Origin: Vampirovibrionales bacterium | Lineage (GTDB): Bacteria; Cyanobacteriota; Vampirovibrionia; Vampirovibrionales; JAJTHC01 | Assembly: GCA_044358835.1 (NCBI GenBank) | Contig: JBIKNF010000004.1 | Span: 20,047 to 84,046 of the forward strand | DNA length: 64,000 bases | Reading direction: 5' to 3' | Shown: piece after piece, positions 1 through 64,000 of the stretch | Layout of the letters: each line of letters begins with the position of its first letter | How positions within the stretch are numbered: position 1 is the first letter of the stretch | Position numbers and translations under genes: made by a program | The notes under the pieces: generated by a model | What the model was told of the DNA's origin: nothing | The model's database searches: none | What the model saw: the letters and a program-made list of their open reading frames with translations, nothing else

Positions 1-446
1 GTGTTCCAAGGGTTATAACTGGGGTGAAAGGCACTTTTTTCACAAGAAGAACCCATGGCAAATTCGTCCAAGTTGGTTTTGCCCACAATAGGCATGTGGT
101 GGGCTTTAATTTTGCTGATGACGGTGGCATCATAGGGCGACACATAGGATTCTAACATTTTACTGGCACAGGTGGTTTTGGTGCCCGTGACGTTGAGGTT
201 GTCTTTAATGGCAATCGGCACACCCGCAAGCAAGGGTAGCGTGCTGGCGTTTCCCGCTTTTACGGTGGCATCGACGCCTTGGGCGGTGGCGTAGGCCTGT
301 TCTTTGTTGAGGCTTAAAAAGGCTTGAATTTGGCCGTCATGGGCTTCAATACGAGCAAACTGTTCGTCTAAAATCGCGCAAGCGCTTTGCGAACCCGTGG
401 CAATGGCAGACGCCAGTTCTAGGGCAGTAGGAAGTGCGGTTGACAT
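1..446 (-). CDS. gatA: Asp/Glu-tRNA amidotransferase subunit A, N-terminal part (runs off the window)
   Basis: Manual translation from ATG at 446: [12 protein letters not shown]...[11 protein letters not shown]...TTCASKML...[15 protein letters not shown], the amidase-signature motifs of GatA. Not in the ORF track because its stop lies outside the window. Confidence 0.95.
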
Positions 447-587
447 AGGTATTCCTTTCAAGCAATTTTAAACACTCGTACTTTTTTAAAGTAACATAAA
501 AGTGTAAAAATGTCTTGAAGCCATTTCTAAAGCGCCAAGGCCTAAGAAATGGCCTTGGCACCTTCGCCAAACCAATGTTACGGCGCA

Positions 588-815
588 CTAGCTAACGTGT
601 AACAACGCCACAGGTAACATAATGGCGGCCAGCATGCACACCATAAATATGACCACCGCCACAATCTTTAGAGTGCTTAATACGGCGGTGTACTGCCCTG
701 AATCCTGGCGAAGGTTTTGTTTCACCAGTTCAATGGCAATGCGTTGTTTGAATGACGTAAAATCGTCGGTAGTTAAAGGCGATTCAAAAGAAATGGATTC
801 GCTAAATTGAGACAT
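588..815 (-). CDS. Small hypothetical protein with C-terminal membrane helix (75 aa)
   Basis: The ATG at 815 follows an AGGGGA-like SD. Sequence MSQFSESISF...KIVAVVIFMVCMLAAIMLPVALLHVS. The longer track start at 971 would overlap tRNA-Phe and its promoter. Confidence 0.6.
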   Translation of the reverse strand: MSQFSESISFESPLTTDDFTSFKQRIAIELVKQNLRQDSGQYTAVLSTLKIVAVVIFMVCMLAAIMLPVALLHVS

Positions 816-966
816 ATGCAGTTCCCCTTGTCTTCGTGGTATTGTTATTTTTTTAGTGAGCATCGGTCGTTCCCAAGATCCGATGCTACAGATATAAAAA
901 CACGTGGTGTACAAAAATTGCGTTGACAAGCCCCTTTTTTTGAGCGTTAATAAAAGAGTAATAAAT

Positions 967-1042
967 GCCACCTTAGCTCAGTCGGTAGAGCAGGGGACTG
1001 AAAATCCCCGTGTCGCTGGTTCGATTCCGGCAGGTGGCACCA
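967..1042 (+). tRNA. tRNA-Phe (GAA), CCA encoded
   Basis: Cloverleaf: acceptor GCCACCT/AGGTGGC, D-arm GCTC/GAGC, anticodon arm GGGGA-CTGAAAA-TCCCC, T-loop TTCGATT, 3' ACCA. TTGACA lies at 923-928 upstream. Confidence 0.97.
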
Positions 1043-1044
1043 CT

Positions 1045-1076
1045 TCCTCTTCACCTTGTGTGAAGGGGATTTTTTT
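1045..1076 (+). terminator. Intrinsic terminator after tRNA-Phe
   Basis: TCCTCTTCAC-CTTGT-GTGAAGGGGA stem followed by a T run. Confidence 0.7.
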
Positions 1077-1092
1077 ATAGGGGAGGCTTGGT

Positions 1093-1623
1093 TTAATATG
1101 ACGGTTTCATTACAATAATGAGCTTAGGCACGGCCCACACCCCCAAAGCCAGCAGGGCAAGGCCAAGCCCGTGTTGCAAAGCCATGTTTAAAAGTAGCGT
1201 CCCCCAAGCTGGTGTGGAACTAGTGGTGAAGCACTGGTAGAGGTTAAACACGTAGCTAGAAAAAGTCGTCATGGCCCCTAAGTAACCGGTTAAAAAAAAG
1301 ATCCGAAACGCAGGAGTCCCAAAACGCTCAGGCAAGGCAAGGCTTAAGCCGACTCCTATTCCAAAACCCAAGCACCCCAGTAAGTTAATGCCTAAAATGC
1401 CGTGCCATTCAACTGAAAATAGGCGGGTGATTCCGTAGCGGGTAAAAGCCCCCAGGCAAGCCCCTAGGCTGAGTAACAGCCAAACCGGAAGCTCATTAAA
1501 GGTGTGCAGTAAGGAACGGATCAAAGGCAAGGCGTCGGACTCCTCTACTTGTTGGGGGGGGTGAAGGGGGAGATTTCTTTGGTCGAATAAAAATTCACTG
1601 TAAGGTACCGTCCGTATAAGCAT
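1093..1623 (-). CDS. crcB: Fluc/CrcB fluoride channel (start uncertain, 1641 to about 1528)
   Basis: LGACLGAFTRY, NLLGCLGFG and GYLGAMTTFSSY motifs with four hydrophobic helices. The track extension to 1920 is antisense to the next gene. Confidence 0.85.
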   Translation of the reverse strand: MLIRTVPYSEFLFDQRNLPLHPPQQVEESDALPLIRSLLHTFNELPVWLLLSLGACLGAFTRYGITRLFSVEWHGILGINLLGCLGFGIGVGLSLALPERFGTPAFRIFFLTGYLGAMTTFSSYVFNLYQCFTTSSTPAWGTLLLNMALQHGLGLALLALGVWAVPKLIIVMKPSY

Positions 1624-1639
1624 AACATGGAACTTGCCC

Positions 1640-2902
1640 ATGCATCGTGACTTTTTTAACGCATTTTTCAAACCCTTTGGCTGGCATCGAATCGGACGCC
1701 TTGGCCTGTTGTGGGTGTTGTTACTATTTTGCACGGGGCCTCTTTTCTTAAGCGGATGCGATGTGCCGGGGAGTAAACCGCCTGTAGAAGAAGGATCGCC
1801 AGAAGCCGAAGGCGAAGACACTGAAGAAAGCGAAGACGGTGAAGGTGAAGGTGAAGGCGAAGACGGTGAAGAAGGCGAATCCCCCAAAAAGCCCGTCGTC
1901 CCCACTCCCCCCGCACTCACGCATTTAAACTACACCCTCCCCGAAGACTTCCACCCCACTCGACTGAGCTGGACAACCGCGGACGGCTTTATTCTACAAG
2001 GCGATTTATACAGCCCGTATGGCGAAGTACAAGCCCTCAAAGCGCCTGCCCCCCCCAAAGCCGCAGCACCCGCAGGTGATGAGGAGGCGGAAGCAGAGGC
2101 CGAAGACGCGGAAGCCCCCGAAGAAGAGGCTGAAGCCCCTGCCAAACCTAAAACCCCTCCGCCACGGCCCGTGCCAAGCTTTCGATACCCCTTGGTGGTG
2201 TTGACGCATCGTTTGTCGTCTTCAGGCAAGCGGGTGAAGTTTTTGGTACCAGAGTTTGTTAAGGCAGGCTATGCGGTTTTGGTATTGGACGTTCGGGGCC
2301 ACGGCATAAGTGAAGGCTTGGCGTATGGGGGCATGAAATCTTGGCGGGTGTTTGACGCCTTGGACTGGAGGCAACTCACCAAGGATCTAAAGCAGGTGGA
2401 ACAGTACTTTAGGCGCCCCGAACTGGATCTCGCCAAGTTCCCCCTAGAAGTAAAACCCAAGAAAATGACGATGATTGCCGAAGGCATTAGTGCCAACGCT
2501 TGTTTGGTAAACGCAGCGGAACAAGATGTTCATTTGAATGCTGTGATTAGTATTGGAGCCACCCTTGAAAGTAAGAAAATTAGCCCTATTTTGGCGGTCA
2601 TGAATAGCCATGTGCCGATTTTATACATGGCCAGTGAAAGTGAAGAAATGAGCTATGCAGACACGCAAAAGCTTTTTCGCATTACGGAATCGGCCAAAGC
2701 GCTAAGTTTATTTGCGGATGAAGGCCCAGGGATGGAACTGTTACGCAATGATGTAAAGGCTCAACAAACGGCCATGGCGTGGGTAAAGCGCTACATGCCC
2801 CCCGCAGAAGTGGAACCCGCCTTTCAGCAGGCGTTAAAAAACGCGACCATGGCGTGGGCGAAGCACAAGTCAACTCCACAGCCGATTGCTCATACCATTT
2901 AA
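1640..2902 (+). CDS. Lipoprotein with acidic/Ala-Pro low-complexity linkers and a degenerate alpha/beta-hydrolase domain
   Basis: Lipobox LSGC, E/G/D-rich tracts and a YAVLVLDVRGHGIS hydrolase motif. The nucleophile elbow reads IAEGISANA. Confidence 0.75.
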   Translation: MHRDFFNAFFKPFGWHRIGRLGLLWVLLLFCTGPLFLSGCDVPGSKPPVEEGSPEAEGEDTEESEDGEGEGEGEDGEEGESPKKPVVPTPPALTHLNYTLPEDFHPTRLSWTTADGFILQGDLYSPYGEVQALKAPAPPKAAAPAGDEEAEAEAEDAEAPEEEAEAPAKPKTPPPRPVPSFRYPLVVLTHRLSSSGKRVKFLVPEFVKAGYAVLVLDVRGHGISEGLAYGGMKSWRVFDALDWRQLTKDLKQVEQYFRRPELDLAKFPLEVKPKKMTMIAEGISANACLVNAAEQDVHLNAVISIGATLESKKISPILAVMNSHVPILYMASESEEMSYADTQKLFRITESAKALSLFADEGPGMELLRNDVKAQQTAMAWVKRYMPPAEVEPAFQQALKNATMAWAKHKSTPQPIAHTI

Positions 2903-3039
2903 ACGAATAAATAGCGTATAGGTGGATTCTAGGAGCCTAGACTCGCAGATGGGTGAAGTGTACATAAACGTACATAAGCACATCGAGAACCTGAGCGACA
3001 AAGAAGACGCCAGACGCTATTTAATCGCTTAATTGGTAT
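2892..3039. mobile_element. MITE-like repeat family A, copy 1 (148 bp, about 26-bp imperfect terminal inverted repeats)
   Basis: ATACCATTTAAACGAATAAATAGCGT...ACGCTATTTAATCGCTTAATTGGTAT; 144/148 identical to 14530-14677. Confidence 0.85.
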
Positions 3040-3147
3040 CAGGGTGAAGTACACACAGGGGCTTGATGAAGAAACTGTAACCAAAGGGCAGTTTAGTCAC
3101 ATATAGTGTTCAAAAGATAAAGCGGTTGCTGTTGTTTAAATCCGATC

Positions 3148-3180
3148 AAAAAAGTGACTTCTCTTTTGAAGAGAAGCCAC
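3148..3180 (-). terminator. Intrinsic terminator after rpsG
   Basis: GTGACTTCTCTT-TTG-AAGAGAAGCCAC hairpin with an A6 run on + (U6 on -) at 3148-3153. Confidence 0.75.
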
Positions 3181-3201
3181 GTTTGGTAGGATTTTTTCGC
3201 T

Positions 3202-3675
3202 TTAGTAGCGATAGTGAGCAAACGCTTTGTTGGCTTCGGCCATACGGTGCGTTTCATCACGCTTTTTCATGGTGGCTCCGCCCCCAGAAGAAATTTCCCA
3301 TAATTCAGCGGCCAAACGCTCACTCATTGAACGTCCACCACGCTTACGAGAAAATCCAATAATCCAACGGCTAGCAATGGCTTCACCCATGGCGTCATCC
3401 ACTTCCATAGGCACTTGGTAGGTGGAACCTCCCACACGACGAGATTTGACACGCACTAAAGGGCGGGCTTTGTCTAGGGCGGTAAAGAATAATTCCACAC
3501 CACTTTGCTCAGAATCTTTGTTATCTAAAATTTCAAGGGCATCATAAAAAATACCTTCTGCGGTACTTTTTTTACCTTTTTGCATCAAGCGGTTAATGAA
3601 CTTGGCCACACGCACATTGTTGTAAACAGAATCAGGTAAAGGAACCCGTTTTTCGGGACGATAACGACGAGGCAT
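3202..3675 (-). CDS. rpsG: 30S ribosomal protein S7
   Basis: MPRR...KFINRLMQKGKKSTAE...SRRVGGSTYQVP...HRMAEANKAFAHYRY. Confidence 0.98.
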   Translation of the reverse strand: MPRRYRPEKRVPLPDSVYNNVRVAKFINRLMQKGKKSTAEGIFYDALEILDNKDSEQSGVELFFTALDKARPLVRVKSRRVGGSTYQVPMEVDDAMGEAIASRWIIGFSRKRGGRSMSERLAAELWEISSGGGATMKKRDETHRMAEANKAFAHYRY

Positions 3676-3768
3676 GTTTGATAAAACTCCTAAAAATTAA
3701 GGGGAAAGTATAAAATGTATCGAAACGACTTAAAGAATAGTCAAAGCATTGACTAAAGCACAGAACGC

Positions 3769-4161
3769 TTATTTTTTCTTTTTACCGACTTCGCCACTTT
3801 TCTTTACACCATACTTAGAACGGGATTGCTTACGGTTTTTAACGCCTTCGCAATCTAAGGTGCCACGAATAATGTGGTAACGTACACCGGGAAGATCTTT
3901 CACACGACCACCACGAATCAAGACGACCGAGTGTTCTTGCAAGTTGTGACCCACCCCTGGGATGTACGACGTGACTTCAAAACCGTTGGTTAAACGCACA
4001 CGAGCCACCTTACGCAAGGCGGAGTTTGGCTTCTTGGGCGTTGTGGTATACACACGGGTACACACCCCACGACGCTGTGGGCAAGCCACTAAAGCAGGGG
4101 ATTTGGTCTTTTTAATAATGGATTTACGTTCGCTACGAACCAATTGTGCAATTGTAGGCAC
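3769..4161 (-). CDS. rpsL: 30S ribosomal protein S12
   Basis: GTG start at 4161 after a [17 protein letters not shown]...[19 protein letters not shown]...[13 protein letters not shown]. Confidence 0.98.
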
Positions 4162-4345
4162 AGAGGAAACCTCCTCAAATAATGTTAATAGTAGGGACAA
4201 TACGTCAGCACTGCTAGGGTTTGGGATATTGCTTTGCAACTCTTTCCGTTTTTCAAGTTTCTGTGTAATTTTCTATTTTAGATTTTTACACGGCAACCAC
4301 CTAAAAAAGGAAGGGAACAATACACCCTTTAGCCTAAGCTTTACT

Positions 4346-4374
4346 AGCTTAAACAAAGCATACGTGCTTGTCAA
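4346..4374 (-). promoter_or_regulatory. Sigma-70 promoter for rpsL-rpsG
   Basis: Minus strand TTGACA-17 nt-TAAGCT, giving a leader of about 180 nt before rpsL. Confidence 0.7.
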
Positions 4375-4466
4375 TGCTTTTTCATGGGTTTTGTAACGTT
4401 GTTTTTTTAGTCTGTTGCTTCTATATTAAAGTAAATCGTCAACCCCTAAGGATCTTCACCCCCCAC

Positions 4467-5471
4467 ATGCCCCCCACAAGTCGACCCCATAATTGGATGC
4501 CCCCGTCTCTCCTGCCCCCAATGGCAGGCTGGTTACTGGTGGGCTTTCTCCTTTTTTACCCTGTCGTCTTATTGGGGGCTAAACAATTTCTTCCAGCCCT
4601 TCTCATTCAAGCTGAAGCCCTCACTCAAGGCAAAGGTCTCATCATTCCAGTGCCGTTTATGCTGAAATTCTTGATTTTTATTTTACTAGGGGGGGGAGGC
4701 TTGCTTTTACTTCGTTTACGGTTGGATGTCGCCTATCTCACCCACTGGGCAACGCAGTTTCCTCGTCCTCATCCCTTGCATGTAGACTATCACCCCGCTG
4801 AACCGTATAGCCTTTATGCCTTAGGACGCTGGGTGTTGTACCGCTTTTTGCGTATTGGCACCATCCCCCTACTTTTAGGGCTAAGCCTTGTCATCAGCCT
4901 ATGGCTTCAACTGCTTTTTCTGAACACATTTTTAGGAACCCCCTTCATGAAATGGCCTGTTGTTTATATCTTAGGCATTTTTTGGGTGCTGAGCTTGGGG
5001 CTATTGTTTTTCGCTTCTTTAGTCAATGCCGTGTGGCAAAGTTTAGGTTCTACCTTTGGGGTGTGTGCGGTCGTCACTGAACCGATGAAGGCACAACCGA
5101 TCTTGTTTAATCGCTGCCAACGCCTAAGTGCTTATACCCCGTGGGCATGGGGGCTGTATGGCTTAAAACTCTTGCTTCACCTATTGTGGGGGGGGGTGAG
5201 CCTATGGCTTCTATGGCATTACACTGTGAAAGATTTACTCACCCCTTATTTCCCTTGGTGGTGGGTATTACCCGCTTTATTGGGTTTGTGGCTAGCTGAA
5301 GTGTGCTTGGGCTATGCGCGTTTTGCGATTTATCACTTGGCTTTAGAAAAGTTTTACCAACAGTTGCCTCGTTTTATGAAAGAAGCGTTTACCCCCCCCG
5401 TGTCGATTTTCGAATCGCCTTTAGGAGTCACTCGTTCAACAGATCTTCATATAGAAGCCCCTGAAACATGA
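4467..5471 (+). CDS. Hypothetical multi-pass membrane protein
   Basis: Long ORF with about 6 hydrophobic segments. ATG at 4467 follows AAGGA. The stop overlaps the rsmD start (ATGA). Confidence 0.7.
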   Translation: MPPTSRPHNWMPPSLLPPMAGWLLVGFLLFYPVVLLGAKQFLPALLIQAEALTQGKGLIIPVPFMLKFLIFILLGGGGLLLLRLRLDVAYLTHWATQFPRPHPLHVDYHPAEPYSLYALGRWVLYRFLRIGTIPLLLGLSLVISLWLQLLFLNTFLGTPFMKWPVVYILGIFWVLSLGLLFFASLVNAVWQSLGSTFGVCAVVTEPMKAQPILFNRCQRLSAYTPWAWGLYGLKLLLHLLWGGVSLWLLWHYTVKDLLTPYFPWWWVLPALLGLWLAEVCLGYARFAIYHLALEKFYQQLPRFMKEAFTPPVSIFESPLGVTRSTDLHIEAPET

Positions 5472-6046
5472 TTAAAATACTGGCGGGACAATTTAAAGGT
5501 AGACTCCTTCAAACGCCAAAAGGAAGGGCTGTGAGACCCACCACGGCTCGGGTGCGTCAGCGCCTTTTTGACGTGTTGGCGTCCTATTGGCCCGATTCAA
5601 CAGGGGTGGATGCCTTTGCTGGTTCAGGGGCCATTGGCTTTGAAGCCCTTAGTCGTGGCGCGCGTAAGGTGTATGCCACGGAAACGCACCCACTACACGT
5701 CAAACTTATGCAACAAAATGCAGAAACCCTAAAGCTTACGAAAAACGAGTATACACTTGAAAATAAGTCCTTTGAAGCGTGGTGGAAGGCACAATCCAAC
5801 GACGTGGTGGGGTCTTTAGATTGGGTGTTTTTGGATCCCCCTTATGGCTACGAGGGTTTAGCAAGCCTTTTGGCGGAACTATTGACGCATTCGGCCTTGG
5901 CGGTGGGGACTTTAGTCATTGTAGAACATGGCAACACAAGTCAAGAGAAAGCGGTGCTAGAAGCCGTTATTAAGCCGTCGTGGGCGAGTGTGTTTCGCGT
6001 GCTGGACTGCGGAGATTCGAGCGTGTGGATTTTAGAGAAACGATGA
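5468..6046 (+). CDS. rsmD: 16S rRNA m2G966 methyltransferase
   Basis: MIKILAGQFKGRLL, VRPTTARVRQRLF, DAFAGSGAIGFEALSRGA and FLDPPY motifs. Confidence 0.93.
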   Translation: MIKILAGQFKGRLLQTPKGRAVRPTTARVRQRLFDVLASYWPDSTGVDAFAGSGAIGFEALSRGARKVYATETHPLHVKLMQQNAETLKLTKNEYTLENKSFEAWWKAQSNDVVGSLDWVFLDPPYGYEGLASLLAELLTHSALAVGTLVIVEHGNTSQEKAVLEAVIKPSWASVFRVLDCGDSSVWILEKR

Positions 6047-6127
6047 CCGCACTTTTTTTATTTGAGGAGGTTTCATGCTTATAAGTGTATAAAATAGCTG
6101 CATAGACATTGGCACAAGGATTTTTTC

Positions 6128-8005
6128 ATGATGATGAGCAACGAATATCTGGATACCATGCAGGCGTTTTTTAGAAATCGCCCTCGCTTGAACGACTGGC
6201 AACAGCAAAAAGCCGATGAAACTAAGCAAAGCGACGTGTACTATCAAGCCAAACCACTTCAACCGCAAGATCAAACCCGTGTCAATCAAAAAGTTGAACG
6301 AATTTTAGATGCCACCACCGTCTTGGATCAAGCATCTGAACAAGCCGCCCAAAGCACTGAAGTGGCGATCGGTAGTGTAGTAGGCTTGGGAACGCTTCCT
6401 GTAGTGATGGGCTTAAGCTTGGGTTCCCTTTTCTTAGCCGAAAATGCACTAAAAAAAGCTAAAAATCCCTTACTTGGGTTGTCTAAATACTTAACAATTC
6501 TTGGGGCAGGGGTTATCCCCACCCTTGCTTTAACAGGCTTTTCAGCCATTTGGGGGGCTCAACAAGAAACACGCGCCTCTCGTATCGCTCGACGCCAAAC
6601 CCGCCAAGGTGAACTCGCCAACCCCAATCGTTATGCGTTATTCACGGAAGAACAAAAGCAAATCGCATTACAAAATGCCTCCCACATTTCAAATGAATCC
6701 ATTGAAGCCGAAGAAAAAGCCAAAAATGATAAAACCGACGGCTTGGGCGGAGCTTTCCATCAGCTTAAAACGCTCGCAACGGACAAACAGTCCCATGAGC
6801 GAGACGAGTTACTCAACAAAGTGAATGAACGCTTAAACAAGCCTAATCAAGCCTTTTTACCACAGAATGAAAAAGAGTTGAAAGAAGATGCTGCGTTGGT
6901 GTCGAACATCACCCGAACGATTAACGATCAAAGTGAATCCTATACGGAAAATGTGGAAAATGCGTATCAAACCCTTAGCTTAGGATTTTCTTCCCTTGTG
7001 GCACTTCCGCTTACCCTAGGCATCACTTATTTACTTAGCAAAACAAAAATCCTAAAAGAAGGAGATTTTTCAACCAAAGCTCTAGTGGGTCTGGTCACAT
7101 TTTTGATTCTTGAAATCCCGCTTTTGATGTTGGGAAACAGCTTAGAACGTGACGGAGCCAGAGTGGCTCGTTGGAAGGCACGTCAGGACATAAAAAATAA
7201 TCCCAACAGTATGCTCGCCGTGCCTGATGAGGACAAGGCTTCGGTACAAGGCATTAAAGATGAAAACTTCAAACCTAAAGGCATTTGGGATAGCTTCAAG
7301 CAAGCCTTTACCCTACCTTTTGAGTTTATGAAAGACCATAAAGCGTATCAAGCGTGGGAAAAAACCGAAGGCATCGAAGAAAAGAAGCGTCGTAAGGCGT
7401 TGGATCAAATCCAACTAAGCCCTGAACAACGTGAAAAAGCCAAGCGTTTACAGGCTCGTACGCATGAAGCCTTTAACTTGACGGATGAATATTCGCAAGA
7501 CAGCGAAATGATGGAAGCCAGTACAGATACCCTCAAACAAATTGCAGGAGAAATTCCGCAATTGGCGTTAATGGCTCCTGCGGTGGCGATAGTGGCAGGG
7601 CATTATGTACCTTTGCCTAAGGTCAAATGGCTTGAAGAAGCAGCGAAGACGCATGGCATTGAAGTGCCGACAACTGATGTTAAAAAATGGGAACCCTTGC
7701 TCACTGATTGGCGTTTAGAAGCCTTGAAAGAATCGAAGCAAGTCAAATGGGTACAAAACCAATATAAAGAAATTAACGAAAAAATGGGGAAAGCACTGTT
7801 TAATAAGGGACTTCTTTTTCCTATCATAGGGGGGTTAGCTGTTTTACTAGGGCCGGTTTTATTGCTTAACAGCCTTTTCACACGCTGGCAGAAAGATTCG
7901 ATGCGGGTGGGCTTGATGCAAGCCGATGACGCCATGAAGCATCCCAACTTTTTTAAGTTGGACGGCCAAGAAAAGCAACGCCCTCCCAATCCCACCGTGG
8001 CTTAA
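6128..8005 (+). CDS. Hypothetical membrane protein with three internal repeats, each holding a hydrophobic hairpin
   Basis: 625-aa ORF with three similar modules; no signal peptide seen. Confidence 0.8.
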   Translation: MMMSNEYLDTMQAFFRNRPRLNDWQQQKADETKQSDVYYQAKPLQPQDQTRVNQKVERILDATTVLDQASEQAAQSTEVAIGSVVGLGTLPVVMGLSLGSLFLAENALKKAKNPLLGLSKYLTILGAGVIPTLALTGFSAIWGAQQETRASRIARRQTRQGELANPNRYALFTEEQKQIALQNASHISNESIEAEEKAKNDKTDGLGGAFHQLKTLATDKQSHERDELLNKVNERLNKPNQAFLPQNEKELKEDAALVSNITRTINDQSESYTENVENAYQTLSLGFSSLVALPLTLGITYLLSKTKILKEGDFSTKALVGLVTFLILEIPLLMLGNSLERDGARVARWKARQDIKNNPNSMLAVPDEDKASVQGIKDENFKPKGIWDSFKQAFTLPFEFMKDHKAYQAWEKTEGIEEKKRRKALDQIQLSPEQREKAKRLQARTHEAFNLTDEYSQDSEMMEASTDTLKQIAGEIPQLALMAPAVAIVAGHYVPLPKVKWLEEAAKTHGIEVPTTDVKKWEPLLTDWRLEALKESKQVKWVQNQYKEINEKMGKALFNKGLLFPIIGGLAVLLGPVLLLNSLFTRWQKDSMRVGLMQADDAMKHPNFFKLDGQEKQRPPNPTVA

Positions 8006-8030
8006 TGCCTAATCGTGACACGCTAAAAAA

Positions 8031-8058
8031 CACGCCTGCGATGATTTTCGCAGGCGTG
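8031..8058. terminator. Hairpin between convergent genes (probable terminator)
   Basis: Perfect 11-bp stem CACGCCTGCGA-TGATTT-TCGCAGGCGTG, preceded by an A run. Confidence 0.7.
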
Positions 8059-8087
8059 TGGTTCTTTCAGGAGGTGCATTGGGGGAT

Positions 8088-9542
8088 TTATTGCGCATAG
8101 CCCGTGTATTGTTGGGGGTATTGTTGATAAGCTGTATTCGGATCATAAGGCGCAGTATACACAGGGGGGTAAGGATTGTACCCTTGGTAAGGATCATAAT
8201 TCACAGGCATTGAAGAATACATCGGTTGATAAGGCGTGTAGGCTTGGTAGGGATTGTACGTTTGAAAAGAACTATATGCTTGGTAAGGTTCCATGTACCG
8301 TTGAGGAGGAGCATACACGGGAGGGTATGGGTTATAGCTCTGGTAAGGATCATAAGCATTGTAGTAAGGGGGGGTGTATCCGTAATTCGGTTGCACCGCG
8401 GCATAAGGGTCTGCATCGCCCGCGATTGGGAAAGAATTATAGTCTGTATTATAGTTTGGGCTATATCCTGTGTTATATCCTGTGCTAGGAGGCGCATAAG
8501 GATTATTATACAAGGGAGGAGCGTAGTCATAATCAGGCGTGGCAGAAGGCGTTTTAGACCACGTATTGCCTTTATTGACCACATGTAAATCATAGTACTG
8601 ATTTAAGTACACTGGATCGCTGGTTCCTGCAGCAGCCCGTTCGGTGGCGCCTTTTCCATCTGCAATGCGGTTGCCCCAGCGGATTTCATTTTCACTTCGC
8701 AAGGTGGCGGCATAAGAAGGATCCACGCCCTTGTCTTGCAAGGCTTTAAGTGTGGCAGGGTCAAAGCGTTCATAGTGCGTTAAGGTAATCGGCACATTTC
8801 CTGAATTGCCAGACTTCATTTCAAGCTTTGCCAAGGGATCTTTAGGATCTCCGATAATCAATGGGGTCGATGAGTTGGGGTTAAATACCGTGACGTTGCC
8901 TTTAGGATCGATATACTTGGTTTGCCCGTCAGAAAGTAAAACACTGTGTTTTTCGCCCGTTTTCGGGTCAATAATCGTGGCCTTACTTTCAGTGGCCGCA
9001 ACGTTGTCCTTACGATCGGTGACGTTAATATCTTCATAAAAATTATTAATCACTAGGCCGTTGTCCGCATACACCCGCACCGCGGTGCCACTGGGGGGGT
9101 GAAACGTCCCTTCGTGATTACTGGTGCCAGTGATTTTGTACACTTCAGGATCGCCCGCGACACCGCCTTCATAGGTGGGTGTTTTGCCAGGGTTGTAATA
9201 ATAGATTTTGTTGACATTGCTTGAGGTTGATGTTTTAGAAACATCGTCCAATGAAGCAACAGTGTAATTTTTCCATTGATTCTTGGCATCGGTAAGGGGG
9301 AACTTGTTGTAGTACGCATCGGCCACAAAGCCGGTGGCTTGATCTCCTTCAGAGTTGAGATACACGTTTTTTTGTTGTGGGTAATAAGGCACGTAAGAAG
9401 GTGGCGTGTACACAGGGGGTGCATAGTAAATGGGTGCTGATTGAGGAGGAGGATTATAAATAGGCAACGGCTGTTGAGGCATATAGGTTTGATAAGGGGT
9501 GTAAGGCTGATAGCTTTGAGGGGGAAAGTTATAAAGAGACAT
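8088..9542 (-). CDS. Hypothetical protein: Tyr/Pro/Gln-rich termini flanking a globular core
   Basis: 484-aa ORF. The C-terminus has repeats such as YDPYQSYNPYPPVYAPPQ and YDPYQGYNPYPPVYTAP. Confidence 0.8.
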   Translation of the reverse strand: MSLYNFPPQSYQPYTPYQTYMPQQPLPIYNPPPQSAPIYYAPPVYTPPSYVPYYPQQKNVYLNSEGDQATGFVADAYYNKFPLTDAKNQWKNYTVASLDDVSKTSTSSNVNKIYYYNPGKTPTYEGGVAGDPEVYKITGTSNHEGTFHPPSGTAVRVYADNGLVINNFYEDINVTDRKDNVAATESKATIIDPKTGEKHSVLLSDGQTKYIDPKGNVTVFNPNSSTPLIIGDPKDPLAKLEMKSGNSGNVPITLTHYERFDPATLKALQDKGVDPSYAATLRSENEIRWGNRIADGKGATERAAAGTSDPVYLNQYYDLHVVNKGNTWSKTPSATPDYDYAPPLYNNPYAPPSTGYNTGYSPNYNTDYNSFPIAGDADPYAAVQPNYGYTPPYYNAYDPYQSYNPYPPVYAPPQRYMEPYQAYSSFQTYNPYQAYTPYQPMYSSMPVNYDPYQGYNPYPPVYTAPYDPNTAYQQYPQQYTGYAQ

Positions 9543-9592
9543 AAAAATCGTTCACTTTCTACATAGGGTTGAGGAGTTGCATTGAGCTTGCT

Positions 9593-9738
9593 ATAATGTT
9601 CGCTATATAAAACGGTCTATGGTCTCTTCGTTGTAGCTACGATTTTTTTGCTTGGTTATGTAGCCTGTCTACACGCCCGCACAAAAAATCTAAGCTCCTA
9701 GAATAGCCTCATAGCCTGTTTCATCTATCGAACATTAT
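9593..9738. mobile_element. MITE-like repeat family B, full copy (146 bp)
   Basis: The termini ATAATGTTCGCTATATAAAAC and GTTTCATCTATCGAACATTAT are inverted repeats. The interior matches 32072-32148, 46999-47036 and 38509-38553. Confidence 0.75.
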
Positions 9739-9796
9739 GGGAATATCTTGGTCTATGTGAAAGGTATCGGTGGATGTGAAACGTTGCTTCAATCGC

Positions 9797-9815
9797 TTGT
9801 AACATTCCGTTACGA
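9797..9815. promoter_or_regulatory. Palindromic putative transcription-factor site TTGTAAC-N5-GTTACGA
   Basis: Near-identical to the perfect palindrome at 44231-44251. Confidence 0.45.
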
Positions 9816-9822
9816 AACATTG

Positions 9823-9851
9823 AAAAAGCCACCCTCTAAATGAGTGGCTTT
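9823..9851. terminator. Hairpin, probable terminator of glgP-direction transcription
   Basis: AAAGCCAC...GTGGCTTT stem with an A run on + (U run on -). Confidence 0.55.
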
Positions 9852-9969
9852 ACTCCCTCTCCCTCTGGGAGAGGGTTGGGGTGAGGGTCTTAGGATGCCC
9901 ATCCATGCTGGTGTTTCCCTCATCCTAGCCTTCTCCCAGAGGGAGAAGGAACAAGGCAAAATAGACTTT
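9846..9969. repeat. REP-like doublet (family D), copy 1
   Basis: CCCTCTCCCTCTGGGAGAGGGTTGGGGTGAGGG plus an inverted partner CCCTCATCCTAGCCTTCTCCCAGAGGGAGAAGG; homologous to 42344-42489. Confidence 0.8.
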
Positions 9970-9989
9970 TACGGAGTGTTCTATAATTC

Positions 9990-10099
9990 TTACAACGCTG
10001 CGGGCTGATACAAGAACGTGTAGTATTCAATCGCCATACGGTCGCTGTCAAAGTACAGAGAAGCAAACTGAATCGCCCGTTGCATCAATTCCGCCCACC
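9990..10099 (-). repeat. Displaced duplicate of the glgP 3' end (110-bp direct repeat)
   Basis: 108/110 identical to 10587-10696 and includes the TAA stop. Both differences are synonymous in the GlgP frame. Confidence 0.95.
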
Positions 10100-10542
10100 T
10101 ATATCGCATCAATATTGAAGTGGTATCCATGAATTTTTAATTTCTTACTTTGATCCTCACTCAAGCCAACGGTGGTTACAGCCTCTCCTTTTTGAAATTT
10201 ACCCTTAAATTCAATGCTATAGAAAATTCCCTCAGGGGTATATTGTACTTGAGTGGTAGCATCATCCCCCTTGTCACGTGTTAAGAATTTTCCTAAATGC
10301 TTATTTTGAAATATGAATATTTTTTTATTTTTATCTTTAGTCACTACTTTCTTATAGTCGTCTGTAGTTAATTCATTATAAATATCATCGTAGGCTTGAT
10401 CGTTATATTTTTTGTATAATTGATCTAAAGTAGCATTGATTTCAGGCTCTTTATCACCCAGTAGCGAGAAACAACCAGTCAAATTAGTACAAATTAAAAT
10501 AACCACAAAAACACCTATAATACTTCGTAATTGTTGAATCAT
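10099..10542 (-). CDS. AT-rich foreign-looking lipoprotein (147 aa)
   Basis: Lipobox LTGC and an AAGGA SD. The sequence is visibly much more AT-rich than its flanks and lies between the two glgP 3'-end repeats. Confidence 0.85.
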   Translation of the reverse strand: MIQQLRSIIGVFVVILICTNLTGCFSLLGDKEPEINATLDQLYKKYNDQAYDDIYNELTTDDYKKVVTKDKNKKIFIFQNKHLGKFLTRDKGDDATTQVQYTPEGIFYSIEFKGKFQKGEAVTTVGLSEDQSKKLKIHGYHFNIDAI

Positions 10543-10586
10543 TATTTCATCCTTCTGTAATTGAATACGGTAATATACAAAGGGTA

Positions 10587-12200
10587 TTACAAGGCTGCGG
10601 GCTGATACAAGAACGTATAGTATTCAATCGCCATACGGTCGCTGTCAAAGTACAGAGAAGCAAACTGAATCGCCCGTTGCATCAATTCCGCCCACCGTTG
10701 AGGGTGATCATAATACGTCGGCAAAACACGGTCTTCAATAATGGTCATCATGCTTTCATAATCGCGTTGGTGTAATTCTGCATCACTCGCATTACCACTG
10801 GTGCCTTCAGGATTGATGATGAAGCCGTTATACTCGTCAAAGGTACCTTCAACCGCCCAGCCGTCATCCGTAGACATATGCAAAGTTCCGTTAAAATTGG
10901 CAGACATCCCTGAAGTGCCTGAGGCTTCCAAGGGGCGCTGAGGCGTATTGAGCCATAAATCAGCCCCCCGCTTCATGCGACCGGAAAGTTCCAGTTCGTA
11001 ACCAGGTAAAATCGCCACACCCTTCATGGTTTTAGAAAGCGCAATCACATGGTTAAAGGTGTCACGTCCCCACGTGTCTTTGGGGTGAAACTTACCCGCA
11101 AACACGATTTGAAGCTTTTTAGAATCCAGCAAACGCTTAATGCGGGCCATGTCCTTAAAAATGAGATCCGCCCTCTTGTAAGCGGTAAAGCGTCTTGCCC
11201 ACACAATGGTAAAGACATCAGGATCCAAACTCGTGCCCGCTTCTTGGTTGACGAATTCAATGAACTCCTTACGCATGACTTTTTTAGCACTGAGCAGTTC
11301 TTCGGCGGTTTTGGCTTGGGCAATACGTTCGTCTTGCCAGTATTTTAAATTGGTGGCGTTAGTGACAGCGTGAATGTTGCAACGTCCTTGCACCCACTTC
11401 CACATATCGGCGGCGACTTCTCCATGAAGTTGAGACACCCCATTGGCGAGACGGCTTAAACGCAACGCCGCCACCGTCAAAGAAAAATGATCGCCCCCTA
11501 AACGGCAGGCTTCATCCCGATGGGTATTGACAAAAAAGCCCGCTTCTAGCAATAAATCTACAGGGTGAATTTCATTGCCCGCAGGCACAGGCGTATGCGT
11601 GGTAAACACAAGCTTTGAACGCACCAAGTCATAGTTATTTCCATAAAGCCTTAAAAGTTCAAACGCCGCTGGTAAGGCATGGCCTTCATTCATGTGTACG
11701 GTGTCATACTTTACGGAAAGAGCCGACAAGGCGCGCACGCCCCCCACGCCCAAAATAACTTCTTGAGCCACACGAATACGTTCATCCGCATCATAAAGCT
11801 TGTTGGAATAATCTCGCACGTGTTGGGGATTTTCAGGCAAATCAGTGGTTAGGAAGTAGCACGGGCATGTGCCGAAGGTCTTGGGTTCCAGCAAAAACGG
11901 CTTGACTTTGACGAGTTCACCGTAAATGGAAACATCAACCGTCACGCCTGTGTCAACCAAAAAGTCGTAGGAACGATCGACATACTTAATTTGAATTTCG
12001 TTATTTTCGTCGATGTATTGATCCCCATAACCCTGTTTCCAAAGAATGCTCACGCCCACCATAGGTAAGCCCAAGTTCCCTGCCGAAAGCATGTGAGAGC
12101 CTGACAAAAAGCCCAAGCCCCCAGAATAGGTATGAAAACTTTGATCAATCGCCATTTCCATGGTGAAGTAGGCCACTTTTTGTAAAAGAGCAAGATGCAT
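10587..12200 (-). CDS. glgP: Short alpha-glucan (glycogen/maltodextrin) phosphorylase, GT35 family
   Basis: YSGGLGFLSG, HMNEGH, FTTHTPVPAGNE, WARRFTAYKR and EASGTSGM motifs. Confidence 0.9.
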   Translation of the reverse strand: MHLALLQKVAYFTMEMAIDQSFHTYSGGLGFLSGSHMLSAGNLGLPMVGVSILWKQGYGDQYIDENNEIQIKYVDRSYDFLVDTGVTVDVSIYGELVKVKPFLLEPKTFGTCPCYFLTTDLPENPQHVRDYSNKLYDADERIRVAQEVILGVGGVRALSALSVKYDTVHMNEGHALPAAFELLRLYGNNYDLVRSKLVFTTHTPVPAGNEIHPVDLLLEAGFFVNTHRDEACRLGGDHFSLTVAALRLSRLANGVSQLHGEVAADMWKWVQGRCNIHAVTNATNLKYWQDERIAQAKTAEELLSAKKVMRKEFIEFVNQEAGTSLDPDVFTIVWARRFTAYKRADLIFKDMARIKRLLDSKKLQIVFAGKFHPKDTWGRDTFNHVIALSKTMKGVAILPGYELELSGRMKRGADLWLNTPQRPLEASGTSGMSANFNGTLHMSTDDGWAVEGTFDEYNGFIINPEGTSGNASDAELHQRDYESMMTIIEDRVLPTYYDHPQRWAELMQRAIQFASLYFDSDRMAIEYYTFLYQPAAL

Positions 12201-12359
12201 AAGGGGTAAATCCTTTCAAACTCTGAATGATTAGTTGGTGATATTCATTCAATTGTTTTTATAACTTTACTACAGTCTACCTTATCAGATTAAAAAAGTG
12301 CAAGCGTCTGGGGAACAAGATACTGTATCAGTGGGACGTCTTCTGCTATACTAAACGCT

Positions 12360-13676
12360 ATGCAAATACCACTATTTAAGCGCGCGCTTGCTTTACAAAA
12401 AAAGTCGCCCCTTCTAATTTTTTTGGGGGCCTTGTTGGTGAGTAGTTTCGTGTGGATGCTGTACCAGTCGTGGCACGCCGTTTTAGGGGGCGTGCCAAAT
12501 GGCAAAACCACCCTAACCCTTAGTGCGTGGGGAACGCTTGAAGAACGACAGACCTTGCAACGCCAAGTCGAAGCCTTTGAAAAAGCCCACCCCACCCTTG
12601 AAGTACACATTCGCCACATGCCTGATTTATACACCCAAGGTTTGCAAATGTTAATTGCGTCCAATCAAACGCCGGATGTCATGATGCTCAATAGTTTGGA
12701 TGTCCAACGCTTCTGCCAAGCAGGCTTGCTTGAAGACGCTTTTTCGCTGATTAAACACGAACAAAACGCCTTTTTCCCCACCGCCTTACGCAGTATGACT
12801 TCCCCCAACGGCACGCTTTGTGCGGTGCCTCGGGATGTGTCTAATTTAGTGGTGTATGTCAATCAAGACTTGCTTAAAACATTACCGCGCCATACGCAAG
12901 CCTTGTTAAACCCTTCGTGGCACTTAAGCAATTTACCCGCCATCGCTGAAGCTGTAGCCAACTTGCACCGTCAGCCCAAAACATGGGTGATGAGTTTTTA
13001 TCAAGCCCCTGCCTTATTTTGGCTACCCTTTGTGTGGAGTGAAGGGGGGGATGTGTTTAAAAATCAAACGATCCAATTTGACGCGGTTGCAATTCAAGCC
13101 TTGGCCCAGTACAAAGCCTTACGCCACAGCCCGCATTTGGCGCCTGATCGTCAAGAAATAGGCAATACCACCATGAGCGATCTTTTCTTGCAGGGGCGGC
13201 TACTGTGCTTGCTGAGCGGTCGATGGACGGTTCCCTTGCTACGAGAAAAGGCGTCTTTTTCGTGGGATGTGTTGCCCTTTCCTCAAGGCAAGGCGGGTTC
13301 TCGTGTGGGGATTGATTCCACAGGCTATGCCGTCAGTCGTCACAGTCCCCATCTCAAAGATGCACAAGCCCTCACGCGTTTTTTAAGTAGCGCTTCTGCG
13401 CAGCAAGCGTGGGTGCATTCGGGTTTAATCGTCCCAGCTCGCAAGGCACTCGCCACCCGAGATGCCTTCTTACAACGAGGAAAACTCCCCCAACATGCGG
13501 ACTATTTTATCACCGCCTTGTCTACAGGGGTGCCGAGTGCTTACCCCAAAACGTGGACGCACTTAGGTCAATCCCTCAATACGGCCATGGATGCCTATTT
13601 CAACACACCTGATTTGTCTTTAGAAGAGGCGCTAAACGGTGTTCAACTTCAAGGGGCTATGCCTTATGCGTCCTAA
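12360..13676 (+). CDS. Carbohydrate ABC transporter substrate-binding protein
   Basis: N-terminal membrane anchor, ASNQTPDV and LPFPQGK segments typical of sugar-binding proteins; overlaps the permease start. Confidence 0.85.
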   Translation: MQIPLFKRALALQKKSPLLIFLGALLVSSFVWMLYQSWHAVLGGVPNGKTTLTLSAWGTLEERQTLQRQVEAFEKAHPTLEVHIRHMPDLYTQGLQMLIASNQTPDVMMLNSLDVQRFCQAGLLEDAFSLIKHEQNAFFPTALRSMTSPNGTLCAVPRDVSNLVVYVNQDLLKTLPRHTQALLNPSWHLSNLPAIAEAVANLHRQPKTWVMSFYQAPALFWLPFVWSEGGDVFKNQTIQFDAVAIQALAQYKALRHSPHLAPDRQEIGNTTMSDLFLQGRLLCLLSGRWTVPLLREKASFSWDVLPFPQGKAGSRVGIDSTGYAVSRHSPHLKDAQALTRFLSSASAQQAWVHSGLIVPARKALATRDAFLQRGKLPQHADYFITALSTGVPSAYPKTWTHLGQSLNTAMDAYFNTPDLSLEEALNGVQLQGAMPYAS

Positions 13677-14559
13677 CCCCCGTCTTAATTTCAACCGTTG
13701 GATGCCTGGCCTATTTATCCTACCTGTTGTTGTGGGGCTTTTTTGCTTGAATTACATCCCGAGTTTTTACGCGTTTTATTTGAGCTTTCAGCAATGGAAC
13801 CTTTTAGAAGCTCCACAGTGGGTGGGGCTAGAAAACTACCAGCACCTTTTGGCTTCGCCCGCCTTTGTTCAAACCCTGCGTCAAACGGCGTATTATGTGG
13901 GCGGAATCGTTCTAGTTGAACTCTTGTGTTCAATCCTTATTGCAACAGCCTTGCATCGCCTAACCCGAGGCAAACGGCTGTTTCAAGTCTTGGCTTTTTT
14001 GCCCTATGTGACGCCTGCCATGGCGGCTAGCCTGATTTTTATGTGGATTTTTCAGCCTGAACAAGGCCTATTAAATAGTAGTTTACAAGCAGTGGGGGTG
14101 CTAAAAAGTCCGATTGCCTGGCTTTTTACGCCTCATACGGCCTTAATGGCCGTAATAAGCCTTGAAGTATGGAAAGCAACAGGCTATAATATGCTCTTAA
14201 TTTTGGGGGCCTTACAAGCCTTGCCCCAACACCTTGATGAAGCCGCAAGCTTAGATGGGGCGTCTGGCTTACGAAAATGGTGGTGGGTCACGCTCCCTCA
14301 GCTCATGCCCACCGTTTTACTAGTAGCCATGATGACGACCATTCATGCCCTACAAGCCTTTGACGCCATTTACTTGCTCACCCAAGGCGGGCCCAATCGC
14401 GCCACAACCGTTTTGGCCTACGCCTTGTATGAAACCGCGTTTCAGCGTTTTGAACTGGGGCAAGCCACCGCGTTGGGTGTTGTTATCTTTACCATTATTG
14501 CCATTTTAACTGGGTTACAATGGCGTTTGATACCATTTAAACGACTGAATAGCGTATAG
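13666..14559 (+). CDS. Carbohydrate ABC transporter permease (MalF/UgpA type)
   Basis: WVGLENY and the EAA loop LDEAASLDGAS..KWWWVTLPQL. The last 10 codons lie inside MITE A copy 2. Confidence 0.92.
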   Translation: MRPNPRLNFNRWMPGLFILPVVVGLFCLNYIPSFYAFYLSFQQWNLLEAPQWVGLENYQHLLASPAFVQTLRQTAYYVGGIVLVELLCSILIATALHRLTRGKRLFQVLAFLPYVTPAMAASLIFMWIFQPEQGLLNSSLQAVGVLKSPIAWLFTPHTALMAVISLEVWKATGYNMLLILGALQALPQHLDEAASLDGASGLRKWWWVTLPQLMPTVLLVAMMTTIHALQAFDAIYLLTQGGPNRATTVLAYALYETAFQRFELGQATALGVVIFTIIAILTGLQWRLIPFKRLNSV

Positions 14560-14677
14560 GTGGATTCTAGGAGCCTAGACTCGCAGATGGGTGAAGTGTA
14601 CATAAACGTACATAAGCACATCGAGAACCTGAGCGACAACGAAGACGCCAGACGCTATTTAATCGTTTAATTGGTAT
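14530..14677. mobile_element. MITE-like repeat family A, copy 2 (148 bp)
   Basis: 144/148 identical to 2892-3039. Confidence 0.85.
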
Positions 14678-14695
14678 GAGTCCAAGACGCAGTCC

Positions 14696-16105
14696 CTAGT
14701 GGTTTGAAACATTGCGAGGCAACAACAACGCCATGGTCGTGCCTTTTCCCAATTCTGACCACAACAATTTTGCCGTGCCTTCATGGGCCTGCATAATTTT
14801 ACGAATATACGCCAAGCCCAGCCCTGTGCCCGTGGCTTTGGTTGAAAAATAAGGCGTAAAAAGCTTTTCCACTTTGTCTTCAGCAATACCGACGCCTTCA
14901 TCTTTCACTTTAATGTACAAATGCGTATCATCTTTTCGACTGGCCAAAGAAACCGTCACTTTTTTCCCTTCTGTGGTGGCTTCTAAGGCATTTTTAAGCA
15001 AATTAATCAAGGCTTGACGCATACGACCTAAATCCAACGAAACCACTAAGCCCTTTTCATCAAGTGAATCCTTACTGAATTGCATTTCAATCTTTAAAAT
15101 CACGCCTTTTTCTTCGTATTTGGGACGATAAAACTCGCACACATCTTCTACAAATTGCTGAAGATTGACGCTTTCATACTGTAGTTCAAGTGGCCGAGAA
15201 TACTGCGTCAGTTCACTTAAAATAGTTTCTAAGTGCGCGGTGGCGTCTTTAATTTGATCGAGGTTTTTATGCAAGGCCTCAGGCACTTCTGCTGTTGTGG
15301 CCAGTTGCCCCAATTGCCCTTGAATAATTTGGGCGTATAGAGAAATCAACCCCAAGGGATTACGGATTTCATGAGCAATAACACTAGAAAGTTGGCCAAT
15401 GGCGGCCATGCGTTCTTGTTCAGCCATGCGACGAGACAGTTCTTTTTCTCGTTCCAAGGCCAACGTCAGTTCACGGTTACGATTTTCTAAGTTAGACAAG
15501 AGCGAAGAGACAATCAACGAAAGTTTGTTATCGTGACGAGCGTCAAAAGGGGCCTGTTCCACCGCCACGTGCAAGGCGTCATGCCCGAGCCATTCCGCCA
15601 AATACAGAGACAAATTTCGCACATCCGCAGGGTTAAAGCTCCAGCCCCCTTGATCCATACGAAAGGCTTGGGATGTTTCAGAATTCCAATGCACCACGGC
15701 ACTCAATTTGTCGCTTAACAACAACATAAAGCCTACGGTGGGGGAAATGAGGTTTTCTGAAATAGCGGATTCACATTGATCTAAATTGAACACATGTAAA
15801 CCCATCATGTTATGTAAGGGTAAACTCAACATGTTAAAGGTGTCGTCTTTCAACGTTCTTAGAATCACCACGCCGTTGATCTGTTGATCTCTGACCATGC
15901 GAATGAGTGAACCATAAATGTTTTGGAAGGTGGCTCTTGAAAACAGGCCCGTGTGGGCGGAAAGTTGATTGAGCATTTCGTCAAATTTAGGACGCGAGAC
16001 CACGGTGCTTTCATCGTCTTCTTCAAAGGGGTGAAATACATCAGAAATAGCAGACTCAAGCATCGCAGAAGCTCCCAAAATTGTGTGGTTTGCATAAGAA
16101 GTCAT
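14696..16105 (-). CDS. Soluble sensor histidine kinase, possibly with an N-terminal DICT/CHASE6-like domain
   Basis: H-box IAHEIRNPL, N-box QALINLLKNA, G1 DEGVGI, F-box LFTPYFSTK and G2 GTGLGL. Confidence 0.92.
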   Translation of the reverse strand: MTSYANHTILGASAMLESAISDVFHPFEEDDESTVVSRPKFDEMLNQLSAHTGLFSRATFQNIYGSLIRMVRDQQINGVVILRTLKDDTFNMLSLPLHNMMGLHVFNLDQCESAISENLISPTVGFMLLLSDKLSAVVHWNSETSQAFRMDQGGWSFNPADVRNLSLYLAEWLGHDALHVAVEQAPFDARHDNKLSLIVSSLLSNLENRNRELTLALEREKELSRRMAEQERMAAIGQLSSVIAHEIRNPLGLISLYAQIIQGQLGQLATTAEVPEALHKNLDQIKDATAHLETILSELTQYSRPLELQYESVNLQQFVEDVCEFYRPKYEEKGVILKIEMQFSKDSLDEKGLVVSLDLGRMRQALINLLKNALEATTEGKKVTVSLASRKDDTHLYIKVKDEGVGIAEDKVEKLFTPYFSTKATGTGLGLAYIRKIMQAHEGTAKLLWSELGKGTTMALLLPRNVSNH

Positions 16106-16282
16106 AAAAGAAAAGGAGTTTTTCGTTTAGATGTTTCCTATTATAGACCCGCTTTTTAATTATGGCTAGGTAAACGTCTTAACTCCTGTGAAACCCATCA
16201 AGCAGACGATTGCGCGGAGGCTTTCGCAAAACCTATAATGGTTGTATACTATCGTTATCTGGAAAGAAAGAAGAATCCTCCC

Positions 16283-18466
16283 ATGACCTCTGCCGTTCAA
16301 ATTCGTCTAACTCCCTTGCAAACCTTGGCTCAAGCCTACGGTATTTCCCTTGAATTTACAGATGCCTTCAACCAAGTGCAACAAACATCCCCCTATGCCC
16401 TTGAAAAAGTGTTAAATGCCTTGGGTGTTGGTTTTTGTGACACCGAAACGGCTTGTAAAAAACGCTTGGCCGAATGGGAAGAAGCCCAATGGAAGCCCGT
16501 TTTAGCACCCATGACGGTGTGGCGTCAAGGCGATGTGCAACCCCTTCGCATTCAACTGAATTTTATGCCCAAATCACCTGTTGATTGGAAAATTACGGAC
16601 GAATACGGCACTGTCTATACGGGTCAACTCGCCCTGAATCCGCTTAACAAAATTGATGAAAAAAGTTTTGACCGTCGTGGGCTTCTTTTTTCTAACAAAG
16701 AACTCCGTTTTGCGTGGCACTGGCATATTGAAGCGCAACTGCCCCAAGGGTATCATCAAATCGAACTGAGCTACCGTGGGGAACGTTTGGTGCAAAGCAA
16801 ATTGGCCGTAACTCCTCGTCATGCTTATATTCCTGAAGTGATGCAACAGGGCCAAGTATGGGGTGTTTCATCTCAACTTTATAGCTTTAAAAGTTCGCAA
16901 AATTATGGCATGGGCGATGTAAACGATCTACACTGCTTGGTAGATTCGCTTGCTGAAGTGGGGGCTTCGGCCATTGGCTTAAATCCCCTGCACCAAATTT
17001 TCCCGCATGATGCTTCGGCCATTAGTCCGTATTCGCCTTCAAGCCGTTTGTTTTTGAATTGGTTGTACATTCACCCGCAAAACAGTGTGGATTTTCATCA
17101 ATCCGAGGTGGCTCAGCTACTTTACACGCAAAACAAAAACGTGATAGATTCTGCGCGAAATAGTGAACTGGTGGATTATGAAACGGTGGCGGATGTAAAG
17201 CGTCCGATTTTAGAGGCGATGTTTCAAAGCTTTAGTGAAAATCACCTGGCGAAAGATTCGGATCGTGCCAAGGCCTATGTGGCCTTTATGAAACGTGAAG
17301 GCGATGCCTTACATCAGCTTGCCTTATACGAAGCGCTTTGCGAATATTTTCACACGCAAGATTCAAGCCTTTGGGGATGGCCAGTCTGGCCAGAAGCCTT
17401 CCGAAATCCTGACAGCCCTGAAGTAAAAACCGCTAGCGTGCGTTTGAATCAACGGGTTCAATTTTTTGCGTACCTTCAATTTTTAATGGATGAACAACTC
17501 ACGGCGGTGGCCCACCATTGCGAAGAACGCCACTTGCCCGTAGGGCTTTACATGGATTTAGCGGTGGGTTCTGGCATTGGAGGGGCTGATGTGTGGATGA
17601 ACCGTAGCCTCTATAGCACCAGTGCTTCTGTGGGTTGCCCGCCTGATTTATTCAACCAGCTGGGCCAAAACTGGGGCCTGCCCCCCATTCGACCCGAAGT
17701 CTTAAAGGCCCAACAGTTTGAACCGTTTATTCAATTGTTGCGTGCCAATATGAAGTACGCGGGTGCCTTGCGAATCGATCACGCCTTGGCTATTTTTAGA
17801 GCGTATTGGATTCCTGTTGGGGAAACCGGTCAACACGGGGCGTATGTCGACTATCCTTCCCATGAATTGCTGGGCTTGATTGCACTAGAAAGCCAACGGG
17901 CCAAGTGCTTGGTGATTGGGGAAGATTTAGGCACGGTTCCAAACTGGGTGCGTGACACCTTTATGGATTGGAACATTTTTAGTTACCGTATTTTTTACTT
18001 TGAACGTGGGGCAGGCAATCAGTATATTGCGCCGCAAGATTACCCTGAAAATGCCCTAGTCACCATTTCAACCCATGATTTACCGACCTTGCAAAGCTAT
18101 TGGCAGGGCAAAGATATTACGCTGAGAAATGAATTAAAGCTCTTTCCTACGCCAGAAAAGTTTGAAGAAGAATGGGCGGCTCGCCCCTTTGAGCGTCAAG
18201 CCTTGTTGGATGCGTTGATTCACAATAACGTGATGCCTGAAGGGTATAGTCATAATCAAGCGGATTACCCAGAGGCCCTGCCTCAAGCCATTGCTCATGC
18301 GGTAGATGCCTTTTTGGCTCATACCCCCAGCAAACTACGCATGCTACAACTTGAAGATGCCATGGGCTTAACGAGTCAAGTCAATATGCCGGGTACGGTG
18401 AACGAGCATCCCAATTGGCGACGCAAACACCCCGTAAAAGTGGATGAGATCAAGAACATTTTATAA
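16283..18466 (+). CDS. malQ: 4-alpha-glucanotransferase (amylomaltase, GH77)
   Basis: SPYSPSSRLF, DLAVG, PPDLFNQLGQNWG, LRIDH, GEDLG and THD catalytic motifs. Confidence 0.95.
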   Translation: MTSAVQIRLTPLQTLAQAYGISLEFTDAFNQVQQTSPYALEKVLNALGVGFCDTETACKKRLAEWEEAQWKPVLAPMTVWRQGDVQPLRIQLNFMPKSPVDWKITDEYGTVYTGQLALNPLNKIDEKSFDRRGLLFSNKELRFAWHWHIEAQLPQGYHQIELSYRGERLVQSKLAVTPRHAYIPEVMQQGQVWGVSSQLYSFKSSQNYGMGDVNDLHCLVDSLAEVGASAIGLNPLHQIFPHDASAISPYSPSSRLFLNWLYIHPQNSVDFHQSEVAQLLYTQNKNVIDSARNSELVDYETVADVKRPILEAMFQSFSENHLAKDSDRAKAYVAFMKREGDALHQLALYEALCEYFHTQDSSLWGWPVWPEAFRNPDSPEVKTASVRLNQRVQFFAYLQFLMDEQLTAVAHHCEERHLPVGLYMDLAVGSGIGGADVWMNRSLYSTSASVGCPPDLFNQLGQNWGLPPIRPEVLKAQQFEPFIQLLRANMKYAGALRIDHALAIFRAYWIPVGETGQHGAYVDYPSHELLGLIALESQRAKCLVIGEDLGTVPNWVRDTFMDWNIFSYRIFYFERGAGNQYIAPQDYPENALVTISTHDLPTLQSYWQGKDITLRNELKLFPTPEKFEEEWAARPFERQALLDALIHNNVMPEGYSHNQADYPEALPQAIAHAVDAFLAHTPSKLRMLQLEDAMGLTSQVNMPGTVNEHPNWRRKHPVKVDEIKNIL

Positions 18467-18473
18467 GTCTAAA

Positions 18474-18498
18474 AAAAGAGGGCATATTGCCCTCTTTT
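18474..18498 (+). terminator. Intrinsic terminator after malQ
   Basis: AAAAGAGGGC-ATATT-GCCCTCTTTT. Confidence 0.8.
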
Positions 18499-18772
18499 TA
18501 GTAACACAATGTAAATAAAGTGCAATTATGAAGTGGGCCTTGTGTTTATTGTGTTGTAAACATTTGGGGAAATTATTCCAAAAAAACTATATGAAACTAT
18601 CATGGGGCGATTTGTGCGTGCACGACTTCACAAGATCTCTTGAATTTTAATCGGCTCGGCCGATCTCGCATTAGTTGTTGGGAAGCACTTATGGCCGTAT
18701 TGTTAAGATCACTCTCTCTATTCATGTTAATCAACACAGGCTTATTCAACTATAAAAAGGCATACACCACGG

Positions 18773-19540
18773 ATGAATCGTATTAGTTCCACTCCTTTTT
18801 CACCTTACGGAAACAGCCCGCCCGCTTTGATTTTTCCACCAGCTCAAGGGTATTCGAATGATTCAAACAATTACAGTAAATACCCCCCCGGTTCGCCTTT
18901 GGCCAATCCACCTTCGATTTATGGAAATACGTTTCAAGCGCCGCCTCGAACCATTTCTGCGTTCACAGGGTATGACCCCCGTGTGGGATATAATCCCACC
19001 GTCTATGACAGCCCTGTTAGGCACGATGGCTTTTTGGGGTATATGGCCCCTCAATATATTGGGCAATCTCCTGTTCCCGTGTATAGTTTAAAAGAACTCA
19101 TGTTGGGTCGTGGGGATGCGACGATTTATCCCTACCCGCCTAGCTATAACACACCGTTACCCGCTTACGCACCACTACAGAGCTATGGCCCACCGCAAAG
19201 CTACGGCCCACCACAGAGTTATGGCCCACCACAAAGCTACGCCGCGCCACCGCAGAGCTATGGCCAACCACAAAGCTACGCACCACCGCAAAGCTACGCA
19301 CCACCACAGATCTATGGCACACCGCAAAGCTACGGCCCACCACCCAGCTACGCGCCACCGCAAAGCTACGGCCCACCGCAGAGCTATGGCCAACCACAAA
19401 GCTACGCACCACCGCAGAGCTACGGCCCACCACAGTCACAGTTTACTAGTTTTCAATATACAGGGCCACGTAATGCTTTGCAGAACCCCATTTATGGGCC
19501 ACCCCAACAAACCCATCCCATGGGGGTTCGGTATTTTTAA
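18773..19540 (+). CDS. Low-complexity protein with (S-Y-G/A-P/Q-P-Q)n repeats
   Basis: 255-aa ORF. The third codon positions vary between repeat units while the amino-acid pattern is kept. Confidence 0.75.
   Translation: MNRISSTPFSPYGNSPPALIFPPAQGYSNDSNNYSKYPPGSPLANPPSIYGNTFQAPPRTISAFTGYDPRVGYNPTVYDSPVRHDGFLGYMAPQYIGQSPVPVYSLKELMLGRGDATIYPYPPSYNTPLPAYAPLQSYGPPQSYGPPQSYGPPQSYAAPPQSYGQPQSYAPPQSYAPPQIYGTPQSYGPPPSYAPPQSYGPPQSYGQPQSYAPPQSYGPPQSQFTSFQYTGPRNALQNPIYGPPQQTHPMGVRYF
19181..19435 (+). repeat. Intragenic tandem repeat: 14 units of 18 bp (one is 21 bp)
   Basis: Unit consensus AGCTAYGSCCMACCRCAR; 13x18+21=255 bp. Confidence 0.95.
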
Positions 19541-19560
19541 AAGATTATACAAGTTAACGA

Positions 19561-21156
19561 TTAAGACAAATTCGTCACAAAGGTGAATAAGGTGGCGACT
19601 GGTGTGCCTGTGGATGTTTCATCTTCCAACATATCCGCCCCAGCAATATCTAAATGCACAACAGGGGTGCCTTCTTTGGCACCACTCATCACAAAAGCCC
19701 CCGCGGTTTGAAACCCACGTTCACTGCCACGGTTGGTGTTGCGAATATCTGCCCCATCGAGCTTGGATTTAATGTTTTCAAAGTCTGCCGGGGTAACATC
19801 CACATACTGAACAGCATCCCCCCCACGTTGAGCAGACGCTTCAATTAAATGCCCCCACTTAGGTGAATTAGACATTAAACAAATGGTATTACCCACCGCC
19901 ATTTTCGCAGCCCCTGTTAAAGTCGCAATAGTGATAATCGCTTCAGGATCCAACGCATTGGCTTTGGTAACAGCATCAATCAAGGTCAAACGTCCTTCCG
20001 CATCTGTATGGCGGATTTCAACTTTCTTGCCACAGGTGGTATCCACAATCGAATCAGGGATCATGGCATCTGAATCAATTTTATTGGGCGTTGCGGCCAA
20101 ATACATATGCACTTCAACCGCTTCAGGTTGGAACTCCCCTAAGGCTTTGGCTACCCCCAACACAGACGCACCGCCCGCCATATCTCCCTTCATCGTCACC
20201 ATGTAATTACCCGGTTTAACTTGGTAACCGCCGGTGTCAAAAATAACCGATTTACCCACTAACGCCACTTTACGGCTGGGGTTTGTACCTTTATAAACCA
20301 AGTGAATAAAGCGTGGCGGGTCACTCTTTACATTGCCACGAGCCACCGTATAAAAGCAAGGCATTTCTTTTTCAAGGGTCTGTAAATCATCTACCACGTT
20401 TAAAGTGAATCGATCAGGAAAGGCGTGAGCAATTTCTGTAGCAGCATCCACCAAGGTTTGCACGGTTTTGGTGTTCGCTGGCTTGTTGACGAGATCTTTG
20501 GCTAAAGCACGTCCATTATTTAAGGCGATCAAAAAGGGCAATTTTTTTTCGACGACTTCGACGTGTTCCGTGATGAGAATCACTTTTTTGAAGGCTTTAA
20601 CAGGCTTCAAGGATTCAGCGGAAACGTACGTAGCATCATACAAGGCTTTAAGCACCGCTTGAGCAATGACATCAGCTTCGACGTTCACTTTGTTGTCTTC
20701 ATCATTCAACAAGGAACCGCCAAAACGCTCATAATTTTTCACTAATGACACGGCAACCGTATGCAAGGATTCATCTTTGCCCAGCAACGATTTCAAAGAA
20801 AAGGCATAGGCTTTGCTTAACGCCCCTTGATCCGCATTTTTAGGTTTGCCTAAGCCAAGTAGAATCACACGTTTGACGGCATAGTGTTCACTTTGAGGCA
20901 AGCGCAAAATGAGTTGTGTGGCCCTAGCGCCGGAAAAACCTTCTTCCTGAGCAAAGTCATAAATACTAAAGCCAATGGCTTCACTTAGGGCGTCAATGGC
21001 GTGGCTTTGTGGGAAGCGAGGTGTTTTTTGACTTGCTTTGTCATTATCGTCATCTGCTCCTTCTGCTTGCCAAATCGGGCTAATCACCGTGGTGGCTTCT
21101 TTGTTGGTAAAAGGGCATTCATTACTCACGTGAATTACGGGGGCTAAGTTAGGCAT
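19561..21156 (-). CDS. pepA: Leucyl aminopeptidase, M17 family
   Basis: VGKSVIFDTGG, MKGDMAG, HTDAEGRL and ATLTGA metal-binding motifs. Confidence 0.92.
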   Translation of the reverse strand: MPNLAPVIHVSNECPFTNKEATTVISPIWQAEGADDDNDKASQKTPRFPQSHAIDALSEAIGFSIYDFAQEEGFSGARATQLILRLPQSEHYAVKRVILLGLGKPKNADQGALSKAYAFSLKSLLGKDESLHTVAVSLVKNYERFGGSLLNDEDNKVNVEADVIAQAVLKALYDATYVSAESLKPVKAFKKVILITEHVEVVEKKLPFLIALNNGRALAKDLVNKPANTKTVQTLVDAATEIAHAFPDRFTLNVVDDLQTLEKEMPCFYTVARGNVKSDPPRFIHLVYKGTNPSRKVALVGKSVIFDTGGYQVKPGNYMVTMKGDMAGGASVLGVAKALGEFQPEAVEVHMYLAATPNKIDSDAMIPDSIVDTTCGKKVEIRHTDAEGRLTLIDAVTKANALDPEAIITIATLTGAAKMAVGNTICLMSNSPKWGHLIEASAQRGGDAVQYVDVTPADFENIKSKLDGADIRNTNRGSERGFQTAGAFVMSGAKEGTPVVHLDIAGADMLEDETSTGTPVATLFTFVTNLS

Positions 21157-21341
21157 AGAGTTCTTTCTTTCTCTTTAAAGGTCCCAAAAGGGACTATCTC
21201 TCATAACAGTATAAGTATAGCATAATTTTGGGCTTGTTCGTGACGTCTCGTGGTGAATCTTCCCACACACGTTTTATTCGACCTTTAAGCTGGATGCGAT
21301 ACAATACTAAGGTAGCCTACTTAAGTAAAGGATCCCGATTG

Positions 21342-21911
21342 ATGAAACATGCGATGAGTGAAACCCAAGTTAAACGCCTGTGTAAAACAGTGTTACACGT
21401 GGCCATTGAATCACTGGCCCATACGCCTTACCTCCCACTGGCTGTAGAAGTGGAACAGAGTCAAGGGCGTTTGGTGCTTCAGATTTTTGTGGAAAAGCAA
21501 GGCGTTCGTATTACCTTAGATGAATGTGCTGAAGCTTCTTTGGTATTGGAAGCCCCTTTAGCAGATTTGGCTGAACTTCAAGCCCATTCCTATGTGCTTG
21601 AAGTCAGTTCCCCTGGTTTGTTTCGTCACCTCAAAACCTTTCGTGAATTGGAATTTTATAGAGGCAAAACCGTGACACTTAAACCGCTGGATGTCCCTGA
21701 ATCAAAAGCTACTGCCCATTTATTTCCCCCCAAACAATTGGGGCAAGTGCAGGTTCAAAACGCTGATATACTCGTTTGCTTAAAAAGCGAAACAGGTACA
21801 GAAGAACGCTTTTTATTATCCAGCCTTCCCCAAGGGCAGGGTCTTTGCTTAGCCCCACCCATTCAATGGCCTAATGATGAAGAGGACGACCTTCCCCTAG
21901 ACGCTGAATAA
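21342..21911 (+). CDS. rimP: Ribosome maturation factor RimP
   Basis: ITLDECAEAS and YVLEVSSPGLFRHLK motifs; first gene of the nusA-infB operon. Confidence 0.88.
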   Translation: MKHAMSETQVKRLCKTVLHVAIESLAHTPYLPLAVEVEQSQGRLVLQIFVEKQGVRITLDECAEASLVLEAPLADLAELQAHSYVLEVSSPGLFRHLKTFRELEFYRGKTVTLKPLDVPESKATAHLFPPKQLGQVQVQNADILVCLKSETGTEERFLLSSLPQGQGLCLAPPIQWPNDEEDDLPLDAE

Positions 21912-22057
21912 GTCGGTAAAACCAAATTGCTGTGTTAAAATATGTTTAAGACGCAATATGCGTCCTTGCATTTATTTATGCTTTGATTAACATGGTAGTA
22001 AGGCATTGTGCCAAACTGTTTACAATTAAATACTCGAACAATGAGGAGTCCTAAAAC

Positions 22058-23410
22058 ATGATAAAAGTCGGATCCGCCCTATTAGAATATGCTGAACAAC
22101 TTGAACGTGAACGAGGCATACCCAAAGCCTTTATTATTGATTCACTCAAAGAAGCCATGCTTGCGGCGTATCGTCGTTATGCCAAGCTGCCTAGCACCGA
22201 AGGTTTATTGTGCCGACTTGTTGAAAAATCGGGCGAAATTGGTATTTTTCAAGAAAAATTCGTGGTGGAAAAAGTCGTTCATGTGGAAGCCCCTGAAGCC
22301 TTTGAAGGTGATTTAGAAGCGGCCTTAGACGCTGTAGAAGCACTTGTTGAAGAACCGCAACCTACTGAAGCCACTGAAGACGATGCCCCTGAGTTGAGCG
22401 AAGAAGAACGTGCTGCCCTTTCCCTAGAAGCCCGCAAAGCCAATCCCTTCCACCAAATTTCTTTGCAAGACGCTCGCCACATCAAGGCCGATGTTCAGAT
22501 CGATGATGTGCTTGAAATTGATGTAACGCCTTCTGAGTTTGGGCGTATTGCGGCACAAAGCGCTAAGCAAGTCATCACCCAGCGAATTCGTGAAGCAGAA
22601 AAACTATTGATTCAAGAAGAGTTTGATGAAAAGAAATATACTGTTGTGCCTGCGGTCGTTCAGCGTGTGGAAGGCCGTAACGTTTGGGTGAATATCGGGC
22701 GTAATGACGCTCTACTCCCTACTCGTGAACAACTGCCAGGGGAGTATTACCGCGTAGGTAATCGCATTCGGGTGTATGTTTTAGAGTTAAAAGATTCAAA
22801 TCGCATGCCCACCATCGTGGTGTCTCAAGCTCACCCCGCCATGGTGCGTGAAGTGTTTGAGCTTGAAGTGCCTGAAATTGAAGATGGCTTGGTGGAAATT
22901 AAATCCATTGCTCGAGAGGCAGGGCATCGAACGAAAGTAGCTGTTTTTGGAACGGATGGCGATGTGGATCCGCAAGGGGCCTGTATCGGCACACGTGGTA
23001 GTCGTATTCAAGCCATTGTCAGCGAGCTTCGTAACGAAAAGATTGACATCATTCGTTGGTCTGACAATCCTGGAGAGTTTATCGCCAACGCGTTGGCTCC
23101 TGCACATATTTTAGAAGTGCGTGTGGATTCAGACCCTGAGCTTAAACGGGCCTTGATTATTGTACCTGATGAGCAACTTTCCTTAGCGATCGGGCGTGAA
23201 GGGCAAAACGTTCGTTTGGCGGCTAAGCTCACAGGTTTTAAACTGGACATTAAAAGCCTTTCTCAATTCCAACGTTTGAGAGAAGAGTTCTTTAACCGTC
23301 GTGCCAAATCTGAAAACGACGCCCTTGAAGAAGGAGGCGAAGAAGCTGAAGCCCTTCAAGAGCAATTATTAGAAGGTGTGGAAAAGTCCATTCCCGCTGA
23401 AGAAGACTAG
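22058..23410 (+). CDS. nusA: Transcription termination factor NusA
   Basis: FGRIAAQSAKQVITQRIREAE, AREAGHRTKVAV, GACIGTRGSRI and LSLAIGREGQNVRLAAKLTG. Confidence 0.97.
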   Translation: MIKVGSALLEYAEQLERERGIPKAFIIDSLKEAMLAAYRRYAKLPSTEGLLCRLVEKSGEIGIFQEKFVVEKVVHVEAPEAFEGDLEAALDAVEALVEEPQPTEATEDDAPELSEEERAALSLEARKANPFHQISLQDARHIKADVQIDDVLEIDVTPSEFGRIAAQSAKQVITQRIREAEKLLIQEEFDEKKYTVVPAVVQRVEGRNVWVNIGRNDALLPTREQLPGEYYRVGNRIRVYVLELKDSNRMPTIVVSQAHPAMVREVFELEVPEIEDGLVEIKSIAREAGHRTKVAVFGTDGDVDPQGACIGTRGSRIQAIVSELRNEKIDIIRWSDNPGEFIANALAPAHILEVRVDSDPELKRALIIVPDEQLSLAIGREGQNVRLAAKLTGFKLDIKSLSQFQRLREEFFNRRAKSENDALEEGGEEAEALQEQLLEGVEKSIPAEED

Positions 23411-23416
23411 AGCTTG

Positions 23417-23447
23417 GGGGGAAAGTTGGTTCCCCCTCATCTTTTTT
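23417..23447 (+). terminator. Possible intra-operon terminator between nusA and ylxR
   Basis: GGGGGAA/TTCCCCC stem; the T run is separated from the stem by a few nt. Confidence 0.4.
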
Positions 23448-23498
23448 CTGTTTGATACATTTGTTCCTTAACAGTTTAATAAAAAAGAAGGGAAGGCC

Positions 23499-23825
23499 AT
23501 GCCTGAGGAGCGTAAATTTAAACGTCGTTGCGTCATCTGTCGTCGCGACTATTGGAAAAAGGATCTTTTTCGAATACGCCAGTCAAATTTAGGCTTGTGC
23601 CTTCAGTGGAAAGACGCTATTTTTGACATCTCTTCTGCCCTTCCTTCTTCTTTGCCCCCTGTCCCTCAGGGACGTTCAGCTTATCTGTGTACTTCCCCAG
23701 AATGCGTGTTGAAAGTCCCCCTGCAAAAGGGTCGCTACATGGCTCAAGCTCTGCGAAGCTCTATTTCAGTGCAAGCGCTTAAATCCTTGGCGAATACCTT
23801 GCAACATCCCCCTACATCAACATAA
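23499..23825 (+). CDS. ylxR: YlxR (DUF448) family RNA-binding protein
   Basis: RRCVICRR, QGRSAYLC..ECV; conserved position between nusA and infB. Confidence 0.85.
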   Translation: MPEERKFKRRCVICRRDYWKKDLFRIRQSNLGLCLQWKDAIFDISSALPSSLPPVPQGRSAYLCTSPECVLKVPLQKGRYMAQALRSSISVQALKSLANTLQHPPTST

Positions 23826-23843
23826 AACGAGGTGCTTCCGCAC

Positions 23844-26729
23844 ATGACTGCAAAAGTAAGAGTTTATGAACTCGCTAAAGAACTCAATATCCAAAATAAA
23901 GACTTGGTTGAATATCTTCAAAAAACCTTGCAACTGGGTGAAGTCAAAAGCCATTCCAGCTCCATTTCTGCGGAAGAAGCGCTTAAAGTGCGTCGCCATT
24001 ATGACAAACAAGGGCCAGCTAAAGAAACGAGTCAGCAGAAGCCCTTGCCTTCTGTTGAGCAAGCCGATGCGCTTAGTAGACAAAAAAATGAACGCTCCGT
24101 TAAAATTTTCAATCCCAATGCTCCCAAAAAGGAAGCGTCGGTGCCCGCTTCAACGCCTTCATCTGCCAAAAAGTCGTTGCCAGAAGCGCCTGCTAAAGAA
24201 GCCCCTGTTCTTGTTCCTGTAGATTATACCGCTAAAATTCGTAATTTAGACGATCCTTCTCCACGTCCTGCTTCTTCAGCCAATAAGCCACAAACGCCTC
24301 GTCGTTCGACGGTTTCAACATACTCGCCTCCACAACGCCCTGCCCAAGGAGCCAGGCCGTCTTCCACGGCTCGGCCACCCGAACAGCGAAGCAGTACAAC
24401 CGCAAGTAGTTACCGCCCCAATTATGCGGGAAGTCCGCAAGGCAGTGGCCCCACCAGAGAAGGGACCCCCGCAAAACGACCCAGCTTACAGCCTAAAGCA
24501 GGCACTGTTAAGCCGATCGATCAGCGCACCTTGCGAAAAGACGGTGAGACGCCTCAACAAGGGCAACGCCCCTATCAAGGTGGCTCACATCAAGGGCAAG
24601 GCACAAGGCCTCAAGGGCAACGTCCTTCTTTGTCTCCATCGGGCGGGCAATCCGCACAAGGTCGTCCTCACTCCGCTCAGCGTCCGTCAACCCCTCCCCT
24701 TGGGGATTCATCCCTTGTGGTTTCGGCTGATTTTATTCCTGAAGTCACTAAGGAAAAAGAACGAGCCAAAAGCTTTTTGCCTCAAGCCAAAAATAAATCC
24801 TCTATTTCCAAGTACGTCAATAAAAGCGAACTTGAAAAGGAAAAAGAAAAACTCAGTGCTTTATTGCGTCCCGCTAAAAAATCAAGCAAAACGTCTAAAG
24901 CAGAACGTCGTGCTACAGCAGCGGCCATAGAAGCAGAAAATTCGATTCCTCCGACGCATTTGATGTTTGATCACCCCATTACCGTGCGAGAACTCGCGGA
25001 TTTACTCAAGCAAAAAGACACGGAAGTGATTAAATACCTGTTTATGAAGGGTATTATGGTCACAATCAATCATACCTTAGATTTTGATGCGATGATTGAC
25101 ATTGCCAAGTACTTTGAAGTGGAAGCTGAAGTGAAAAAAGGTCAAGATATGAGCGAAGTCGAAGTCGCTAATGTCTTAGATCGTAAATCTGATTCAGATG
25201 AAGATGAATCCTACGTGCCTCGCGCTCCCGTTATTTCTATTATGGGGCATGTCGATCACGGTAAAACGTCGTTGTTAGATGCTATTCGTGAAATTCGCAC
25301 GAATATCGTCGACACCGAAGCAGGCGGTATTACTCAGCGAATCGGCGCGTATACGGTTGAAAAAAATGGGCAGAAAATCGTTTTCTTAGACACCCCCGGT
25401 CACGAAGCGTTTACCGCGATGCGTATGCGCGGTGCGCAAGCCACCGATATTGCCATCTTAGTCGTGGCGGCGGATGATGGTGTCATGCCTCAAACCATTG
25501 AAGCGATTAACCATGCCAAAGCCGCAGGAATTCCGATTATTGTGGCGATTAATAAAATCGACAAAGCCGGTGCGGATCCTGATCGGGTCATGTCTGCCTT
25601 AATGGAACATGGTGTGATTTCTGAAAAGTATGGGGGAGATGTGGTCACCGTTGAAGTCAGTGCTTTACAGAAATTAGGTATTGATGATTTGCTTGAAAAC
25701 ATTCTATTGCTTTCAGAATTGTTGGAACTCAAGGCCAATCCGCATGTGGCGGCTGAAGGCATTGTTATTGAAGCAAAATTAGACAAAGGCAAAGGCCCTG
25801 TAGCGAGTGTATTGGTTCAAAAAGGCACACTCAAAGTTGGGCAGAACATCTTGATGGGCGCCGTTGGGGGACGTGTACGTGCCTTGATTAACGATGCGGG
25901 TGAACGCATTCAAGAAGCAGGTCCTTCAACGCCTGTAGAAATTTTAGGCTTAGAAGAAGTGCCTGCTTCTGGTTCAACCATGCTGGTGATTGAAAATCAT
26001 AGTGAATTTAAACAACGCTTGAGCTTGGCTCAAACCAAAGAACGGGAGCGTCGTTTGTCGGCACGAACTCGAAATGCAGGGGGTTTAACCACTTCTTTAG
26101 ACGATGAAAATAAAAAAGAACTCCGCATTGTACTAAAGGCCGACACCCATGGCTCTTTGGAAGCGGCTCAAGGTTCCTTGGTGAAGTTGGACACCGCAGA
26201 AGTGCAAGTCAACATTATTCATACAGGAACAGGCGATATTACGGAAGCGGATGTGATGCTAGCCACCGCTTCTAAAGCGATTATTATTGCCTTTAATAGT
26301 CGAGAAGACGTCAATGCGTCTCGCATTGCGGAATCAGAAGGCGTGGTGGTTCATCGCTTTGATGTGATTTATCATATGGTCGATCGCGTTGAAAAATTGA
26401 TGCTAGGTGAATTAGATGCCGATATTGTAGAAGTTGAATGTGGCCAAGCCGAAATTCGTCAACATTTTACGATTGGTAAAACGGTTGTAGTCGCGGGTTG
26501 TATGGTGACTCAAGGTAAAATCGTCCGTAGCGGACGCATTGAAGTCAAGCGCAACGGCAAAGTCATTCACGAAGGCTTTATTGACTTACTAAAACGCTTT
26601 AAGGATGATGTGAAAGAGGTGGCACAAGGCTTTGAATGTGGTATTACCATTGCCAAATTTCATGATCATCAGATGAGCGATGTAATCGTCTGCTTTCAGC
26701 AAGAAGAACGTAAACGTACCAGCCTGTAA
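23844..26729 (+). CDS. infB: Translation initiation factor IF-2
   Basis: KVRVYELAKEL N-terminus; GHVDHGKTSLLD, GGITQRIGAY, DTPGHEAF and NKID GTPase motifs. Confidence 0.98.
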   Translation: MTAKVRVYELAKELNIQNKDLVEYLQKTLQLGEVKSHSSSISAEEALKVRRHYDKQGPAKETSQQKPLPSVEQADALSRQKNERSVKIFNPNAPKKEASVPASTPSSAKKSLPEAPAKEAPVLVPVDYTAKIRNLDDPSPRPASSANKPQTPRRSTVSTYSPPQRPAQGARPSSTARPPEQRSSTTASSYRPNYAGSPQGSGPTREGTPAKRPSLQPKAGTVKPIDQRTLRKDGETPQQGQRPYQGGSHQGQGTRPQGQRPSLSPSGGQSAQGRPHSAQRPSTPPLGDSSLVVSADFIPEVTKEKERAKSFLPQAKNKSSISKYVNKSELEKEKEKLSALLRPAKKSSKTSKAERRATAAAIEAENSIPPTHLMFDHPITVRELADLLKQKDTEVIKYLFMKGIMVTINHTLDFDAMIDIAKYFEVEAEVKKGQDMSEVEVANVLDRKSDSDEDESYVPRAPVISIMGHVDHGKTSLLDAIREIRTNIVDTEAGGITQRIGAYTVEKNGQKIVFLDTPGHEAFTAMRMRGAQATDIAILVVAADDGVMPQTIEAINHAKAAGIPIIVAINKIDKAGADPDRVMSALMEHGVISEKYGGDVVTVEVSALQKLGIDDLLENILLLSELLELKANPHVAAEGIVIEAKLDKGKGPVASVLVQKGTLKVGQNILMGAVGGRVRALINDAGERIQEAGPSTPVEILGLEEVPASGSTMLVIENHSEFKQRLSLAQTKERERRLSARTRNAGGLTTSLDDENKKELRIVLKADTHGSLEAAQGSLVKLDTAEVQVNIIHTGTGDITEADVMLATASKAIIIAFNSREDVNASRIAESEGVVVHRFDVIYHMVDRVEKLMLGELDADIVEVECGQAEIRQHFTIGKTVVVAGCMVTQGKIVRSGRIEVKRNGKVIHEGFIDLLKRFKDDVKEVAQGFECGITIAKFHDHQMSDVIVCFQQEERKRTSL

Positions 26730-26788
26730 TGTTGGGTTAGGTCGTTCCTCGCCCGTTATGTTGGCTTGAACAAGCAAGGAGTTTTGTC

Positions 26789-27163
26789 ATGAATCAACGT
26801 CAAACGTTTTCACGAGTCGATCGAGTGCGTAAAGCCATTCAACGTGAAATGGGAGATATTTTACGCACGGAAATCAAGGACCCTCGCTTGGATGATCTAG
26901 TCATTTCAGTCACCGAAGTAGATTTAACACCTGATTTAAGTGTCGCTAAAATCTATTTAAGCATTTTTTTAGACGATGAAGACGAGCGTAACGAAATCAT
27001 GACGATTTTAATTTCTCATGAAGCCAAGGCTCGAAAAGCCTTGGGGCATCGGATTCGTTTGCGTCACACCCCTGAAGTGCATTTTAAGTTTGACGATTCA
27101 CTAGAGCGTGGCGTGCGGATGAGTCAATTGCTCGACAAAATCGCGCGTGGTGAAATTCAATAA
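26789..27163 (+). CDS. rbfA: Ribosome-binding factor A
   Basis: IKDPRL, TEVDLTPDLSVAKIY and RIRLRHTPEVHFKFDDSLERG. Confidence 0.95.
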   Translation: MNQRQTFSRVDRVRKAIQREMGDILRTEIKDPRLDDLVISVTEVDLTPDLSVAKIYLSIFLDDEDERNEIMTILISHEAKARKALGHRIRLRHTPEVHFKFDDSLERGVRMSQLLDKIARGEIQ

Positions 27164-27201
27164 CCCTTTTTTTATTAGACGTCTACAATGAGGATGAAAA
27201 A

Positions 27202-28002
27202 ATGAGCCAAGGCAACCATTATACGTTGATTTCATGGAATGTAAATGGCATTCGTGCGGCTCATAAAAAAGGCTTTTTAGACTGGCTTGAAAAAACCGCG
27301 CCTGATGTCTTATGCTTGCAAGAAACCAAGATTCAAGATCACCAACTCACCGAAGAAATGCGCCATCCCCCAGGAGGCTACCATGCTTACTATAGCCACG
27401 CCACGCGGCCGGGTTATAGCGGAACAGCCATTTACTCTCGCATAGAACCCTTAAACGTGGTGGAAGGCTTTGGGGTGGATCGCTTTGATTGTGAAGGTCG
27501 TACCCTAATGGCTGAATTCGAAGAGTTTATTTTGTACGGCATGTACTACCCCAATGGCACTTCAGGATCCGAGCGTTTGCAGTATAAAATGGACTTTTAT
27601 CATGCATTTTTAAACGATCACATTAAGCCCCTTCAGGCCCAAACTGGCAAACCTATTGTATTGACGGGTGATTTTAATACCGCCCATTATGCCATTGATT
27701 TGGCCCGCCCTAAAGAAAATGAGAACGTTTCGGGGTTTTTACCACAAGAACGGGCGTGGATGGATGACTTGGTGGAGGCTGGCTTTGTGGATACCTTTCG
27801 TTTAAAACACCCTGAAGAAGCAGAGCGTTATAGTTGGTGGGCCATGCGCACCCGCGCCAGAGAACGTAACGTGGGTTGGCGGATTGATTACTTTTTTGCC
27901 TCTGAATCGCTAAGGCCCTATATTGTGGATGCAGACATTCATGACCAGACCGAAGGCTCTGATCATGCCCCTGTTTTTTTGGAACTTCAATTTCCTTCTT
28001 AA
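27202..28002 (+). CDS. xth: Exodeoxyribonuclease III / AP endonuclease
   Basis: SWNVNGIRA, CLQETK, GDFNTAH, GWRIDYF and GSDHAP. Confidence 0.95.
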   Translation: MSQGNHYTLISWNVNGIRAAHKKGFLDWLEKTAPDVLCLQETKIQDHQLTEEMRHPPGGYHAYYSHATRPGYSGTAIYSRIEPLNVVEGFGVDRFDCEGRTLMAEFEEFILYGMYYPNGTSGSERLQYKMDFYHAFLNDHIKPLQAQTGKPIVLTGDFNTAHYAIDLARPKENENVSGFLPQERAWMDDLVEAGFVDTFRLKHPEEAERYSWWAMRTRARERNVGWRIDYFFASESLRPYIVDADIHDQTEGSDHAPVFLELQFPS

Positions 28003-28101
28003 GGACGGGGCTGCCTGTGTGTTCTTGAAAAAAGACTTGGTGCCCCGTCACTTTTATGTTAGAATGAAGCATGTTTTATTTTAAGTAAAGGGATCTTAAT
28101 C

Positions 28102-28815
28102 ATGCGTTCATTTGTAAAAGCGATTGCAGGCATTGCGAATCAGGATGTAGAGAGCGTTGCTTGTTTGGCACAAGTTGCAGAACGAGCAGGCGTCCAAGCG
28201 TTGGATGTTTCAGCCAATGTGGCGTGTGTTCAAGTGGCTCGTGCGGCGTTTAGTGGCCAATTGTTTGCTTCAGCAGTTTCTGCTCAAGCGTTACGTTTGG
28301 CTGTTGAAGCAGGGGCAGATGTCGCTGAACTGGGTAATTTTGATGACATGTACGCCCGCGGTGAATTCATCAGCGCTGCGGAAGTGATGACCTTGGCGGA
28401 AGAAAGTCTGCTTGCTTTAGCAGGTAAAGCCCCCCTTTGTGTCACGATTCCAGGTCATTTAAATCGTCAAACACAGCTGGAAATGCTCCATGCCTTGGCA
28501 GATATGGGCGTTGCCATGGTACAAACTGAAGGGGCCATTCGCTTATTGAATGATGAGAAAGTGCAATTACTTTCGGTTGAAGAAAAAGCAGCGATGTCCC
28601 TTGAAAATGCCCGCTTTTTGGCAGAAGCAAACGTCTTGCCCGTGATGGTGGCCTCTGGAATATCGTCAAATAATACGCTACAGGCCCTTCAAACAGGCGC
28701 GCTTGCTGTTGGGATTGGGTCTTCATTTAACAAGTTGGATTCAGAAGAAGCGATGTTGGCTGAACTACAGGCGTGCCAAGTGGCTGTTCAAAACGTTTTG
28801 AAAGCCATCGCTTAA
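28102..28815 (+). CDS. DUF561/Ycf23 family TIM-barrel protein
   Basis: KAIAGIAN, ELGNFD..Y, CVTIPGH and VQTEG motifs recalled for Ycf23. Confidence 0.75.
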   Translation: MRSFVKAIAGIANQDVESVACLAQVAERAGVQALDVSANVACVQVARAAFSGQLFASAVSAQALRLAVEAGADVAELGNFDDMYARGEFISAAEVMTLAEESLLALAGKAPLCVTIPGHLNRQTQLEMLHALADMGVAMVQTEGAIRLLNDEKVQLLSVEEKAAMSLENARFLAEANVLPVMVASGISSNNTLQALQTGALAVGIGSSFNKLDSEEAMLAELQACQVAVQNVLKAIA

Positions 28816-29004
28816 GGCTCAATGATTTACAGGGACAGAGATCCATCCCTAATACAGGCTTAAAGGCCGTTTAAACGGTAAGAAAATGACGGTGATTCGC
28901 TTATGGCAAGACGCTAAAAACTACGTCTCAAACGCTAGATTTCTAGCAACTTTTGAGTCTGTGTCGTTTTTATTCTTTTATCACGAAGAACGGAGTCTTC
29001 TTTT

Positions 29005-30291
29005 ATGCCTCATTCTAATACTTACCCCATTAAAACACAGGACGTTACTTTAAATACGGAGACGACTAACACGAACGCTTTTGAACCCATTCAGCCCAAT
29101 AGTCGCTTGGCCAGTTTGCCCCTGTATGTTTTTGCAAGCCTTGAAGGCTTAAAGCAAAGCGTTCGCGAAAGTGGCCTAGCCCTAATTGACTTGGGCATGG
29201 GAAATCCTGATCAGCCTACGCACCCTGATATTTTAAATGCGTTGCATCATGCTATTTTAGACCCTGAAAACCATGGCTACCCCAGCTTTAAAGGCAAAGC
29301 CACTTTAAGAGAAGCCATCGCACAATGGATGCATCGTCGCTATCATATTTCCTTAAATCCCGATTCTCAAATCCTACCGCTCATTGGTTCAAAAGAAGGG
29401 ATTGCCAATGTTATTTTGGCTTACTTAGAACCGGGTGATATTTGCTTGGTGCCTTCTTTATACTACCCCACCTATCAACGATCCACCGTCATTTCGGGGG
29501 GTACCCCTTATTTCATGCCACTCACAGAAGACACTCATTTTTTACCTGACTTAGACGCCATTCCCGCTGAAGTGTGTAAAAAAGCCAAACTACTGTTGTT
29601 GAACTATCCAAATAACCCCACAGGGGCGGAAGCGAGTGCTGAATTTTATGAAAAAGCCATCGCTTTTGCCAAGTTGCATCGCTTGGTGTTGGTGACGGAT
29701 ATGGCCTATGGTGAAATTGCCTTTGACGACTATCAGCCCCTTTCCATTATGGAGTTTGAAGGGGCGGAAGATGTGGCCATTGAGTTTCATTCCTTTTCTA
29801 AAACCTTTCACATGGCCGGCTGGCGTTTGGGCTTTGCGGTGGGGGCTAAATCCGTTATACGTAACCTGTATTTAGGCAAAACCACCATTGACTACGGCGT
29901 GTGTAACTCCATTCAAGACGCCGGCACTTACGCGCTAAATCACGCGGAACGCTTGATTAAACCCATGTGTGCCATGTATCAAGAACGACGGGATTACCTG
30001 GTTCAAGGCTTTTCAGACTTGGGGTGGGAAGTACAGTCGCCAAAATCGAGTTTTTACTTGTGGATGAAAATCCCACCCGTGTTTCAGGATTCTTATGAGT
30101 GGATTGAATACTTGATGCGTCAAACAGGTGTGGTGGTTACTCCAGGGGGTGCGTTTGGATCTGACGGTGATACCTATTTCAGGGTATCGCTTGTTTCCCC
30201 GATGGAAAAACTCAAGCGGGCACTTAAGGTGTTGCATCAAAAAGGCATTCGCTTTGACATGGAAGCCCCTGATAAAAAACCAGTGGTTTAA
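29005..30291 (+). CDS. PLP-dependent class I aminotransferase (LL-diaminopimelate aminotransferase-like)
   Basis: DLGMGNPD, GSKEG, NYPNNPTG, DMAY and SFSKTFHMAGWRLGF. Confidence 0.88.
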   Translation: MPHSNTYPIKTQDVTLNTETTNTNAFEPIQPNSRLASLPLYVFASLEGLKQSVRESGLALIDLGMGNPDQPTHPDILNALHHAILDPENHGYPSFKGKATLREAIAQWMHRRYHISLNPDSQILPLIGSKEGIANVILAYLEPGDICLVPSLYYPTYQRSTVISGGTPYFMPLTEDTHFLPDLDAIPAEVCKKAKLLLLNYPNNPTGAEASAEFYEKAIAFAKLHRLVLVTDMAYGEIAFDDYQPLSIMEFEGAEDVAIEFHSFSKTFHMAGWRLGFAVGAKSVIRNLYLGKTTIDYGVCNSIQDAGTYALNHAERLIKPMCAMYQERRDYLVQGFSDLGWEVQSPKSSFYLWMKIPPVFQDSYEWIEYLMRQTGVVVTPGGAFGSDGDTYFRVSLVSPMEKLKRALKVLHQKGIRFDMEAPDKKPVV

Positions 30292-30371
30292 ATTTTCCAC
30301 TTGCGCTACAATAGGAACCATATACATACCTTTGGTGCTGAAACACTGACCTGTTGTGTAGGAATACTTAG

Positions 30372-30989
30372 ATGCTTGAACGCTTTTTAGAACAAACGCC
30401 CGTGCCCCTCCTGTGGGGAGCATCCCTTTTAGTAGGTTACCTCATGGGTGCCATTCCTATGGGATATTTGGTCGCTAAACTCTTTTATAAGAAAGACATT
30501 ACCCAAGAAGGCAGTGGTAATACAGGTGGCACAAATGTAATGCGCTTATGTGGTAAAACAGCGGGGCTTGCCGTGTATGCCCTTGATTTTATTAAAGCGG
30601 CCTTGCCTGTTTTGTTATTCAAGTTTCTTTTCCCTCAAAACGCTTGGTTGCATTTGGCGGTAGGCGTCTTGGCCATTGTGGGTCATTCCAAATCAATTTT
30701 CTTAGGCTTTAAAGGCGGTAAAAGTGCCATGAGTTCGTTGGGCGTTATTTTTGCCCTTTCGCCCTTTTCGGCATTGATTTTGGGGGTCCTTTCCGTTATT
30801 TTGATTTTAAGCACACGGCTGGTGTCTGTCGCTTCTTTAACGGGGGCCTTTTTAGCACCGCTCTTAATGTACCTATTGGGTTCACCCAAGCCTTATGTGG
30901 GTTTTGGTGTTGTCGCATGCGTCTTGGTTTTTCTTCGTCATCGAGACAACATCAAACGTTTACTGGCAGGCACGGAAAATAAAATTTAA
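30372..30989 (+). CDS. plsY: Glycerol-3-phosphate acyltransferase PlsY
   Basis: GSGNTGGTN, GH..SIFLGFKGGK and RHRDNIKRL..GTE. Confidence 0.95.
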   Translation: MLERFLEQTPVPLLWGASLLVGYLMGAIPMGYLVAKLFYKKDITQEGSGNTGGTNVMRLCGKTAGLAVYALDFIKAALPVLLFKFLFPQNAWLHLAVGVLAIVGHSKSIFLGFKGGKSAMSSLGVIFALSPFSALILGVLSVILILSTRLVSVASLTGAFLAPLLMYLLGSPKPYVGFGVVACVLVFLRHRDNIKRLLAGTENKI

Positions 30990-31015
30990 GACTTAAAGGA
31001 TTTTAGACGACTTTT

Positions 31016-32056
31016 ATGAAGACAGACGAACCCGCTAAAAAATTAACTATTCTAGGTACAGGGAGTTGGGGCTTGACCTTGGCTTGGATTGCCGCCCAAA
31101 GTCAATTAAGAGACCCCGCTAAAGCTCGCATGCAAGTGACGCTGTGGGGAAGAAATGAAGCCAAGGTGGCAGAGTTCAAAAAAACCCGTCACGTGGACTT
31201 TCCCGTTCAAATGGATATTCCCGCTTGTGTGGAGATGACGTCCGATTTAGCCACTGCCGTGAAAGACGCCGATGCGGTTTTGTTTGTTGTCACCGCAAAG
31301 GCGACTCGTGAAGTGGCGCAAGCCATTTTAGAAACAGGTGCCTTGCCTAAAACAGCGATGCTCGTTAATGCGTCTAAAGGCTTGGAATATCCTTCTTTAA
31401 AGACGATGTCTCGGGTGTTGAAAGAGTTTTTTCCTCATCATAAAATTGGGGTTTTGTCTGGGCCTACACTGGCTAAAGAAATTTTAAAGGGGCTCCCAAC
31501 AGCGTGTACCATTTCGGCGGAATCTCTTGAAACGGCGAAAGTTTTGCAAGAAATGCTCAATTGCGACAGGCAGTTTCGTTTGTACACCAATACCGATGTG
31601 TTGGGTGTGGAACTGGCGGGTGCGTCAAAAAACGTTTTTGCTATTGCCAGTGGCTTTATGACGGCTCAAGAATTAGGAGACAACGCCAAGGCTTCTTTAC
31701 TGACAAGGGGTTTGGCGGAAATGGCTCGTTTTTGCCTGGCTCAAAAAGCGGAAGAATCCACCATTTACGGCTTGGCAGGCTTGGGCGATATGTTAGCCAC
31801 GTGTAATTCGCCGTTAAGTCGTAACTTTCAAGTGGGCTTTCGGCTAGGTAACGGTGAACCCTTGGCAGACATTCTGGCGGATATGAAAGTGGTGGCTGAA
31901 GGGGTTCAAGCGGCCAAAGCGGTGCATAAAATGGCTCAAGAACTGGGATTGGATATGCCTATTGTGGATTTGGTGATGGAAGCGGTGAGTGGCACTAAAG
32001 TGTCTAAAGAAATGATGATTCGTTCCTTGATGAACCGCAAGCTCAAGGCGGAGTAA
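31016..32056 (+). CDS. gpsA: NAD(P)H-dependent glycerol-3-phosphate dehydrogenase
   Basis: GTGSWG, NASKGLE, LSGPTLA, KNVFAIA, GLGDMLATC and SRN. Confidence 0.95.
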   Translation: MKTDEPAKKLTILGTGSWGLTLAWIAAQSQLRDPAKARMQVTLWGRNEAKVAEFKKTRHVDFPVQMDIPACVEMTSDLATAVKDADAVLFVVTAKATREVAQAILETGALPKTAMLVNASKGLEYPSLKTMSRVLKEFFPHHKIGVLSGPTLAKEILKGLPTACTISAESLETAKVLQEMLNCDRQFRLYTNTDVLGVELAGASKNVFAIASGFMTAQELGDNAKASLLTRGLAEMARFCLAQKAEESTIYGLAGLGDMLATCNSPLSRNFQVGFRLGNGEPLADILADMKVVAEGVQAAKAVHKMAQELGLDMPIVDLVMEAVSGTKVSKEMMIRSLMNRKLKAE

Positions 32057-32071
32057 TGGCGTTCGAACACG

Positions 32072-32148
32072 ATAGTGCTTGAAAGATAAAACGGTCTATG
32101 GTCTCTTGGTTTTCGCTACGATTTTTCTTGCTTGGTTATGTTCGTCTG
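32072..32148. repeat. Family B MITE fragment (left about 77 bp)
   Basis: ATAGTGCTTGAAAGATAAAACGGTCTATGGTCTCTT...GCTACGATTTTTCTTGCTTGGTTATG aligns to the left half of 9593-9738. Confidence 0.8.
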
Positions 32149-32150
32149 TA

Positions 32151-32390
32151 ACCAAAAAAGCGTGGGGTTTACGCACTAGGCAAAGCGCTTAAAAATACGT
32201 TATACTGAAAAAGAGTGGCTGTTTTGAACAGGCCTTCACACCCCCCAAAAAATCCTTGAAAATCGAGCAAAAAACCGACTTTTGTGGCCAAGAAACCGAC
32301 TTTTGTGGCCAGAAAACGGACTTTCGTGGCCAAGAAACCGACTTTCGTGGCCAGAAAACAGACTTTTGTGTGTCGGAAATTAGGCCATTT
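32151..32390. repeat. Family C dispersed element with a 5 x 21-bp tandem array, copy 1
   Basis: Homologous end to end to 49971-50190. GACT anchors at 32277, 32298, 32319, 32340 and 32361. Confidence 0.9.
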
Positions 32391-32506
32391 TTACATCTTT
32401 ATACGCGATTCAATCTTTAAAATGGTCAGAGAAAGTCTTGAAAACAATTTTATGCCCTGAGTTGAGCAAAACCCCCCTTGCTCTGTTTTTTACTTAAAAA
32501 ACTCTA

Positions 32507-33256
32507 TTAAACACGCGAAGCCTGATCATGTTTGGAAATCCACTGAATGCAGGTGTCCACAAAGCGACGGGGGGAACTCAAATACAAGTCTTCGGCATGA
32601 AAGTCGTCTTCAAATAAAATATGTTCACTTGGACTGGTGGCCTTTTCATGTAAAGCCGTGCCATGCCAAGCGTGAATGGTGCGATCTTTACCCCCACTTA
32701 AAAACAAAATGGGGATGTCTTCTAAGTGTTCGACTACATCAATAGGGTTGGTTTTGGGCAAAAATAGATTACCAGGGCGAATGGTAAAACTTCGCCAGAA
32801 CTCGAACTTCTTCATCGAAGGAATGAACGCTTCTTTTCGGTAAAATTCATTTTCAATTTTTTCAAACGAAACGGGCGCACTTACCGCAATGACGCCTTCT
32901 ACATCTTTATGAGAAGCCGCATGAATAATGGAAATCGCCGAACCTAGTGAAAAGCCCATGAGGGTCACTTTTTCATAGCGGGTTTTGGCAAAGGCCACCA
33001 CGGCTTCAAGATCTTGCGGTTCTTTGGCGGTGAAGGTGAAGGATCCTGAACTTTGGCCGTGGCCTCTGAAGTCTAGGGTGATGATGTCGTGATGCTTAAA
33101 AAAGTCTTCCGAAAGGCCTTTAAAGACTTTGGAATCTTTACACATGGCCCAGCCGTGGCAAATAATAATAACGCTATTGCGTTTTTGGTCATAATGATTT
33201 AAGGCGATGCGTTCGCCGTCTTTACTTTCAAGGAAACGTTCATTCATGGTGGTCAT
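32507..33256 (-). CDS. Alpha/beta-fold hydrolase (serine aminopeptidase S33-like)
   Basis: CHGW, DFRGHGQS, nucleophile GFSLG, acid GGKDRTI and His in DDFHAE. Confidence 0.88.
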   Translation of the reverse strand: MTTMNERFLESKDGERIALNHYDQKRNSVIIICHGWAMCKDSKVFKGLSEDFFKHHDIITLDFRGHGQSSGSFTFTAKEPQDLEAVVAFAKTRYEKVTLMGFSLGSAISIIHAASHKDVEGVIAVSAPVSFEKIENEFYRKEAFIPSMKKFEFWRSFTIRPGNLFLPKTNPIDVVEHLEDIPILFLSGGKDRTIHAWHGTALHEKATSPSEHILFEDDFHAEDLYLSSPRRFVDTCIQWISKHDQASRV

Positions 33257-33304
33257 GGCAAAAAATACTTTCTTTCGGGGGATTTATCGATACTATAACA
33301 CAGT

Positions 33305-35356
33305 TTAATCAGGTTTCGTTTCCTTTGTTTGAGCGAAAAAGTTTGCCACCTCCTCGATCGCTTCGCTCACATGCATTTTCGGCAGACTGGTGAGGATTGT
33401 TCGACCGTAGCCCTTGCTTCTAAGGCGTGTGTCTAACAACGCCACCACCCCTCGATCTTCGGTGCTTCTAAGCAAACGGCCAATGCCTTGCTTGAGCTTA
33501 ATAATGGCGTTGGGCACGACATAATCCCCAAACCAATCCGTGCCACGACGCTTCATGCGTTCTGTAATGGCTTGATGAATCGGTTCATCTGGCGGACTAA
33601 AGGGCAAGCGGTCAATAATGACTAAAGACAACTGCTCACCGGGAATATCAATCCCTTCCCAAAAGGTATAAGTCCCCAACAACACCGGAGATTCCGTTTC
33701 TTTGAACCATTCAATCAAGCGTTGACGAGGAAAATCGCCCTGTTTACGAATCGGGAATCGCGTTCTAAGGCTCAGTTCCAAGGCCATTTTGTCCATCGCG
33801 CTGTGGCTGGTAAACAAAATAAAAGCCCTGCCTCGGCTGGCGTGTAAAAGGGCCCCCATTTCTTCTGCCAAGGCCTGCCAATAGCCTTCGCCCTGGGGGG
33901 TTTCAGGAATACGGTGACTGGGTGGAATATAGCAAAGCATATTTCCCTGCGTGTTAAAGGCAGAAGGTAAAATGAGTTCACTGGTATGAAGCTCAACGGC
34001 GTGTCCGTCTTCATCAAAGGTGGTGCCCACTAAGCCAAGGGCATTTTTGAAGTACGTTAAGCGTTGACGCACGGAAAGCGTCGCACTGGTAAGCACCCCC
34101 AATTTTTTTGACCACACCTGTTGGCGCAAGATGCTATCCACTTCTAAGGGAGTAGAAATCAACTGAAAATTCAAACGTTCATGATCCAGCTCCGCCCAAT
34201 TCACCCGTTCTATGCCAGAATATTCAGACGATTCATGCACGAAAAATCCCCAAGCATCGACTAAGTTTTTCAACTGTTCTTTGATTTTGGCATGTTGTTG
34301 TTCTTTGGCTTGCTGTTTCTTCAGTTCGCTGGGGAAATCAGGCAGGCTTGGCACATCAATATCTTCCACCCACTGCAAGACGCTTTTCAACACGTCACGG
34401 ATTTGCAACGTGGTTTCATCCATTTCGGCATCAGGGTACAGGCGTATGGTCTGTTGATGCTTGGCTTTTTGAAGCAACTGATGCATCAACGACGATTCGG
34501 CTTCCTTCAACTGCCAAATGAGATCATCGGGCAGGGGAAGCAAATGTTTGTTGATTTTGCCCAGTAATTGTTGTGAACGATACCGCCCAATACGGGCTGA
34601 AAAGGCGTTCAAGGCATAGCTAATCAGGCTATGGGCTTCGTCCAAAATCAACACCTCATGCGGAGGCAAAAGCCCTCCCCCGCTCATGACATCTTGACAG
34701 TACAGCGCATGATTGGTGATGATGACATCGGCCTTGTCGACTTCTTCACGCGCTTGACGATACGGGTTTTGATCATAAAACCGACATTGCCAGCCCAAGC
34801 AATCTTCCGCATCACTGGCGACTTCCTTCCAAAGCTTGTTTGGCATTTCATGCGCGAGTTCCGCACGATCGCCTTCCCATCCTTCATACATCGCCGAACG
34901 CAATTGCTGAAATGCCAAACGCGTTTGCTTAATCTCCACATGTTCACGAGGCTTCTGCGTTCCTAGGCCTTCTTCGGCTTCTTCTAGCTTATGAATGCAC
35001 AAGTAATTGCCACGCCCTTTTACCAAGCGAACCTTCAGCTTTTTTTCATCCCCATACATGAGTTTGGCGAGAGCAGGTACATCCTTATGCAGTAACTGTT
35101 CTTGTAGGGCAATACTGCCTGTAGAAATCACAATCGGACGCTTAGGACTTAACAAGGCCGGCAGTAAATAGCCAAAGGATTTACCGGCCCCTGTCCCTGC
35201 TTCTACCATCAGGTGATTGCCGTTTGCGAGTGCGGCTTCCACGGCTTGCATCATGCGGATTTGAACGGGACGAACCTCGTAAGCGTCCCACGACTCAAGC
35301 ATCCCCACAAAGTCGGTGGAAGTCGTGTTTTCTTCTGTAGGGAGCGGGCTTGTCAT
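33305..35356 (-). CDS. dinG: DinG/YoaA family ATP-dependent helicase
   Basis: EAGTGAGKS, KGRGNYLC, ITNHAL, LDEAH, LTSATL, FWEGID, LPFSPP and QGIGRLLR. Confidence 0.92.
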   Translation of the reverse strand: MTSPLPTEENTTSTDFVGMLESWDAYEVRPVQIRMMQAVEAALANGNHLMVEAGTGAGKSFGYLLPALLSPKRPIVISTGSIALQEQLLHKDVPALAKLMYGDEKKLKVRLVKGRGNYLCIHKLEEAEEGLGTQKPREHVEIKQTRLAFQQLRSAMYEGWEGDRAELAHEMPNKLWKEVASDAEDCLGWQCRFYDQNPYRQAREEVDKADVIITNHALYCQDVMSGGGLLPPHEVLILDEAHSLISYALNAFSARIGRYRSQQLLGKINKHLLPLPDDLIWQLKEAESSLMHQLLQKAKHQQTIRLYPDAEMDETTLQIRDVLKSVLQWVEDIDVPSLPDFPSELKKQQAKEQQHAKIKEQLKNLVDAWGFFVHESSEYSGIERVNWAELDHERLNFQLISTPLEVDSILRQQVWSKKLGVLTSATLSVRQRLTYFKNALGLVGTTFDEDGHAVELHTSELILPSAFNTQGNMLCYIPPSHRIPETPQGEGYWQALAEEMGALLHASRGRAFILFTSHSAMDKMALELSLRTRFPIRKQGDFPRQRLIEWFKETESPVLLGTYTFWEGIDIPGEQLSLVIIDRLPFSPPDEPIHQAITERMKRRGTDWFGDYVVPNAIIKLKQGIGRLLRSTEDRGVVALLDTRLRSKGYGRTILTSLPKMHVSEAIEEVANFFAQTKETKPD

Positions 35357-35413
35357 TTAGTAGTGGGTCTCTTTTGCTACGGTATCCTTAGTTTAGCATG
35401 AAGAAAGAGAGCA

Positions 35414-36337
35414 CTACTCAAACAAACCCGCTTCACTTTGTTGTTGACGCATACGCAAGCGATCGACGTCTTCAGGCGTTAGGCGTTCCACACAATGCAG
35501 GCAAGAAACGCCCTTTTCGTAAGACGCCAGCGTGCGATCGGCTGGTTGAAGAGGCCATCCGCAGTTAAAGCACATTTCGTAACCCTCTTCCGCCAAACCA
35601 TGCCCCACCGCCACACGACGATCAAACACAAAGCAGGCGCCGTCCCACAAGCTTTCTTCAGGGGGAATCTCTTCCAAGTACTTGAGAATCCCTCCCTTCA
35701 AATGATACACCGATTCAAACCCGTGATTCAACATAAAGCTCGACGCCTTTTCACAACGAATCCCCCCCGTACAAAACATGGCCACTTTTTTGGTTTGGGT
35801 GGGATTTAATTGCGTTTCCACATAAGGCACAAATTCGGTGAAGGTTGAAATATGGGGATTGATCGCATTTTTAAAGGTGCCAATCGCCAGTTCATATTCA
35901 TTACGCGTGTCTATCACCAACACCTCAGGATCTTCCAACAACGCATTCCACTCATGCGGTTCCACATAAGTGCCGACCACGTCAGTAGGGGTGGCTTTGG
36001 GTGTTCGCATGGTCACAATTTCCTTTTTGAGACGCACTTTAAGGCGTCTAAAGGGTTTTTCTTGGGCATAAGACGTTTTCACTTCACCCTGTTTTATGCC
36101 AAAAAGAAGATTCAATTCATGTAAAAGGGCTTCCATGGCTGATTCTTGACCCGCAATCGTTCCATTGATGCCTTCAGGCGCAAGCAACAACGTGCCACAC
36201 ACCTGGTGTGCTTCACAGCAAGCGAAGACCCGTTCTTTGAGGGCTTCAAGATTTTCAAGCGCAACAAAGCGATAGAGCGCCACCACTTTCCACGTGGGTG
36301 AAGATTCAATGCAGGAGGCCTGACTTGTGGGATTCAT
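35414..36337 (-). CDS. trhO: Rhodanese-domain tRNA U34 hydroxylase (YceA/TrhO)
   Basis: APEGINGT, LKVRLKKEIVT, DTRNEYE..IGTF, MFCTGGIRCEKAS and GACFVFDRRV. Confidence 0.9.
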   Translation of the reverse strand: MNPTSQASCIESSPTWKVVALYRFVALENLEALKERVFACCEAHQVCGTLLLAPEGINGTIAGQESAMEALLHELNLLFGIKQGEVKTSYAQEKPFRRLKVRLKKEIVTMRTPKATPTDVVGTYVEPHEWNALLEDPEVLVIDTRNEYELAIGTFKNAINPHISTFTEFVPYVETQLNPTQTKKVAMFCTGGIRCEKASSFMLNHGFESVYHLKGGILKYLEEIPPEESLWDGACFVFDRRVAVGHGLAEEGYEMCFNCGWPLQPADRTLASYEKGVSCLHCVERLTPEDVDRLRMRQQQSEAGLFE

Positions 36338-36524
36338 CTTTATCTTTCCCCTACGAATGAAGAAAACAGCTTTATTTTATACGAAACCCGTCGGTTTGTC
36401 TTGTTTCTGTTCGGATTATCCCCTTTCAAGGGGAAATCCACCGGTGATTAGAGCTCGCTGTGTTAGTATTGCGCCTTTTCATGCTAAAATTAACAGTGTA
36501 CACGATTTTTATGAGGGAAGCTCG

Positions 36525-38462
36525 TTGCAACAGTTTAGAAATGACTTCTATATAAGAAGGCCTGTTTTCTCTATTAAAGAACATAGGTGGTTTAAACTCG
36601 CGCTGATTGGGCTTTTGGCTGCCTTTTGTTTCCCTGGTTTTAGCGTTGCGCAAACCACTGTCACTGAAATTCAAAAAAACCTGAGTGAAGGTTCCGCCCT
36701 TGAAGGGGGGCTTCCCAATTATGACAAATCTATTACCGTGTACCATGTCTATATAGAAGGCAATACCTTGGTGGATGAAGCACGCCTGCGAAATGTGATG
36801 ACGTTGCGTCCTGGGGTTGTTTACAGTAAAACGGGGTTGCAAAAAGATTTAAAACGCATTTATGAACTCGGCTATTTTACCGAACAAATGAAGGCTGTGC
36901 CCAAAGCCACGAAAGACGGCATTGTAATCTACATTACTTTAGAAGAAAACTCACCAGTCACTGGCATTGAAATTGAAGGCAATCAAGTGCTTACAGATGC
37001 TGAGATTGAAAAGATTTTTGCGGATCAAATCGGGTTGCCTCAAAATATCGAAGCGCTCAATGCGGGTATTGCCGAACTTGAAAAAAAGTACGTCAGTGAA
37101 GGCTATATTCTCGCTAAAGTGGTGGATATTGCCGACACCCCTGAAGGCACGCTAATGTTAAAGGTGGATGAAGGCGTTATTGAAAGCATTAAAGTGGTGG
37201 GCAACCGTAAAACCAAAGACTTTGTGGTGACCAAAAACTTGGTGCTAAAAACAGGCGACGTTTATAACGACACCACCATGAATGACGATTTAAAACGCTT
37301 ATTTTCCCTACAAGCCTTTGACGATGTGCGCCGCGTGCTCACCCCTAATGCGAAGCATCCTGAAAAATATGACTTGGTTGTTGAAGTGGATGAAAAACGT
37401 TCAGGGGCCTTTTCCTTAGGAGGGGGGATCGATACCATTACAGGGTTCTTTGGTTCTGTGGGCTATAGTGACCCTAACTTTTTAGGACGGGGCGAAAACC
37501 TAACCACACAAATTGGCGTGGGTTCTGGCATTATTGGCAGAGACACCCGCACCCAAGCCCGAACCCCCACCTACCAAGTGGATTTGGGTTGGTCAACGCC
37601 CTATTTGGCGGGAACGGACAATGCCTTTAGCGTCAACCTGTTTGGCCGAGATTTACAAAGTTTCAACGTGCCTTTGGCACTTGAGCGTCGTATTGGCGGC
37701 GGAGCCACTATTTCTCGTGCCATTCAACGCTTTGACAATGTTTCCGCAAGTTTGGGTTTAAAGGTTGAAAATGTGGCCCTTCGTGAAGGCGGTAGTTCCA
37801 GCAATTTAGACTTTTTCAACATTAGTGCAACTGAACGTGCCAGAGAACTCGGTCAAGGCGGAACCTTTGTTAGTCTTGGTCCTACCATTGCGTATGACAA
37901 CCGAAACAACCGTTACGACCCGACTTCAGGGTGGTTTAATACGGCTTCAATTGGAGGCACCTTGGGCTTTGGAGCAGACAGTTACGGCACGGCAAGCGTC
38001 AACTTACGCAAGTACTTTGCCTTAAATAAAACGCTTTCTTTGGCGTGGAATGGACAACTTTCTTCATCACTTTTTAATGATATTCCCGATTTCAATGCCT
38101 TTCGTCTAGGGGGTCCCTTCACCGTGCGTGGGTATCAAGAAGGGGGGCTGGGAATTGGGTCTGGTCAAGCCATCAGTAGTATTGAGTTGCGTTCAAAATT
38201 CCCACTCTTTGGAAAGATGAAGGACATTGCCTTCCTTGAAACGCTCCGCGTCGTGGGTTTTATGGATGCCGGTACCTTGTTTAATGAAAGTCAGGTGAAT
38301 ACCCTCTTTGCGCGTAAGGGCGATGGACTTTCCGTTGGGGCTGGTATTCGTTTAACCATTCCGGGTGTAGGCCCCTTACGCTTTGATTACGCTGTTCCGC
38401 TGATTAAAACGAATAAAGATTACCAACAAAACTTCAGCTTCGGAGTGGGGCAAAAGTTCTAA
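36525..38462 (+). CDS. bamA: Omp85/BamA outer-membrane protein assembly factor (about 3 POTRA domains)
   Basis: Probable TTG start after GAGGGA, a signal peptide, POTRA repeats, LGG..TVRGY, LRFDYA and a terminal FSFGVGQKF. Confidence 0.88.
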   Translation: MQQFRNDFYIRRPVFSIKEHRWFKLALIGLLAAFCFPGFSVAQTTVTEIQKNLSEGSALEGGLPNYDKSITVYHVYIEGNTLVDEARLRNVMTLRPGVVYSKTGLQKDLKRIYELGYFTEQMKAVPKATKDGIVIYITLEENSPVTGIEIEGNQVLTDAEIEKIFADQIGLPQNIEALNAGIAELEKKYVSEGYILAKVVDIADTPEGTLMLKVDEGVIESIKVVGNRKTKDFVVTKNLVLKTGDVYNDTTMNDDLKRLFSLQAFDDVRRVLTPNAKHPEKYDLVVEVDEKRSGAFSLGGGIDTITGFFGSVGYSDPNFLGRGENLTTQIGVGSGIIGRDTRTQARTPTYQVDLGWSTPYLAGTDNAFSVNLFGRDLQSFNVPLALERRIGGGATISRAIQRFDNVSASLGLKVENVALREGGSSSNLDFFNISATERARELGQGGTFVSLGPTIAYDNRNNRYDPTSGWFNTASIGGTLGFGADSYGTASVNLRKYFALNKTLSLAWNGQLSSSLFNDIPDFNAFRLGGPFTVRGYQEGGLGIGSGQAISSIELRSKFPLFGKMKDIAFLETLRVVGFMDAGTLFNESQVNTLFARKGDGLSVGAGIRLTIPGVGPLRFDYAVPLIKTNKDYQQNFSFGVGQKF

Positions 38463-38480
38463 GGCTTCTAGAGCTGTTTA

Positions 38481-38575
38481 ATACCGTTTAAACGAATAAA
38501 TAGCGTGTAAGCCTAGTATAGACTCATCGCCTGTTTCATCTATCAAACACTATAATTATACCGCTTAAAGGGTAT
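38481..38575. repeat. Chimeric repeat: family A left end + family B right end + 18-bp palindrome
   Basis: 38481-38506 ATACCGTTTAAACGAATAAATAGCGT; 38509-38553 matches the right end of 9593-9738; 38558-38575 ATACCGCTTAAAGGGTAT. Confidence 0.8.
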
Positions 38576-38583
38576 TAAAGCCC

Positions 38584-38826
38584 TTAACGCAATAAAACAG
38601 TGACGACTTCACCGTCGTTGTAAGCAAGTCCACCTTCAATAGGCAGGCTTCGCTTTTCACCGCTTAGGGTTTCATAACGCAACGCCCCTTTTTTTAAACG
38701 TACCAACACTTGCTGACGCTTGGCAAGGATGCCTAATTCCCCACTAGGGCTGGGTAATACGACTGAACGCACGGCTTCATCAACCGTAACAGCACTAGGA
38801 GACATGACTTTTAAGAAGATGGACAT
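38584..38826 (-). CDS. atpC: ATP synthase epsilon subunit, N-terminal beta-sandwich only (80 aa)
   Basis: Directly follows atpD. LKVMSPS, VVLPSPSGELGIL, IEGG and VTVL pattern; no C-terminal helices. Confidence 0.8.
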   Translation of the reverse strand: MSIFLKVMSPSAVTVDEAVRSVVLPSPSGELGILAKRQQVLVRLKKGALRYETLSGEKRSLPIEGGLAYNDGEVVTVLLR

Positions 38827-38872
38827 CTGTGAAAACCTTTATTGTCTTTAAATGAAGTGGCAGGGAGGCTTC

Positions 38873-40330
<1,458 letters not shown>

Positions 40331-40466
40331 CTATTAAACTGTCTTTATTGTGATTCAAACAAAGCGGGGCGTCAATGAAAAAATACTATAGATTCTAAAC
40401 ATGGCTTGTGTTAGACTTTTATTTTAATGATAATGACAACGTTGTCCCTCGTAAGGATTTAAACTT

Positions 40467-40817
40467 ATGAATTTGTCGATGCTCAAAGCGAAAATACACC
40501 GTGCTACCGTTACTCAGACGGATCTTCACTATGAAGGATCCATCACGATTGATGCCGCCTTGCTGGAGACGGCGGGTATTTTGCCCTATGAACAGGTGGA
40601 TGTGCTCAACATCAATAACGGCAAGCGTTTTACCACCTATGCCATTGAAGGTGAACGGGGTTCAGGTGTTATCGGCATCAATGGAGCGGCGGCTCGTTTG
40701 GCTCAGCCGGGTGATTTGGTGATTATTTGTGCCTTTGCCCAATTTGCGTCTGAACAAGCGTCTAAGCACACGCCCACGATTGTATTTGTCAATGAGCAAA
40801 ACGCCCCCCTCCTTTAG
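40467..40817 (+). CDS. panD: Aspartate 1-decarboxylase
   Basis: [11 protein letters not shown], self-cleavage site [12 protein letters not shown] and NGAAAR. Confidence 0.95.
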
Positions 40818-40825
40818 GCTTTCTT

Positions 40826-41062
40826 CTAAAACTTTCGCTGGTAAAGACTGGTATCCAACAACTCTTCAAAACCAACGTTTAACACCTTCAGCAACTCGAT
40901 CAACATGGCCATTTTCGGCAGTGAACGCCCCTGATTCCACGACAAAATGGTTTGGTAAGGAACATCCACTAACTCCGCCAACATGCGTAGATTAAAGTCC
41001 TGTGCTTGCACGAGTTCATGCAATCGCAGGCGAAACGGTCGGTATGGATACGCTTTCTTCAT
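40826..41062 (-). CDS. XRE-family helix-turn-helix protein
   Basis: LAELVDVPYQTILSWNQGRSLP..LIELLKVLNV..EELL; ATG after an AAGGA SD. Confidence 0.8.
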   Translation of the reverse strand: MKKAYPYRPFRLRLHELVQAQDFNLRMLAELVDVPYQTILSWNQGRSLPKMAMLIELLKVLNVGFEELLDTSLYQRKF

Positions 41063-41089
41063 GGTCAATGAGTCCTTCTGTTGAACCTT

Positions 41090-41107
41090 ATACCGTTTAA
41101 CTGGTAT
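41090..41107. repeat. 18-bp palindrome ATACCGT-TTAA-CTGGTAT (empty family A site or XRE operator)
   Basis: Same length and consensus as the family A flanks with the core removed. Confidence 0.6.
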
Positions 41108-41350
41108 GACTTGGAATGTACGCGACGTCTGTTCCTAGTCTAATGACACGCCAACGCCCCTTTTAAAAAAAAGGTAACAAAATCCTTACAATTCTTTTAA
41201 AACCCACCCCAAAACCTACATAAAGGAAGGGGATCTTCAAGGGACACATACTTTACTTAGACGAATCCACCCACGCGTGTAATTAAAACTTGCTATGATG
41301 TTTTTCAACACGTTCACCCTATTTATTTACCCATAAGGAAACCACGGACT

Positions 41351-42343
41351 ATGGTTAGACAATCTTCACTGGACTATCACACGGCGGAGGGTTTAGAAGA
41401 CAACTCCTCCTTTATCGTCTTACACTTGCAAGACGACAACCAAGCCGAACTCGACGCGGATGCTCGAGAATCTGAAAAAAAGCTTGAACTCAACGGCAGT
41501 GACGATTCCGTTAAAATCTACCTCCAACAAATCGGGCGTATTAAATTGCTCGATTCCCAAGGGGAACTAGAACTGGCCAAACGCATCGCTGAAGGCGATG
41601 AAGCAGCCAAAGCCCGATTGATCCGCGCCAACTTACGCTTGGTCGTTTCTATTGCTAAAAAATACATCGGGCGGGGCCTGGCTTTTTTAGATGTCATTCA
41701 AGAAGGCAATTTAGGCTTAATGCGTGCGGCTGAAAAGTTTGATTACCGCAAGGGCTTTAAGTTTTCAACGTATGCCACATGGTGGATTCAACAATCCATT
41801 GTGCGAGGCATTTCTGAAAAATCTCGCATGATTCGCTTGCCGATTCACATGATTGAACTGCTCACCAAAATGCGCAAAATTCAGCATCAGCTCAGTCACG
41901 AACTTAACCGTCAACCCACCAATGAAGAAATGGCTGAACGTATGGATGTGCCTGTCGCGAAAATTGAAGCCATTGTTCAAGCCACCCAAACCTCTATTAG
42001 CCTTGAAACCCCTATTAACACGAAAGATGAAAAAGCCACGCTCGCCGACTTTTTGGTGGATGAACACCATGTGGCCCCTGAACACCAATTACAAAACGAT
42101 GCCTTGATTCGCGATGTAAATGCGGTGTTGATGCTGTTGCGCCCGCGTGAACGGGATGTGGTGAAACTTCGCTTTGGTATTATGGATGGAAATCGCCGGA
42201 CGCTTGAAGAAATTGGCCAGTTGTTTGGCGTTTCTCGTGAACGGGTGAGGCAGATTGAAACCCGTGCGGTGAACAAGTTGCGTCGTTTGTGTCGTTCTAA
42301 CGTCACCATGTACAACTTGCGCAACTATCTTAAGGAATTGTAG
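41351..42343 (+). CDS. RpoD/SigA-family sigma-70 factor lacking region 1.1 (group 1/2-like)
   Basis: [53 protein letters not shown] and [18 protein letters not shown]. Confidence 0.95.
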
Positions 42344-42489
42344 GGCTTTACCCCCTCTCCCTTAGGGAGAGGGTTGGGGTGAGGGATTCGGGATGTACAG
42401 TTTTAGCTGGTGTTTCCCTCCTCCTAGCGTAGCCCGCCATAGGCGAGACGTCCGACCTGAGGGAGTAGGAACAAAGCAAAAAAGGCTTT
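42344..42489. repeat. REP-like doublet (family D), copy 2
   Basis: CCCTCTCCCTTAGGGAGAGGGTTGGGGTGAGGG; homologous to 9846-9969 with a different insert in the second hairpin. Confidence 0.8.
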
Positions 42490-42548
42490 CGCAGCGCTTA
42501 TTATGACAAAACAACTACTCAAGCCCTTTGACTTGTGATATGTTATAA

Positions 42549-43904
42549 ATGGTTACATTCACACATCAAGGAAGCTTGGCCATGCCCACTCACCACCTGC
42601 ACCACCGCCCTAACAGTACTGCCATTTTTGAAAAAGCCAAAACCTTAATGCCTGGGGGCGTTAATAGTCCCGTGCGGGGCTTTCGTTCGGTGGGGGGGGG
42701 GCTGCCTGTGGTGATGAAACACGCCAAAGGGGCTTACATTACAGATGAAGACGACCTTACTTATTTGGATTACGTGCTAAGCTGGGGGCCAGCTATTTTA
42801 GGGCACACCCATCCTGAAGTAGTAAAAGCGGTTCAAACTGTTGCGGAATCTGGCTTAAGCTTTGGCGCCCCAACAGCCTTAGAAAATGTGCTGGCGGAAA
42901 AGGTCATGCAACGCATGCCGTCCATTGAACGCATTCGCATGGTCAGTTCAGGCACTGAAGCGGTGATGTCCGCTATTCGCTTGGCAAGGGCTTACACAGG
43001 GCGTCATTACCTCATTAAGTTTGAAGGGTGTTACCATGGCCATGCCGATGCGTTGCTGGTGAAGGCGGGTAGCGGTGCCTTGACACTCGGCATCCCCGAT
43101 TCTGCGGGGATTAATCCTGAAACGGCCAAGGCCACGTTAACGGCGAACTTTAACGATCTTTCAAGCGTCGATGCGTTACTTGAAGCGTACCCCAATCAAA
43201 TCGCGGGTATTTTGGTGGAACCTGTAGCCGGCAATATGGGATGCATTCCCCCTCAGGAAGGATTTTTAGAAGGCCTGCGTGAACGATGCACCGCCACAGG
43301 CACCTTGCTTATTTTTGATGAAGTGATGACGGGCTTTCGCGTGGCCAAAGGCGGATGCCAAGCCCATTATGGCGTCCACGCCGATTTAACCACGCTGGGT
43401 AAAATTTTAGGCGGGGGGCTACCCGTCGGTGCCTATGGCGGTCGTCGTGACGTTATGGAAACCGTGGCGCCTTTAGGGCCGATGTATCAGGCCGGTACCC
43501 TTTCAGGCAACCCTCTTGGCATGACTGCTGGCATTGCCACGCTGGATTTACTCGATGCCCCCAACACCTATGAATCCCTTGACGCCTATGCTAAAGCACT
43601 GGTGAAGGAAGCCACAAAACTCTGTGAATCGCATGGGGTACCTGTCAGCACCACGCAAGTGGGGGCGATGTTTTCGCTCTTTTTCGTGGAAGGCGGCGTG
43701 ACGTCGTTTGCGGATGTCTGCCAAACGGACAAGGCCTTTTTTAATCGCTTTTTTTGGGCCATGCTTGAAGCGGGGGTGTACCTCGCTCCTTCTCCCTTTG
43801 AAGCGAGTTTTACGTCCACCTGTCACGGTCCACAAGAACTGGCCCTCACCCTAAATGCGCTAGATTATGCCTTGAAAAAGGCCACACATACGGTTGGGGG
43901 ATAG
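42549..43904 (+). CDS. hemL: Glutamate-1-semialdehyde 2,1-aminomutase (alternative start 42582)
   Basis: PGGVNSPVR, SGTEAVMSAIRLARAYT, GCYHGH, FDEVMTGFR and TLGKILGGGLPVGAYGG. Confidence 0.96.
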   Translation: MVTFTHQGSLAMPTHHLHHRPNSTAIFEKAKTLMPGGVNSPVRGFRSVGGGLPVVMKHAKGAYITDEDDLTYLDYVLSWGPAILGHTHPEVVKAVQTVAESGLSFGAPTALENVLAEKVMQRMPSIERIRMVSSGTEAVMSAIRLARAYTGRHYLIKFEGCYHGHADALLVKAGSGALTLGIPDSAGINPETAKATLTANFNDLSSVDALLEAYPNQIAGILVEPVAGNMGCIPPQEGFLEGLRERCTATGTLLIFDEVMTGFRVAKGGCQAHYGVHADLTTLGKILGGGLPVGAYGGRRDVMETVAPLGPMYQAGTLSGNPLGMTAGIATLDLLDAPNTYESLDAYAKALVKEATKLCESHGVPVSTTQVGAMFSLFFVEGGVTSFADVCQTDKAFFNRFFWAMLEAGVYLAPSPFEASFTSTCHGPQELALTLNALDYALKKATHTVGG

Positions 43905-44230
43905 GTTGGTAGCCGAACATCTTTCCATAAAACAAAACCGTGAGGCGTAGGATCAGGCATCACGGTTTTAAATTTAACTTGTTATACACGTTATTCCACA
44001 CGGTATTCCAGCCAAGGGAAAAGAAACACGTCGTAAACTAATTTGAGAGACTGTAGTACTCAACAGCTAATCCATAGTAAACGCATCTGCAGGTGTTGCA
44101 AGTTCATTTATTAAACATCGTACAAACTCCTTCGTCTAGTGGAAATTTTAGAATGTTTTTAGATTTAAGCCTTCTTAACGGCTAAAAACGAGCTATAATA
44201 AGGAATAAGGCGTTTTTTATAATCACTCGT

Positions 44231-44251
44231 ATTGTAACAGTTCGTTACAAT
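44231..44251. promoter_or_regulatory. Perfect palindrome ATTGTAAC-N5-GTTACAAT, putative TF site
   Basis: 8-bp perfect arms; second instance at 9797-9815. Confidence 0.5.
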
Positions 44252-44374
44252 GGGTGGATCTTTAAGGTGAGTTTTGAAGAACGCACCCTAAAACGCTGGA
44301 CGTTAGGGCGACTTTTCATCCCCTTTACCTGTGTGGGAAGTCTAACTGTGTGGGAAGTCACGTGTAGAAAGCCT

Positions 44375-46075
44375 ATGTTTACCTTTTTTGACTCACAACC
44401 TCACTCCCCCACACCGACGCAAGCGGTGCCTGGCTTGCCTGCTTTAACGCATCAAGAACGTCAGGCGTTTTCTCACCTAGGGCTTCAGCTGTGCCAAAGC
44501 ATTTCACCTCACCTTCAGGATTTTTGGGGGCTTAAAAGCCAGTGGCACTTTCAAGGCGTCTGGTACCGCCTTCCCCCCTTATGGCAAAAAGAAGGCTTGC
44601 TTGAAGTGGCGGGTAGTCTGCCTCGAATGAGTGATAGTTACGACCCCATTGCCCTGCCTTACAACGCTTACGCCAATCACGCGTTGTATGAAAGTTTGCT
44701 TCGCTATAGCTTGGGCGAAGCAAGCCACAAAACATCGTCTAGTGCCCCCTTAACGACGCTAGAATCCTTTGTGGTGCGTGACTATTTAGAACAATGGGTC
44801 GTTCACGCGCTAAAGATACTGGTGCCTGAAAGGGTTGAACTTTCCAGTGAACGCCCTGTGCATATGGAGGGCGTTATGACCTTCGTGTTTACGGCCACTT
44901 CAGGCGTTACACCCCTAGAAGAAGGCGTGGGTAAACTCATGCTTCAAGTTCCCGTGAGTGTTTTAAAGACGGTGGCCAAGCAGTTTAAACCACAGCCAAA
45001 GCATTCGTGGGAAAGCGTCTTGGCGTGGAGCCAAGGGCAGGGGAGTTGTTTGACGAGTCCTGCCACGCTGGTGGCGGGCTTAAGCACGCTAAAAATTAGT
45101 GAACTCAAAGGCCTAGAAGCGGGGGACTTATTGGTTTTAGAACATAGTGATGTTCATTACTTAGGGCTTAAACACCCTAAAAGTCATGTGTTACAAGCCT
45201 TTGGCATAAACGCCGAACTAGGTTCATTGGAATACTTTGATCCTGCGTGGGCGAGTCCTTCCCCTTATTCCAGTCCTTCCGCGCCCAACGATCAATCCCC
45301 ACTGGCCTCTAATCACGAACTTCATTCCACTTCCCCTGAACAATTGCATGAAAGTAGCCTAACTATGATGTACCCCCATACCCAAGTCCCCACTGATGCT
45401 CAACAGTCGTTGTGGGATCAATTACATGTGGACGTCCACGCCGAATTCAAGCCCTTACGAATCCCCATTCAAGAATTGCGTCACATGAGCCAAGGCTTGT
45501 TGATTGAAGTGGGCGACTTACTGCACAATGAAATTCAATTGGTCACCAATTCCACCACCATTGCGTACGGTCAACTCGTCGTGGTGGGAGACAAATTCGG
45601 CGTGTTGTTGACAAAAGTCCCAGGGCAAGAAGACGCTCAGGCCTTAGCACCGCTGGGTGGGCAGGAAGTTCCTTTGGCTCCTGTTTCAGTGGCGCAAAGC
45701 AAACAGGCCTCTGGTCTTACTGAGCAAGCCTCTTCTCCTCAAGCCAGTCCCCCCTCATTTGAAGACGACCAAGACGATGAGGCCCCCACCCCTAAAATAG
45801 ATCCTCAACTCGTGGCCTATTGTCAAAACATTGGGTTGCATCCGCAGTTGGCTCAAACGGCCATTAGCGTTGGGTTTAACTTGCAAGAATTGGTGGATGC
45901 CGCCACCCAACAAGGCATCGGCATGAATGAGTTCTTTGTCGCCACGTTTGAACATGAACAGAATAACATTCCAGTCCCCAAGCTAGACGATGACGATGAA
46001 CTGAGCGCTGAATTAAACCGCACCACCGCCATGCTAGAAGAAGTCGAAGACTTGTTGGATGATGAAGATTCCTAA
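44375..46075 (+). CDS. FliM/FliN (SpoA-domain) family protein, flagellar switch or SctQ-like, with acidic C-terminal tail
   Basis: SPOA-like segments LVAGLSTLKISELKGLEAGDLLVL and WDQLHVDVHAEF...ELRHMSQGLLIE...IAYGQLVVVGDKFGVLLTKV. Confidence 0.7.
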   Translation: MFTFFDSQPHSPTPTQAVPGLPALTHQERQAFSHLGLQLCQSISPHLQDFWGLKSQWHFQGVWYRLPPLWQKEGLLEVAGSLPRMSDSYDPIALPYNAYANHALYESLLRYSLGEASHKTSSSAPLTTLESFVVRDYLEQWVVHALKILVPERVELSSERPVHMEGVMTFVFTATSGVTPLEEGVGKLMLQVPVSVLKTVAKQFKPQPKHSWESVLAWSQGQGSCLTSPATLVAGLSTLKISELKGLEAGDLLVLEHSDVHYLGLKHPKSHVLQAFGINAELGSLEYFDPAWASPSPYSSPSAPNDQSPLASNHELHSTSPEQLHESSLTMMYPHTQVPTDAQQSLWDQLHVDVHAEFKPLRIPIQELRHMSQGLLIEVGDLLHNEIQLVTNSTTIAYGQLVVVGDKFGVLLTKVPGQEDAQALAPLGGQEVPLAPVSVAQSKQASGLTEQASSPQASPPSFEDDQDDEAPTPKIDPQLVAYCQNIGLHPQLAQTAISVGFNLQELVDAATQQGIGMNEFFVATFEHEQNNIPVPKLDDDDELSAELNRTTAMLEEVEDLLDDEDS

Positions 46076-46187
46076 GACGTTTCCCCACGTAAATGAAGGA
46101 GCCCTAAGCACCTCCTACTAGCTATTCTGTTTTTTTTGTCGTATAGTAATAACTGTTGTGTCATGGAATGGAGACGAGCGCGTATTT

Positions 46188-46694
46188 ATGTCTATTATAG
46201 CATCGTCTTGGCCTATTTTCAAGGTTTCCTCGCTGTTTCCTGTGGGCTTTTATAACTCGGGCTATGAAGTGATTGTCTCGAGTCTTTTAAGTGCGTTTAT
46301 GGCGCAATTGTTTAAGCTCATTGGTACGCTTGTGTTTAAACGTGAAATGAATTTTCGCTTGTTGGTTGAAACAGGCGGTATGCCTTCTAGCCATAGTGCT
46401 TCAATGACGGCACTGGCGACTGCTGTGGGCATGGTCGACGGGTTCTCTTCCACCATATTTGCCGTGGCTGTGGGCATTGCTTTGGTGGTCATGTACGACG
46501 CCGCAGGGGTGCGTCGTTCAGCAGGGCGCATGGCCAGCATTTTAAATAAAATGACTCAAGACATTTACACCCATGAAACGGGCCATGTTCCTGAACGTTT
46601 ACGCGAATTATTGGGGCATACGCCGTTTGAAGTGTTGGTGGGGGGCTTATTAGGCATTGTGTTTGCCGTTTACTTTCATTTAAGCTTGGCTTAA
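46188..46694 (+). CDS. Divergent PAP2 / DUF212 family membrane protein
   Basis: AQLFK, TGGMPSSHSA, VMYDAAGVRRSAG and LRELLGHTPFEV. Confidence 0.9.
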   Translation: MSIIASSWPIFKVSSLFPVGFYNSGYEVIVSSLLSAFMAQLFKLIGTLVFKREMNFRLLVETGGMPSSHSASMTALATAVGMVDGFSSTIFAVAVGIALVVMYDAAGVRRSAGRMASILNKMTQDIYTHETGHVPERLRELLGHTPFEVLVGGLLGIVFAVYFHLSLA

Positions 46695-46998
46695 AGTCTG
46701 GCGGGGAGTTTATTGGGCTTAAGTTTGGGTCGCTTAAATCGAAGGATTCCGTAAGCGGAAAGGCATTTGGGAGTTGAGCGTTTTTTCTTTCTGTTAATCT
46801 CGTTTAAACAAATGCACCCTTAGGTGGATTTATCTTCAGCTTGAAGTGAAACATCGTCTACATTCATGCCGTAAAAATGCTGTAAACCCTTATTCTTACT
46901 ATCTTTAAACACCTTGAAATAGACTTTTTTTTATGAAGACACATACTATCAAAAAAGCATTCACAGCCCACTTTCTTTGATTTACATTAGAACTTAAG

Positions 46999-47036
46999 CG
47001 AAGAGACCATAGACCGTTTTATCTAGCGAACACTAT
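46999..47036 (-). repeat. Family B MITE end fragment
   Basis: The reverse complement ATAGTGTTCGCTAGATAAAACGGTCTATGGTCTCTTCG matches the left end of the 9593 copy. Confidence 0.8.
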
Positions 47037-47122
47037 AAAGGCTTTCTTCAAACATTGCATCATGTTAATAGATTCAAGCTTCGCAAGAGTGAACGAAGCG
47101 TTTTTTAGGGTATGAATTTTTT

Positions 47123-47239
47123 ATGTTGTTTAGTTCTCCGTCGTCTTCTCTAATTCAAGAAGTCAAAGGCACCTTTGTAACCGTGCTGGGTTTAAGTTTA
47201 CCAGCTTTTTTGATTTTCTTGGCGTTGTCTTGGGTGTAA
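47123..47239 (+). CDS. Candidate small membrane protein (38 aa)
   Basis: MLFSSPSSSLIQEVKGTFVTVLGLSLPAFLIFLALSWV has one hydrophobic helix. It is below the ORF-track cutoff and has a weak SD. Confidence 0.35.
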   Translation: MLFSSPSSSLIQEVKGTFVTVLGLSLPAFLIFLALSWV

Positions 47240-47349
47240 GGTGCATGGGTACCAAGTAACTCCTAAGACCTTCCTTAAAAATAAAAGCCAAGCCTGCGTT
47301 TTTGAGTTAAACTATCTTTAATGCAACACACGAGACAGAAAGCGTTTCA

Positions 47350-49914
47350 ATGGCTCTAGCACTGCTGACTGAAAAACCCAGTATTTGGCAATATCGGGGC
47401 GGTTCGCCTGATGTTGACCTGCCCGCTTTTTTGCTGGATGTTGCCCAGCAACAACAGGTGCTCGCGCGGCTTTTATACAACCGAAACCTTCATAGCCTTG
47501 AAGAGGCCTTGGCCTTTCTTAAACCAGCGGATCCTCAAGATCTGCGTCCTGTGGAAGAACTCCCCGATGCTGAACAAGCCTTGCTTCGCATAGAACAGGC
47601 GTTGGATTCAGGCGAACATATTCTAATCTACGGCGATTTTGATGTCGATGGCATTACAGGCACCTCGATTTTCTATGAAACCTTGCATCATCGACTGAAA
47701 GCCAATGTCAGTTTCTACATCCCCGATCGCGCCAATGAAGGCCACGGCCTTCATGCGTCGGCCTTATTACGACTCACCTCCACCCGCCAAGTCAAGCTGG
47801 TCATCACCACGGATACAGGCATTTCTAATTTCAACGAAATTTCGTTGCTCAATGGCTTAAAGGTAGACACCATCGTCACCGATCACCATGAACTGCCTGA
47901 ACACCTGCCTTTGGCGGTGGCCAATGTCAACCCCCAACGCTTTGCGGATGCTGAAACCCATCGCTTGGGGCATTTGTCTGGAGCGGGAGTCGCCTATAAA
48001 TTGTGTTCGGCCTTACTAAAACGACGCTTGCCCGTTCAAGACGCTCAAGACGCGAGCGACGCGTTACTTGATTTGTGCGCCATTGGCCTTGTGGCGGACA
48101 TGGTGCCCCTTGTGGGTGAAAATCGCCTGTTGGTGCGATTGGGCTTAGAACAGTTAAACAAGCGACGCCGTTTGGGCCTTGACGCGTTACTGAAAAATGC
48201 TGGTGTGGGTGAAAATGCGACTTTAAATGCCGAAAGCATCGGCTTTACGATTGGGCCGCGTTTGAATGCATTGGGGCGTTTACAAAATGCCACCGAAGGC
48301 GTGGAGTTTCTGACGACTACGGAACTTGTTCGTGCGACTGAACTGGCGTTGTTGTTAGAAGGCTTGAATCGTCAGCGCCAAGAATTGTGCGACAAAACCT
48401 ATATTGAAGCGGAACAGCACTTGCGTGCTTCAGGCGGGATTGAAGGACGCAAGGCGATTATTTTGGCGTCGCCCGATTGGAACCTTGGGGTAATTGGGAT
48501 CGTGGCCAGTCGCTTGATTGAAAAATATAAGTTACCCACCTTTATGATGGTGGTAGAAGAAGCCCAAAACAAGGTGCGTTGTTCGGCCCGCAGTATTTCG
48601 GGGTTTCATTTGACGGAACACTTAGAAAAATTAAGCCCTTATTTCTTGCACATGGGGGGGCATGCTGGTGCAGCAGGCTTTGCCTTACCCCTTGAAAAGC
48701 TTAAAAACTTTAAAGAAGCGTTGTGGGCGCTTGCCAATGAAACGTTAGACGACGACATGACCCGCCCAGTCATTGAAGTGGATGCCAAAATCGGGTTTGA
48801 CGCCTTGCATGTAGGCTTTGTGGATGCCCTTGAATCCCTTGCCCCTTATGGGATGCGGAACCCGAGCCCTATTTTTGTGCTGGAAAATGTAAAAGTGGCT
48901 TCTCAACGCAGTTTAGGCTCCACAGCCAATCACTTAAAGGTGATGTTTGAACCCGCTGAGCGTCAAGGATTCATTAAAGGGCAACTTCAAAGCGTTGAAG
49001 CCCTGTTGTGGAAGTGTGGCGTTAATTTTAAGCTCGATGCAAGCAAGCGTTACCATGTGGCCTGTACCATTGAAAAAAACACCTACGGCATGGGCACGCC
49101 TGTTCGCCTCACCATTAAGGATTTAAAAATCGCCGGCGAGGTGGAGGGCGCTCTGCGTCCTGCGGTGGTTCATGAAACCCAAGAACACGAGGTATTACCT
49201 GCTTCTGTGCCGTTGACTCCGCCCGTGATGCCCCCCCCCCCTTTAGCGCCTTCCTTAAAGCGGGTGTCGCCTCGTCTGCCTGTGGATCAAGACGCCCACT
49301 GGCTGGATCACCGCAAGCGCTCTAACCCCGCGGAGTTTATTGCTGAATTATTGATGACTGAAAAAAGTCACACCCTGATTTACAATGAAGGCAAAGCCCC
49401 CCCCATCCCTTTTGTGGAAGCGTCTCACTATATCAATCGACAAACGCTCCAGCCCTGTCATTCCCTGATTTTGTGGGATCTCCCCCCCTCTCAAGCCTTA
49501 CTAGACGCCTTAATCCACACCAGTCAAGCCAAAGAACTCCACTTGTTTGGGGCCAAATACCAAGACGTAGACTTGACCATGCCCTTAGCCACTTTCTTAA
49601 AGGCCATGAACCAAGGGTTGCAACTGCTGTTGAATAAGGCGTCTCAACTGCAAGGGCTGCCTTTAGAAACGCTGGCCAGTCGCTTTGCCACCACCGAAGA
49701 GATTTTGCTGGTGTCTTTGCTGGTGTTAAATCTTCAAACCCAGTGCTTTGAAACGTCGGTAGTTCAAGGAAACATTCATGTTAAACGCGTGCAGCAGGGC
49801 GCGGAGGTTGACTGGATGCAAATCAACGCCCATGAACCATCCGTCTTGCTTTTAGAGCGTTTGCGTCAGGAATCGGTGCAGTTTCGTCAATCGCTGTTGA
49901 CAAGAGTTGTGTAA
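47350..49914 (+). CDS. recJ: Single-stranded-DNA exonuclease RecJ with C-terminal extension
   Basis: YGDFDVDG, IPDRANEGHGL, TDHHE, ADMVPL.GENR, IGPRLNALGRL and GGHAGAAG. Confidence 0.95.
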   Translation: MALALLTEKPSIWQYRGGSPDVDLPAFLLDVAQQQQVLARLLYNRNLHSLEEALAFLKPADPQDLRPVEELPDAEQALLRIEQALDSGEHILIYGDFDVDGITGTSIFYETLHHRLKANVSFYIPDRANEGHGLHASALLRLTSTRQVKLVITTDTGISNFNEISLLNGLKVDTIVTDHHELPEHLPLAVANVNPQRFADAETHRLGHLSGAGVAYKLCSALLKRRLPVQDAQDASDALLDLCAIGLVADMVPLVGENRLLVRLGLEQLNKRRRLGLDALLKNAGVGENATLNAESIGFTIGPRLNALGRLQNATEGVEFLTTTELVRATELALLLEGLNRQRQELCDKTYIEAEQHLRASGGIEGRKAIILASPDWNLGVIGIVASRLIEKYKLPTFMMVVEEAQNKVRCSARSISGFHLTEHLEKLSPYFLHMGGHAGAAGFALPLEKLKNFKEALWALANETLDDDMTRPVIEVDAKIGFDALHVGFVDALESLAPYGMRNPSPIFVLENVKVASQRSLGSTANHLKVMFEPAERQGFIKGQLQSVEALLWKCGVNFKLDASKRYHVACTIEKNTYGMGTPVRLTIKDLKIAGEVEGALRPAVVHETQEHEVLPASVPLTPPVMPPPPLAPSLKRVSPRLPVDQDAHWLDHRKRSNPAEFIAELLMTEKSHTLIYNEGKAPPIPFVEASHYINRQTLQPCHSLILWDLPPSQALLDALIHTSQAKELHLFGAKYQDVDLTMPLATFLKAMNQGLQLLLNKASQLQGLPLETLASRFATTEEILLVSLLVLNLQTQCFETSVVQGNIHVKRVQQGAEVDWMQINAHEPSVLLLERLRQESVQFRQSLLTRVV

Positions 49915-49970
49915 AGATTTTCTGTAGCGTGTTCGATAGAGCGACGTAACATAAAAAAATACGTTTTATC

Positions 49971-50190
49971 ACCAAAAAATAGTGGGGTTTAGCCACTGGG
50001 CAAAGGGCTTAAAAATAGGGTATACTGAAAAAGAGTGGCTTTTTTGAAGAAGCCTTCACACCCTCAAAAAACTCCTTGAAAATCGAGCGAAAAACAGACT
50101 TTCGTGTGTCGAAAATCGAGTTTCGTGTGTCGAAAATTAGGGTTTCGTGTGTCAGAAATCGACTTTCGTGTGTCGAAAATTAGGCCATTT
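49971..50190. repeat. Family C dispersed element with a 4-unit array (21/22/21-bp spacing), copy 2
   Basis: Homologous to 32151-32390. TTCGTGTGTC at 50101, 50122, 50144 and 50165. Flanked by family B end-like sequences at 49929-49940 and 50199-50221. Confidence 0.9.
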
Positions 50191-50412
50191 CTTTATAAAT
50201 AGTATCCGATAGATAAAACGGCTTCATTAAGCGCCTGTAAGCACCCTAAAATGTTGGACGCCTCATGCCCCGCCGAAAGAGACAACCGAAACCGTGCCTG
50301 CCCCTGTGGCACGGTTGGCAAGCCTGCTTAGGGGCTAAAATCGTCCATTTGAAGCGATTTTGAAGTCCAATACCAGTCGCCAAAGCCCACGGTGCTGAGC
50401 GTTTTTATTCGG

Positions 50413-51765
50413 CTATACTTCAACCAAAACGGCCTTGGGTGGCGTGGTTTTACGATGTTGCCGTTGATATTTACGCAACCAACTCACCACAATACGCGCC
50501 ACTTTATGCGGATTGTGACGCAGTGTTTGATGGCCTGCCGTCATTTCCGCCACAATCGGACGCAACAACACTTCCGTTCCCCGAATCCGCAAACGCTCAG
50601 CATCTAACTGCACCGGCGGAGAATCATAGCGTTCATAACGCGCCACCAAATGTTCAGGCAACGCGGAAGACGCTACAACCATGTCAAACTCAAAGAGGTG
50701 ATCCGCATGGGCTTCAATGGCTTCAACGTGCTGGCTTAGGCTCATGTCGTCCGTTTCACCGGGTTGGGTCACGATGTTGGCCACATAGATTTTAGGGGCC
50801 TGCGTATTGGCTTGCATGGCTTCGCGAATTTCTTTCAGCAGTAGGTTGGGAATCACACTCGTAAATAAGCTTCCCGGCCCTAGAATCAGAACATCGGCCT
50901 GTAAAATGGCTTCAATCGCTTCACGGGTGGCTTTGGCATGGTAAGGTTCACACAAAAGTCGTTTGATTTTGCCGTGGGCTTCAGGGATTTGAGATTCCCC
51001 GCGAATGAAGGAACCGTCTTGCATTTCGGCCACAAGGGTAATGGGTTCAAGGGTGGAAGGCAAGACTCTGCCGCGAATGTTTAACACATTAGAAGAGGTG
51101 CGAATGGCTGAAAGCATGTCGCCTGTCACGGCGGACATGGCCGTTAAAAACAGGTTGCCAAAACTATGACCGCCTAAGCCTCCCCCGCTTTTAAAGCGGT
51201 ATTGAAACAAAGAGGTCATCAATTCTTCTTCACTGGCAAGGGCCGCAATACAGTTGCGAATATCTCCGGGGGGAATGATGCCGTGGTCTTCTCGCAAAAT
51301 GCCACTACTGCCTCCGTCATCGCCGACGGTGACTATGGCTGTGATGTTATTGGTATAGTGCTTGAGCCCTCGTAATAAGGTGGAAAGTCCTGTTCCTCCG
51401 CCAATTGCAACGATTTTAGGGCCTCTGGAAAGTTTGTGATTTTTATAGAGGTCATCCATAAACCTACTTACCCAGCCGTTTTCACCCATCACCGTGTTCA
51501 TGGTTTTGCGTGTTCGCAAATAACCAAACACAATAAAGCCCACGCCCAACGCCAATAAACAAGACCCTGTTACATGAGACGGCGCCAACGTAGCCAGCGA
51601 CTTAATTAAATTAAGCAGAAAGGTAACGGGTTGAAGGTTAAACAAAATGGCAATGCCCAACACCACGGCAGAAAAGCCCACCGCAAACATCAACAACCAG
51701 CGCTTGATTTCATAGCCTGGTAGCATCCACGTCAAAGTTTTTAGAAAAGAACGAGATTTGGCCAC
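50413..51765 (-). CDS. yvcK: YvcK/CofD-like (gluconeogenesis factor) protein with N-terminal membrane helices
   Basis: IGGGTGLSTLLRGLK, VTVGDDGGSSG.LR, PPGDIRNC, GHSFGNL and GPGSLFTSVIPNL. Confidence 0.92.
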   Translation of the reverse strand: MAKSRSFLKTLTWMLPGYEIKRWLLMFAVGFSAVVLGIAILFNLQPVTFLLNLIKSLATLAPSHVTGSCLLALGVGFIVFGYLRTRKTMNTVMGENGWVSRFMDDLYKNHKLSRGPKIVAIGGGTGLSTLLRGLKHYTNNITAIVTVGDDGGSSGILREDHGIIPPGDIRNCIAALASEEELMTSLFQYRFKSGGGLGGHSFGNLFLTAMSAVTGDMLSAIRTSSNVLNIRGRVLPSTLEPITLVAEMQDGSFIRGESQIPEAHGKIKRLLCEPYHAKATREAIEAILQADVLILGPGSLFTSVIPNLLLKEIREAMQANTQAPKIYVANIVTQPGETDDMSLSQHVEAIEAHADHLFEFDMVVASSALPEHLVARYERYDSPPVQLDAERLRIRGTEVLLRPIVAEMTAGHQTLRHNPHKVARIVVSWLRKYQRQHRKTTPPKAVLVEV

Positions 51766-51891
51766 AATCGTTTACCTTCTATTATGTATGGGGGCAGTGT
51801 ACTTGCATGTTAAGGATACTACAATTTCATTAAACCAAAAGAAATAAAAAACGTGTTAGGGCAAGGGTTATTTGTAGAGCGACGTATTGGG

Positions 51892-52800
51892 CTAATACTC
51901 TTCATAAGGGCAATGGGGCACCACATCTTGACGGTTGTCATATTCAAGCAACCAGCCACTTTCCCCAGCACTCGCTACATTTAAGGGAATGGCTTGCCCC
52001 AGTTCACTGGCGAGAGATTCCGCTAACTGAGACGCATTAGGCATCGTCGGGCTAATATGAAGCGTTTTAAATCGGCACACCATGGGCGTACCGTTCTGCG
52101 CCACCAGTTCATTGGATTCTAGCAACAAACGCCCTTGTTCTAAAGACGCCGAAGGACTGAGCCATTCATGGTGTTGTTTAGGGGCTTCTAAGCCACTGCT
52201 TAAGTAACGCTTGCCTAAAATAATTTCGGGCGCCACAATCACATTATGCGATTTTTCAAGCGTGTCCAAATAATCGCCATAAGAACCAATTAAAGGCAAC
52301 CACACATCAAACTTGGCTACGGCGCTGGCGACTGCCGCCGCCACTTCAGGATCTTTAACCATGGCGAGGTACAAGGCCCCATGCGGGCGAATATGTTCGA
52401 TTTTTAGCGCTTGCGGTTTTAAGATCGCAGACAACGCCCCCAGCTGAACTAAAATCCATTGCTCAAGCTGTTCAGCACTTAAGGGCAAGCGCTCATAGCC
52501 CATGGAAACTGGATCTGGATACGCAATATGGGCGCCTAAGGCACAACCAAAGGCTTTGGCTTTAACGGCGTGTTCAAGGACTTTGTCCGGCAAGCCGTCA
52601 TGCACAAAGCAAGGTAAATTGACGCTAGACACGCAAGACAACAAGGCTTCGGCGTCGTCGGTTTCCCAAAACGCGAGATCTCGGGTTTGGCCCATGTCGG
52701 TATTGAGATCGACAAAGCGTTTGATTTGCGTATTTTTTTTAAGGAGCTTGCCTCGTTTTTCAAGTTCCGCTTGGGAAACACTAAAACTTTTGGTGACCAT
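51892..52800 (-). CDS. Divergent LamB/YcsF (PxpA-like) family protein
   Basis: DLNTDMGQ, GAHIAYPD and HIRPHGALY resemble the LamB/YcsF motifs. Confidence 0.75.
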   Translation of the reverse strand: MVTKSFSVSQAELEKRGKLLKKNTQIKRFVDLNTDMGQTRDLAFWETDDAEALLSCVSSVNLPCFVHDGLPDKVLEHAVKAKAFGCALGAHIAYPDPVSMGYERLPLSAEQLEQWILVQLGALSAILKPQALKIEHIRPHGALYLAMVKDPEVAAAVASAVAKFDVWLPLIGSYGDYLDTLEKSHNVIVAPEIILGKRYLSSGLEAPKQHHEWLSPSASLEQGRLLLESNELVAQNGTPMVCRFKTLHISPTMPNASQLAESLASELGQAIPLNVASAGESGWLLEYDNRQDVVPHCPYEEY

Positions 52801-52980
52801 GACCCTCTATTCCTTTTCAAATGTATGGATGTGTCGCTTATTCACTATATCACAAATCCCCCCAAACTGGAACATACCCCCTTTTTATGGTTTAATTGAA
52901 CTGAAGCTGACTGGATGAATTCATCAGGGATTCATAAGCCCCCCCTTCCAACAACCCTTCAAACCAAAGGAACACCCCCC

Positions 52981-54093
52981 ATGATTAGTGCAGATGCCCT
53001 TGAAAAGCTGGCCCCGCCTTTGTTAGATGAAGCCAACAACCCGTGGCTTTTGGCGTTGACGCAAATGGGGCAAGGCGTCATGCTTTGTGATGAAGCGTTG
53101 GACATTTTATGGTTAAACGACACGCTAAGGCAAAAAATGGGCTTGGGGCAAGCGTCTGTGGTGGGGGAATCCCTGACGTGTTTTCAAAAAACGTCTTTAC
53201 AAGGGGCGTCACAATTAATAGAAGCCGGCACACAAGCCCTTGAAACAGGAGAGATTCAAACCTTAAGCCTTTCGTTTAAGCCTGTTTCACAATTGCGTTC
53301 TTATTTTGAAATTAAGGTGGTGAAATGTAATACGACCGCTGAAGGCACGCCCAATGTGCTGGCTTTTGTGTTTGAAGACAAAACCAAAGTGGTTTTAAAT
53401 GAAAAAATGCGTAAAGATTTTGTGGCCAATGTTAGCCATGAACTGCGTACGCCGCTTTCAGTGGTGAAAGGGTATGCTGAAACCTTACTTTCAGGCGCGA
53501 TACAAGACACGGAGCTGGCCATAGATTTTATCAAAATTATGGAACAACATGCCAATCGGCTGAGCAATATGGTAGAAGAATTGCTGGATTTGTCTCGTTT
53601 TGAAGCGGACAACTTCACCCTGCCGATGGAAGCCGTGGTGTTGGATCATGCCATTGAACGTGTGCTGGCCTTAAGTCAATCCAGAGCCTCCAGCAAAGGC
53701 ATCCAACTGCATGTCGATCCTTCCATGAAGCATTTACCGAAGGTGCTGGCCCACATTTCAAGTATGGAACAAGTCTTTGCCAATTTAATTGAAAATGCGC
53801 TGAAGTATAGTCCCAATCAAAGTAATGTCACCCTTTCCGTTGCGGATCAAGGAGAGTGGGTGGTGTTTTGCGTGGAAGATGAAGGCATCGGGATTGAAGC
53901 GAAGTTTATTCCACGCTTGTTTGAACGGTTTTATCGGGTGGATAAAACCCGTTCCAAGCATCTTTCTGGCACAGGGTTAGGGCTTTCTATTGTTAAGCAT
54001 ATTATGCAAGCCCATGAAGGCGATATTTGGGTAGAAAGTCAAGCGGGACAAGGCAGTCGTTTTTACTTCAAGCTTAAGCGCATTCAAGCGTAA
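52981..54093 (+). CDS. Cytoplasmic PhoR/WalK-like PAS histidine kinase
   Basis: RKDFVANVSHELRTPL, NLIENALKY, DEGIGI, LFERFYRVDKTRS and GTGLGLSIVKH. Confidence 0.92.
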   Translation: MISADALEKLAPPLLDEANNPWLLALTQMGQGVMLCDEALDILWLNDTLRQKMGLGQASVVGESLTCFQKTSLQGASQLIEAGTQALETGEIQTLSLSFKPVSQLRSYFEIKVVKCNTTAEGTPNVLAFVFEDKTKVVLNEKMRKDFVANVSHELRTPLSVVKGYAETLLSGAIQDTELAIDFIKIMEQHANRLSNMVEELLDLSRFEADNFTLPMEAVVLDHAIERVLALSQSRASSKGIQLHVDPSMKHLPKVLAHISSMEQVFANLIENALKYSPNQSNVTLSVADQGEWVVFCVEDEGIGIEAKFIPRLFERFYRVDKTRSKHLSGTGLGLSIVKHIMQAHEGDIWVESQAGQGSRFYFKLKRIQA

Positions 54094-54114
54094 TGATGGC
54101 TGTAGGCTTGGTAT

Positions 54115-55065
54115 TTATTTGAATTGTTTGCTTAACACCACAAAGCCTTCTAAAAACGTCATGACTTCATCCTTCTTACCAGGAGGGGCGGTGGGCTGAA
54201 ACAGAGCAGTGCCTACTGGCCGAGGCCTAAATTGCTTTTGCGGATCAATCGCCTTAAACGCCTTTTTTTCCTCATTGAACGGACGAAAATCCAACATATA
54301 GCCAGGCGAACGCGAATAAAACGCTTGGGGCGTGTCTAAAGGATCCATAAACTCAAGGAAGTAATGCCCCACTGCCTCAGACGATTCCCACACACCTGTT
54401 ACCAGTACATAATGCCCGCCTTTTCGTAAAAAGCGCTTTTCTTCGGCGTCTTCCACATACCACCCCAAGTGAGCCATCACCACTCCCCCCGCTTCTAGGG
54501 CGTGCAACAGCTCAGGATTAAAGCGGGCCCACTGGGCGGGGTTTTGACGATAATGAGCGGGTACCGTGTGAATGCCTTGGTACCAGACGTCGTTCCATTC
54601 AGGGGCAAGGGCGTCTTGGGTGTTGAAATAGGTGAAAGCGTCTAAAACTTGACGCACCGTGGTGCCTTGCGTTGGACTTGTTTGAAGGGGTTGGGCAAAG
54701 CGTTCCACATAGGAAGCGCTGTGCGTGAGCGCCTCAGAAGTCACGGCTTGAGAAGTTAAAAAAGGGGAAAACGCCATGGCTAAAACGGTTGGCGCACAAT
54801 AGACGGCCGGGTAAGCGGTGTCATGCTGACTAAAAAATTGATACGCCTGCGGTGAACGCGCCAAGGCATGAAACGAGGGGTTTATTCCTGCTAAAGTGGA
54901 TGAAGCGACCTTGGTGTTAGGAAGTTCAGGCTTAGTCATGGTGGATTCAGCCCCTTGTAAAATCAATGGAGTTAAAAAAATGCTGTTTATGAAAAGAAAG
55001 GAAATCGCCAAAAAAAAGAGAAGCCTTAACTTCTTATGGGGCAATCGGGGCTTCAAGGGAAACAT
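54115..55065 (-). CDS. Exported/anchored papain-fold (C39-like) peptidase candidate
   Basis: N-terminal membrane helix; YCAPT (Cys), GGHYVLVTG (His) and FMDP (Asp). Confidence 0.6.
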   Translation of the reverse strand: MFPLKPRLPHKKLRLLFFLAISFLFINSIFLTPLILQGAESTMTKPELPNTKVASSTLAGINPSFHALARSPQAYQFFSQHDTAYPAVYCAPTVLAMAFSPFLTSQAVTSEALTHSASYVERFAQPLQTSPTQGTTVRQVLDAFTYFNTQDALAPEWNDVWYQGIHTVPAHYRQNPAQWARFNPELLHALEAGGVVMAHLGWYVEDAEEKRFLRKGGHYVLVTGVWESSEAVGHYFLEFMDPLDTPQAFYSRSPGYMLDFRPFNEEKKAFKAIDPQKQFRPRPVGTALFQPTAPPGKKDEVMTFLEGFVVLSKQFK

Positions 55066-55165
55066 GCGCGCATCCTTTCTCATTTTACCAGTATAGCATA
55101 AAATAAGGCGTTTCCTTTCTTGAAAAAAAGGGGTATACTCACAACAGTCTTTAGGAGGATTCACC

Positions 55166-55966
55166 ATGCTTGCATTGAAGGAGCAAACCGTTCACGTTGA
55201 AGAAAGCCCTTTGAATCGACGTGATTTTTTAAAACTGGCGGGCACAGGACTTTCTAGCCTGTTGTTGGCTTCAAGCGGGCTGACGGCACTGGCGCAAGTG
55301 GCAGAAGCACGCCCTGTTGTTCGCGCCAAAACAACCCCCGCAAAAACGCCTTTACCTCCAATAGAAGGCTTAGGCGTGGCCAAGCGATTCCCTTTGATTG
55401 AAAATGGTATTGAAGGCTTGAGTGCCAAACAAATGCAAGCTCACCTAAAGCTTTATGAAGGCTATGTGAAAAAATATCAGTCCATTACCCAAGAACTCAA
55501 GGCCTTTACCCCTGAACAACTCACGAACGTGAATGCGACGTATCATCCGTTTCGAGAATTGTTGGTGGAAGAAAGTTTTGCCCTAAATGGGGTTTTATTG
55601 CATGAAGCCTATTTTGGGATTCTAACCCCTGAGCCTAAAGCAATGAGTGCGTCTTTAAACGCTTTGCTGGTGAAACAGTTTGGTTCTATAGACGCCTTTC
55701 AAGCTCAATTAACAGCATCAGCCAAAGCCATGCGAGGCTGGGCGATTTTAGGCTATTGCCCAAGGTACCAGCACTTTAACTTTTACGGGTTAGACAATCA
55801 CCACACCTATGCGCCAATGGGGGTTCACCCCGTTTTGGTGGTGGATGTTTATGAGCATGCGTACTTGATTGATTACGGCACGGATCGTTCGGCGTACCTC
55901 AATGCCCTGTGGAAGCAGATTGATTGGACGCTCGTAGAAACGCGTGTGGCTTTGGGGGTTGGCTAG
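55166..55966 (+). CDS. Fe/Mn superoxide dismutase family protein with Tat signal
   Basis: NRRDFLK twin-arginine motif; metal ligands in HLKLYEGY, LHEAYF and DVYEHAY. Confidence 0.88.
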   Translation: MLALKEQTVHVEESPLNRRDFLKLAGTGLSSLLLASSGLTALAQVAEARPVVRAKTTPAKTPLPPIEGLGVAKRFPLIENGIEGLSAKQMQAHLKLYEGYVKKYQSITQELKAFTPEQLTNVNATYHPFRELLVEESFALNGVLLHEAYFGILTPEPKAMSASLNALLVKQFGSIDAFQAQLTASAKAMRGWAILGYCPRYQHFNFYGLDNHHTYAPMGVHPVLVVDVYEHAYLIDYGTDRSAYLNALWKQIDWTLVETRVALGVG

Positions 55967-56677
55967 CGTATGGTGATGTTGGCCATCAACACGTGTTCAA
56001 GGGTGTCGGCGCCATGGGGCTTGCGCGCAAACACGGCCATGTAACCTACTTCTGCATTGACGCGCTGGTTAATGTGGCGTCCTACGCCGACATAGGCACG
56101 ATCCTGATTATAGCCAATGGGGTTTTTCTTGCCCGCTGCGTTGGCATTGACGAGGATCTCATTCTGAATGGCCCAGTACATTTTATGTTTGTCTGAAAAA
56201 TCATGTGTATAACGCGTAAACCCCCTGAGCCACACCAAGGTGTTGGGTAACCCTTTAATCATCCGTTCTTCCACGCGCCCCCGTAAAACCAACTCGCCCC
56301 CCTTGGGGTGTTCCACATGCAAGAGTTGTTGCCATAAACGGTTTTCATTCTTAAAGTGGGGGTTATACGTCGGCGTCCACGCGTAGCCAGACCACACACT
56401 GGTTTTAGGCGTCAGTTGGTAGCCTGCCCCCTGCCCAAACTAGGGTACGGTCTAAAGGGGTCGTCGGTTCATGGGTTTGTAAACGTGCTTGGCCTTCTAG
56501 GTAAAGCTTGAGCTTAGGCGTGGCTTTTACGGGCGTCAGCGTCACTGCAACGGTGTTCCAGCTTCCTTCTGTAACATGTTCAGCCAAAGCGGGGGTGGAC
56601 GCTGAAAGGGGCCACAACGCAGCCACAAGCACCATCACACGGGCGACTTTTTTAGTCCACTTAGAGGGTTTCCACAT
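55963..56677 (-). pseudogene. DUF2490-like outer-membrane beta-barrel, split by a +1 frameshift
   Basis: Two track ORFs (56405-56710 and 55963-56397) join into one frame if one C of the C5 run at 56427-56431 is removed (DRTLVWAG-AGYQLTPKTSVWSGYAW). It has a signal peptide and alternating barrel strands. Confidence 0.7.
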
Positions 56678-56948
56678 CAGTGAGCACCACAAAGACTTTC
56701 GTTCGTTCAAAACGACTTTTAAGATCTAAGGCCAGCGCCTTCGCATTTTCAGCGGGAACCACTAAAAACGTGTATAAGGACGTAGGACTTAAGTATTCAC
56801 TACGGTACAACCCATGATTTGGCCCCAAGCTTTGCGCCACGGCAAGGCTGGTATACCCGCCCAACTTTTTTTCGGCACAAAATTCGGTAATCAGGTCAAG
56901 ATCCACTTCGTCATGCACAAAGGCAATTTTTTTGTGAGTACTCATCAT
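56661..56948 (-). CDS. sbtB: PII-like protein (SbtB-like)
   Basis: 95 aa with a PII-like pattern (LGGYTSL..SLGPNHG); directly downstream of an SbtA-family permease. Confidence 0.65.
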   Translation of the reverse strand: MMSTHKKIAFVHDEVDLDLITEFCAEKKLGGYTSLAVAQSLGPNHGLYRSEYLSPTSLYTFLVVPAENAKALALDLKSRFERTKVFVVLTDVETL

Positions 56949-57027
56949 TGTTTCAGTTCCTTTTTCGTTTGGTTTAATTATTTTGAAAATTTAATTCGTG
57001 TAAAAAAATGCCGTATGCCTTGCTTTT

Positions 57028-58047
57028 TTAGTGGATAAATTGCTTCAGCACGTAAAAATACAAGGGAATCCCAAAGGTGACATTAAACGTAAAGGTGACC
57101 CCAAGCGCCACGGGTAACAGCAGGGACATATTGGCTTTGGGAATGGCCGTGCGCATGGCGGCAGGCACCGCGACATAAGACGCCGAAGAAATAAGCACCA
57201 TTAAAATCAATGCATCCCCCACGTGAAGGTTGAGCAGTCGGGCCAGGCCCAAGCCTACAGAAGCCCCCACCAAGGGGTACAACAGGCCAAAGCTAATCAA
57301 AAACCCACTGGATTCTTTGAAATCTGAAAAACGTTTGGCCGCAATAATGCCCATGTCTAACATGTAGAAGGACAACACGCCTTTAAAAATGTCGTCCACA
57401 AAAGGCTTGAGTTCTTCAGCCCCTGCTTTACCGCCTAAAATACCAATTACTAAACTGCCCACCAGCAATAAAACGGAACCATTTAAAAACGCTTCATGCA
57501 ATACCGCTTTTATGTTGACAGGTCGAGACGGACGCGGTTCTTGAAGTTCACCTGCCCCTTGTTGGGCAAGGGCTTCTTTACGCTGGGTTTTAGAAAGTTG
57601 ATACAAAAGTAAACCCGCAATAATGGCAGGGGATTCCATAAGCGCCATACAGGCAACCATGTAGCCTGAAAATTCCGTATGCTGTGTGCCTAAGAAAGAC
57701 ACGGCGGTGGCAAAAGTCACCGCACTGACTGAACCATATGTTGCGGCAATGGCTGAAGCATCGTGTGGTTTTAATTTAAAACGCAAAATTTTATATAAGC
57801 CAAAGGGCATTAAAAAGGACACCGAAATACAGACGAGCATCATCACAATCATGTGAGGATCTAAGCCACTTTTAAAGAGGGCTTCCCCCCCGTGGATCCC
57901 AATGTCAAACAACAAATATAGGGACAAAAACTTACTAATTTGCGAAGGAATTTCAAGGTTAGAACGCACCATAACAGACGTTAAACCCAAGATAAAAAAC
58001 ATCACGGGCGGGTGCATCACATTTTGTAACAGGGATTCTACAAACAT
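57028..58047 (-). CDS. sbtA: Sodium-dependent bicarbonate transporter family permease (SbtA/DUF897)
   Basis: PPVMFFILG, SNLEIP, YLLFDIGIHGG, YGSVSAVTF, MALMESPAII, SASYVAVPAAMR and GVTFTFN. Confidence 0.9.
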   Translation of the reverse strand: MFVESLLQNVMHPPVMFFILGLTSVMVRSNLEIPSQISKFLSLYLLFDIGIHGGEALFKSGLDPHMIVMMLVCISVSFLMPFGLYKILRFKLKPHDASAIAATYGSVSAVTFATAVSFLGTQHTEFSGYMVACMALMESPAIIAGLLLYQLSKTQRKEALAQQGAGELQEPRPSRPVNIKAVLHEAFLNGSVLLLVGSLVIGILGGKAGAEELKPFVDDIFKGVLSFYMLDMGIIAAKRFSDFKESSGFLISFGLLYPLVGASVGLGLARLLNLHVGDALILMVLISSASYVAVPAAMRTAIPKANMSLLLPVALGVTFTFNVTFGIPLYFYVLKQFIH

Positions 58048-58282
58048 ACAGACTACCTCTTTGCATCGATGCTAAAGTCGCCCAATCGAAAAGAAAAGGA
58101 ACGCCGCAGCAGAGGCTTACTTGGGGGAGGGGCTTTTTCTACTATAAACGTCTACCCCAAAAGGGACAAGTTCTTTTCAGAAAAACCCCGCTTTTCAGGG
58201 GGGGGTAAAAGTGTCGTGAGTCTTGAACATTATGGTATAATGCCCGTATTGTGTTATTGTTCCTAATTTGATGAGGTGCCTT

Positions 58283-59176
58283 ATGAAACGTCTTTTTTCA
58301 GTCCTATGGGTGGTGTTCAGTGTGCTAATCACGTGTGCGAACGTTTCACCCGCTGTGTATGCCGCCACCCCTGAAGCAGAAGCTTACTATACCCAAGCCA
58401 TGCAAGCTTACGAACAAAAAGGCTTTATTCAAGCCGCTAGCCTCTTTCAAAAGGCCGCTGAAGCAGACAATACCTACATTGACGCGTGGTTTAACCTAGG
58501 GGCTGTTCAGTACAGACTTAATAAGTATGAAGAGGCGCGTAATGCCTTTCAAAAAGCGTTGTGGCGTTCCCCCAATGACAATGAAATTCGCTACAACTTA
58601 GGGGCTTCGCTCGCTAAGTTGGGGCGTAATACCGAAGCGTTGGAACAATTCAATAAAATTCCTGCCACCCACCCCAAGTACTCGGAAGCCCAAACGCAAC
58701 TCGCTTCCTTAAACAAATCCACCGTGGTGACTAAACCGACTGTGGCAACCAAACCTACCCCAGTAGCCAAAAAAAGCCAAACAAACGTCAATGCCGTGGC
58801 CCTTGGTGGCACAGGGCTCTATGCCAAGGGGTTGGTTGGCCCTACTGGCATTGCCGTGGGCAGTAACGGTGAACTGTATGTGGCGAATTACACAAAAAAT
58901 AACATTGTGCGCATTTTGCCCAACGGCAGTCAAAGCACCTTGGCACAAGGGGGCTTGATCAATGGGCCTATTGGTTTGGTGCGGGATCCTCGAAATGGGA
59001 ACCTGTATGTGGCCAACTACATTAGCGGAGAAATCGTAAGCATTAGCCCCAGTGGCACGATTAGTTCCCTGAAAAAAGGCTACGGCAAGCCGTATTACTT
59101 GTATTTTGACGCCCTGACCAATCGGTTGTTTGTGTCTGAACAAGAAGGCAATCAGGTTTCGGTAATTAAGCTCTAA
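58283..59176 (+). CDS. Exported TPR-repeat protein with C-terminal NHL/beta-propeller domain
   Basis: Signal peptide, TPR motifs (AWFNLGAVQYRL, IRYNLGASL) and NHL-like repeats (GPTGIAV..NGELYVAN). Confidence 0.85.
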   Translation: MKRLFSVLWVVFSVLITCANVSPAVYAATPEAEAYYTQAMQAYEQKGFIQAASLFQKAAEADNTYIDAWFNLGAVQYRLNKYEEARNAFQKALWRSPNDNEIRYNLGASLAKLGRNTEALEQFNKIPATHPKYSEAQTQLASLNKSTVVTKPTVATKPTPVAKKSQTNVNAVALGGTGLYAKGLVGPTGIAVGSNGELYVANYTKNNIVRILPNGSQSTLAQGGLINGPIGLVRDPRNGNLYVANYISGEIVSISPSGTISSLKKGYGKPYYLYFDALTNRLFVSEQEGNQVSVIKL

Positions 59177-59276
59177 TCAATGTTCCACGCCCCCTTGGGA
59201 AACTTAAGGGGGCATTTTCAAGATTATGGCTTGACTCTCATCTATGCTTGGCTTACTCTTATACAAGTTCAAGAAT

Positions 59277-59348
59277 GCGTCCATAGCTCAGCGGTAGAGC
59301 AGTCCCCTTTTAAGGGAAAGGTCCTGAGTTCGAATCTCAGTGGACGCA
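59277..59348 (+). tRNA. tRNA-Lys (TTT), CCA not encoded
   Basis: Acceptor GCGTCCA/TGGACGC, D-arm GCTC/GAGC, anticodon loop CTTTTAA and T-arm CTGAG-TTCGAAT-CTCAG. Promoter TTGACT-17-TACTCT at 59231-59259. Confidence 0.96.
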
Positions 59349-59350
59349 TA

Positions 59351-59383
59351 AAAGCCCCACAACTTGCTTGTTGGGGCTTTTTT
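59351..59383 (+). terminator. Intrinsic terminator after tRNA-Lys
   Basis: AAAGCCCCA(C)AAC-TTGCTT-GTTGGGGCTTT plus a T run. Confidence 0.85.
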
Positions 59384-59520
59384 ATACAAGAAAAGGCAAA
59401 CGTCGATTTTCCACCATATAGGGGATGCTTTTCACAAGTCGTTTTGGTATCGTATACTTAATGTACACCTCAAGGCTAGTTGCGACTGCGTTGAGCCTAA
59501 CACAAGGATTGATCTGAGTG

Positions 59521-59970
59521 ATGATGATGATGTCTCTTTCAAACACGACCCTTCGCCCCAGTCGAAGACGCACCCCCCCCGCTCAAGAAAGCCACACCCC
59601 CACCGTGTGGATCGTGGAAGATGAAGCCAAGTGGCAAGACGCCTTTTCACTTCTAGTGGGCATGGCCTTTGCGGGTGCTCACATTCAACAAGCGGATTGT
59701 GCCGAAAAAACGCAAGATTGGTTGACCCTTAGTGCCAAGCAAACGGCCCCCCAGTGGGCGGATGCCGTGTTGATGGATTGGCAGCTCGCCAATGGCGATG
59801 ACGGCTTGGCGTTGGTGAACGCGTGGGTGGAAGCGGGTTTGCCAGCAGAACGAGTGATTATCGTGAGTGGGGCGGATGATGTGCCGTCGCATCCTTACAC
59901 AGTGGTGACCAAATCGCAAGCTGGGGCTTTGCTGGTGCCGACCCTATTGCAACTGGCGAATAAAGTCTAA
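59521..59970 (+). CDS. Stand-alone response-regulator receiver protein
   Basis: VWIVEDE, phospho-acceptor VLMDW, IIVSG and VVTKS. Confidence 0.8.
   Translation: MMMMSLSNTTLRPSRRRTPPAQESHTPTVWIVEDEAKWQDAFSLLVGMAFAGAHIQQADCAEKTQDWLTLSAKQTAPQWADAVLMDWQLANGDDGLALVNAWVEAGLPAERVIIVSGADDVPSHPYTVVTKSQAGALLVPTLLQLANKV
59946..59970. repeat. 25-bp direct repeat, left boundary of the RT islet
   Basis: ATTGCAACTGGCGAATAAAGTCTAA, identical to 61950-61974. Confidence 0.95.
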
Positions 59971-60081
59971 GGTCTCTTTAAGCTGTCCCACTTGTGGGTT
60001 AAGGGGCGGTTAAACCCTAGACTCCGTTTGTGGTATCATAATTCTCTTAGGTTTGTTTTATTTGTGGAGTGTCCTTTTATT

Positions 60082-61905
60082 ATGGTAGATATATTACCTA
60101 TATTTTTAGATGACAAACAGGCTGATTTTTTTACAAACACGGATAAAATCCCACCTTATTTTACGACCAAGTTTTTTTTTGATTTTATCAATAAACAAAA
60201 AAAAATAAACACATTGTTGACAAAAAAGATTAAAGAAACCAAATGCCTTCGATTTACAGCACCCAATAAAAAAACTTCACATAGAAGAGAATTAAAAGTT
60301 CCAAACCCTTATGTATACTTACAATTAGCTCATAAAGTATCAGAACTCTACACAAAGCAACAAGATAAAGACACAGTCCCAAATTTAAAAACAGATAAGC
60401 TCTTGAACCTTCAGTTTGAAAAAGAAAAACCTATCTTAAAAAAACATGACGTAATCAGTTCAAGGTGTTACAAGGATGTTCAAGGCTATTCTTATCATTT
60501 AAAAATAGACATCAGTCAATTTTATCCAAGTATTTACACTCATTCAATACCATGGGCTGTTTTAGGAAAAAAGGATGCAAAGAAAAAGTATAATGATTCG
60601 AGTCTTAAATGTGATCTATATAAGTTAGGGGATGAAATAGACAAATTACTAGAAAAGATGAATAGCAAGCAAACCAAAGGAATACCTGTTGGAGCGACGT
60701 TATTTCATTTTGTGGCAAAGCTAATTACAGACAGAATAGATAAAGAATTTAGTGATTTTATTGAAAAAGGCAAGATAGATTGTGAGTTTAGTCATTATGT
60801 AGATGATTACTACGTATTTTGTCATAGTGAAGCAGATGCAAATCGTCTTCTTTCTGAATTCGGAAACATTTTAAATCGCTATGAATTACATATAAATGCT
60901 AACAAAACCCAAATTACTCATGTTGATGAATGGTCAGTTCTCCCTTTTTGGCGACCCATTATAGAAGAAGTATTAGATGTATTTAATGATTTAAAAAATG
61001 ATGTTCTTTGGTCAAAATTAACCGAAAAAAGACTATTACGCTGTTTTGAAAGAATAAGGCAATTAAGAAAAGGGAAATATAAAGCAGAACAGCATTTAAA
61101 TTATTTCCTTTCATCCTTATTGAGTCTTTTAGAAAAACCTTTATTAGAATATTACGCTATTCTCTTCATGAATTTTTTAATAGAAGTTTCTAAAGATCCT
61201 CTAGAGGTTACTTTAATGTATCCACGACCTTCTTCTCCATTATTTATAAGTCTTTACCTGAGTGTTCATGACTTTCAAACACTTGTAGAGACCTTTATTC
61301 TTCCTTTCATTATGCAATGTATTTCACTAGAACCTTCAACCATTCGATACATAGCGGAGCAAAAAACTGTTAAAATGCTCAAACCTTTCCTTCAGAACAA
61401 TGAAAAGTCTAAGAAAGTAATAAAAGCGACTCTTCAAAAAACGATAGACCGTTATTACACTCAAGAGCTGATGTGGGTATTGTATGTTTTGATTGAATAT
61501 GAGCTATTAGATATTGTTGCTAATGATAAAAATGATCTATACGAGAGACTCAAGGAATATCCTAACTCAATGGTAAAATGTTTAGTTATGGAAATTGAAC
61601 TTGATCCAAATTTTTGTAGTGGTTTTGAAGAAAGTTTATTCGAGAAAACAAAATCGGACTATAAAAAATTTAAAGATGAAGATTGGAAGGATCTATTTAA
61701 AAGTGAAGATTGGCTTTTGTACTTTTTTATGCGAGGCAAGGGACGTGAACAAAATGAGGATTTCACACTCTGCGAAACAGGCATCCCGTTAATAGATAAT
61801 TTTTTCAAAGCGACGACAGGAAACAAAACGTTTTTTGATAAAGAGGCTAAAGTTCTCAAACGAAGCTATTATGACCCACATTTTCAGAATGATGCATCAT
61901 CCTAA
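60082..61905 (+). CDS. Abi/UG-class reverse transcriptase (AbiK-like), 607 aa, probable anti-phage protein
   Basis: RRELKVPNP, DISQFYPSIYTHSIPWA, QTKGIPVG, HYVDDY and INANKT motifs, plus a long helical C-terminal region. Visibly AT-rich; ATG at 60082 after a GGAG SD. Confidence 0.9.
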   Translation: MVDILPIFLDDKQADFFTNTDKIPPYFTTKFFFDFINKQKKINTLLTKKIKETKCLRFTAPNKKTSHRRELKVPNPYVYLQLAHKVSELYTKQQDKDTVPNLKTDKLLNLQFEKEKPILKKHDVISSRCYKDVQGYSYHLKIDISQFYPSIYTHSIPWAVLGKKDAKKKYNDSSLKCDLYKLGDEIDKLLEKMNSKQTKGIPVGATLFHFVAKLITDRIDKEFSDFIEKGKIDCEFSHYVDDYYVFCHSEADANRLLSEFGNILNRYELHINANKTQITHVDEWSVLPFWRPIIEEVLDVFNDLKNDVLWSKLTEKRLLRCFERIRQLRKGKYKAEQHLNYFLSSLLSLLEKPLLEYYAILFMNFLIEVSKDPLEVTLMYPRPSSPLFISLYLSVHDFQTLVETFILPFIMQCISLEPSTIRYIAEQKTVKMLKPFLQNNEKSKKVIKATLQKTIDRYYTQELMWVLYVLIEYELLDIVANDKNDLYERLKEYPNSMVKCLVMEIELDPNFCSGFEESLFEKTKSDYKKFKDEDWKDLFKSEDWLLYFFMRGKGREQNEDFTLCETGIPLIDNFFKATTGNKTFFDKEAKVLKRSYYDPHFQNDASS

Positions 61906-61947
61906 CTAATCTTAATACCTCACCTCCCCCGCACTCCCATGGTAAGC

Positions 61948-63393
61948 TCATTGCAACTGGCGAATAAAGTCTAACGCCTCTTCTTTGCTATGGATGCGTC
62001 CCAAGGCGTGGGCGTCTTTGAGTTGTGCCAAGATCTGCCCTACCCGAGGGCTCGGGGGAATCCCCAACGCCTGCATGATGCTTTCACCGTCCAACAACGG
62101 CGGAGCCTGCCGTTGAGCCTTCCCCTGCCAATAGCGATGCAACAAATCCAGCAAGTCCGCTTGAGCCGTCGCCAAGGCTTCAGTCGTAAAGGCGTGACCC
62201 CGTGTACTTAAGGTATCCGCCAACGCCAGCACGATGAGAAAGGGCGTGTCTTCTGCGATACGCCGAAAAAAGCGGAGCCTGCTTTTTTCACTGCTTTGCT
62301 CGTCAAACGTACAGGGGTACAAATGCCATTCCACCAAGCGACTCACCCGATGCTTCACCGCTTGGCTCAGTTTCCATTCACTCAACAAAGGGCTAAGCAC
62401 GTCGACTCCCTTTTTTTCATGCCCGATGAATCGGTGCCGAAAGTTGGGTTCTACCTGCCATGTGTGCGGTTTGGCAATATCGTGAAACAGGCACGCCATT
62501 TTGACCAAGCCGTATTCGCTCGCCCCATGACTGCTGGGTTGTGTTAAGGCGTTTTGGGTGTGGGCGTCTAAAATAGGGTAAATGAGTTCAGCTTGACGGA
62601 TGAGTTCTAGGCTATGTTCCCACAACGGCAAGTGATGATGCGAATTGGGACTCACCATTTTCAGCGCTTTTAGGGGGGGGAACAACGCTTCTAAAATGCC
62701 AGCATCCGCCATGATTTGCATCGTGGGGAAGGCGTTTTCGGCGGAAAGCAACTTAAACCACTCGACTGCCATGCGTTCTTTGGCGACGCTATGTAAGTAA
62801 GGTAGGCAGGCTTTTGCCCAGTTTAAGGTTTTGGCTTCAATTGTAGTAGGGGTTTGAGCCGTGTTTAAGCTCGCATGAAAGCGAAAGATCCGTAAAATCC
62901 GCAAGGGATCGTCCTTAAGATTCTCAAGGCTCAAGGCTCGAATCACGCCAGCGTCTAAATCCGCTTGCCCCTCGTATAAATCGAGCAATTCACCGCGTTG
63001 CGTATGCACCGCTAGAGTATTGAGGCTTAAATCCCGACGCGCCAAGTCCGCTGTAATATCATCCCCTTGCACCTGAACGACATCCAAAAATAGCGGCGGG
63101 CGTTGCGTGTCTTCATGCAAGAAAACGACCCGATAAATCCCCCACGATTCATCCAACACCACCAACCGTGTATGCGGAACGGCGTCTTGCACGGCGTGAG
63201 CCACCGCTTTGGCGGACGCTCCCACAATACTCACGTCTATATCTTCAAGGGGAAAGGGCTTGTTGAGTAGTGCATCTCGAACGGCACCCCCCACGATGTA
63301 AGCGTCTGCTCCAGCGAAGGCTTTTAGCGCCTCATTTAGGGCGACAATGCGAACATCACTTAAAAGTTGGGCGAAAACATTAGTCGGATTCAT
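61948..63393 (-). CDS. cca: Class II tRNA nucleotidyltransferase with HD domain (probably CC-adding)
   Basis: IVGGAVRDALL, DIDV, DLARRDLSLN, DDPLRILRIFRF, ERMAVEWFKLL and LFHDIAKP. Confidence 0.88.
   Translation of the reverse strand: MNPTNVFAQLLSDVRIVALNEALKAFAGADAYIVGGAVRDALLNKPFPLEDIDVSIVGASAKAVAHAVQDAVPHTRLVVLDESWGIYRVVFLHEDTQRPPLFLDVVQVQGDDITADLARRDLSLNTLAVHTQRGELLDLYEGQADLDAGVIRALSLENLKDDPLRILRIFRFHASLNTAQTPTTIEAKTLNWAKACLPYLHSVAKERMAVEWFKLLSAENAFPTMQIMADAGILEALFPPLKALKMVSPNSHHHLPLWEHSLELIRQAELIYPILDAHTQNALTQPSSHGASEYGLVKMACLFHDIAKPHTWQVEPNFRHRFIGHEKKGVDVLSPLLSEWKLSQAVKHRVSRLVEWHLYPCTFDEQSSEKSRLRFFRRIAEDTPFLIVLALADTLSTRGHAFTTEALATAQADLLDLLHRYWQGKAQRQAPPLLDGESIMQALGIPPSPRVGQILAQLKDAHALGRIHSKEEALDFIRQLQ
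61950..61974. repeat. 25-bp direct repeat, right boundary of the RT islet
   Basis: Identical to 59946-59970; on the minus strand it encodes LDFIRQLQ of the cca-family gene. Confidence 0.95.
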
Positions 63394-64000
63394 GGGATCC
63401 TCCGAGTAGTAAGAGCGTAAGCCCTGCGAGGCTGGCGGTTTCGGCTCGCAAGATGCGGTTGCCTAAGTGACACGGCACCACCTGCGGATGGCTCATCAAC
63501 GCCTCTTTTTCAGCAGGCGACCAACCCCCTTCGGCCCCCACCCACAAACCCACTTGCGAATGGGGATTCATCCCTTGTACGGCGTGGCTTAAGGGCTCGA
63601 CGCTTTCGTTGTGACGTTCCACCAAGGCAACGCTTGCGGAGGGCGTTTGTGCTAAAGCATTTTGAAAGGCAAGCGGTGCGTAAACGTGCGGAATGTAGAG
63701 ACTTTCGCACTGCAGGGCGGCGTCTTTGACGATGCGTTGCCAGCGTTCTTGCTTATTGGTGCCATGCCCCCCCTTGATGACGGTGAACTCACTCAAGATC
63801 GGTTGAATGGCGTAAACCCCCAGTTCGCACGCTTTTTGAAGTACAACATCCCACGCGTGTTCTTTCAGCAGGCTGGCGTAAAGCGTGACCTTTAAGGCAG
63901 GCGTTGTATTAGGCACATCCACCATTTGCACATTTTTTAAGCGGATGCTTTTCTTGTCAATGGCTTCAATTTCGGCGTAAAAAACCTGCTGGTGTTGAGC
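63380..64000 (-). CDS. rsmE: 16S rRNA m3U1498 methyltransferase, 5' end outside the window
   Basis: LQKACELGV, RWQRIVKDAALQC, VGAEGGWS and LGNRILRAETA; the frame is open to the window edge. Confidence 0.93.
   Translation of the reverse strand, partial: AQHQQVFYAEIEAIDKKSIRLKNVQMVDVPNTTPALKVTLYASLLKEHAWDVVLQKACELGVYAIQPILSEFTVIKGGHGTNKQERWQRIVKDAALQCESLYIPHVYAPLAFQNALAQTPSASVALVERHNESVEPLSHAVQGMNPHSQVGLWVGAEGGWSPAEKEALMSHPQVVPCHLGNRILRAETASLAGLTLLLLGGSHESD

Follow-up and report, generated by a model that had tools for sequence, protein, structure and literature searches.

At the extreme 3′ end of glgP, a single AT-rich lipoprotein gene lies between two near-identical copies of the last 110 bp of that gene, and a defence-type reverse transcriptase (RT) gene lies in a like arrangement at the 3′ end of cca, within the same window (the whole stretch of DNA analysed, 64 kb). 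The two islets of like layout point to a recurrent, integrase-free addition of single genes that leaves the neighbouring genes unbroken. The best reading of these data, which we hold tentatively and with slightly less than even confidence, is that foreign single genes were inserted at the 3′ ends of core genes independently of a recombinase.

The duplicated glgP 3′ end and its insert

The host of the window is a lake Vampirovibrionales bacterium. Its glgP-like gene (10587..12200, minus strand) encodes an alpha-glucan phosphorylase of 537 aa that matches PF00343 and TIGR02094, the match to the latter (alpha-glucan-family phosphorylase) reaching 446 bits against a cut-off of 191.7. Positions 9990–10099 and 10587–10696 are identical at 108 of 110 nt; the window contains no third copy, and none is expected by chance. 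The proximal copy (A2; 10587..10696, minus strand) provides the functional last 36 codons of glgP together with the TAA stop, and equals the allele of the empty-site relative L001 over 109 nt. The distal copy (A1; 9990..10099, minus strand) is a non-functional relic of the glgP 3′ end, marked by C79, G103 and TAA. In the gene sense (minus strand), the copies differ at repeat position 79, which lies in a TAT codon in the proximal and a TAC codon in the distal copy, and at position 103 (GCC and GCG, respectively). Both copies translate as RWAELMQ...YQPAAL-stop, so that both differences are synonymous; at the boundary, the proximal copy has the codon CGG and the distal copy AGG.

The 487 bp between the copies have a GC content of 31 %, as compared with 47 % for the 64-kb window, and consist of a 44-nt leader and one 147-aa ORF, with no pseudogene debris. 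The leader (10543..10586, minus strand) starts directly after the glgP TAA and carries the SD sequence AAGGATG at 10548–10554; it does not fold into a stable hairpin (–5.2 kcal/mol, z +0.66), nor does it contain a convincing promoter of its own. At the opposite end, the TAG stop of the cargo spans the junction, with TA contributed by the cargo and G by the first base of the distal repeat. The junctions of this islet and of the RT islet are blunt and free of microhomology, and no terminal inverted repeats were found in the lipoprotein insert. The junction sequence CAACGGTGG recurs within the cargo as a 9-nt inverted copy (10167–10175), which was judged to be a chance occurrence.

The distal copy is followed by GAATTATAG and then by a palindromic element, a succession that defines the window-type distal flank. 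This palindromic repeat element (9846..9972; 127 nt, –60 kcal/mol hairpin) lies 17 nt past the distal stop; it is absent from every empty allele and is a separate insertion, and in an Rfam search it matched only generic hairpin noise. A similarity between one arm of the element and the end of the RT cargo, noticed by eye, was not significant by BLAST. The native intrinsic terminator of the glgP unit (9823..9848, minus strand), a hairpin of –16.2 kcal/mol (z –4.4) with a U run after it, has been shifted to the far side of the cargo and the distal copy. Co-transcription is plausible because the leader lacks a stable hairpin and the terminator now lies past the distal copy; judging from this arrangement, transcription of glgP probably runs on into the cargo, which would be a passenger on the same message. 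Within the proximal copy, a TTGACA-18-AATACT match at 10648–10619 is a possible promoter. A 151-nt repeat pair (2892–3042 and 14530–14680), considered as the boundary of a larger island, was rejected as such, being an intergenic element present in multiple copies that borders the ends of two unrelated genes.

Alignment and translation thus confirm the 108/110 duplication with synonymous differences and a CGG/AGG boundary that the initial annotation had described, and its single-gene AT-rich islet, with an SD of its own and a start 44 nt after the glgP stop, stands as well. Its proposal that the cargo is transcribed from the glgP promoter is plausible in light of the hairpin-free leader and the position of the native terminator.

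The cargo lipoprotein

The GC content of the cargo gene (10099..10542, minus strand; 31 %) falls 4.4 sd below that of the other 54 window genes (z –4.4). Its 147-aa product matches DUF4019 (PF13211) with 30 bits, above the Pfam gathering cut-off of 26.5, and an AlphaFold2 model (pLDDT 83, pTM 0.71) predicts an alpha+beta cone fold, whose best matches are the NTF2-like domains of PBP2a/PBP3, ketosteroid-isomerase-like and VirB8-like proteins, with weak E-values (3e-3 and above). Bacterial lipoproteins have a signal peptide that ends in the lipobox pattern [LVI][ASTVI][GAS]C. In the cargo protein the corresponding segment is MIQQLRSIIGVFVVILICTNLTG followed by C, with L-T-G-C at residues 21–24, and the product is a predicted lipoprotein; several of its relatives have the same arrangement of signal peptide and lipobox. 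It would act as an NTF2-like lipoprotein in the cell envelope.

The cargo protein is an orphan: among 1.84 billion representative proteins it has only 17 distant relatives, and the best match over the full length is 34 % identical. A search of ~15 billion proteins placed the cargo at one site in one clonal lineage only. With regard to a phage, plasmid or defence origin, no match to the lipoprotein was found in PHROGs, PADLOC, NCBIfam, IMG/VR or the GenBank phages. The cargo is compositionally foreign and, within the tentative explanation that we favour, would be a lineage-specific horizontal acquisition.

Empty and alternative alleles at the glgP locus

The filled structure, including both SNPs, is reproduced with 100 % identity in the independent assemblies ENA ERZ27272091 and JGI 3300033978, and in part in ERZ27272100 and JGI 3300034019; JGI 3300059473 is a further sample that contains the filled lineage. 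An assembly artefact in the form of a collapsed or chimeric repeat, which the initial annotation had named as a possible refutation, is scarcely credible: these are short-read metagenome assemblies, and the contigs of one sample break inside the AT-rich cargo, but the identical structure with its copy-specific SNPs appears across different samples and assemblers, a k-mer of 141, as used in some of these assemblies, exceeds the 110-nt repeat in length, and clean empty alleles exist.

The initial annotation had proposed a comparison across strains for empty alleles or different cargo, and both are found at the glgP locus. The site is empty in L001, L005 and L021–23, whereas L003 carries a GNAT-like gene, of which L002 and L004 retain a remnant, and L029 a 113-aa gene, none of these cargos being accompanied by a duplication. 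Comparison of filled with empty alleles reveals a clean 597-bp difference within a uniform divergence of 1–2.7 % on both flanks, and sister lineages with the empty site encode an identical GlgP protein. The empty alleles differ from the filled allele in spacer and terminator type, and are therefore not its excision products. Every contig with the exact downstream gene of the window is filled. When the filled lineage was searched for an allele from before the insertion or after an excision, look-ups of exact proteins (the downstream neighbour, cca, Sbt, SOD and the 149-aa gene) returned only filled-type contigs, and a metagenome scan for further glgP alleles yielded 2 loci only.

The glgP gene is a mosaic, in which clustered, lineage-specific synonymous differences separate lineages that are otherwise 98.7 % identical; the clustering of these SNPs shows that glgP frequently recombines between lineages by homology. 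Where glgP alleles differ in spacer type, their homology invariably stops at the stop codon, and a repeat boundary at this codon is consequently not diagnostic. The proximal copy of the duplication matches the L001/L021-type alleles, and the distal copy, with C79 and G103, leads into a different spacer and terminator type.

A second islet at cca and a third in a distant relative

Only one other window gene shares the composition of the lipoprotein gene, namely the Drt-type RT gene. Its cargo segment (59979..61949, plus strand; GC 31 %) comprises a 103-nt leader, in which a promoter-like TGgTATCAT is found, and the Drt6/Drt4/AbiK-like RT gene (60082..61905). The RT matches the PADLOC profiles of Drt6 (2e-72), Drt4 (1e-57) and AbiK (9e-42), and its NCBIfam Drt4 match of 142 bits lies below the equivalog cut-off of 450; on these profile matches, it is assigned to the DRT/AbiK defence class and not to a named subtype. 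The islet is flanked by a 33-nt duplication (31/33 identical) of a segment in which two convergent genes overlap at their 3′ ends. Copy 1 (59946..59978, plus strand) contains the functional 3′ end of a 149-aa gene (59521..59970) together with a relic cca 3′ end, which reads ...QLQ-TAG on the minus strand. Copy 2 (61950..61982, plus strand) contains the functional 3′ end of the gene for the CCA-adding enzyme (61948..63393, minus strand), and the last two bases of the RT cargo complete the TGA stop of that gene. The duplication keeps both overlapping convergent ORFs whole, and the two differences between the copies are non-synonymous in the relic frame.

In L049 and L050, the empty cca site is a 27-nt convergent overlap. 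Cargos unrelated to the RT occupy it in other relatives, a 275-aa protein being encoded in L047 (the site is filled in L047 and L048) and an HNH protein in L051. The three cca-site cargos are joined at three different positions, with little or no duplication in L047, and at least three independent insertions have occurred within ~40 nt. Both the glgP and the cca sites are hotspots with diverse cargos, each being a core-flanked interval in which relatives have differing accessory genes or none. A third islet, found in the distant relative L012, is associated with a 24-nt non-coding duplication, and the cargos of the three islets have no termini in common. A Pfam scan that took in all 55 ORFs of the 64-kb window revealed no integrase, resolvase or transposase, in agreement with the initial annotation, and a recombinase encoded elsewhere in the genome may still act in trans.

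Origin of the islets

In the reading that we favour, a promoterless foreign cassette of 487 bp, made up of the leader and the lipoprotein ORF, would have been inserted at the extreme 3′ end of glgP by an illegitimate, recombinase-independent event that duplicated 110 bp of the target. A staggered break that was then filled in may have produced the duplication; alternatively, the incoming DNA may have entered at a replication fork, through a template switch or by annealing at two points. The proximal copy would keep the glgP frame complete, with the old end left behind as the non-coding relic that is the distal copy; the insertion would have survived, and the duplication been retained, because the neighbouring ORFs stay intact. 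The same process may have been repeated in the clade, placing AT-rich single genes, some of them anti-phage, at core-gene 3′ ends with target duplications of about 0–10, 24, 33 and 110 nt. Later homologous recombination among co-existing lineages would then have reshuffled the flanks, and such recombination is the most likely source of the two synonymous differences between the copies.

Some observations count against this reading. The blunt joints are unlike those of classical microhomology-mediated illegitimate recombination, and the clustering of insertions at the cca site looks more targeted than random insertion followed by selection predicts. To our knowledge, no bacterial enzyme is documented to make staggered target duplications of 24–110 nt. 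In addition, the synonymous glgP differences match alleles of relatives, a hint that one of the copies came from another allele. The initial annotation had gone further, arguing that both copies have been under coding selection and that the incoming DNA therefore carried a different allele end. This argument is drawn from two SNPs and is only suggestive: were two changes to fall at random, both would be synonymous with P ~0.04 and both would match states seen in relatives with P ~0.02, and the pattern is equally well explained by later recombination with a sister allele, since glgP is mosaic between lineages. In the RT islet, moreover, the copies differ non-synonymously.

Homologous pairing could account for the glgP islet, although we consider it rather unlikely. 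A conspecific donor circle or linear fragment that already held a glgP end next to the lipoprotein gene would have recombined with the resident end, either by a single crossover (Campbell type) or by homology-facilitated illegitimate recombination, and the donor and resident ends would be the two copies. The layout is exactly that of an insertion-duplication, and a proximal copy of L001/L021 type together with a C79/G103 distal copy followed by another spacer and terminator fits two parental alleles. The mosaic structure of glgP is also consistent with frequent recombination between lineages, and it is well documented that genes are gained by recombination within the core genes that flank them (PMC12359135). 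However, this route needs an unsampled donor with an AT-rich gene beside glgP, of which no allele is on record, and it leaves the original junction between foreign DNA and glgP unexplained. Furthermore, the duplications in the other islets, of 24 and 33 nt, just reach or fall short of the length that efficient homologous pairing usually requires, and the non-homologous joint shows no microhomology.

The initial annotation had interpreted the islet as a minimal satellite mobilised in trans or as the remnant of a larger island, with a replacement glgP 3′ end carried in attP. The foreign islet and the preservation of glgP by the duplication stand, but the satellite or remnant itself is improbable. 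In such an integrative element, moved by a site-specific recombinase in trans, the proximal copy would be element-borne and the distal copy would be the displaced original. Direct repeats (110 nt, 108/110) do flank foreign DNA, with their end precisely at the stop codon; their two differences are synonymous and correspond to known alleles, and both the glgP and the cca sites behave as hotspots. There is also a precedent in E. coli, in which icd and the 3′ pseudogene icdC flank e14 and differ mainly by silent changes (PMC13626634). As with e14 or phage 21 in icd, foreign DNA occupies the 3′ end of a housekeeping gene, with a functional copy on one side and a relic on the far side. By comparison, e14 is a 15-kb prophage that has its own integrase and excises, whereas the present insert comprises 487 bp and one gene in a 64-kb window devoid of a recombinase and shows no sign of excision. 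The cargo is exactly a leader and an ORF, without debris or terminal repeats, and is restricted to a single site in a single clonal lineage. A fixed crossover core is not apparent, given that the junctions at cca vary by cargo, with little or no duplication in L047, and that the other glgP-site cargos have no repeat. Moreover, the empty alleles are not excision products, and the stop-codon boundary is not diagnostic. A 12–13-nt motif, GCAACNGGCGAWT, lies near the upstream edges of both window repeats in the same orientation relative to the cargo, which favours a satellite over the reading that we prefer. Because it was recognized post hoc (P ~0.03) and 2.8 % of random segments match equally well, we reject it as an att-like motif and regard it as a weak lead at most.

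It is likewise doubtful that the islets result from an undescribed trans-acting route in Vampirovibrionales, and perhaps in other bacteria, which would open 3′-end or terminator targets with a variable stagger of 24–110 nt. These openings would receive foreign single-gene cassettes, often with defence genes, by blunt ligation, and the duplication would regenerate the neighbouring, even overlapping, frames; this improbable route would have yielded both the lipoprotein and the RT islet.

LINE-like elements, which insert at staggered nicks, generate target duplications of variable length. Accordingly, an RT-mediated insertion, in which the cargo is a retro-copied transcript placed at staggered nicks by target-primed or template-switching cDNA synthesis, would suit the variable duplication lengths, the blunt joints, the resemblance of the lipoprotein cargo to a bare 5′ leader plus ORF and the presence of an RT gene in the window. 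We nevertheless consider it very improbable: the window RT belongs to the Drt/AbiK defence class, with no known DNA mobilisation, and is itself a cargo 50 kb away; the lipoprotein cassette ends at a stop codon instead of a transcript 3′ end, with no poly-A or intron-like features and no Rfam match; and the promoter-like sequence in the leader of the RT islet points to non-transcribed sequence in that cargo.

Comparison with known systems

Most bacterial accessory genes sit in hotspots without recognisable mobile-element machinery, and their first entry is poorly understood. Oliveira et al. 2017 described hotspots between persistent genes at which horizontally transferred DNA integrates, and the concept is taken here in the sense in which PMC12359135 uses it. 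Consistent with such hotspots, the two core-flanked intervals studied here contain different accessory genes or are empty, display recombination tracts in their flanks and lack mobile machinery. Long 3′-end duplications are not predicted by the hotspot concept, whereas both of the gene-bearing AT-rich islets of the window (2/2) have one. T6SS immunity and Rhs orphan arrays gain genes beside a conserved gene, whose older 3′ portion survives further downstream as an orphan (PMC5361080). The islets resemble these arrays, and the homology-facilitated or double illegitimate recombination of natural transformation, in that a new gene stands beside a conserved gene with the old 3′ end downstream. The arrays, however, contain displaced divergent toxin ends with immunity genes and are anchored by homology on one side, whereas the islets have near-identical copies, a cargo unrelated to its neighbour and joints without microhomology.

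The compact single gene of deviant composition that leaves its neighbours undisturbed is reminiscent of phage morons and integron cassettes and, like an integron cassette, the lipoprotein cargo appears to be promoterless and expressed from upstream. In contrast to morons, it resides in the core chromosome and not in a prophage, and an integron gene cassette was rejected because the cargo end has no imperfect-palindrome, attC-like structure, the window encodes no integron integrase and Rfam gave no match. Transposon target duplications are short and of fixed length for each element, and the element ends are defined and usually inverted. As with a transposon or MITE, a direct target duplication flanks the inserted DNA, but duplications of 24, 33 and 110 nt, cargo termini that are neither shared nor inverted and the lack of a transposase led us to reject a transposon, IS or MITE.

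Our comparison provides base-resolved before and after alleles for two gene entries in the window, and for a third from relatives, and in each entry a long target duplication preserves the flanking frames, including those of an overlapping convergent pair. If the pattern is clade-wide, its signature of an AT-rich single gene, blunt joints and a duplication of tens to ~100 nt would be searchable in any pangenome. Such searches would either bring a new mechanism of insertion to light or gauge how strongly random illegitimate insertions are filtered by selection. These loci also add single-gene defence islets, with a Drt-type RT and an HNH protein, to the little-studied, uncultured Vampirovibrionales.

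Genomic setting and anatomy of the glgP islet

Relatives of its glgP gene place the window in the Vampirovibrionales (Melainabacteria) of freshwater metagenomes. The 64 kb represent core chromosome, with genes for S7/S12, NusA, IF-2, RbfA, ATP synthase, BamA, a sigma factor, RecJ, MalQ and a sugar ABC transporter, and contain no integrase, resolvase or transposase, in agreement with the initial annotation, which had noted the absence of an integrase. The glgP gene (10587..12200, minus strand) encodes a 537-aa phosphorylase (PF00343; TIGR02094 alpha-glucan phosphorylase subfamily, above cut-off). Its functional 3' end, the proximal repeat copy (10587-10696, minus), is repeated as a distal copy (9990-10099, minus) with 108/110 identity. 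The differences fall, in gene orientation, at repeat positions 79 (TAT/TAC) and 103 (GCC/GCG), and both copies encode the same 36 residues followed by TAA. No third copy of the 110-nt repeat exists in the window, and shuffled sequence is not expected to contain any.

Between the two copies lie 487 AT-rich bp (31% GC, against 47% for the window), made up entirely of a 44-nt leader, in which AAGGATG serves as Shine-Dalgarno motif, and a 147-aa ORF (10099..10542, minus). The GC content of this cargo gene lies 4.4 sd below that of the other 54 genes of the window, and its TAG stop ends on the distal repeat, whose first base provides the G. The single-gene AT-rich insert between copies with two synonymous differences, as originally described, is thereby confirmed. 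The 9-mer CAACGGTGG, which straddles the proximal repeat's upstream edge (10694-10702), has an inverted match inside the cargo (10167-10175), which we judged to be due to chance. The islet neighbours a gene for a 484-aa Pro/Tyr-rich protein (8088-9542, minus) with PxxY-type repeats at both ends; a 255-aa Pro/Tyr-rich protein is encoded at 18773-19540, where fourteen 18-nt tandem repeats encode PPQSYG. Neither protein has a family match.

The lipoprotein cargo

The cargo protein, full length by alignment, carries a lipobox (LTGC, residues 21-24) and a DUF4019 domain. It is an orphan in a word-indexed search of 5.8 billion protein clusters, which returned only the protein itself; an exhaustive search of 1.84 billion representative proteins gave 17 matches, the best full-length one 34% identical. 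Its AlphaFold2 model (pLDDT 83) adopts an NTF2-like alpha+beta cone, and the nearest folds, all with weak E-values, are the PBP2a/PBP3 N-terminal domain, ketosteroid-isomerase-like proteins and VirB8-like domains. Comparisons with phage, defence and NCBIfam collections gave no match. No stable fold is predicted for the leader (-5.2 kcal/mol, z +0.66), and the terminator, a hairpin with a U run (-16.2 kcal/mol, z -4.4), lies past the distal copy; in alleles without the insert it directly follows the glgP stop. Because the leader is unstructured and the terminator lies past the distal copy, read-through expression of the cargo from glgP is plausible on sequence grounds.

Filled and empty alleles at the glgP site

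The filled structure is reproduced base for base, including both copy-specific SNPs, in the independent assemblies ENA ERZ27272091 and JGI 3300033978, and partly in ERZ27272100 and JGI 3300034019, and is not an assembly error. In ERZ27272100, the assembly breaks within the AT-rich cargo (end of contig L025, start of L031) and not at the repeats, probably owing to a coverage drop in AT-rich sequence. All filled contigs are identical across glgP and therefore represent one clonal lineage; wherever a contig carries the exact downstream gene of the window, it is filled. By comparison, contigs of five other samples are without the insert; they encode an identical GlgP protein, with 19-21 synonymous changes that fall in clusters. 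The insert is likewise missing from the MAGs L001 and L005. On either side of the site, the filled lineage differs from its closest empty sisters to a uniform extent (~1-2.7%), indicating that the filled/empty difference is local. Empty alleles end in TAG, and their 24-nt spacer and terminator stem-loop are unlike those of the filled allele, which rules them out as its excision products.

The glgP site is a hotspot, with other cargo in other lineages. In the interval from the glgP stop to the conserved sequence downstream, locus L003 holds a convergent gene for a 375-aa GNAT-like protein, of which loci L002 and L004 retain a 155-aa remnant, and locus L029 holds a 113-aa gene. All are shifted towards AT (35-40% GC), and none is accompanied by a duplication. 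Both kinds of variant considered in the initial annotation, empty alleles and different cargo, thus occur at the locus.

A second islet at cca and a third in a distant relative

The only other window gene of cargo-like composition (GC 31%, GC3 26%) encodes a reverse transcriptase (60082..61905) of the defence-associated class, with PADLOC matches to Drt6 (2e-72), Drt4 and AbiK. It forms an AT-rich single-gene islet (59944-61982) between a 149-aa gene and cca, flanked by a 33-nt direct repeat (59946-59978 and 61950-61982; 31/33 identical) that holds the overlapping 3' ends of the convergent 149-aa gene (stop 59968-59970) and CCA-adding enzyme gene (stop 61948-61950). Copy 1 ends the 149-aa gene and retains a relic of the cca end (...QLQ-TAG), whereas copy 2 ends cca, whose TGA stop is completed by two cargo bases. 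Both mismatches between these copies are non-synonymous when read in the relic frame, so the exclusively synonymous pattern at glgP is not general.

The predicted empty state, a 27-nt convergent overlap of cca and a 148-aa gene, is found in the related loci L049 (6380-6520) and L050. At the same site, L047 (6400-7520) and L048 carry an unrelated gene for a 275-aa secreted PDZ-like protein, inserted within the cca overlap with little or no duplication and with new C-termini on both neighbours. In L051 (1850-2697), an unrelated HNH-nuclease-like gene begins 8 nt past the cca stop, and the contig stops inside this cargo. The L047/L048 and L051 cargos have 31-32% GC. Judged from these loci, the cca/148-aa-gene junction is a hotspot.

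AT-rich islands were sought across the window and the non-redundant loci: the window's two gene-bearing islands both have flanking direct repeats (2/2), and 321 kb contain no other near-identical repeat pair of at least 50 nt within 5 kb. A third islet lies between pyrG and alaS of L012 (6021-6425), a more distant Vampirovibrionales relative; its AT-rich gene (6055..6285, minus strand) encodes 76 aa, and its 24-nt direct repeat (22/24) is in non-coding DNA beginning 14 nt past the pyrG stop. The three cargos (lipoprotein, reverse transcriptase and L012) share no terminal sequence, and they have neither inverted ends nor joint microhomology. A third low-GC stretch of the window (46751-47225; 36%) is intergenic, without an ORF or flanking repeat.

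Origin of the islets

Any explanation has to account for foreign single genes at core-gene 3' ends, blunt joints and mosaic flanking genes. Target duplications measure about 0-10, 24, 33 and 110 nt, junction positions at the cca site vary between cargos, and the lipoprotein cargo occurs at one site in one lineage. The best-supported reading is illegitimate, recombinase-independent insertion, in which the event would generate a target duplication of variable length and selection would retain only insertions leaving the neighbouring ORFs intact. Non-coding room is near nil at both sites: 24 nt precede the glgP terminator, and at cca the genes overlap by 27 nt. Homologous recombination among co-existing lineages would afterwards reshape the flanks; such later recombination is evident from the clustered synonymous differences.

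The initial annotation proposed that the incoming DNA brought a second glgP allele end. This may be so: both changes are synonymous (P about 0.04) and match states seen in relatives (P about 0.02), and both window repeats share a 12-13-nt motif (post hoc P about 0.03). However, later homologous recombination can also yield the two differences. The proximal copy equals L001/L021-type alleles except for its last base, with TAA in both copies, which is the expected trace of a conversion tract ending inside the proximal copy. Homology-facilitated illegitimate recombination, which has been put forward to explain arrays of displaced gene ends (PMC5361080), may have created or spread the structure, though it needs an unsampled donor allele.

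A fixed-core site-specific recombinase, as in the originally suggested attP/satellite element, is partly supported at best: direct repeats do surround a foreign gene, but the varying junctions and duplication lengths do not fit and no recombinase is present. Furthermore, whenever glgP alleles differ in spacer type, their homology stops at the stop codon, so that a repeat boundary there is not in itself evidence for a designed attP. A transposon is rejected for want of element ends, and a decayed island, including the suggested remnant of a larger one, does not fit a cargo that is a clean leader plus ORF.

The closest formal analogue is e14 in icd, where the far side of the insert likewise carries a relic 3' end and the copies differ silently (PMC13626634). 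e14 is defined by a recombinase, a fixed core and excision; here the 64 kb contain no recombinase, the junctions do not share a core, and the empty alleles are not excision products. The population pattern agrees with that of hotspots between persistent genes and with gene acquisition tied to recombination in the flanking genes (PMC12359135). We file the glgP islet as an insertion at a horizontal-transfer hotspot, set apart by long, reading-frame-preserving target duplications, and consider an undescribed insertion mechanism behind the islets unlikely. By itself the glgP islet would be a curiosity. The layout occurs twice in the window and once in distant L012, with defence genes among the hotspot cargos, making a clade-wide survey worthwhile; interest centres on how 24-110-nt duplications with blunt joints form.

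Other repeat elements

A palindromic element of ~127 nt with a GGGAGAGGGTTGGGGTGAGGG core (hairpin of -60 kcal/mol) lies between the distal stop and the terminator of the filled allele (9846-9972) and is a separate insertion. Further copies occur at 42343-42480, after the sigma-factor gene, and in L029 (3677-3712) and L005 (934-970). The element directly follows the stop codons of the distal glgP relic, the sigma-factor gene and glgP in L029, and looks REP/MITE-like with a preference for 3' UTRs; GGCTTT-type short repeats may flank it.

The non-coding stretch from the glgP terminator to the next gene (9543-9832) is 95-96% identical to that of lineages whose glgP is only 86% and next gene only 75% identical. 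It contains a 34-nt inverted repeat, has no Rfam match, and pieces of it recur elsewhere (32072-32126 and 38512-38553); a related 151-nt element (2892-3042 and 14530-14680; 97%) adjoins the 3' ends of two unrelated genes. The stretch may be a multi-copy intergenic element, an ncRNA or a promoter module. In addition, a 166-nt repeat pair (32151-32372 and 49971-50172; 82%) carries CAAGAAACCGACTTTTGTGGC-like 21-nt units in tandem, with 5 and 2 copies, an arrangement reminiscent of iterons or operator arrays.

Follow-up and report, generated by a model that had tools for sequence, protein, structure and literature searches.

Two single-gene inserts between repeated core-gene ends in a Vampirovibrio-like bacterium: candidate insertions with long target duplication

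The stretch of DNA analysed in this study (64,000 nt, hereafter the window) carries two AT-rich genes, one for a lipoprotein and one for a reverse transcriptase (RT), each of which lies between two direct copies of the end of a core gene. These loci raise the question of how a single gene can come to lie immediately after the stop of a core gene, and whether a recombinase is needed for it. The original prediction had described repeats of 110 bp and 25 bp, and both were confirmed, the shorter one being what is left of a longer duplication.

Two inserts bounded by repeated gene ends

At the first locus, the alpha-glucan phosphorylase gene (10587–12200, minus strand, identified as an ORF; Pfam PF00343, Phosphorylase, E 3.5e-16) ends in a 110-nt sequence, copy A (10587–10696, minus), which is in frame and includes the TAA stop. 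It is repeated as the orphan copy B at 9990–10099 (minus; 108/110 identical, 98%, spacing 597, repeat family D3). The two differences between the copies, T/C and C/G, are both synonymous, and both are variants that are also present in the functional phosphorylase genes of relatives. The insert of 487 bp holds a sole ORF (10099–10542, minus), which specifies a lipoprotein (147 aa, gene of 31% GC) that has LTGC as its lipobox and matches DUF4019 (E 7.7e-07). The 44 nt that separate the phosphorylase stop from the start of the lipoprotein gene (10543–10586, minus) include an AAGGA-type RBS, and a promoter scan upstream of the gene gave a single promoter-like consensus match, located within copy A; this cargo appears to be promoterless, with an RBS only. 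No close homologue of the lipoprotein was found in public data, no source locus is known for it, and PADLOC returned no match. Just downstream of copy B there is a MITE-like palindromic element with 41-nt arms (9845–9965, unstranded), a second copy of which occurs in the window at ~42345–42475, and which is missing from the empty alleles of this locus.

The second locus lies between two convergent genes found by ORF and domain searches, one for a receiver-domain-like protein (RR; 59518–59970, plus strand) and one for the CCA-adding enzyme (61948–63393, minus). The exact 25-nt repeat ATTGCAACTGGCGAATAAAGTCTAA occurs at 59946–59970 and 61950–61974 (repeat family D5) and extends to 33 nt at 94% identity. 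Its first copy is formed by the last 25 nt of the receiver-like gene, including the TAA stop, and its second copy by the final codons of the CCA gene and two of the three bases of its stop. The only ORF in the 1979-bp insert is that of the RT (60082–61905, plus; 607 aa, 31% GC, with the motif YVDD). It is preceded by a 5' region (60010–60081, plus) that is conserved with the copy found upstream of speB in contig L051 and that contains, in order, TTAAAC, an 18-nt spacer and the extended -10-like element TGGTATCAT, a stretch which may well be its promoter. The 3' flank of the RT (61906–61949, plus) ends in the speB-like sequence CGCACTCCCATGGTAAGCTC (61930–61949). A tRNA-Lys gene is situated 600 bp from the insert.

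The RT belongs to class 1 of the UG/Abi type and matches the PADLOC defence profiles Drt6 (E 2.6e-72) and Drt4 (E 1.3e-57) as well as Pfam RVT_1 (E 9.5e-16), its nearest solved structures in the PDB being UG15/DRT4-type RTs, Abi-P2 and AbiK. On these family profiles and its catalytic YxDD motif, it is a predicted defence RT of the DRT6/DRT4 type. Like DRT6, DRT4, AbiK and Abi-P2 it is a single gene, here with its own conserved upstream region, but its identity to characterised members is low, and the likeness covers the cargo and not its mode of insertion. An Rfam scan around the gene found no RNA nearby. In DRT4 and DRT6, ssDNA synthesis is protein-primed and template-independent, and defence is by abortive infection (PMC12783706). 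A diversity-generating retroelement was rejected at both loci, in the one case by the class of the RT and the identity of the two repeat copies, and in the other by the T/C and C/G differences and the lack of an adjacent RT.

Both inserts are poor in GC (31% and 32%, against 46.7% for the window), and among the AT-rich stretches of the window they are the only ones that contain a gene. By our own calculation, the expected number of exact 25-mer repeats within 64 kb is about 2e-6, which rules out chance as the source of either repeat. The earlier statement that each insert carries one gene and no recombinase also held, as Pfam finds only DUF4019 and RVT_1, and neither Pfam nor PADLOC gave a recombinase or transposase domain in either insert. 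No attC-like or terminal inverted repeats were found at the ends of either insert, and no integrase was found in their flanks within the window. An integron cassette was rejected because the attC-like inverted repeat and the flanking integrase are both absent, and a transposon, IS element or MITE because of the missing terminal inverted repeats and because the duplications span 25–110 nt and not the expected 2–14 bp.

Variable slots and a longer original duplication

Contigs from relatives present both sites with and without their inserts. At the phosphorylase locus, six contigs that encode an identical phosphorylase protein (L001–L004, L007 and L009) are without the lipoprotein gene and the second repeat copy, and the 110-nt repeat gives a single blastn match in every empty locus, while the window and L005 carry both the gene and the second copy. 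The other state of this slot is a 375-aa GNAT-like gene. At the CCA locus, three contigs are empty (L025, L029 and L030, with CCA enzymes that are 85–91% identical); in these the CCA and receiver genes are convergent, overlap by 27 bp, and have the repeat once. When filled, this slot holds either the RT or a 290-aa PDZ-like (secreted) gene. Since related metagenome contigs are either empty, with one repeat copy, or filled otherwise, both sites are variable slots at gene 3' ends with turnover of cargo across relatives, much as had been anticipated. The further proposal that such slots take up defence-type cargo applies to the RT, but not to the lipoprotein, which has no PADLOC match, nor to the PDZ-like and GNAT-like proteins of the relatives.

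Two details of these alleles bear on how they are to be read. In L034 and L035 the other cargo in the phosphorylase slot comes without a duplication, and the repeat thus cannot serve as a universal mark of such slots. The occupied and empty alleles at this locus also differ over ~160 bp past the orphan copy, where the occupied allele has the MITE-like element and another terminator loop, and because of this the empty alleles compared here are not the exact pre-insertion state. On the tree of the CCA gene, the RT-bearing lineages are not sisters and the RT has a patchy distribution, and the CCA gene is itself mosaic between lineages.

The 25-nt repeat at the RT locus has traces of further duplicated sequence beside it. 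Directly behind its first copy, positions 59971–60009 (plus) hold a decayed orphan remnant of the CCA-gene 3' end, which has lost 36 nt internally compared with the CCA gene and terminates at GGGCTNGGGG, where there is homeology with the RT upstream region. The same deletion is common to the window and L053 (alignment A8), and in L053 the orphan matches the contig's own CCA gene at 18/20 nt, a score that was reached by none of 500 shuffles. L055 keeps ~96 nt from the 3' end of the CCA gene, and in its left flank 51/55 nt agree with the CCA 3' coding region. In the window, the stretch first duplicated runs from 61950 to ~62058, within the CCA gene. These alignments indicate that the 25-bp repeat is a remnant of a duplication of ~96–110 nt, and since it is a remnant, both cases are duplications of ~100–110 bp that start at the stop codon. 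The 25 nt retained by selection are the part encoding the C-terminus of the overlapping, convergent receiver-like gene.

Source, junctions and mode of insertion

The same RT has a second home in the genus, in more distant relatives, where the protein is ~80–83% identical. In Vampirovibrio sp. OL03a (L050) it lies between speE and speB, and in L051 and L052 it is upstream of speB; no repeat of at least 14 nt was found to bracket it at speB in these three contigs. The sequence CGCACTCCCATGGTAAGCTC, at the 3' edge of the insert in the window, matches the RBS and first codons of speB beside the RT in L050–L052, and the flank aligns with the speB RBS plus ATGG and beyond (the speB start region being AAAGGATACACTCCCATGG). 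The motif AAAGGATACNCCCATGGCA also precedes another host gene, RsmE, and is therefore host-type and not cassette DNA. Microhomology is present at both junctions of the RT insert, in the form of TTA on the stop-codon side and GGGCT(A/C)GGGGG on the opposite side. RT copies in the CCA slot are 85–90% identical to one another and 82–85% identical to the two deeper copies of the speB slot, which are 80% identical to each other. From these comparisons, we infer that the RT cassette was copied from an older site within the genus, immediately before speB. The alternative, that the RBS and ATG are native to the cassette and that it moved from the CCA slot to speB, is possible.

On balance, both loci are probably recombinase-independent insertions of the kind known as 'insertions with long target duplication'. 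A DNA segment with a single gene would have been joined directly behind the stop codon of the core gene by illegitimate, microhomology-guided recombination, likely through template switching during replication or through end joining of two chromosome copies broken ~100 bp apart, and the same event would leave the last 100–110 bp of the gene in a second copy beyond the insert. The core gene would stay intact through the proximal copy, and the distal one would be an orphan that decays except in any part that still has a use. At the RT locus, such a use comes from the overlap with the convergent receiver-like gene, whose C-terminus is encoded there as well, and after the 36-nt deletion only those 25 nt would have stayed identical. 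Copying of the RT from its speB site would have taken along the speB RBS and first codons. Thereafter, homologous recombination within the conserved genes on either side, and deletions from one repeat to the other, could spread an insert in the population or remove it, which would produce the empty, occupied and differently occupied alleles seen among close relatives. The RT at speB without repeats, the host-type RBS and start that it retained, and the junction microhomology argue against a site-specific recombinase. The original prediction had reached this view from the repeats themselves, which it took to differ in sequence and in length; of the two grounds, sequence stands, with no convincing shared motif and with the RT found elsewhere without repeats, while the lengths do not really differ.

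It is possible, if on the whole unlikely, that capture followed a Campbell-type route, in which a small circle of cargo and ~100 bp of the core-gene 3' end integrates by one RecA crossover, excises between the repeats, and enters empty strains after DNA uptake. The order gene end, cargo, gene end is the exact product of one crossover, identical junctions in non-sister lineages are readily explained by re-integration, and the phosphorylase copies hold different allelic variants, as expected if one of them is donor-derived, although the sequence past the orphan copy there also differs from the empty alleles. L055 is a contig of 2077 nt whose first and last 30 nt are identical, and, if closed, it would consist of the cargo and one unbroken 96-nt copy of the CCA 3' end, like an excised circle or a tandem array; however, assembly with k=31 at a chromosomal direct repeat also gives identical 30-nt contig ends, and for the lipoprotein neither a circle nor a plasmid-like copy was observed. 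The first circle would still need two illegitimate joints (speB start to CCA stop, and CCA interior to RT upstream region), and so this route adds a step to the illegitimate event and does not replace it.

The two exact stop-codon junctions and the similar lengths of the duplications could point to a dedicated mechanism and not to random illegitimate events filtered by selection. That such a process exists is doubtful; acting in this lineage and perhaps beyond it, it would paste single-gene cassettes exactly at stop codons, duplicate a fixed length of ~100–110 bp, and perhaps cycle through small excised circles of cargo and one gene-end copy, at which the closed form of L055 hints, to re-integrate into empty strains. 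If it were true, it would amount to a recombinase-free mobile unit with nothing but a borrowed gene end for an 'att site'.

An integrative element commonly brings its own copy of its target's 3' end and so restores the gene on insertion, and the inserts might be the last remnants of a larger prophage, ICE or island, with the repeats as attL and attR and the tyrosine or serine recombinase since deleted. In L051 the RT does adjoin a truncated large serine recombinase (C-terminal 218 aa; Zn_ribbon_recom, E 3.2e-07), the ORF of which overlaps a tRNA-Leu gene, and because of this neighbour the first entry of the RT into the genus may have been by a classical integrative element; the recombinase is near the RT only in L051 and L052. 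The tRNA-Lys gene near the insert in the window also fits such an origin, but the receiver gene that lies between them is present in all relatives, empty sites included. In addition, no relative has a larger element in either slot, each being empty or occupied by the same or another single gene; the RT cassette terminates in host speB sequence and not in an element end; and neither the cargos nor the repeat sequences of the two loci turned up in scans of viral contigs. Elements with attL and attR share with the two loci the direct repeats of a target 3' end around foreign DNA and the intact gene, but the inserts here measure 0.5 and 2 kb, have no integrase in or beside them, and include one with host DNA at its end and a repeat-free copy elsewhere. 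An origin as element remnants is improbable for both loci, and a site-specific integrative element was rejected given the lack of a recombinase in the inserts, the unrelated repeats and the RT at speB without repeats.

Finally, a trans-acting site-specific system (integron-like, Xer-dependent or similar) that inserts promoterless or single-gene cassettes near stop codons would suit the exact stop-codon start and similar original length of both duplications, the seemingly promoterless lipoprotein gene and the presence of TGCAACNGGCGA in both repeats (11/12 match, a score reached by 14 of 500 shuffles), but is very improbable, as the cassette ends have no attC-like or terminal inverted repeats and hold host DNA of the previous site, the common 12-mer differs in position and orientation relative to the junctions, the RT also occupies a third, unrelated site without repeats, and other cargo sits in the same slots without duplication.

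Relation to known rearrangements

Genome comparisons have reportedly shown insertion with long target duplication since 2000, mostly involving restriction-modification genes, and Nobusato et al. are said to have described it in that year. For such genes, duplications of 30–420 bp, no mobility genes, and some repeats overlapping gene 3' ends have been documented (Furuta, Abe and Kobayashi 2010; PMC2853133), so that the repeat-bracketed insert, put forward in the original prediction as a common pattern of the two genes, had already been described. The two loci share with those cases an insert below 20 kb without mobility genes, long direct repeats (here 110 and ~96–110 bp), a single repeat copy in the insert-free relative, often a low GC content of the insert, some overlap with gene 3' ends, and an unexplained mechanism, and in at least one of the present cases the cargo is defence-related. 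As in that study, the flanks of both align in insert-free relatives and the duplications exceed 30 bp, which for the RT locus is seen in L055, with remnants in the window and L053. They differ in the Vampirovibrionales host, in the start of both duplications exactly at a stop codon, and in that the source locus and both junctions are readable for one of them. The cargo is also different, an RT and a lipoprotein, and not the restriction-modification genes that defined the search set of that study, though not the type of rearrangement; the idea that DNA cutting by the cargo drives its insertion is therefore inapplicable to the lipoprotein.

The slots also resemble the minimal mobile elements of Neisseria, which were reportedly described by Saunders and Snyder in 2002, in having varied whole-gene cassettes between conserved genes and no mobility genes. 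Exchange in those elements is thought to proceed by homologous recombination in the flanks, and here there are three states per slot and a mosaic CCA gene. The Neisseria elements are not defined by a duplicated flanking gene end, and natural transformation is established in that genus.

If the preferred reading, insertion with long target duplication, is correct, such rearrangements would also move other cargo, namely a predicted antiviral RT and a lipoprotein unable to cut DNA, and would do so in a freshwater Vampirovibrio-like bacterium, from a phylum that is distant and has small genomes. In the RT case the older site, the newer site and the two joints are all readable, and they point to microhomology-guided joining. 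Where convergent genes overlap, selection may whittle a duplication down to a short, exact repeat that might be taken for the att site of a recombinase. In annotation, the two loci serve as a warning that small defence genes can occupy slots beside core genes without any of the hallmarks of a mobile element.

The lipoprotein insert behind the phosphorylase gene

Freshwater metagenomes, and MAGs named Vampirovibrionales, Vampirovibrio sp. or Melainabacteria, supply the homologues of the CCA-adding enzyme and the phosphorylase, which makes the host a non-photosynthetic relative of cyanobacteria; for Vampirovibrio sp. OL03a (CP050876), a relative, there is a complete chromosome of 2.04 Mb. The window has a GC content of 46.7%, and its only gene-containing low-GC stretches are two inserts of 31–32% GC. 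Both are bounded by direct repeats of a core-gene end, located where the original prediction placed them, and domain and profile searches found no recombinase domain in either insert, again as proposed. The repeats are not due to chance, since by our own calculation a sequence of 64 kb should contain only about 2e-6 pairs of exact 25-mers.

The first insert lies behind a minus-strand gene for a phosphorylase of 537 aa, whose in-frame end with its TAA stop (copy A, 10587–10696) is repeated as an orphan (copy B, 9990–10099). The two 110-nt copies share 98% identity at a spacing of 597 nt, and the DNA between them consists of a 44-nt spacer, which includes a ribosome-binding site, and one ORF of 147 aa with a lipobox (LTGC) and a DUF4019 match. 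Both carry a promoter-like site on the minus strand (TTGACA, 18-nt spacer, AATACT; 10619–10648 and 10022–10051) and, going by this consensus match, the one in copy A could drive the lipoprotein gene. No close homologue of the lipoprotein was found by a word-indexed search of 5.8 billion proteins, and an exhaustive protein search returned only remote relatives, of 34% identity or less. The 484-aa gene adjoining this slot (8088–9542) has YNPY-rich repeated termini, which vary in length among relatives.

An identical phosphorylase is encoded by 11 contigs, of which six (L001–L004, L007 and L009) lack the lipoprotein and have one repeat copy, while the remainder have the lipoprotein and both copies, so that the insert is a presence/absence polymorphism in one species-level population. 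Occupied and empty alleles differ also for about 160 bp past the orphan copy, where the occupied allele carries a MITE-like palindromic element and a terminator loop like that of the sister species represented by contig L036. This element (about 120 nt, with 41-nt arms) has two copies in the window, at 9845–9965 and 42345–42475, the first of which is missing from the empty alleles; its translation gives PLGEGWGEG-type peptides. Copies A and B differ at two positions, both synonymous, and the variants occur in functional phosphorylase genes of relatives (e.g., L035). Together with the differing flank and terminator loop, these shared variants make the occupied haplotype look older, and it probably entered, or moves within, the population by homologous recombination. 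Two contigs from different samples and assemblers (L006 and L008) end at the same point, window position 10244/10245, 297 nt into the lipoprotein gene, perhaps because of strain variation or a break in coverage.

The slot is empty in sister species (L032, L036), and in two other relatives it holds a GNAT-like gene, of 375 aa in L034 and truncated to 155 aa in L035, on the opposite strand and with no duplication. The MAG of L036 (JBEISK010000008.1) is labelled Gammaproteobacteria; its phosphorylase is 97% identical to that of the window and has the same adjoining gene as the Vampirovibrionales loci, and the MAG is probably mis-binned or mislabelled.

The reverse transcriptase insert and its original duplication

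The second insert is bounded by an exact 25-mer, ATTGCAACTGGCGAATAAAGTCTAA, which ends a receiver-like gene on the plus strand (59946–59970) and the CCA-enzyme gene on the minus strand (61950–61974). The sole gene between the copies specifies a reverse transcriptase (RT) of 607 aa, assigned by sequence to the class 1 UG/Abi enzymes and nearest to DRT6 and DRT4, which are single-gene abortive-infection systems with protein-primed, untemplated ssDNA synthesis (PMC12783706). The expectation that such slots take up defence-type cargo is borne out by the RT but not by the lipoprotein. The receiver-like gene is preceded, 170 bp upstream, by a tRNA-Lys(ttt) gene (59276–59349). In the empty-site relative L025, ARAGORN detected no tRNA gene and different genes follow beyond the receiver gene, so synteny on that side varies too.

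Corresponding loci in relatives were obtained by exact-protein look-ups of CCA-enzyme homologues; when metagenome contigs were scanned for the CCA enzyme, a single close relative was returned, on a contig ending before the slot. In three relatives (L025, L029 and L030; CCA enzymes 85–91% identical) the CCA and receiver genes are convergent, overlap by 27 bp and have a single repeat copy. This arrangement is the ancestral state, because it is found in L030, the most distant of the three. Another lineage (L027/L028) carries a different AT-rich gene in the slot, which runs in the opposite orientation and specifies 290 aa with a signal peptide and a weak match to PDZ; both copies of the overlap region have diverged there. 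The RT itself occurs in a further lineage (L053/L054) with both junctions as in the window, and the two repeat copies there differ from each other at six positions, indicating that the insertion was one old event. Empty, same-cargo and other-cargo alleles are thus found among relatives, in agreement with the proposal of variable slots. The CCA gene does not group the RT-bearing lineages as sisters, and it is mosaic; the present distribution has therefore been shaped by homologous recombination or by deletion between repeats. Co-transfer predicts an excess of similarity in the flanks adjoining the RT; when these were compared between the two RT-bearing lineages, the 3' part of the CCA gene was found to be conserved in all pairs.

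The 25-bp repeat is what is left of a longer duplication. In L055, a Logan contig of 2077 nt with an RT of 88–90% identity, the sequence to the left of the putative RT promoter matches the CCA 3' coding region at 51 of 55 nt, and its two ends together supply about 96 nt from the CCA 3' end. Directly after the receiver stop, both the window and L053 align 36 nt deeper into the CCA gene, with matches of 18/20 in L053 (a score reached by none of 500 shuffles) and 13/16 in the window (reached by 58 of 500, and so not significant by itself); an alignment across RT-bearing lineages places an identical 36-nt deletion in both. The L055 copy, the aligned remnants and the common deletion show that the duplication originally extended from the CCA stop codon as far as about 62048–62058, or some 96–110 nt, and that the orphan copy has decayed except for the 25 nt encoding the last residues of the receiver protein. 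The repeat lengths, which had been taken to differ, do not truly do so, and both cases are duplications of about 100–110 nt that start at a core-gene stop codon. Nucleotides 1–30 of L055 recur as 2048–2077 (k-1 in a k=31 assembly), and closure into a circle would give the RT cassette plus a single, continuous 96-nt copy of the CCA 3' end. The contig represents either a unitig delimited by a direct repeat in the chromosome or the cassette in circular or tandem form.

A putative source upstream of speB

RT homologues with about 80–83% protein identity lie between speE and speB in Vampirovibrio sp. OL03a (L050) and upstream of speB in contigs L051/L052, and no direct repeat of at least 14 nt brackets the RT at these speB loci. 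The 3' flank of the window RT (61930–61949, CGCACTCCCATGGTAAGCTC) is homologous to the ribosome-binding site, start codon and next few bases of speB at the same loci. Within it, the motif AAAGGATACNCCCATGGCA also precedes the host gene RsmE, which marks it as host-type sequence outside the AT-rich cassette. The RTs of the CCA slot are 85–90% identical to one another and 82–85% identical to the speB-slot copies; identity is lowest (80%) between the two RTs of the speB slot. From the speB-start homology and this identity pattern, the cassette appears to have been copied from the site upstream of speB into the CCA slot, along with about 12 nt of speB. AAAGGATACACTCCCATGGCAAATTTAG is a candidate for the native speB start and, if it is native, the direction from speB to the CCA slot follows. 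At the stop-codon joint, TTA is common to speB and the target; the other joint lies at GGGCT(A/C)GGGGG, present in the CCA gene (62048–62058) and in the region upstream of the L051 RT.

In L051 (1943–2638; also L052, 4–573) there is an ORF for the C-terminal 218 aa of a large serine recombinase (Zn_ribbon_recom, E 3.2e-07). This truncated ORF overlaps the 3' end of a tRNA-Leu(tag) gene and abuts the region upstream of the speB-linked RT, and the whole looks like a decayed integrative element. Given this proximity, a classical integrative element may originally have brought the RT into the genus.

Mechanism and related systems

Any mechanism has to accommodate the lack of a recombinase in the inserts, the unrelated targets, the same cassette standing elsewhere without repeats, the host DNA carried from the old site, and microhomology at both joints. 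A plausible course would be template switching, in which replication exits the CCA gene about 100 nt past the stop codon, continues on the RT region as template and switches back at the stop codon; the same product would result if ends of two chromosome copies were joined. The main rival, a Campbell-type crossover in which a small circle with about 100 bp of homology integrates, would account for the identical 30-nt ends of L055 and for identical joints in non-sister lineages, but its first circle requires the same two illegitimate joints, and it is considered unlikely. Site-specific recombination at att sites lacks a defining feature, as the RT stands at speB without repeats and the two repeats are unrelated, and these same observations uphold the earlier argument against a single site-specific recombinase. 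A search for a recognition motif shared by the two repeats gave only a marginal 11/12 match, TGCAACNGGCGA (10671–10682 and 59948–59959/61952–61963), in opposite orientation relative to the duplicated gene; it is probably due to chance, as 14 of 500 shuffles reach its score. Scans of viral contigs for either cargo and for either repeat sequence gave no matches, and so no sign of a phage carrier. A diversity-generating retroelement (wrong RT clade, no adenine-specific differences), an integron cassette (no attC at the insert ends) and a transposon (no terminal inverted repeats) were rejected.

In their slot behaviour the two loci match the minimal mobile elements known from Neisseria. Between PrmA and RsmE there is a third variable slot, occupied in L029 (2030–2666) and L053 (4521–5145) by an additional gene of 142–148 aa (38–39% GC), 43% identical between the two lineages; the gene is absent from L027 and L030, where PrmA and RsmE are 12 bp apart. 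Examined as a third case in L029 and L053, this slot showed no clear flanking duplication. At the phosphorylase and CCA slots, duplication accompanies the two inserts of the window, but some other cargo lacks it. Other repeats in the window include five or six 21-nt units in tandem, resembling CAAGAAACCGACTTTTGTGGC, in an intergenic region (32247–32372), a related pair of units 18 kb away (50088–50172), and an 18-nt-period repeat (19148–19467) within an ORF (18773–19540) encoding a QSYGPP-type proline/tyrosine-rich protein.

The observation behind the original prediction is confirmed and its interpretation partly supported, the pattern being one that already has a name, insertion with long target duplication. 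This was described for restriction–modification systems without mobility genes, flanked by repeats of 30–420 bp, often in competent species and with some repeats overlapping gene 3' ends; the mechanism was unknown there (PMC2853133). It is the closest described kind, and a literature search for defence inserts that lack an integrase and are bordered by direct repeats gave nothing nearer. The present inserts agree with four of the five criteria of that study, and differ in the fifth, restriction–modification cargo, which is a trait of its search set. The present loci are of value mainly because, for one of them, an event of this kind can be read at its source site, at its target site and at both joints.

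What the first reader, a model, noticed from the sequence alone, without database searches (positions are those of the whole stretch)
59944..61974. RT islet integrated into the overlap of two convergent genes, duplicating a 25-bp sequence that codes on both strands
Seen: ATTGCAACTGGCGAATAAAGTCTAA is exact at 59946-59970 and 61950-61974. On + the left copy ends the response regulator (LQLANKV-TAA). On - the right copy ends the cca-family gene (LDFIRQLQ-TGA). Deleting the 2004-bp insert leaves both genes intact and overlapping by 27 bp, with cca ending at TAG (59944-59946). In the filled allele, islet bases recreate a stop at exactly the same codon. Known: att cores that restore target 3' ends are typical of tyrosine-recombinase elements. 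Inference: a very small, integrase-less defence cassette using a doubly coding site that cannot drift, 600 bp from tRNA-Lys but not in it. I do not recognise this target type from described systems.
Basis: partly seen in the sequence, partly recalled or inferred. Interest (0 to 1): 0.85.

Follow-up and report, generated by a model that had tools for sequence, protein, structure and literature searches.

The report
Defence RT islet splitting two overlapping genes
A single AT-rich anti-phage-type reverse-transcriptase gene sits where two convergent core genes of a Vampirovibrionales bacterium normally overlap by 27 bp; the exact 25-bp repeat is the surviving part of a roughly 100-bp target duplication in a recombination-driven cargo hotspot, not a recombinase attachment site.

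Summary
The 25-mer is exact at 59946-59970 and 61950-61974. It ends the receiver-domain gene on + and the cca gene on -. The same filled allele occurs in five independent assemblies.

Relatives confirm the predicted empty allele: four lineages have the two genes overlapping by 27 bp. At least five other cargoes occupy the same junction.

The att-core reading is not supported.
- The repeat is 94 nt long and imperfect in one RT-bearing relative, at least 64 nt in another, and has 5 mismatches in 27 in a third.
- Three junction types exist, one with no duplication at all.
- There is no integrase in the islet.
- The 27-mer drifts as fast as the rest of cca.

The RT cassette (59996-61949) also lies directly upstream of speB in distant Vampirovibrionales. 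The window copy still carries a relic of the speB start codon. RT dS is 0.25-0.31 where host cca dS is saturated, so the RT moved horizontally.

Most likely there was one illegitimate insertion with about 100 nt of cca 3' end duplicated. Deletions then eroded the duplicate, and homologous recombination spread it and replaced its cargo.

The RT is a rare class-1 UG/Abi enzyme (DRT6/DRT4-like). It is a tidy case of moderate interest.

The parts
59276..59349 (+). tRNA-Lys(UUU), upstream neighbour. It is not part of the islet and is not the insertion target.
   Evidence: ARAGORN; Rfam tRNA 70.7 bits.
59518..59970 (+). 150-aa stand-alone receiver-domain-like gene ('RR'), a core flank. Its last 8 codons plus stop lie in the left repeat copy.
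   Evidence: ORF. Pfam Response_reg E=4.4e-4, below the gathering score. Orthologues at 80-91% flank the junction in relatives.
59944..59970 (.). The 27 bp that form the RR/cca overlap (both stop codons included) in the empty allele. 59946-59970 is the left copy of the exact 25-mer.
   Evidence: Empty alleles L008, L010, L034/35 and L037 show the same 27-bp overlap.
59971..59995 (.). Eroded, non-coding relic of the duplicated cca 3' end. It is specific to the RR/cca site and absent from speB-site copies of the cassette.
   Evidence: It aligns to the distal part of the intact 69-nt cca remnant of L041 with 36-nt and 12-nt deletions (4/1000 shuffles reach the score). A direct comparison with the window's own cca is not significant. 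It is shared almost identically with L029 and L007.
59996..60081 (+). Conserved 5' region of the RT cassette (promoter/5'UTR), with a -10-like TGGTATCATAAT at 60031-60042. In L041 the same position reads TGGTATAAT.
   Evidence: 87% nt identity with the speB-site copy L027 starting at 59996. The promoter assignment is an inference; the consensus scan did not call it. No Rfam family matched.
60082..61905 (+). 607-aa reverse transcriptase of the class-1 UG/Abi group (closest to DRT6/UG12 and DRT4/UG15). Catalytic YVDD is intact. The C-terminal half is all-helical.
   Evidence: Pfam RVT_1 8e-16. PADLOC Drt6 2e-72, Drt4 1e-57, AbiK 9e-42. PDB sequence hits to DRT6, UG15, Abi-P2 and AbiK. AF2 model pLDDT 68, with full-length Foldseek matches to DRT4, UG15, DRT6 (TMt 0.73), AbiK and Abi-P2. 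D241 and D242 are invariant.
61906..61949 (+). 3' region of the cassette. It ends in ATGGTAAGCTC (61939-61949), a relic of the start of the agmatinase/arginase gene (speB) that follows the RT at its other genomic site. Bases 61948-61949 supply two bases of the cca TGA stop.
   Evidence: Alignment with L026, L027 and L028, where ...cactcccATGGCAAATTTAGAAGC... is the speB start (MANLEAPQG).
61950..61974 (.). Right copy of the exact 25-mer. It encodes the last 8 codons of cca on the minus strand.
61948..63393 (-). cca-family tRNA nucleotidyltransferase / poly(A) polymerase with an HD domain, a core flank. It overlaps the upstream rsmE-like methyltransferase gene (63380-63931, minus strand) by 14 nt.
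   Evidence: Pfam PolyA_pol, PolyA_pol_RNAbd and HD. NCBIfam CCA models match below their cut-offs. Orthologues at 85-94% identity.

Best explanation
The RR/cca junction of this Vampirovibrionales genus is a small cargo hotspot flanked by core genes. The RT islet is a non-autonomous passenger in it, not a site-specific element.

Ancestral state (shown): the two convergent genes overlap by 27 bp.

Founding event (inferred): an AT-rich cassette was inserted into the overlap by illegitimate, microhomology-assisted recombination. The cassette comprised about 90 bp of upstream region, the RT gene, its 3'UTR and the first ~12 nt of the downstream speB gene, taken from an RT-speB module seen in distant Vampirovibrionales. 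One junction lies in an 11/13 match between cca (GAGGGCTCGGGGG) and the cassette (GGGGGCTAGGGGG). About 95-105 nt of the cca 3' end, including the 27-bp overlap, was duplicated, so both genes kept intact 3' ends.

Afterwards (shown by comparison): the non-coding part of the duplicate next to RR was eroded by lineage-specific deletions. It is intact over 94 nt in L041, carries a 39-nt deletion in L012, and carries 36-nt and 12-nt deletions in the window, L029 and L007. Only the stretch that codes for a gene end in each copy stays conserved. In the window that stretch is the exact 25-mer.

Spread (inferred): the filled allele moved between lineages by homologous recombination through the conserved flanks. 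Its interior was repeatedly replaced by other AT-rich cargo. Precise loss through the repeats may regenerate empty alleles. At least one further independent insertion into the same overlap (type B) rewrote both C-termini instead of duplicating them. A third junction type (L038, type C) cannot be judged because its contig ends before RR.

Function of the cargo (inferred from homology): a single-gene abortive-infection-type defence RT. Like DRT6, DRT4 and AbiK, it would make protein-primed, untemplated ssDNA that becomes toxic when a phage protein protects it from host exonucleases.
For: - Empty alleles with the 27-bp overlap occur in four lineages, including the basal one in the cca tree.
- Alternative cargo at the same junction: two small ORFs (L007), a P-loop NTPase (L012), a TPR protein (L011), a 275-aa protein (L032), an HNH-nuclease protein (L038) and a rearranged allele (L009).
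- These cargoes are unrelated to each other except at their arms, and all are 31-42% GC.
- Cargo state is scattered over the cca tree. RT, type B and empty alleles each appear in both main clades.
- Long duplication: L041 has a chromosomal 94-nt direct repeat (82/94 identical, 34-nt exact island) flanking the same RT. The L012 arm is a cca 3' remnant that spans the proposed junction (0/2000 shuffles reach the score). The window arm matches the L041 remnant with two deletions (4/1000).
- The repeat copies are not identical elsewhere: L029 5 of 27, L041 3 of 25, L007 1, L012 3 plus the stop.
- Cassette origin: the same cassette lies upstream of speB in L026, L027 and L028. Homology to the window runs from 59996 to about 61927 and ends in the speB ATG relic.
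- RT dS to those copies is 0.25-0.31 while host cca dS is above 2. RT dS within the genus is 0.16-0.27 against cca 0.53.
- RT family. DRT4/DRT6 mechanism from PMC12783706.
- Core-gene-flanked hotspots without mobile-element markers are a described phenomenon (PMC10250203).
Against: - The founding mechanism is inferred from junction anatomy only. A ~100-nt target duplication is not a classic signature of simple illegitimate recombination.
- The window's own 25-nt arm is too eroded to be shown cca-derived on its own (p about 0.1-0.17). The link goes through L041 and L012.
- The L041 remnant is undecayed. Its differences from the window's cca in the distal 28 nt are all synonymous (4 of 4). That fits a recent duplication or gene conversion better than an old single event.
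- In the window and in L007 the two copies share lineage-specific variants. This needs gene conversion or donor-derived copies.
- Repeated use of one 27-bp region by at least two, possibly three, insertion events hints at some targeting that the model does not explain.
- No experiment supports a defence function for this RT. It scores below NCBIfam's DRT4 cut-off (142.6 vs 450 bits).
Confidence: 0.6

Rival explanations
1. First reader's model. The islet is a small integrative element mobilised in trans by a tyrosine (or serine) recombinase encoded elsewhere. The 25-mer is the att core that restores both target 3' ends.
For: - An exact 25-bp direct repeat flanks foreign DNA, and the empty site exists.
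- Several cargoes occupy the same junction.
- A truncated large-serine-recombinase fragment lies next to the RT cassette in L027/L028.
- Elements that carry the target gene's 3' end in attP are well known for tRNA-targeting islands (background knowledge).
Against: - There is no recombinase in any allele of the islet.
- A crude motif screen of the 64-kb window found none.
- Repeat length and identity vary widely between lineages (25 exact, 27 with 5 mismatches, 94 with 12 mismatches).
- Junction positions differ between types A, B and C, and type B has no repeat.
- The cassette at the speB site has no 25-mer and no flanking repeat.
- The 25-mer family is absent from 2.9 million viral contigs except for chance hits.
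Confidence: 0.12
2. Campbell-type mobility without an integrase. The islet plus one copy of the ~94-nt RR/cca junction segment excises as a circle by RecA recombination between the long repeats. It re-enters empty sites of related strains by a single homologous crossover, which regenerates long repeats each time.
For: - L041 has a 94-nt repeat whose RR-side copy is an undecayed, in-frame cca allele different from the resident cca. This is as expected after recent entry from another strain.
- Logan contig L036 closes on itself as 2047 bp.
- Empty alleles are scattered in the tree.
Against: - The self-closing contig is explained by the 34-nt exact island inside the chromosomal repeat. L041 is 100% identical over all 2077 nt and carries both chromosomal flanks.
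- In the window, L029 and L007 only 25-33 nt of repeat remain. That is too short for efficient RecA recombination, so this route cannot apply to the allele in the window.
- It does not explain how the first circle arose.
Confidence: 0.15
3. The RT mobilises its own gene by reverse transcription of its mRNA and insertion of the cDNA, so the repeat is a retrotransposition-type target duplication.
For: The cargo is an RT with intact catalytic motifs. The cassette is found at two unrelated sites and has moved between distant lineages.
Against: - The conserved cassette includes about 45 nt upstream of the -10-like box, meaning promoter DNA that an mRNA would lack.
- No group II intron or retron RNA is detected. 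The NCBIfam group II score is 45.9 against a 300-bit cut-off.
- The fold and HMM matches are to protein-primed, template-independent Abi/DRT polymerases (PMC12783706).
- Other cargoes at the site have no RT.
Confidence: 0.03
4. The repeat is an assembly or chimera artefact.
For: None beyond the general risk with metagenome contigs. One related contig (L036) does show a graph-cycle artefact.
Against: Five independent assemblies from different samples and assemblers give the identical structure. Diverged orthologous copies exist (L029-31, L041, L042).
Confidence: 0.01

Closest known systems
Core-gene-flanked defence hotspots (e.g. cDHS1 of Pseudomonas aeruginosa, PMC10250203) and the 'minimal mobile elements' of Neisseria (recalled from Saunders & Snyder 2002; mentioned in PMC3787668)
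   Same: - Two conserved chromosomal genes bracket a slot.
- The slot holds unrelated, low-GC cassettes in different strains, or is empty.
- The cassettes carry no mobility genes.
- Cargo distribution is incongruent with the flank phylogeny, as expected for exchange by homologous recombination.
   Different: - There is no intergenic slot here. In the empty state the two flanking genes overlap by 27 bp.
- Every filled allele therefore had to duplicate the overlap (type A) or rewrite both C-termini (type B).
- Cargo is tiny: one or two genes, 1-2 kb.
- Only some cargoes look defence-related.
DRT6 (UG12) and DRT4 (UG15), class-1 UG/Abi reverse transcriptases, with AbiK and Abi-P2
   Same: - Single-gene system of about 500-600 aa.
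- RT palm with YVDD followed by an all-helical C-terminal domain.
- The best HMM is Drt6.
- The best structural matches are full-length to DRT4, UG15, DRT6, AbiK and Abi-P2.
- No associated ncRNA was detected.
   Different: - Only about 18-20% identity to the solved members.
- Below NCBIfam's DRT4 equivalog cut-off.
- The Drt6 HMM covers only the N-terminal 350 residues.
- The sub-lineage is very rare (8 cluster representatives at E<=1e-30 among 1.84 billion) and so far confined to Vampirovibrionales.
- Activity and defence are untested.
Genomic islands that integrate into the 3' end of a gene (classically tRNA/tmRNA) and carry a replacement 3' end in attP
   Same: Foreign DNA is flanked by a direct repeat that is the 3' end of the target gene. 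The target gene stays intact, and a displaced remnant copy sits at the far end.
   Different: - There is no integrase.
- Repeat length and identity are not fixed.
- Junctions differ between cargo types.
- The repeat restores two genes on opposite strands.
- The far-end remnant decays by deletion except where it codes for the second gene.

Membership tests
Class-1 UG/Abi defence reverse transcriptases (AbiK / Abi-P2 / DRT4 / DRT6) | RT palm domain with catalytic YxDD and conserved motif A aspartate | tested here: met
   Pfam RVT_1 58.8 bits against a 29.6 cut-off. YVDD is present with D241 and D242 invariant, and D143 is invariant across 14 homologues.
Class-1 UG/Abi defence reverse transcriptases (AbiK / Abi-P2 / DRT4 / DRT6) | Family HMM match to a named DRT/Abi group | tested here: inconclusive
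   PADLOC Drt6 2.1e-72 (protein residues 22-347 only), Drt4 1e-57, UG30 4e-54, AbiK 9e-42. NCBIfam Drt4 scores 142.6 bits, below the 450-bit equivalog cut-off. The protein belongs to the class but not clearly to one named type.
Class-1 UG/Abi defence reverse transcriptases (AbiK / Abi-P2 / DRT4 / DRT6) | C-terminal all-helical (alpha-repeat) domain fused to the RT, with a full-length fold like the solved members | tested here: met
   The AF2 model has helices from residue 290 to 556 (pLDDT 68, so moderate confidence). Foldseek matches over 550-600 columns: DRT4 9vdo E=7e-16, UG15 9l9s, DRT6 9wy8 TMt 0.73, AbiK and Abi-P2.
Class-1 UG/Abi defence reverse transcriptases (AbiK / Abi-P2 / DRT4 / DRT6) | Stand-alone gene without a partner effector or ncRNA | tested here: met
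   It is the only ORF of 70 aa or more in the islet. There is no Rfam match in 59200-62100 apart from the tRNA. An undescribed ncRNA in the conserved 86-nt leader cannot be excluded.
Class-1 UG/Abi defence reverse transcriptases (AbiK / Abi-P2 / DRT4 / DRT6) | Protein-primed, template-independent DNA synthesis and abortive-infection phage defence | not testable with these tools
   Known for DRT4 and DRT6 (PMC12783706). The N-terminal 43 residues, where a priming tyrosine would lie, are modelled at pLDDT below 50.
Site-specific integrative element (tyrosine/serine recombinase, att core repeat) | Recombinase gene in the element or demonstrably acting on it | tested here: not met
   The islet has a single ORF, the RT. 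None of the alternative cargoes is a recombinase. A motif screen of the window was negative, though crude.
Site-specific integrative element (tyrosine/serine recombinase, att core repeat) | A fixed core sequence, identical at both ends, in independent occurrences | tested here: not met
   Window 25/25, L007 26/27, L012 23/27, L029 22/27. L041 has 94 nt at 82/94. Type B alleles have no repeat.
Site-specific integrative element (tyrosine/serine recombinase, att core repeat) | Same crossover point for different cargo | tested here: not met
   Three junction types were found: at the cca stop (A), inside the overlap (B), and 8 nt beyond the stop (C, L038).
Site-specific integrative element (tyrosine/serine recombinase, att core repeat) | Excised circular form / attP | tested here: inconclusive
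   Contig L036 closes as a 2047-bp circle. This is explained by a 34-nt exact island in the chromosomal repeat of the identical L041. No reads were available.
Core-gene-flanked cargo hotspot / minimal mobile element | Conserved flanking genes with empty and variously filled alleles among related strains | tested here: met
   Four lineages are empty, four carry the RT, and at least five carry other cargoes, among about 14 lineages with 85-94% cca identity.
Core-gene-flanked cargo hotspot / minimal mobile element | Cargo state incongruent with flank phylogeny, and arms shared between different cargoes | tested here: met
   NJ tree of cca. L007 keeps at least 44 nt of the RT cassette's 5' arm (93% by blastn; homology by eye to ~75 nt), and L011 and L032 share 40-nt arms.
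Core-gene-flanked cargo hotspot / minimal mobile element | Transfer by uptake plus homologous recombination | not testable with these tools
   Inferred only. RT dS (0.16-0.27) is lower than cca dS (0.53) within the genus.
Group II intron / retron | Intron or msr/msd RNA and the matching RT subfamily | tested here: not met
   No Rfam hit. NCBIfam group II RT scores 45.9 against 300 bits, and retron RT 31.2 against 235 bits.

The most novel reading that the evidence does not exclude
The overlap of the two convergent stop regions may itself be a preferred landing site. For example, transcription collision or replication-transcription conflict could cause recurrent breaks there, and these could be repaired by capture of foreign AT-rich DNA with template switching. 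At least two insertions with different junctions (types A and B), possibly a third (type C), hit the same 27-35 bp in one genus, and one of them came with a ~100-nt duplication. That would make overlapping convergent gene ends a previously unrecognised class of integrase-independent insertion hotspot for defence genes in small genomes.
Probability: 0.15. Interest if true: 0.65.

Novelty: new variant of a known kind. Interest (0 to 1): 0.4.

Why it matters
The case shows how a compact genome with no intergenic space at a convergent gene pair can still host exchangeable accessory genes. It does so by duplicating or rewriting the shared gene ends.

It is also a caution for annotation. An exact short direct repeat around foreign DNA looks like an att site. 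Here it is the selectively retained core of a longer, decaying duplication.

It adds a rare, horizontally moving sub-lineage of class-1 UG/Abi reverse transcriptases in Vampirovibrionales, a predatory group within the Cyanobacteriota (a non-photosynthetic lineage; background knowledge) whose defence repertoire, to my knowledge, has been little studied. It also gives a testable 2-kb defence candidate with its native promoter.

Tried and rejected
- The metagenome-contig scan with the cca C-terminus returned one truncated close relative and distant homologues only. It gave no new alleles.
- The degenerate 25-mer scan of viral contigs gave two hits. Both are chance matches inside an unrelated Zn-ribbon gene, with no RR, RT or cca nearby.
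- The Rfam scan of the islet and flanks found only the tRNA.
- The promoter/terminator consensus scan was not enriched over shuffles.
- RT against phage genomes gave only distant Abi-P2-like hits below 40% identity.
- I first read the window's arm (59971-59997) as a cca remnant by eye. Direct alignment to cca was not significant, so the claim now rests on L041 and L012.
- I considered contig L036 as evidence for a 2047-bp excised circle. I rejected it after L041 showed the same sequence with chromosomal flanks and a 34-nt exact island that explains the graph cycle.
- An automatic MAFFT alignment of the arms was uninformative. It was replaced by pairwise alignments with cheap gap extension.
- A regex screen for recombinase motifs in the window found nothing, but it is weak evidence.
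- No direct repeats flank the cassette at the speB site.

Full report
**1. The observation**

The 25-mer ATTGCAACTGGCGAATAAAGTCTAA occurs exactly twice in the window, at 59946-59970 and 61950-61974. No further match appears at up to three mismatches, and none is expected by chance. The repeat extends to 33 nt with two mismatches.

The left copy closes a 150-aa ORF (59518-59970, +) with a weak receiver-domain match. The right copy closes, on the minus strand, a 481-aa cca-family nucleotidyltransferase with an HD domain (61948-63393). The 1.98 kb between the copies is about 30% GC against 47-55% outside. It holds one ORF of note, a 607-aa reverse transcriptase (60082-61905).

The identical filled allele is present in five independent assemblies from different samples. 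It is not an artefact.

**2. Relatives: empty sites and other cargo**

The organism is a Vampirovibrionales MAG lineage. I collected about 14 lineages with 85-94% cca identity from a genome scan, a homologue search and contig look-ups. The junction takes four forms.

- **Empty.** RR and cca overlap by exactly 27 bp, and cca stops at TAG or TAA where predicted. This is seen in L008, L010, L034/35 and L037. L034 is basal in a cca NJ tree.
- **Type A.** cca is intact, followed by a short relic (gcttaccatgg...), cargo, an arm, a second copy of the overlap, and RR.
  - RT cargo: the window, L029-31, L036/L041 and L042.
  - Other cargo: two small ORFs (L007), a 519-aa P-loop NTPase with weak KAP/STAND-like hits (L012), and a rearranged allele (L009).
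- **Type B.** There is no duplication. The last 8 residues of cca and the last 2-3 of RR are rewritten, with a hairpin plus T-run behind RR. Cargo is a 648-aa TPR protein (L011) or a 275-aa protein (L032/33).
- **Type C.** In L038, the closest relative (94%), the junction lies 8 nt beyond the cca stop. The cargo ends in an HNH nuclease domain.

The cargoes are unrelated to each other except at their arms, and all are AT-rich. RT, type B and empty states each occur in both main clades of the cca tree. More distant Vampirovibrionales have no RR next to cca.

Its prediction of alternative cargo is fulfilled.

**3. The repeat is not a fixed core**

In L029 the two copies differ at 5 of 27 positions. 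In L012 they differ at 3 plus the stop, and in L007 at 1.

L041 is a JGI contig with both chromosomal flanks. There the repeat is 94 nt long: 82/94 identical overall, 66/70 in the proximal part, with a 34-nt exact island and 2047 bp spacing. The RR-side copy is an in-frame, undecayed cca C-terminus.

In L012 the RR-side arm is a clear cca 3' remnant with a 39-nt internal deletion (0/2000 shuffles reach the score).

The window's arm (59971-59995), shared with L029 and L007, is too eroded to match cca directly (p about 0.1-0.17). It does align to the distal part of the L041 remnant once 36-nt and 12-nt deletions are allowed (4/1000 shuffles).

The exact 25-mer of the window is thus the part of a ~95-105-nt duplication that still encodes a gene end in both copies. 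The rest has been deleted.

The 27-mer is not frozen either. Among empty alleles it is about 74-89% identical, like the rest of cca.

**4. Where the cassette came from**

Only four close RT homologues exist (81-88% identity), all in Vampirovibrionales. The next best is at 35-40% identity.

Two of them are in lineages whose cca is only 58-61% identical to the window's. One of these is the complete Vampirovibrio genome CP050876. In both, the RT lies directly upstream of an agmatinase/arginase gene (speB).

Nucleotide homology to the window runs from 59996 to about 61927 (87%). It continues to 61949 as ...cactcccATGGTAAGCTC. In the speB-site copies this sequence is the speB start, ATGGCAAATTTA... 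(MANLEAPQG). The window's cassette therefore carries a relic of speB's first codons. This points to an RT-speB module as the source.

RT and speB form one 2.75-kb block at 84% nt identity between two hosts whose cca genes are 61% identical.

| Comparison | RT dS | cca dS |
|---|---|---|
| Window vs speB-site copies | 0.25-0.31 | above 2 |
| Within the genus | 0.16-0.27 | 0.53 |

The RT has moved horizontally and recently relative to host divergence. It stays at 31% GC everywhere.

At the RR-side junction, cca (GAGGGCTCGGGGG) and the cassette's upstream end (GGGGGCTAGGGGG) share 11 of 13 bases. The L012 arm runs straight across this point.

**5. Mechanism**

The most economical reading has six steps.

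1. The ancestor had overlapping genes.
2. One illegitimate, microhomology-assisted insertion of an RT(-speB') fragment occurred, with about 100 nt of target duplicated. This preserved both ORFs.
3. The non-coding duplicate was eroded by deletions. L042 shows the same process on the cca side, where a ~14-nt deletion removed the relic and again left a stop codon.
4. The filled allele spread horizontally by recombination through the conserved flanks.
5. The interior was replaced by other cargo, leaving the arms behind. L007 keeps at least 44 nt of the RT leader (93% by blastn; homology is visible by eye to about 75 nt).
6. At least one independent insertion (type B) hit the same overlap; type C (L038) may be another.

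Steps 1, 3 and the arm sharing are shown by comparison. Steps 2 and 4 are inferred.

A site-specific recombinase acting in trans is disfavoured for four reasons. The repeats vary in length and identity. Three junction types exist. The 25-mer is absent at the speB site. There is no recombinase or viral carrier.

A Campbell-type route through the long repeats is possible for L041-like alleles, but not for the window's 25-33 nt. The apparent 2047-bp circle (L036) is a graph cycle explained by L041.

Recurrent use of one 27-35-bp region remains only partly explained by permissiveness and selection.

**6. The cargo**

- The RT has an intact YVDD (D241 and D242 invariant).
- Its best PADLOC model is Drt6/UG12 (2e-72), followed by Drt4, UG30 and AbiK.
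- Its PDB sequence hits are DRT6 (9wy8), UG15/DRT4, Abi-P2 and AbiK.
- The AF2 model has moderate confidence (pLDDT 68, pTM 0.68). Its RT domain plus all-helical C-terminal half match DRT4, UG15, DRT6 (TMt 0.73), AbiK and Abi-P2 over nearly full length.
- It falls below NCBIfam's DRT4 cut-off.
- It belongs to a very small sub-lineage: 8 representatives at E<=1e-30 among 1.84 billion.

DRT4 and DRT6 make protein-primed, untemplated ssDNA and act by abortive infection when a phage SSB-like protein shields the product from host exonuclease (PMC12783706). By homology I infer the same for this RT. That inference is untested.

**7. Comparison with what is known, and verdict**

In behaviour the locus is closest to two described systems. 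One is core-gene-flanked defence hotspots without mobile-element markers (PMC10250203). The other is the 'minimal mobile elements' of Neisseria (recalled from memory; mentioned in PMC3787668).

It differs in that the slot is a gene overlap. Filling it requires duplication or rewriting of both 3' ends.

It resembles tRNA-type integrative islands only in having a target-3'-end repeat. The defining features of such elements were tested and not met.

I rate it a new variant of a known kind. Interest is moderate (0.4).

Noticed in passing
L026:7986-10733 and L027:3038-5770 (also L028): RT and the downstream agmatinase/arginase gene (speB) form one 2.75-kb block at 84% nt identity in two Vampirovibrionales whose cca genes are only about 61% identical at the nucleotide level. 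The RT-speB pair seems to travel together. In CP050876 it sits between speE and an HTH gene.
   Followed up: partly
L027:1982-2629 (minus strand): A 215-aa ORF begins with the zinc-ribbon domain of a large serine recombinase and lacks the catalytic N-terminus. It lies about 425 bp upstream of the RT cassette and may be a remnant of the vehicle that once carried the RT.
   Followed up: no
L036 (whole contig, 2077 nt) and L041:285-2425: A Logan contig has identical first and last 30 nt, so it looks like a 2047-bp circle. It is in fact produced by a 34-nt exact island inside a 94-nt imperfect chromosomal direct repeat. This is a reminder that self-closing short contigs can be repeat artefacts.
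   Followed up: yes
L009:7447-8624: The insert of this rearranged allele contains several 25-32-nt sequences repeated in direct and inverted orientation (REP/MITE-like). RR is missing, and an NFACT/RqcH-like gene follows.
   Followed up: no
L011:7455-9401: The 648-aa TPR cargo protein contains internal tandem repeats at the DNA level, with units of about 200 nt at 76-85% identity.
   Followed up: no
L008:7423-7875: The RR orthologue of this empty allele is only 46% identical in protein to the window's RR. Yet its last ~90 nt are nearly identical to those of the other lineages. This suggests a recombination breakpoint or frameshift inside RR. The MAG is labelled Gammaproteobacteria, probably a binning error.
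   Followed up: no
window 59518-59535: The RR ORF as listed begins GTG followed by ATG ATG ATG ATG (translated MMMMMS), and the N-terminal 30 residues are low-complexity and rich in basic residues and proline. The true start and the function of this stand-alone receiver-like protein are unclear.
   Followed up: no
window 63380-63393: cca and the upstream rsmE-like 16S rRNA methyltransferase gene overlap by 14 nt on the minus strand. cca is therefore probably the last gene of an operon that runs into the insertion site.
   Followed up: no
window 59350-59385: A hairpin plus T-run (aaaagccccacaacttgcttgttggggctttttt) follows tRNA-Lys directly. It looks like a terminator, but the simple scan did not list it.
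   Followed up: no
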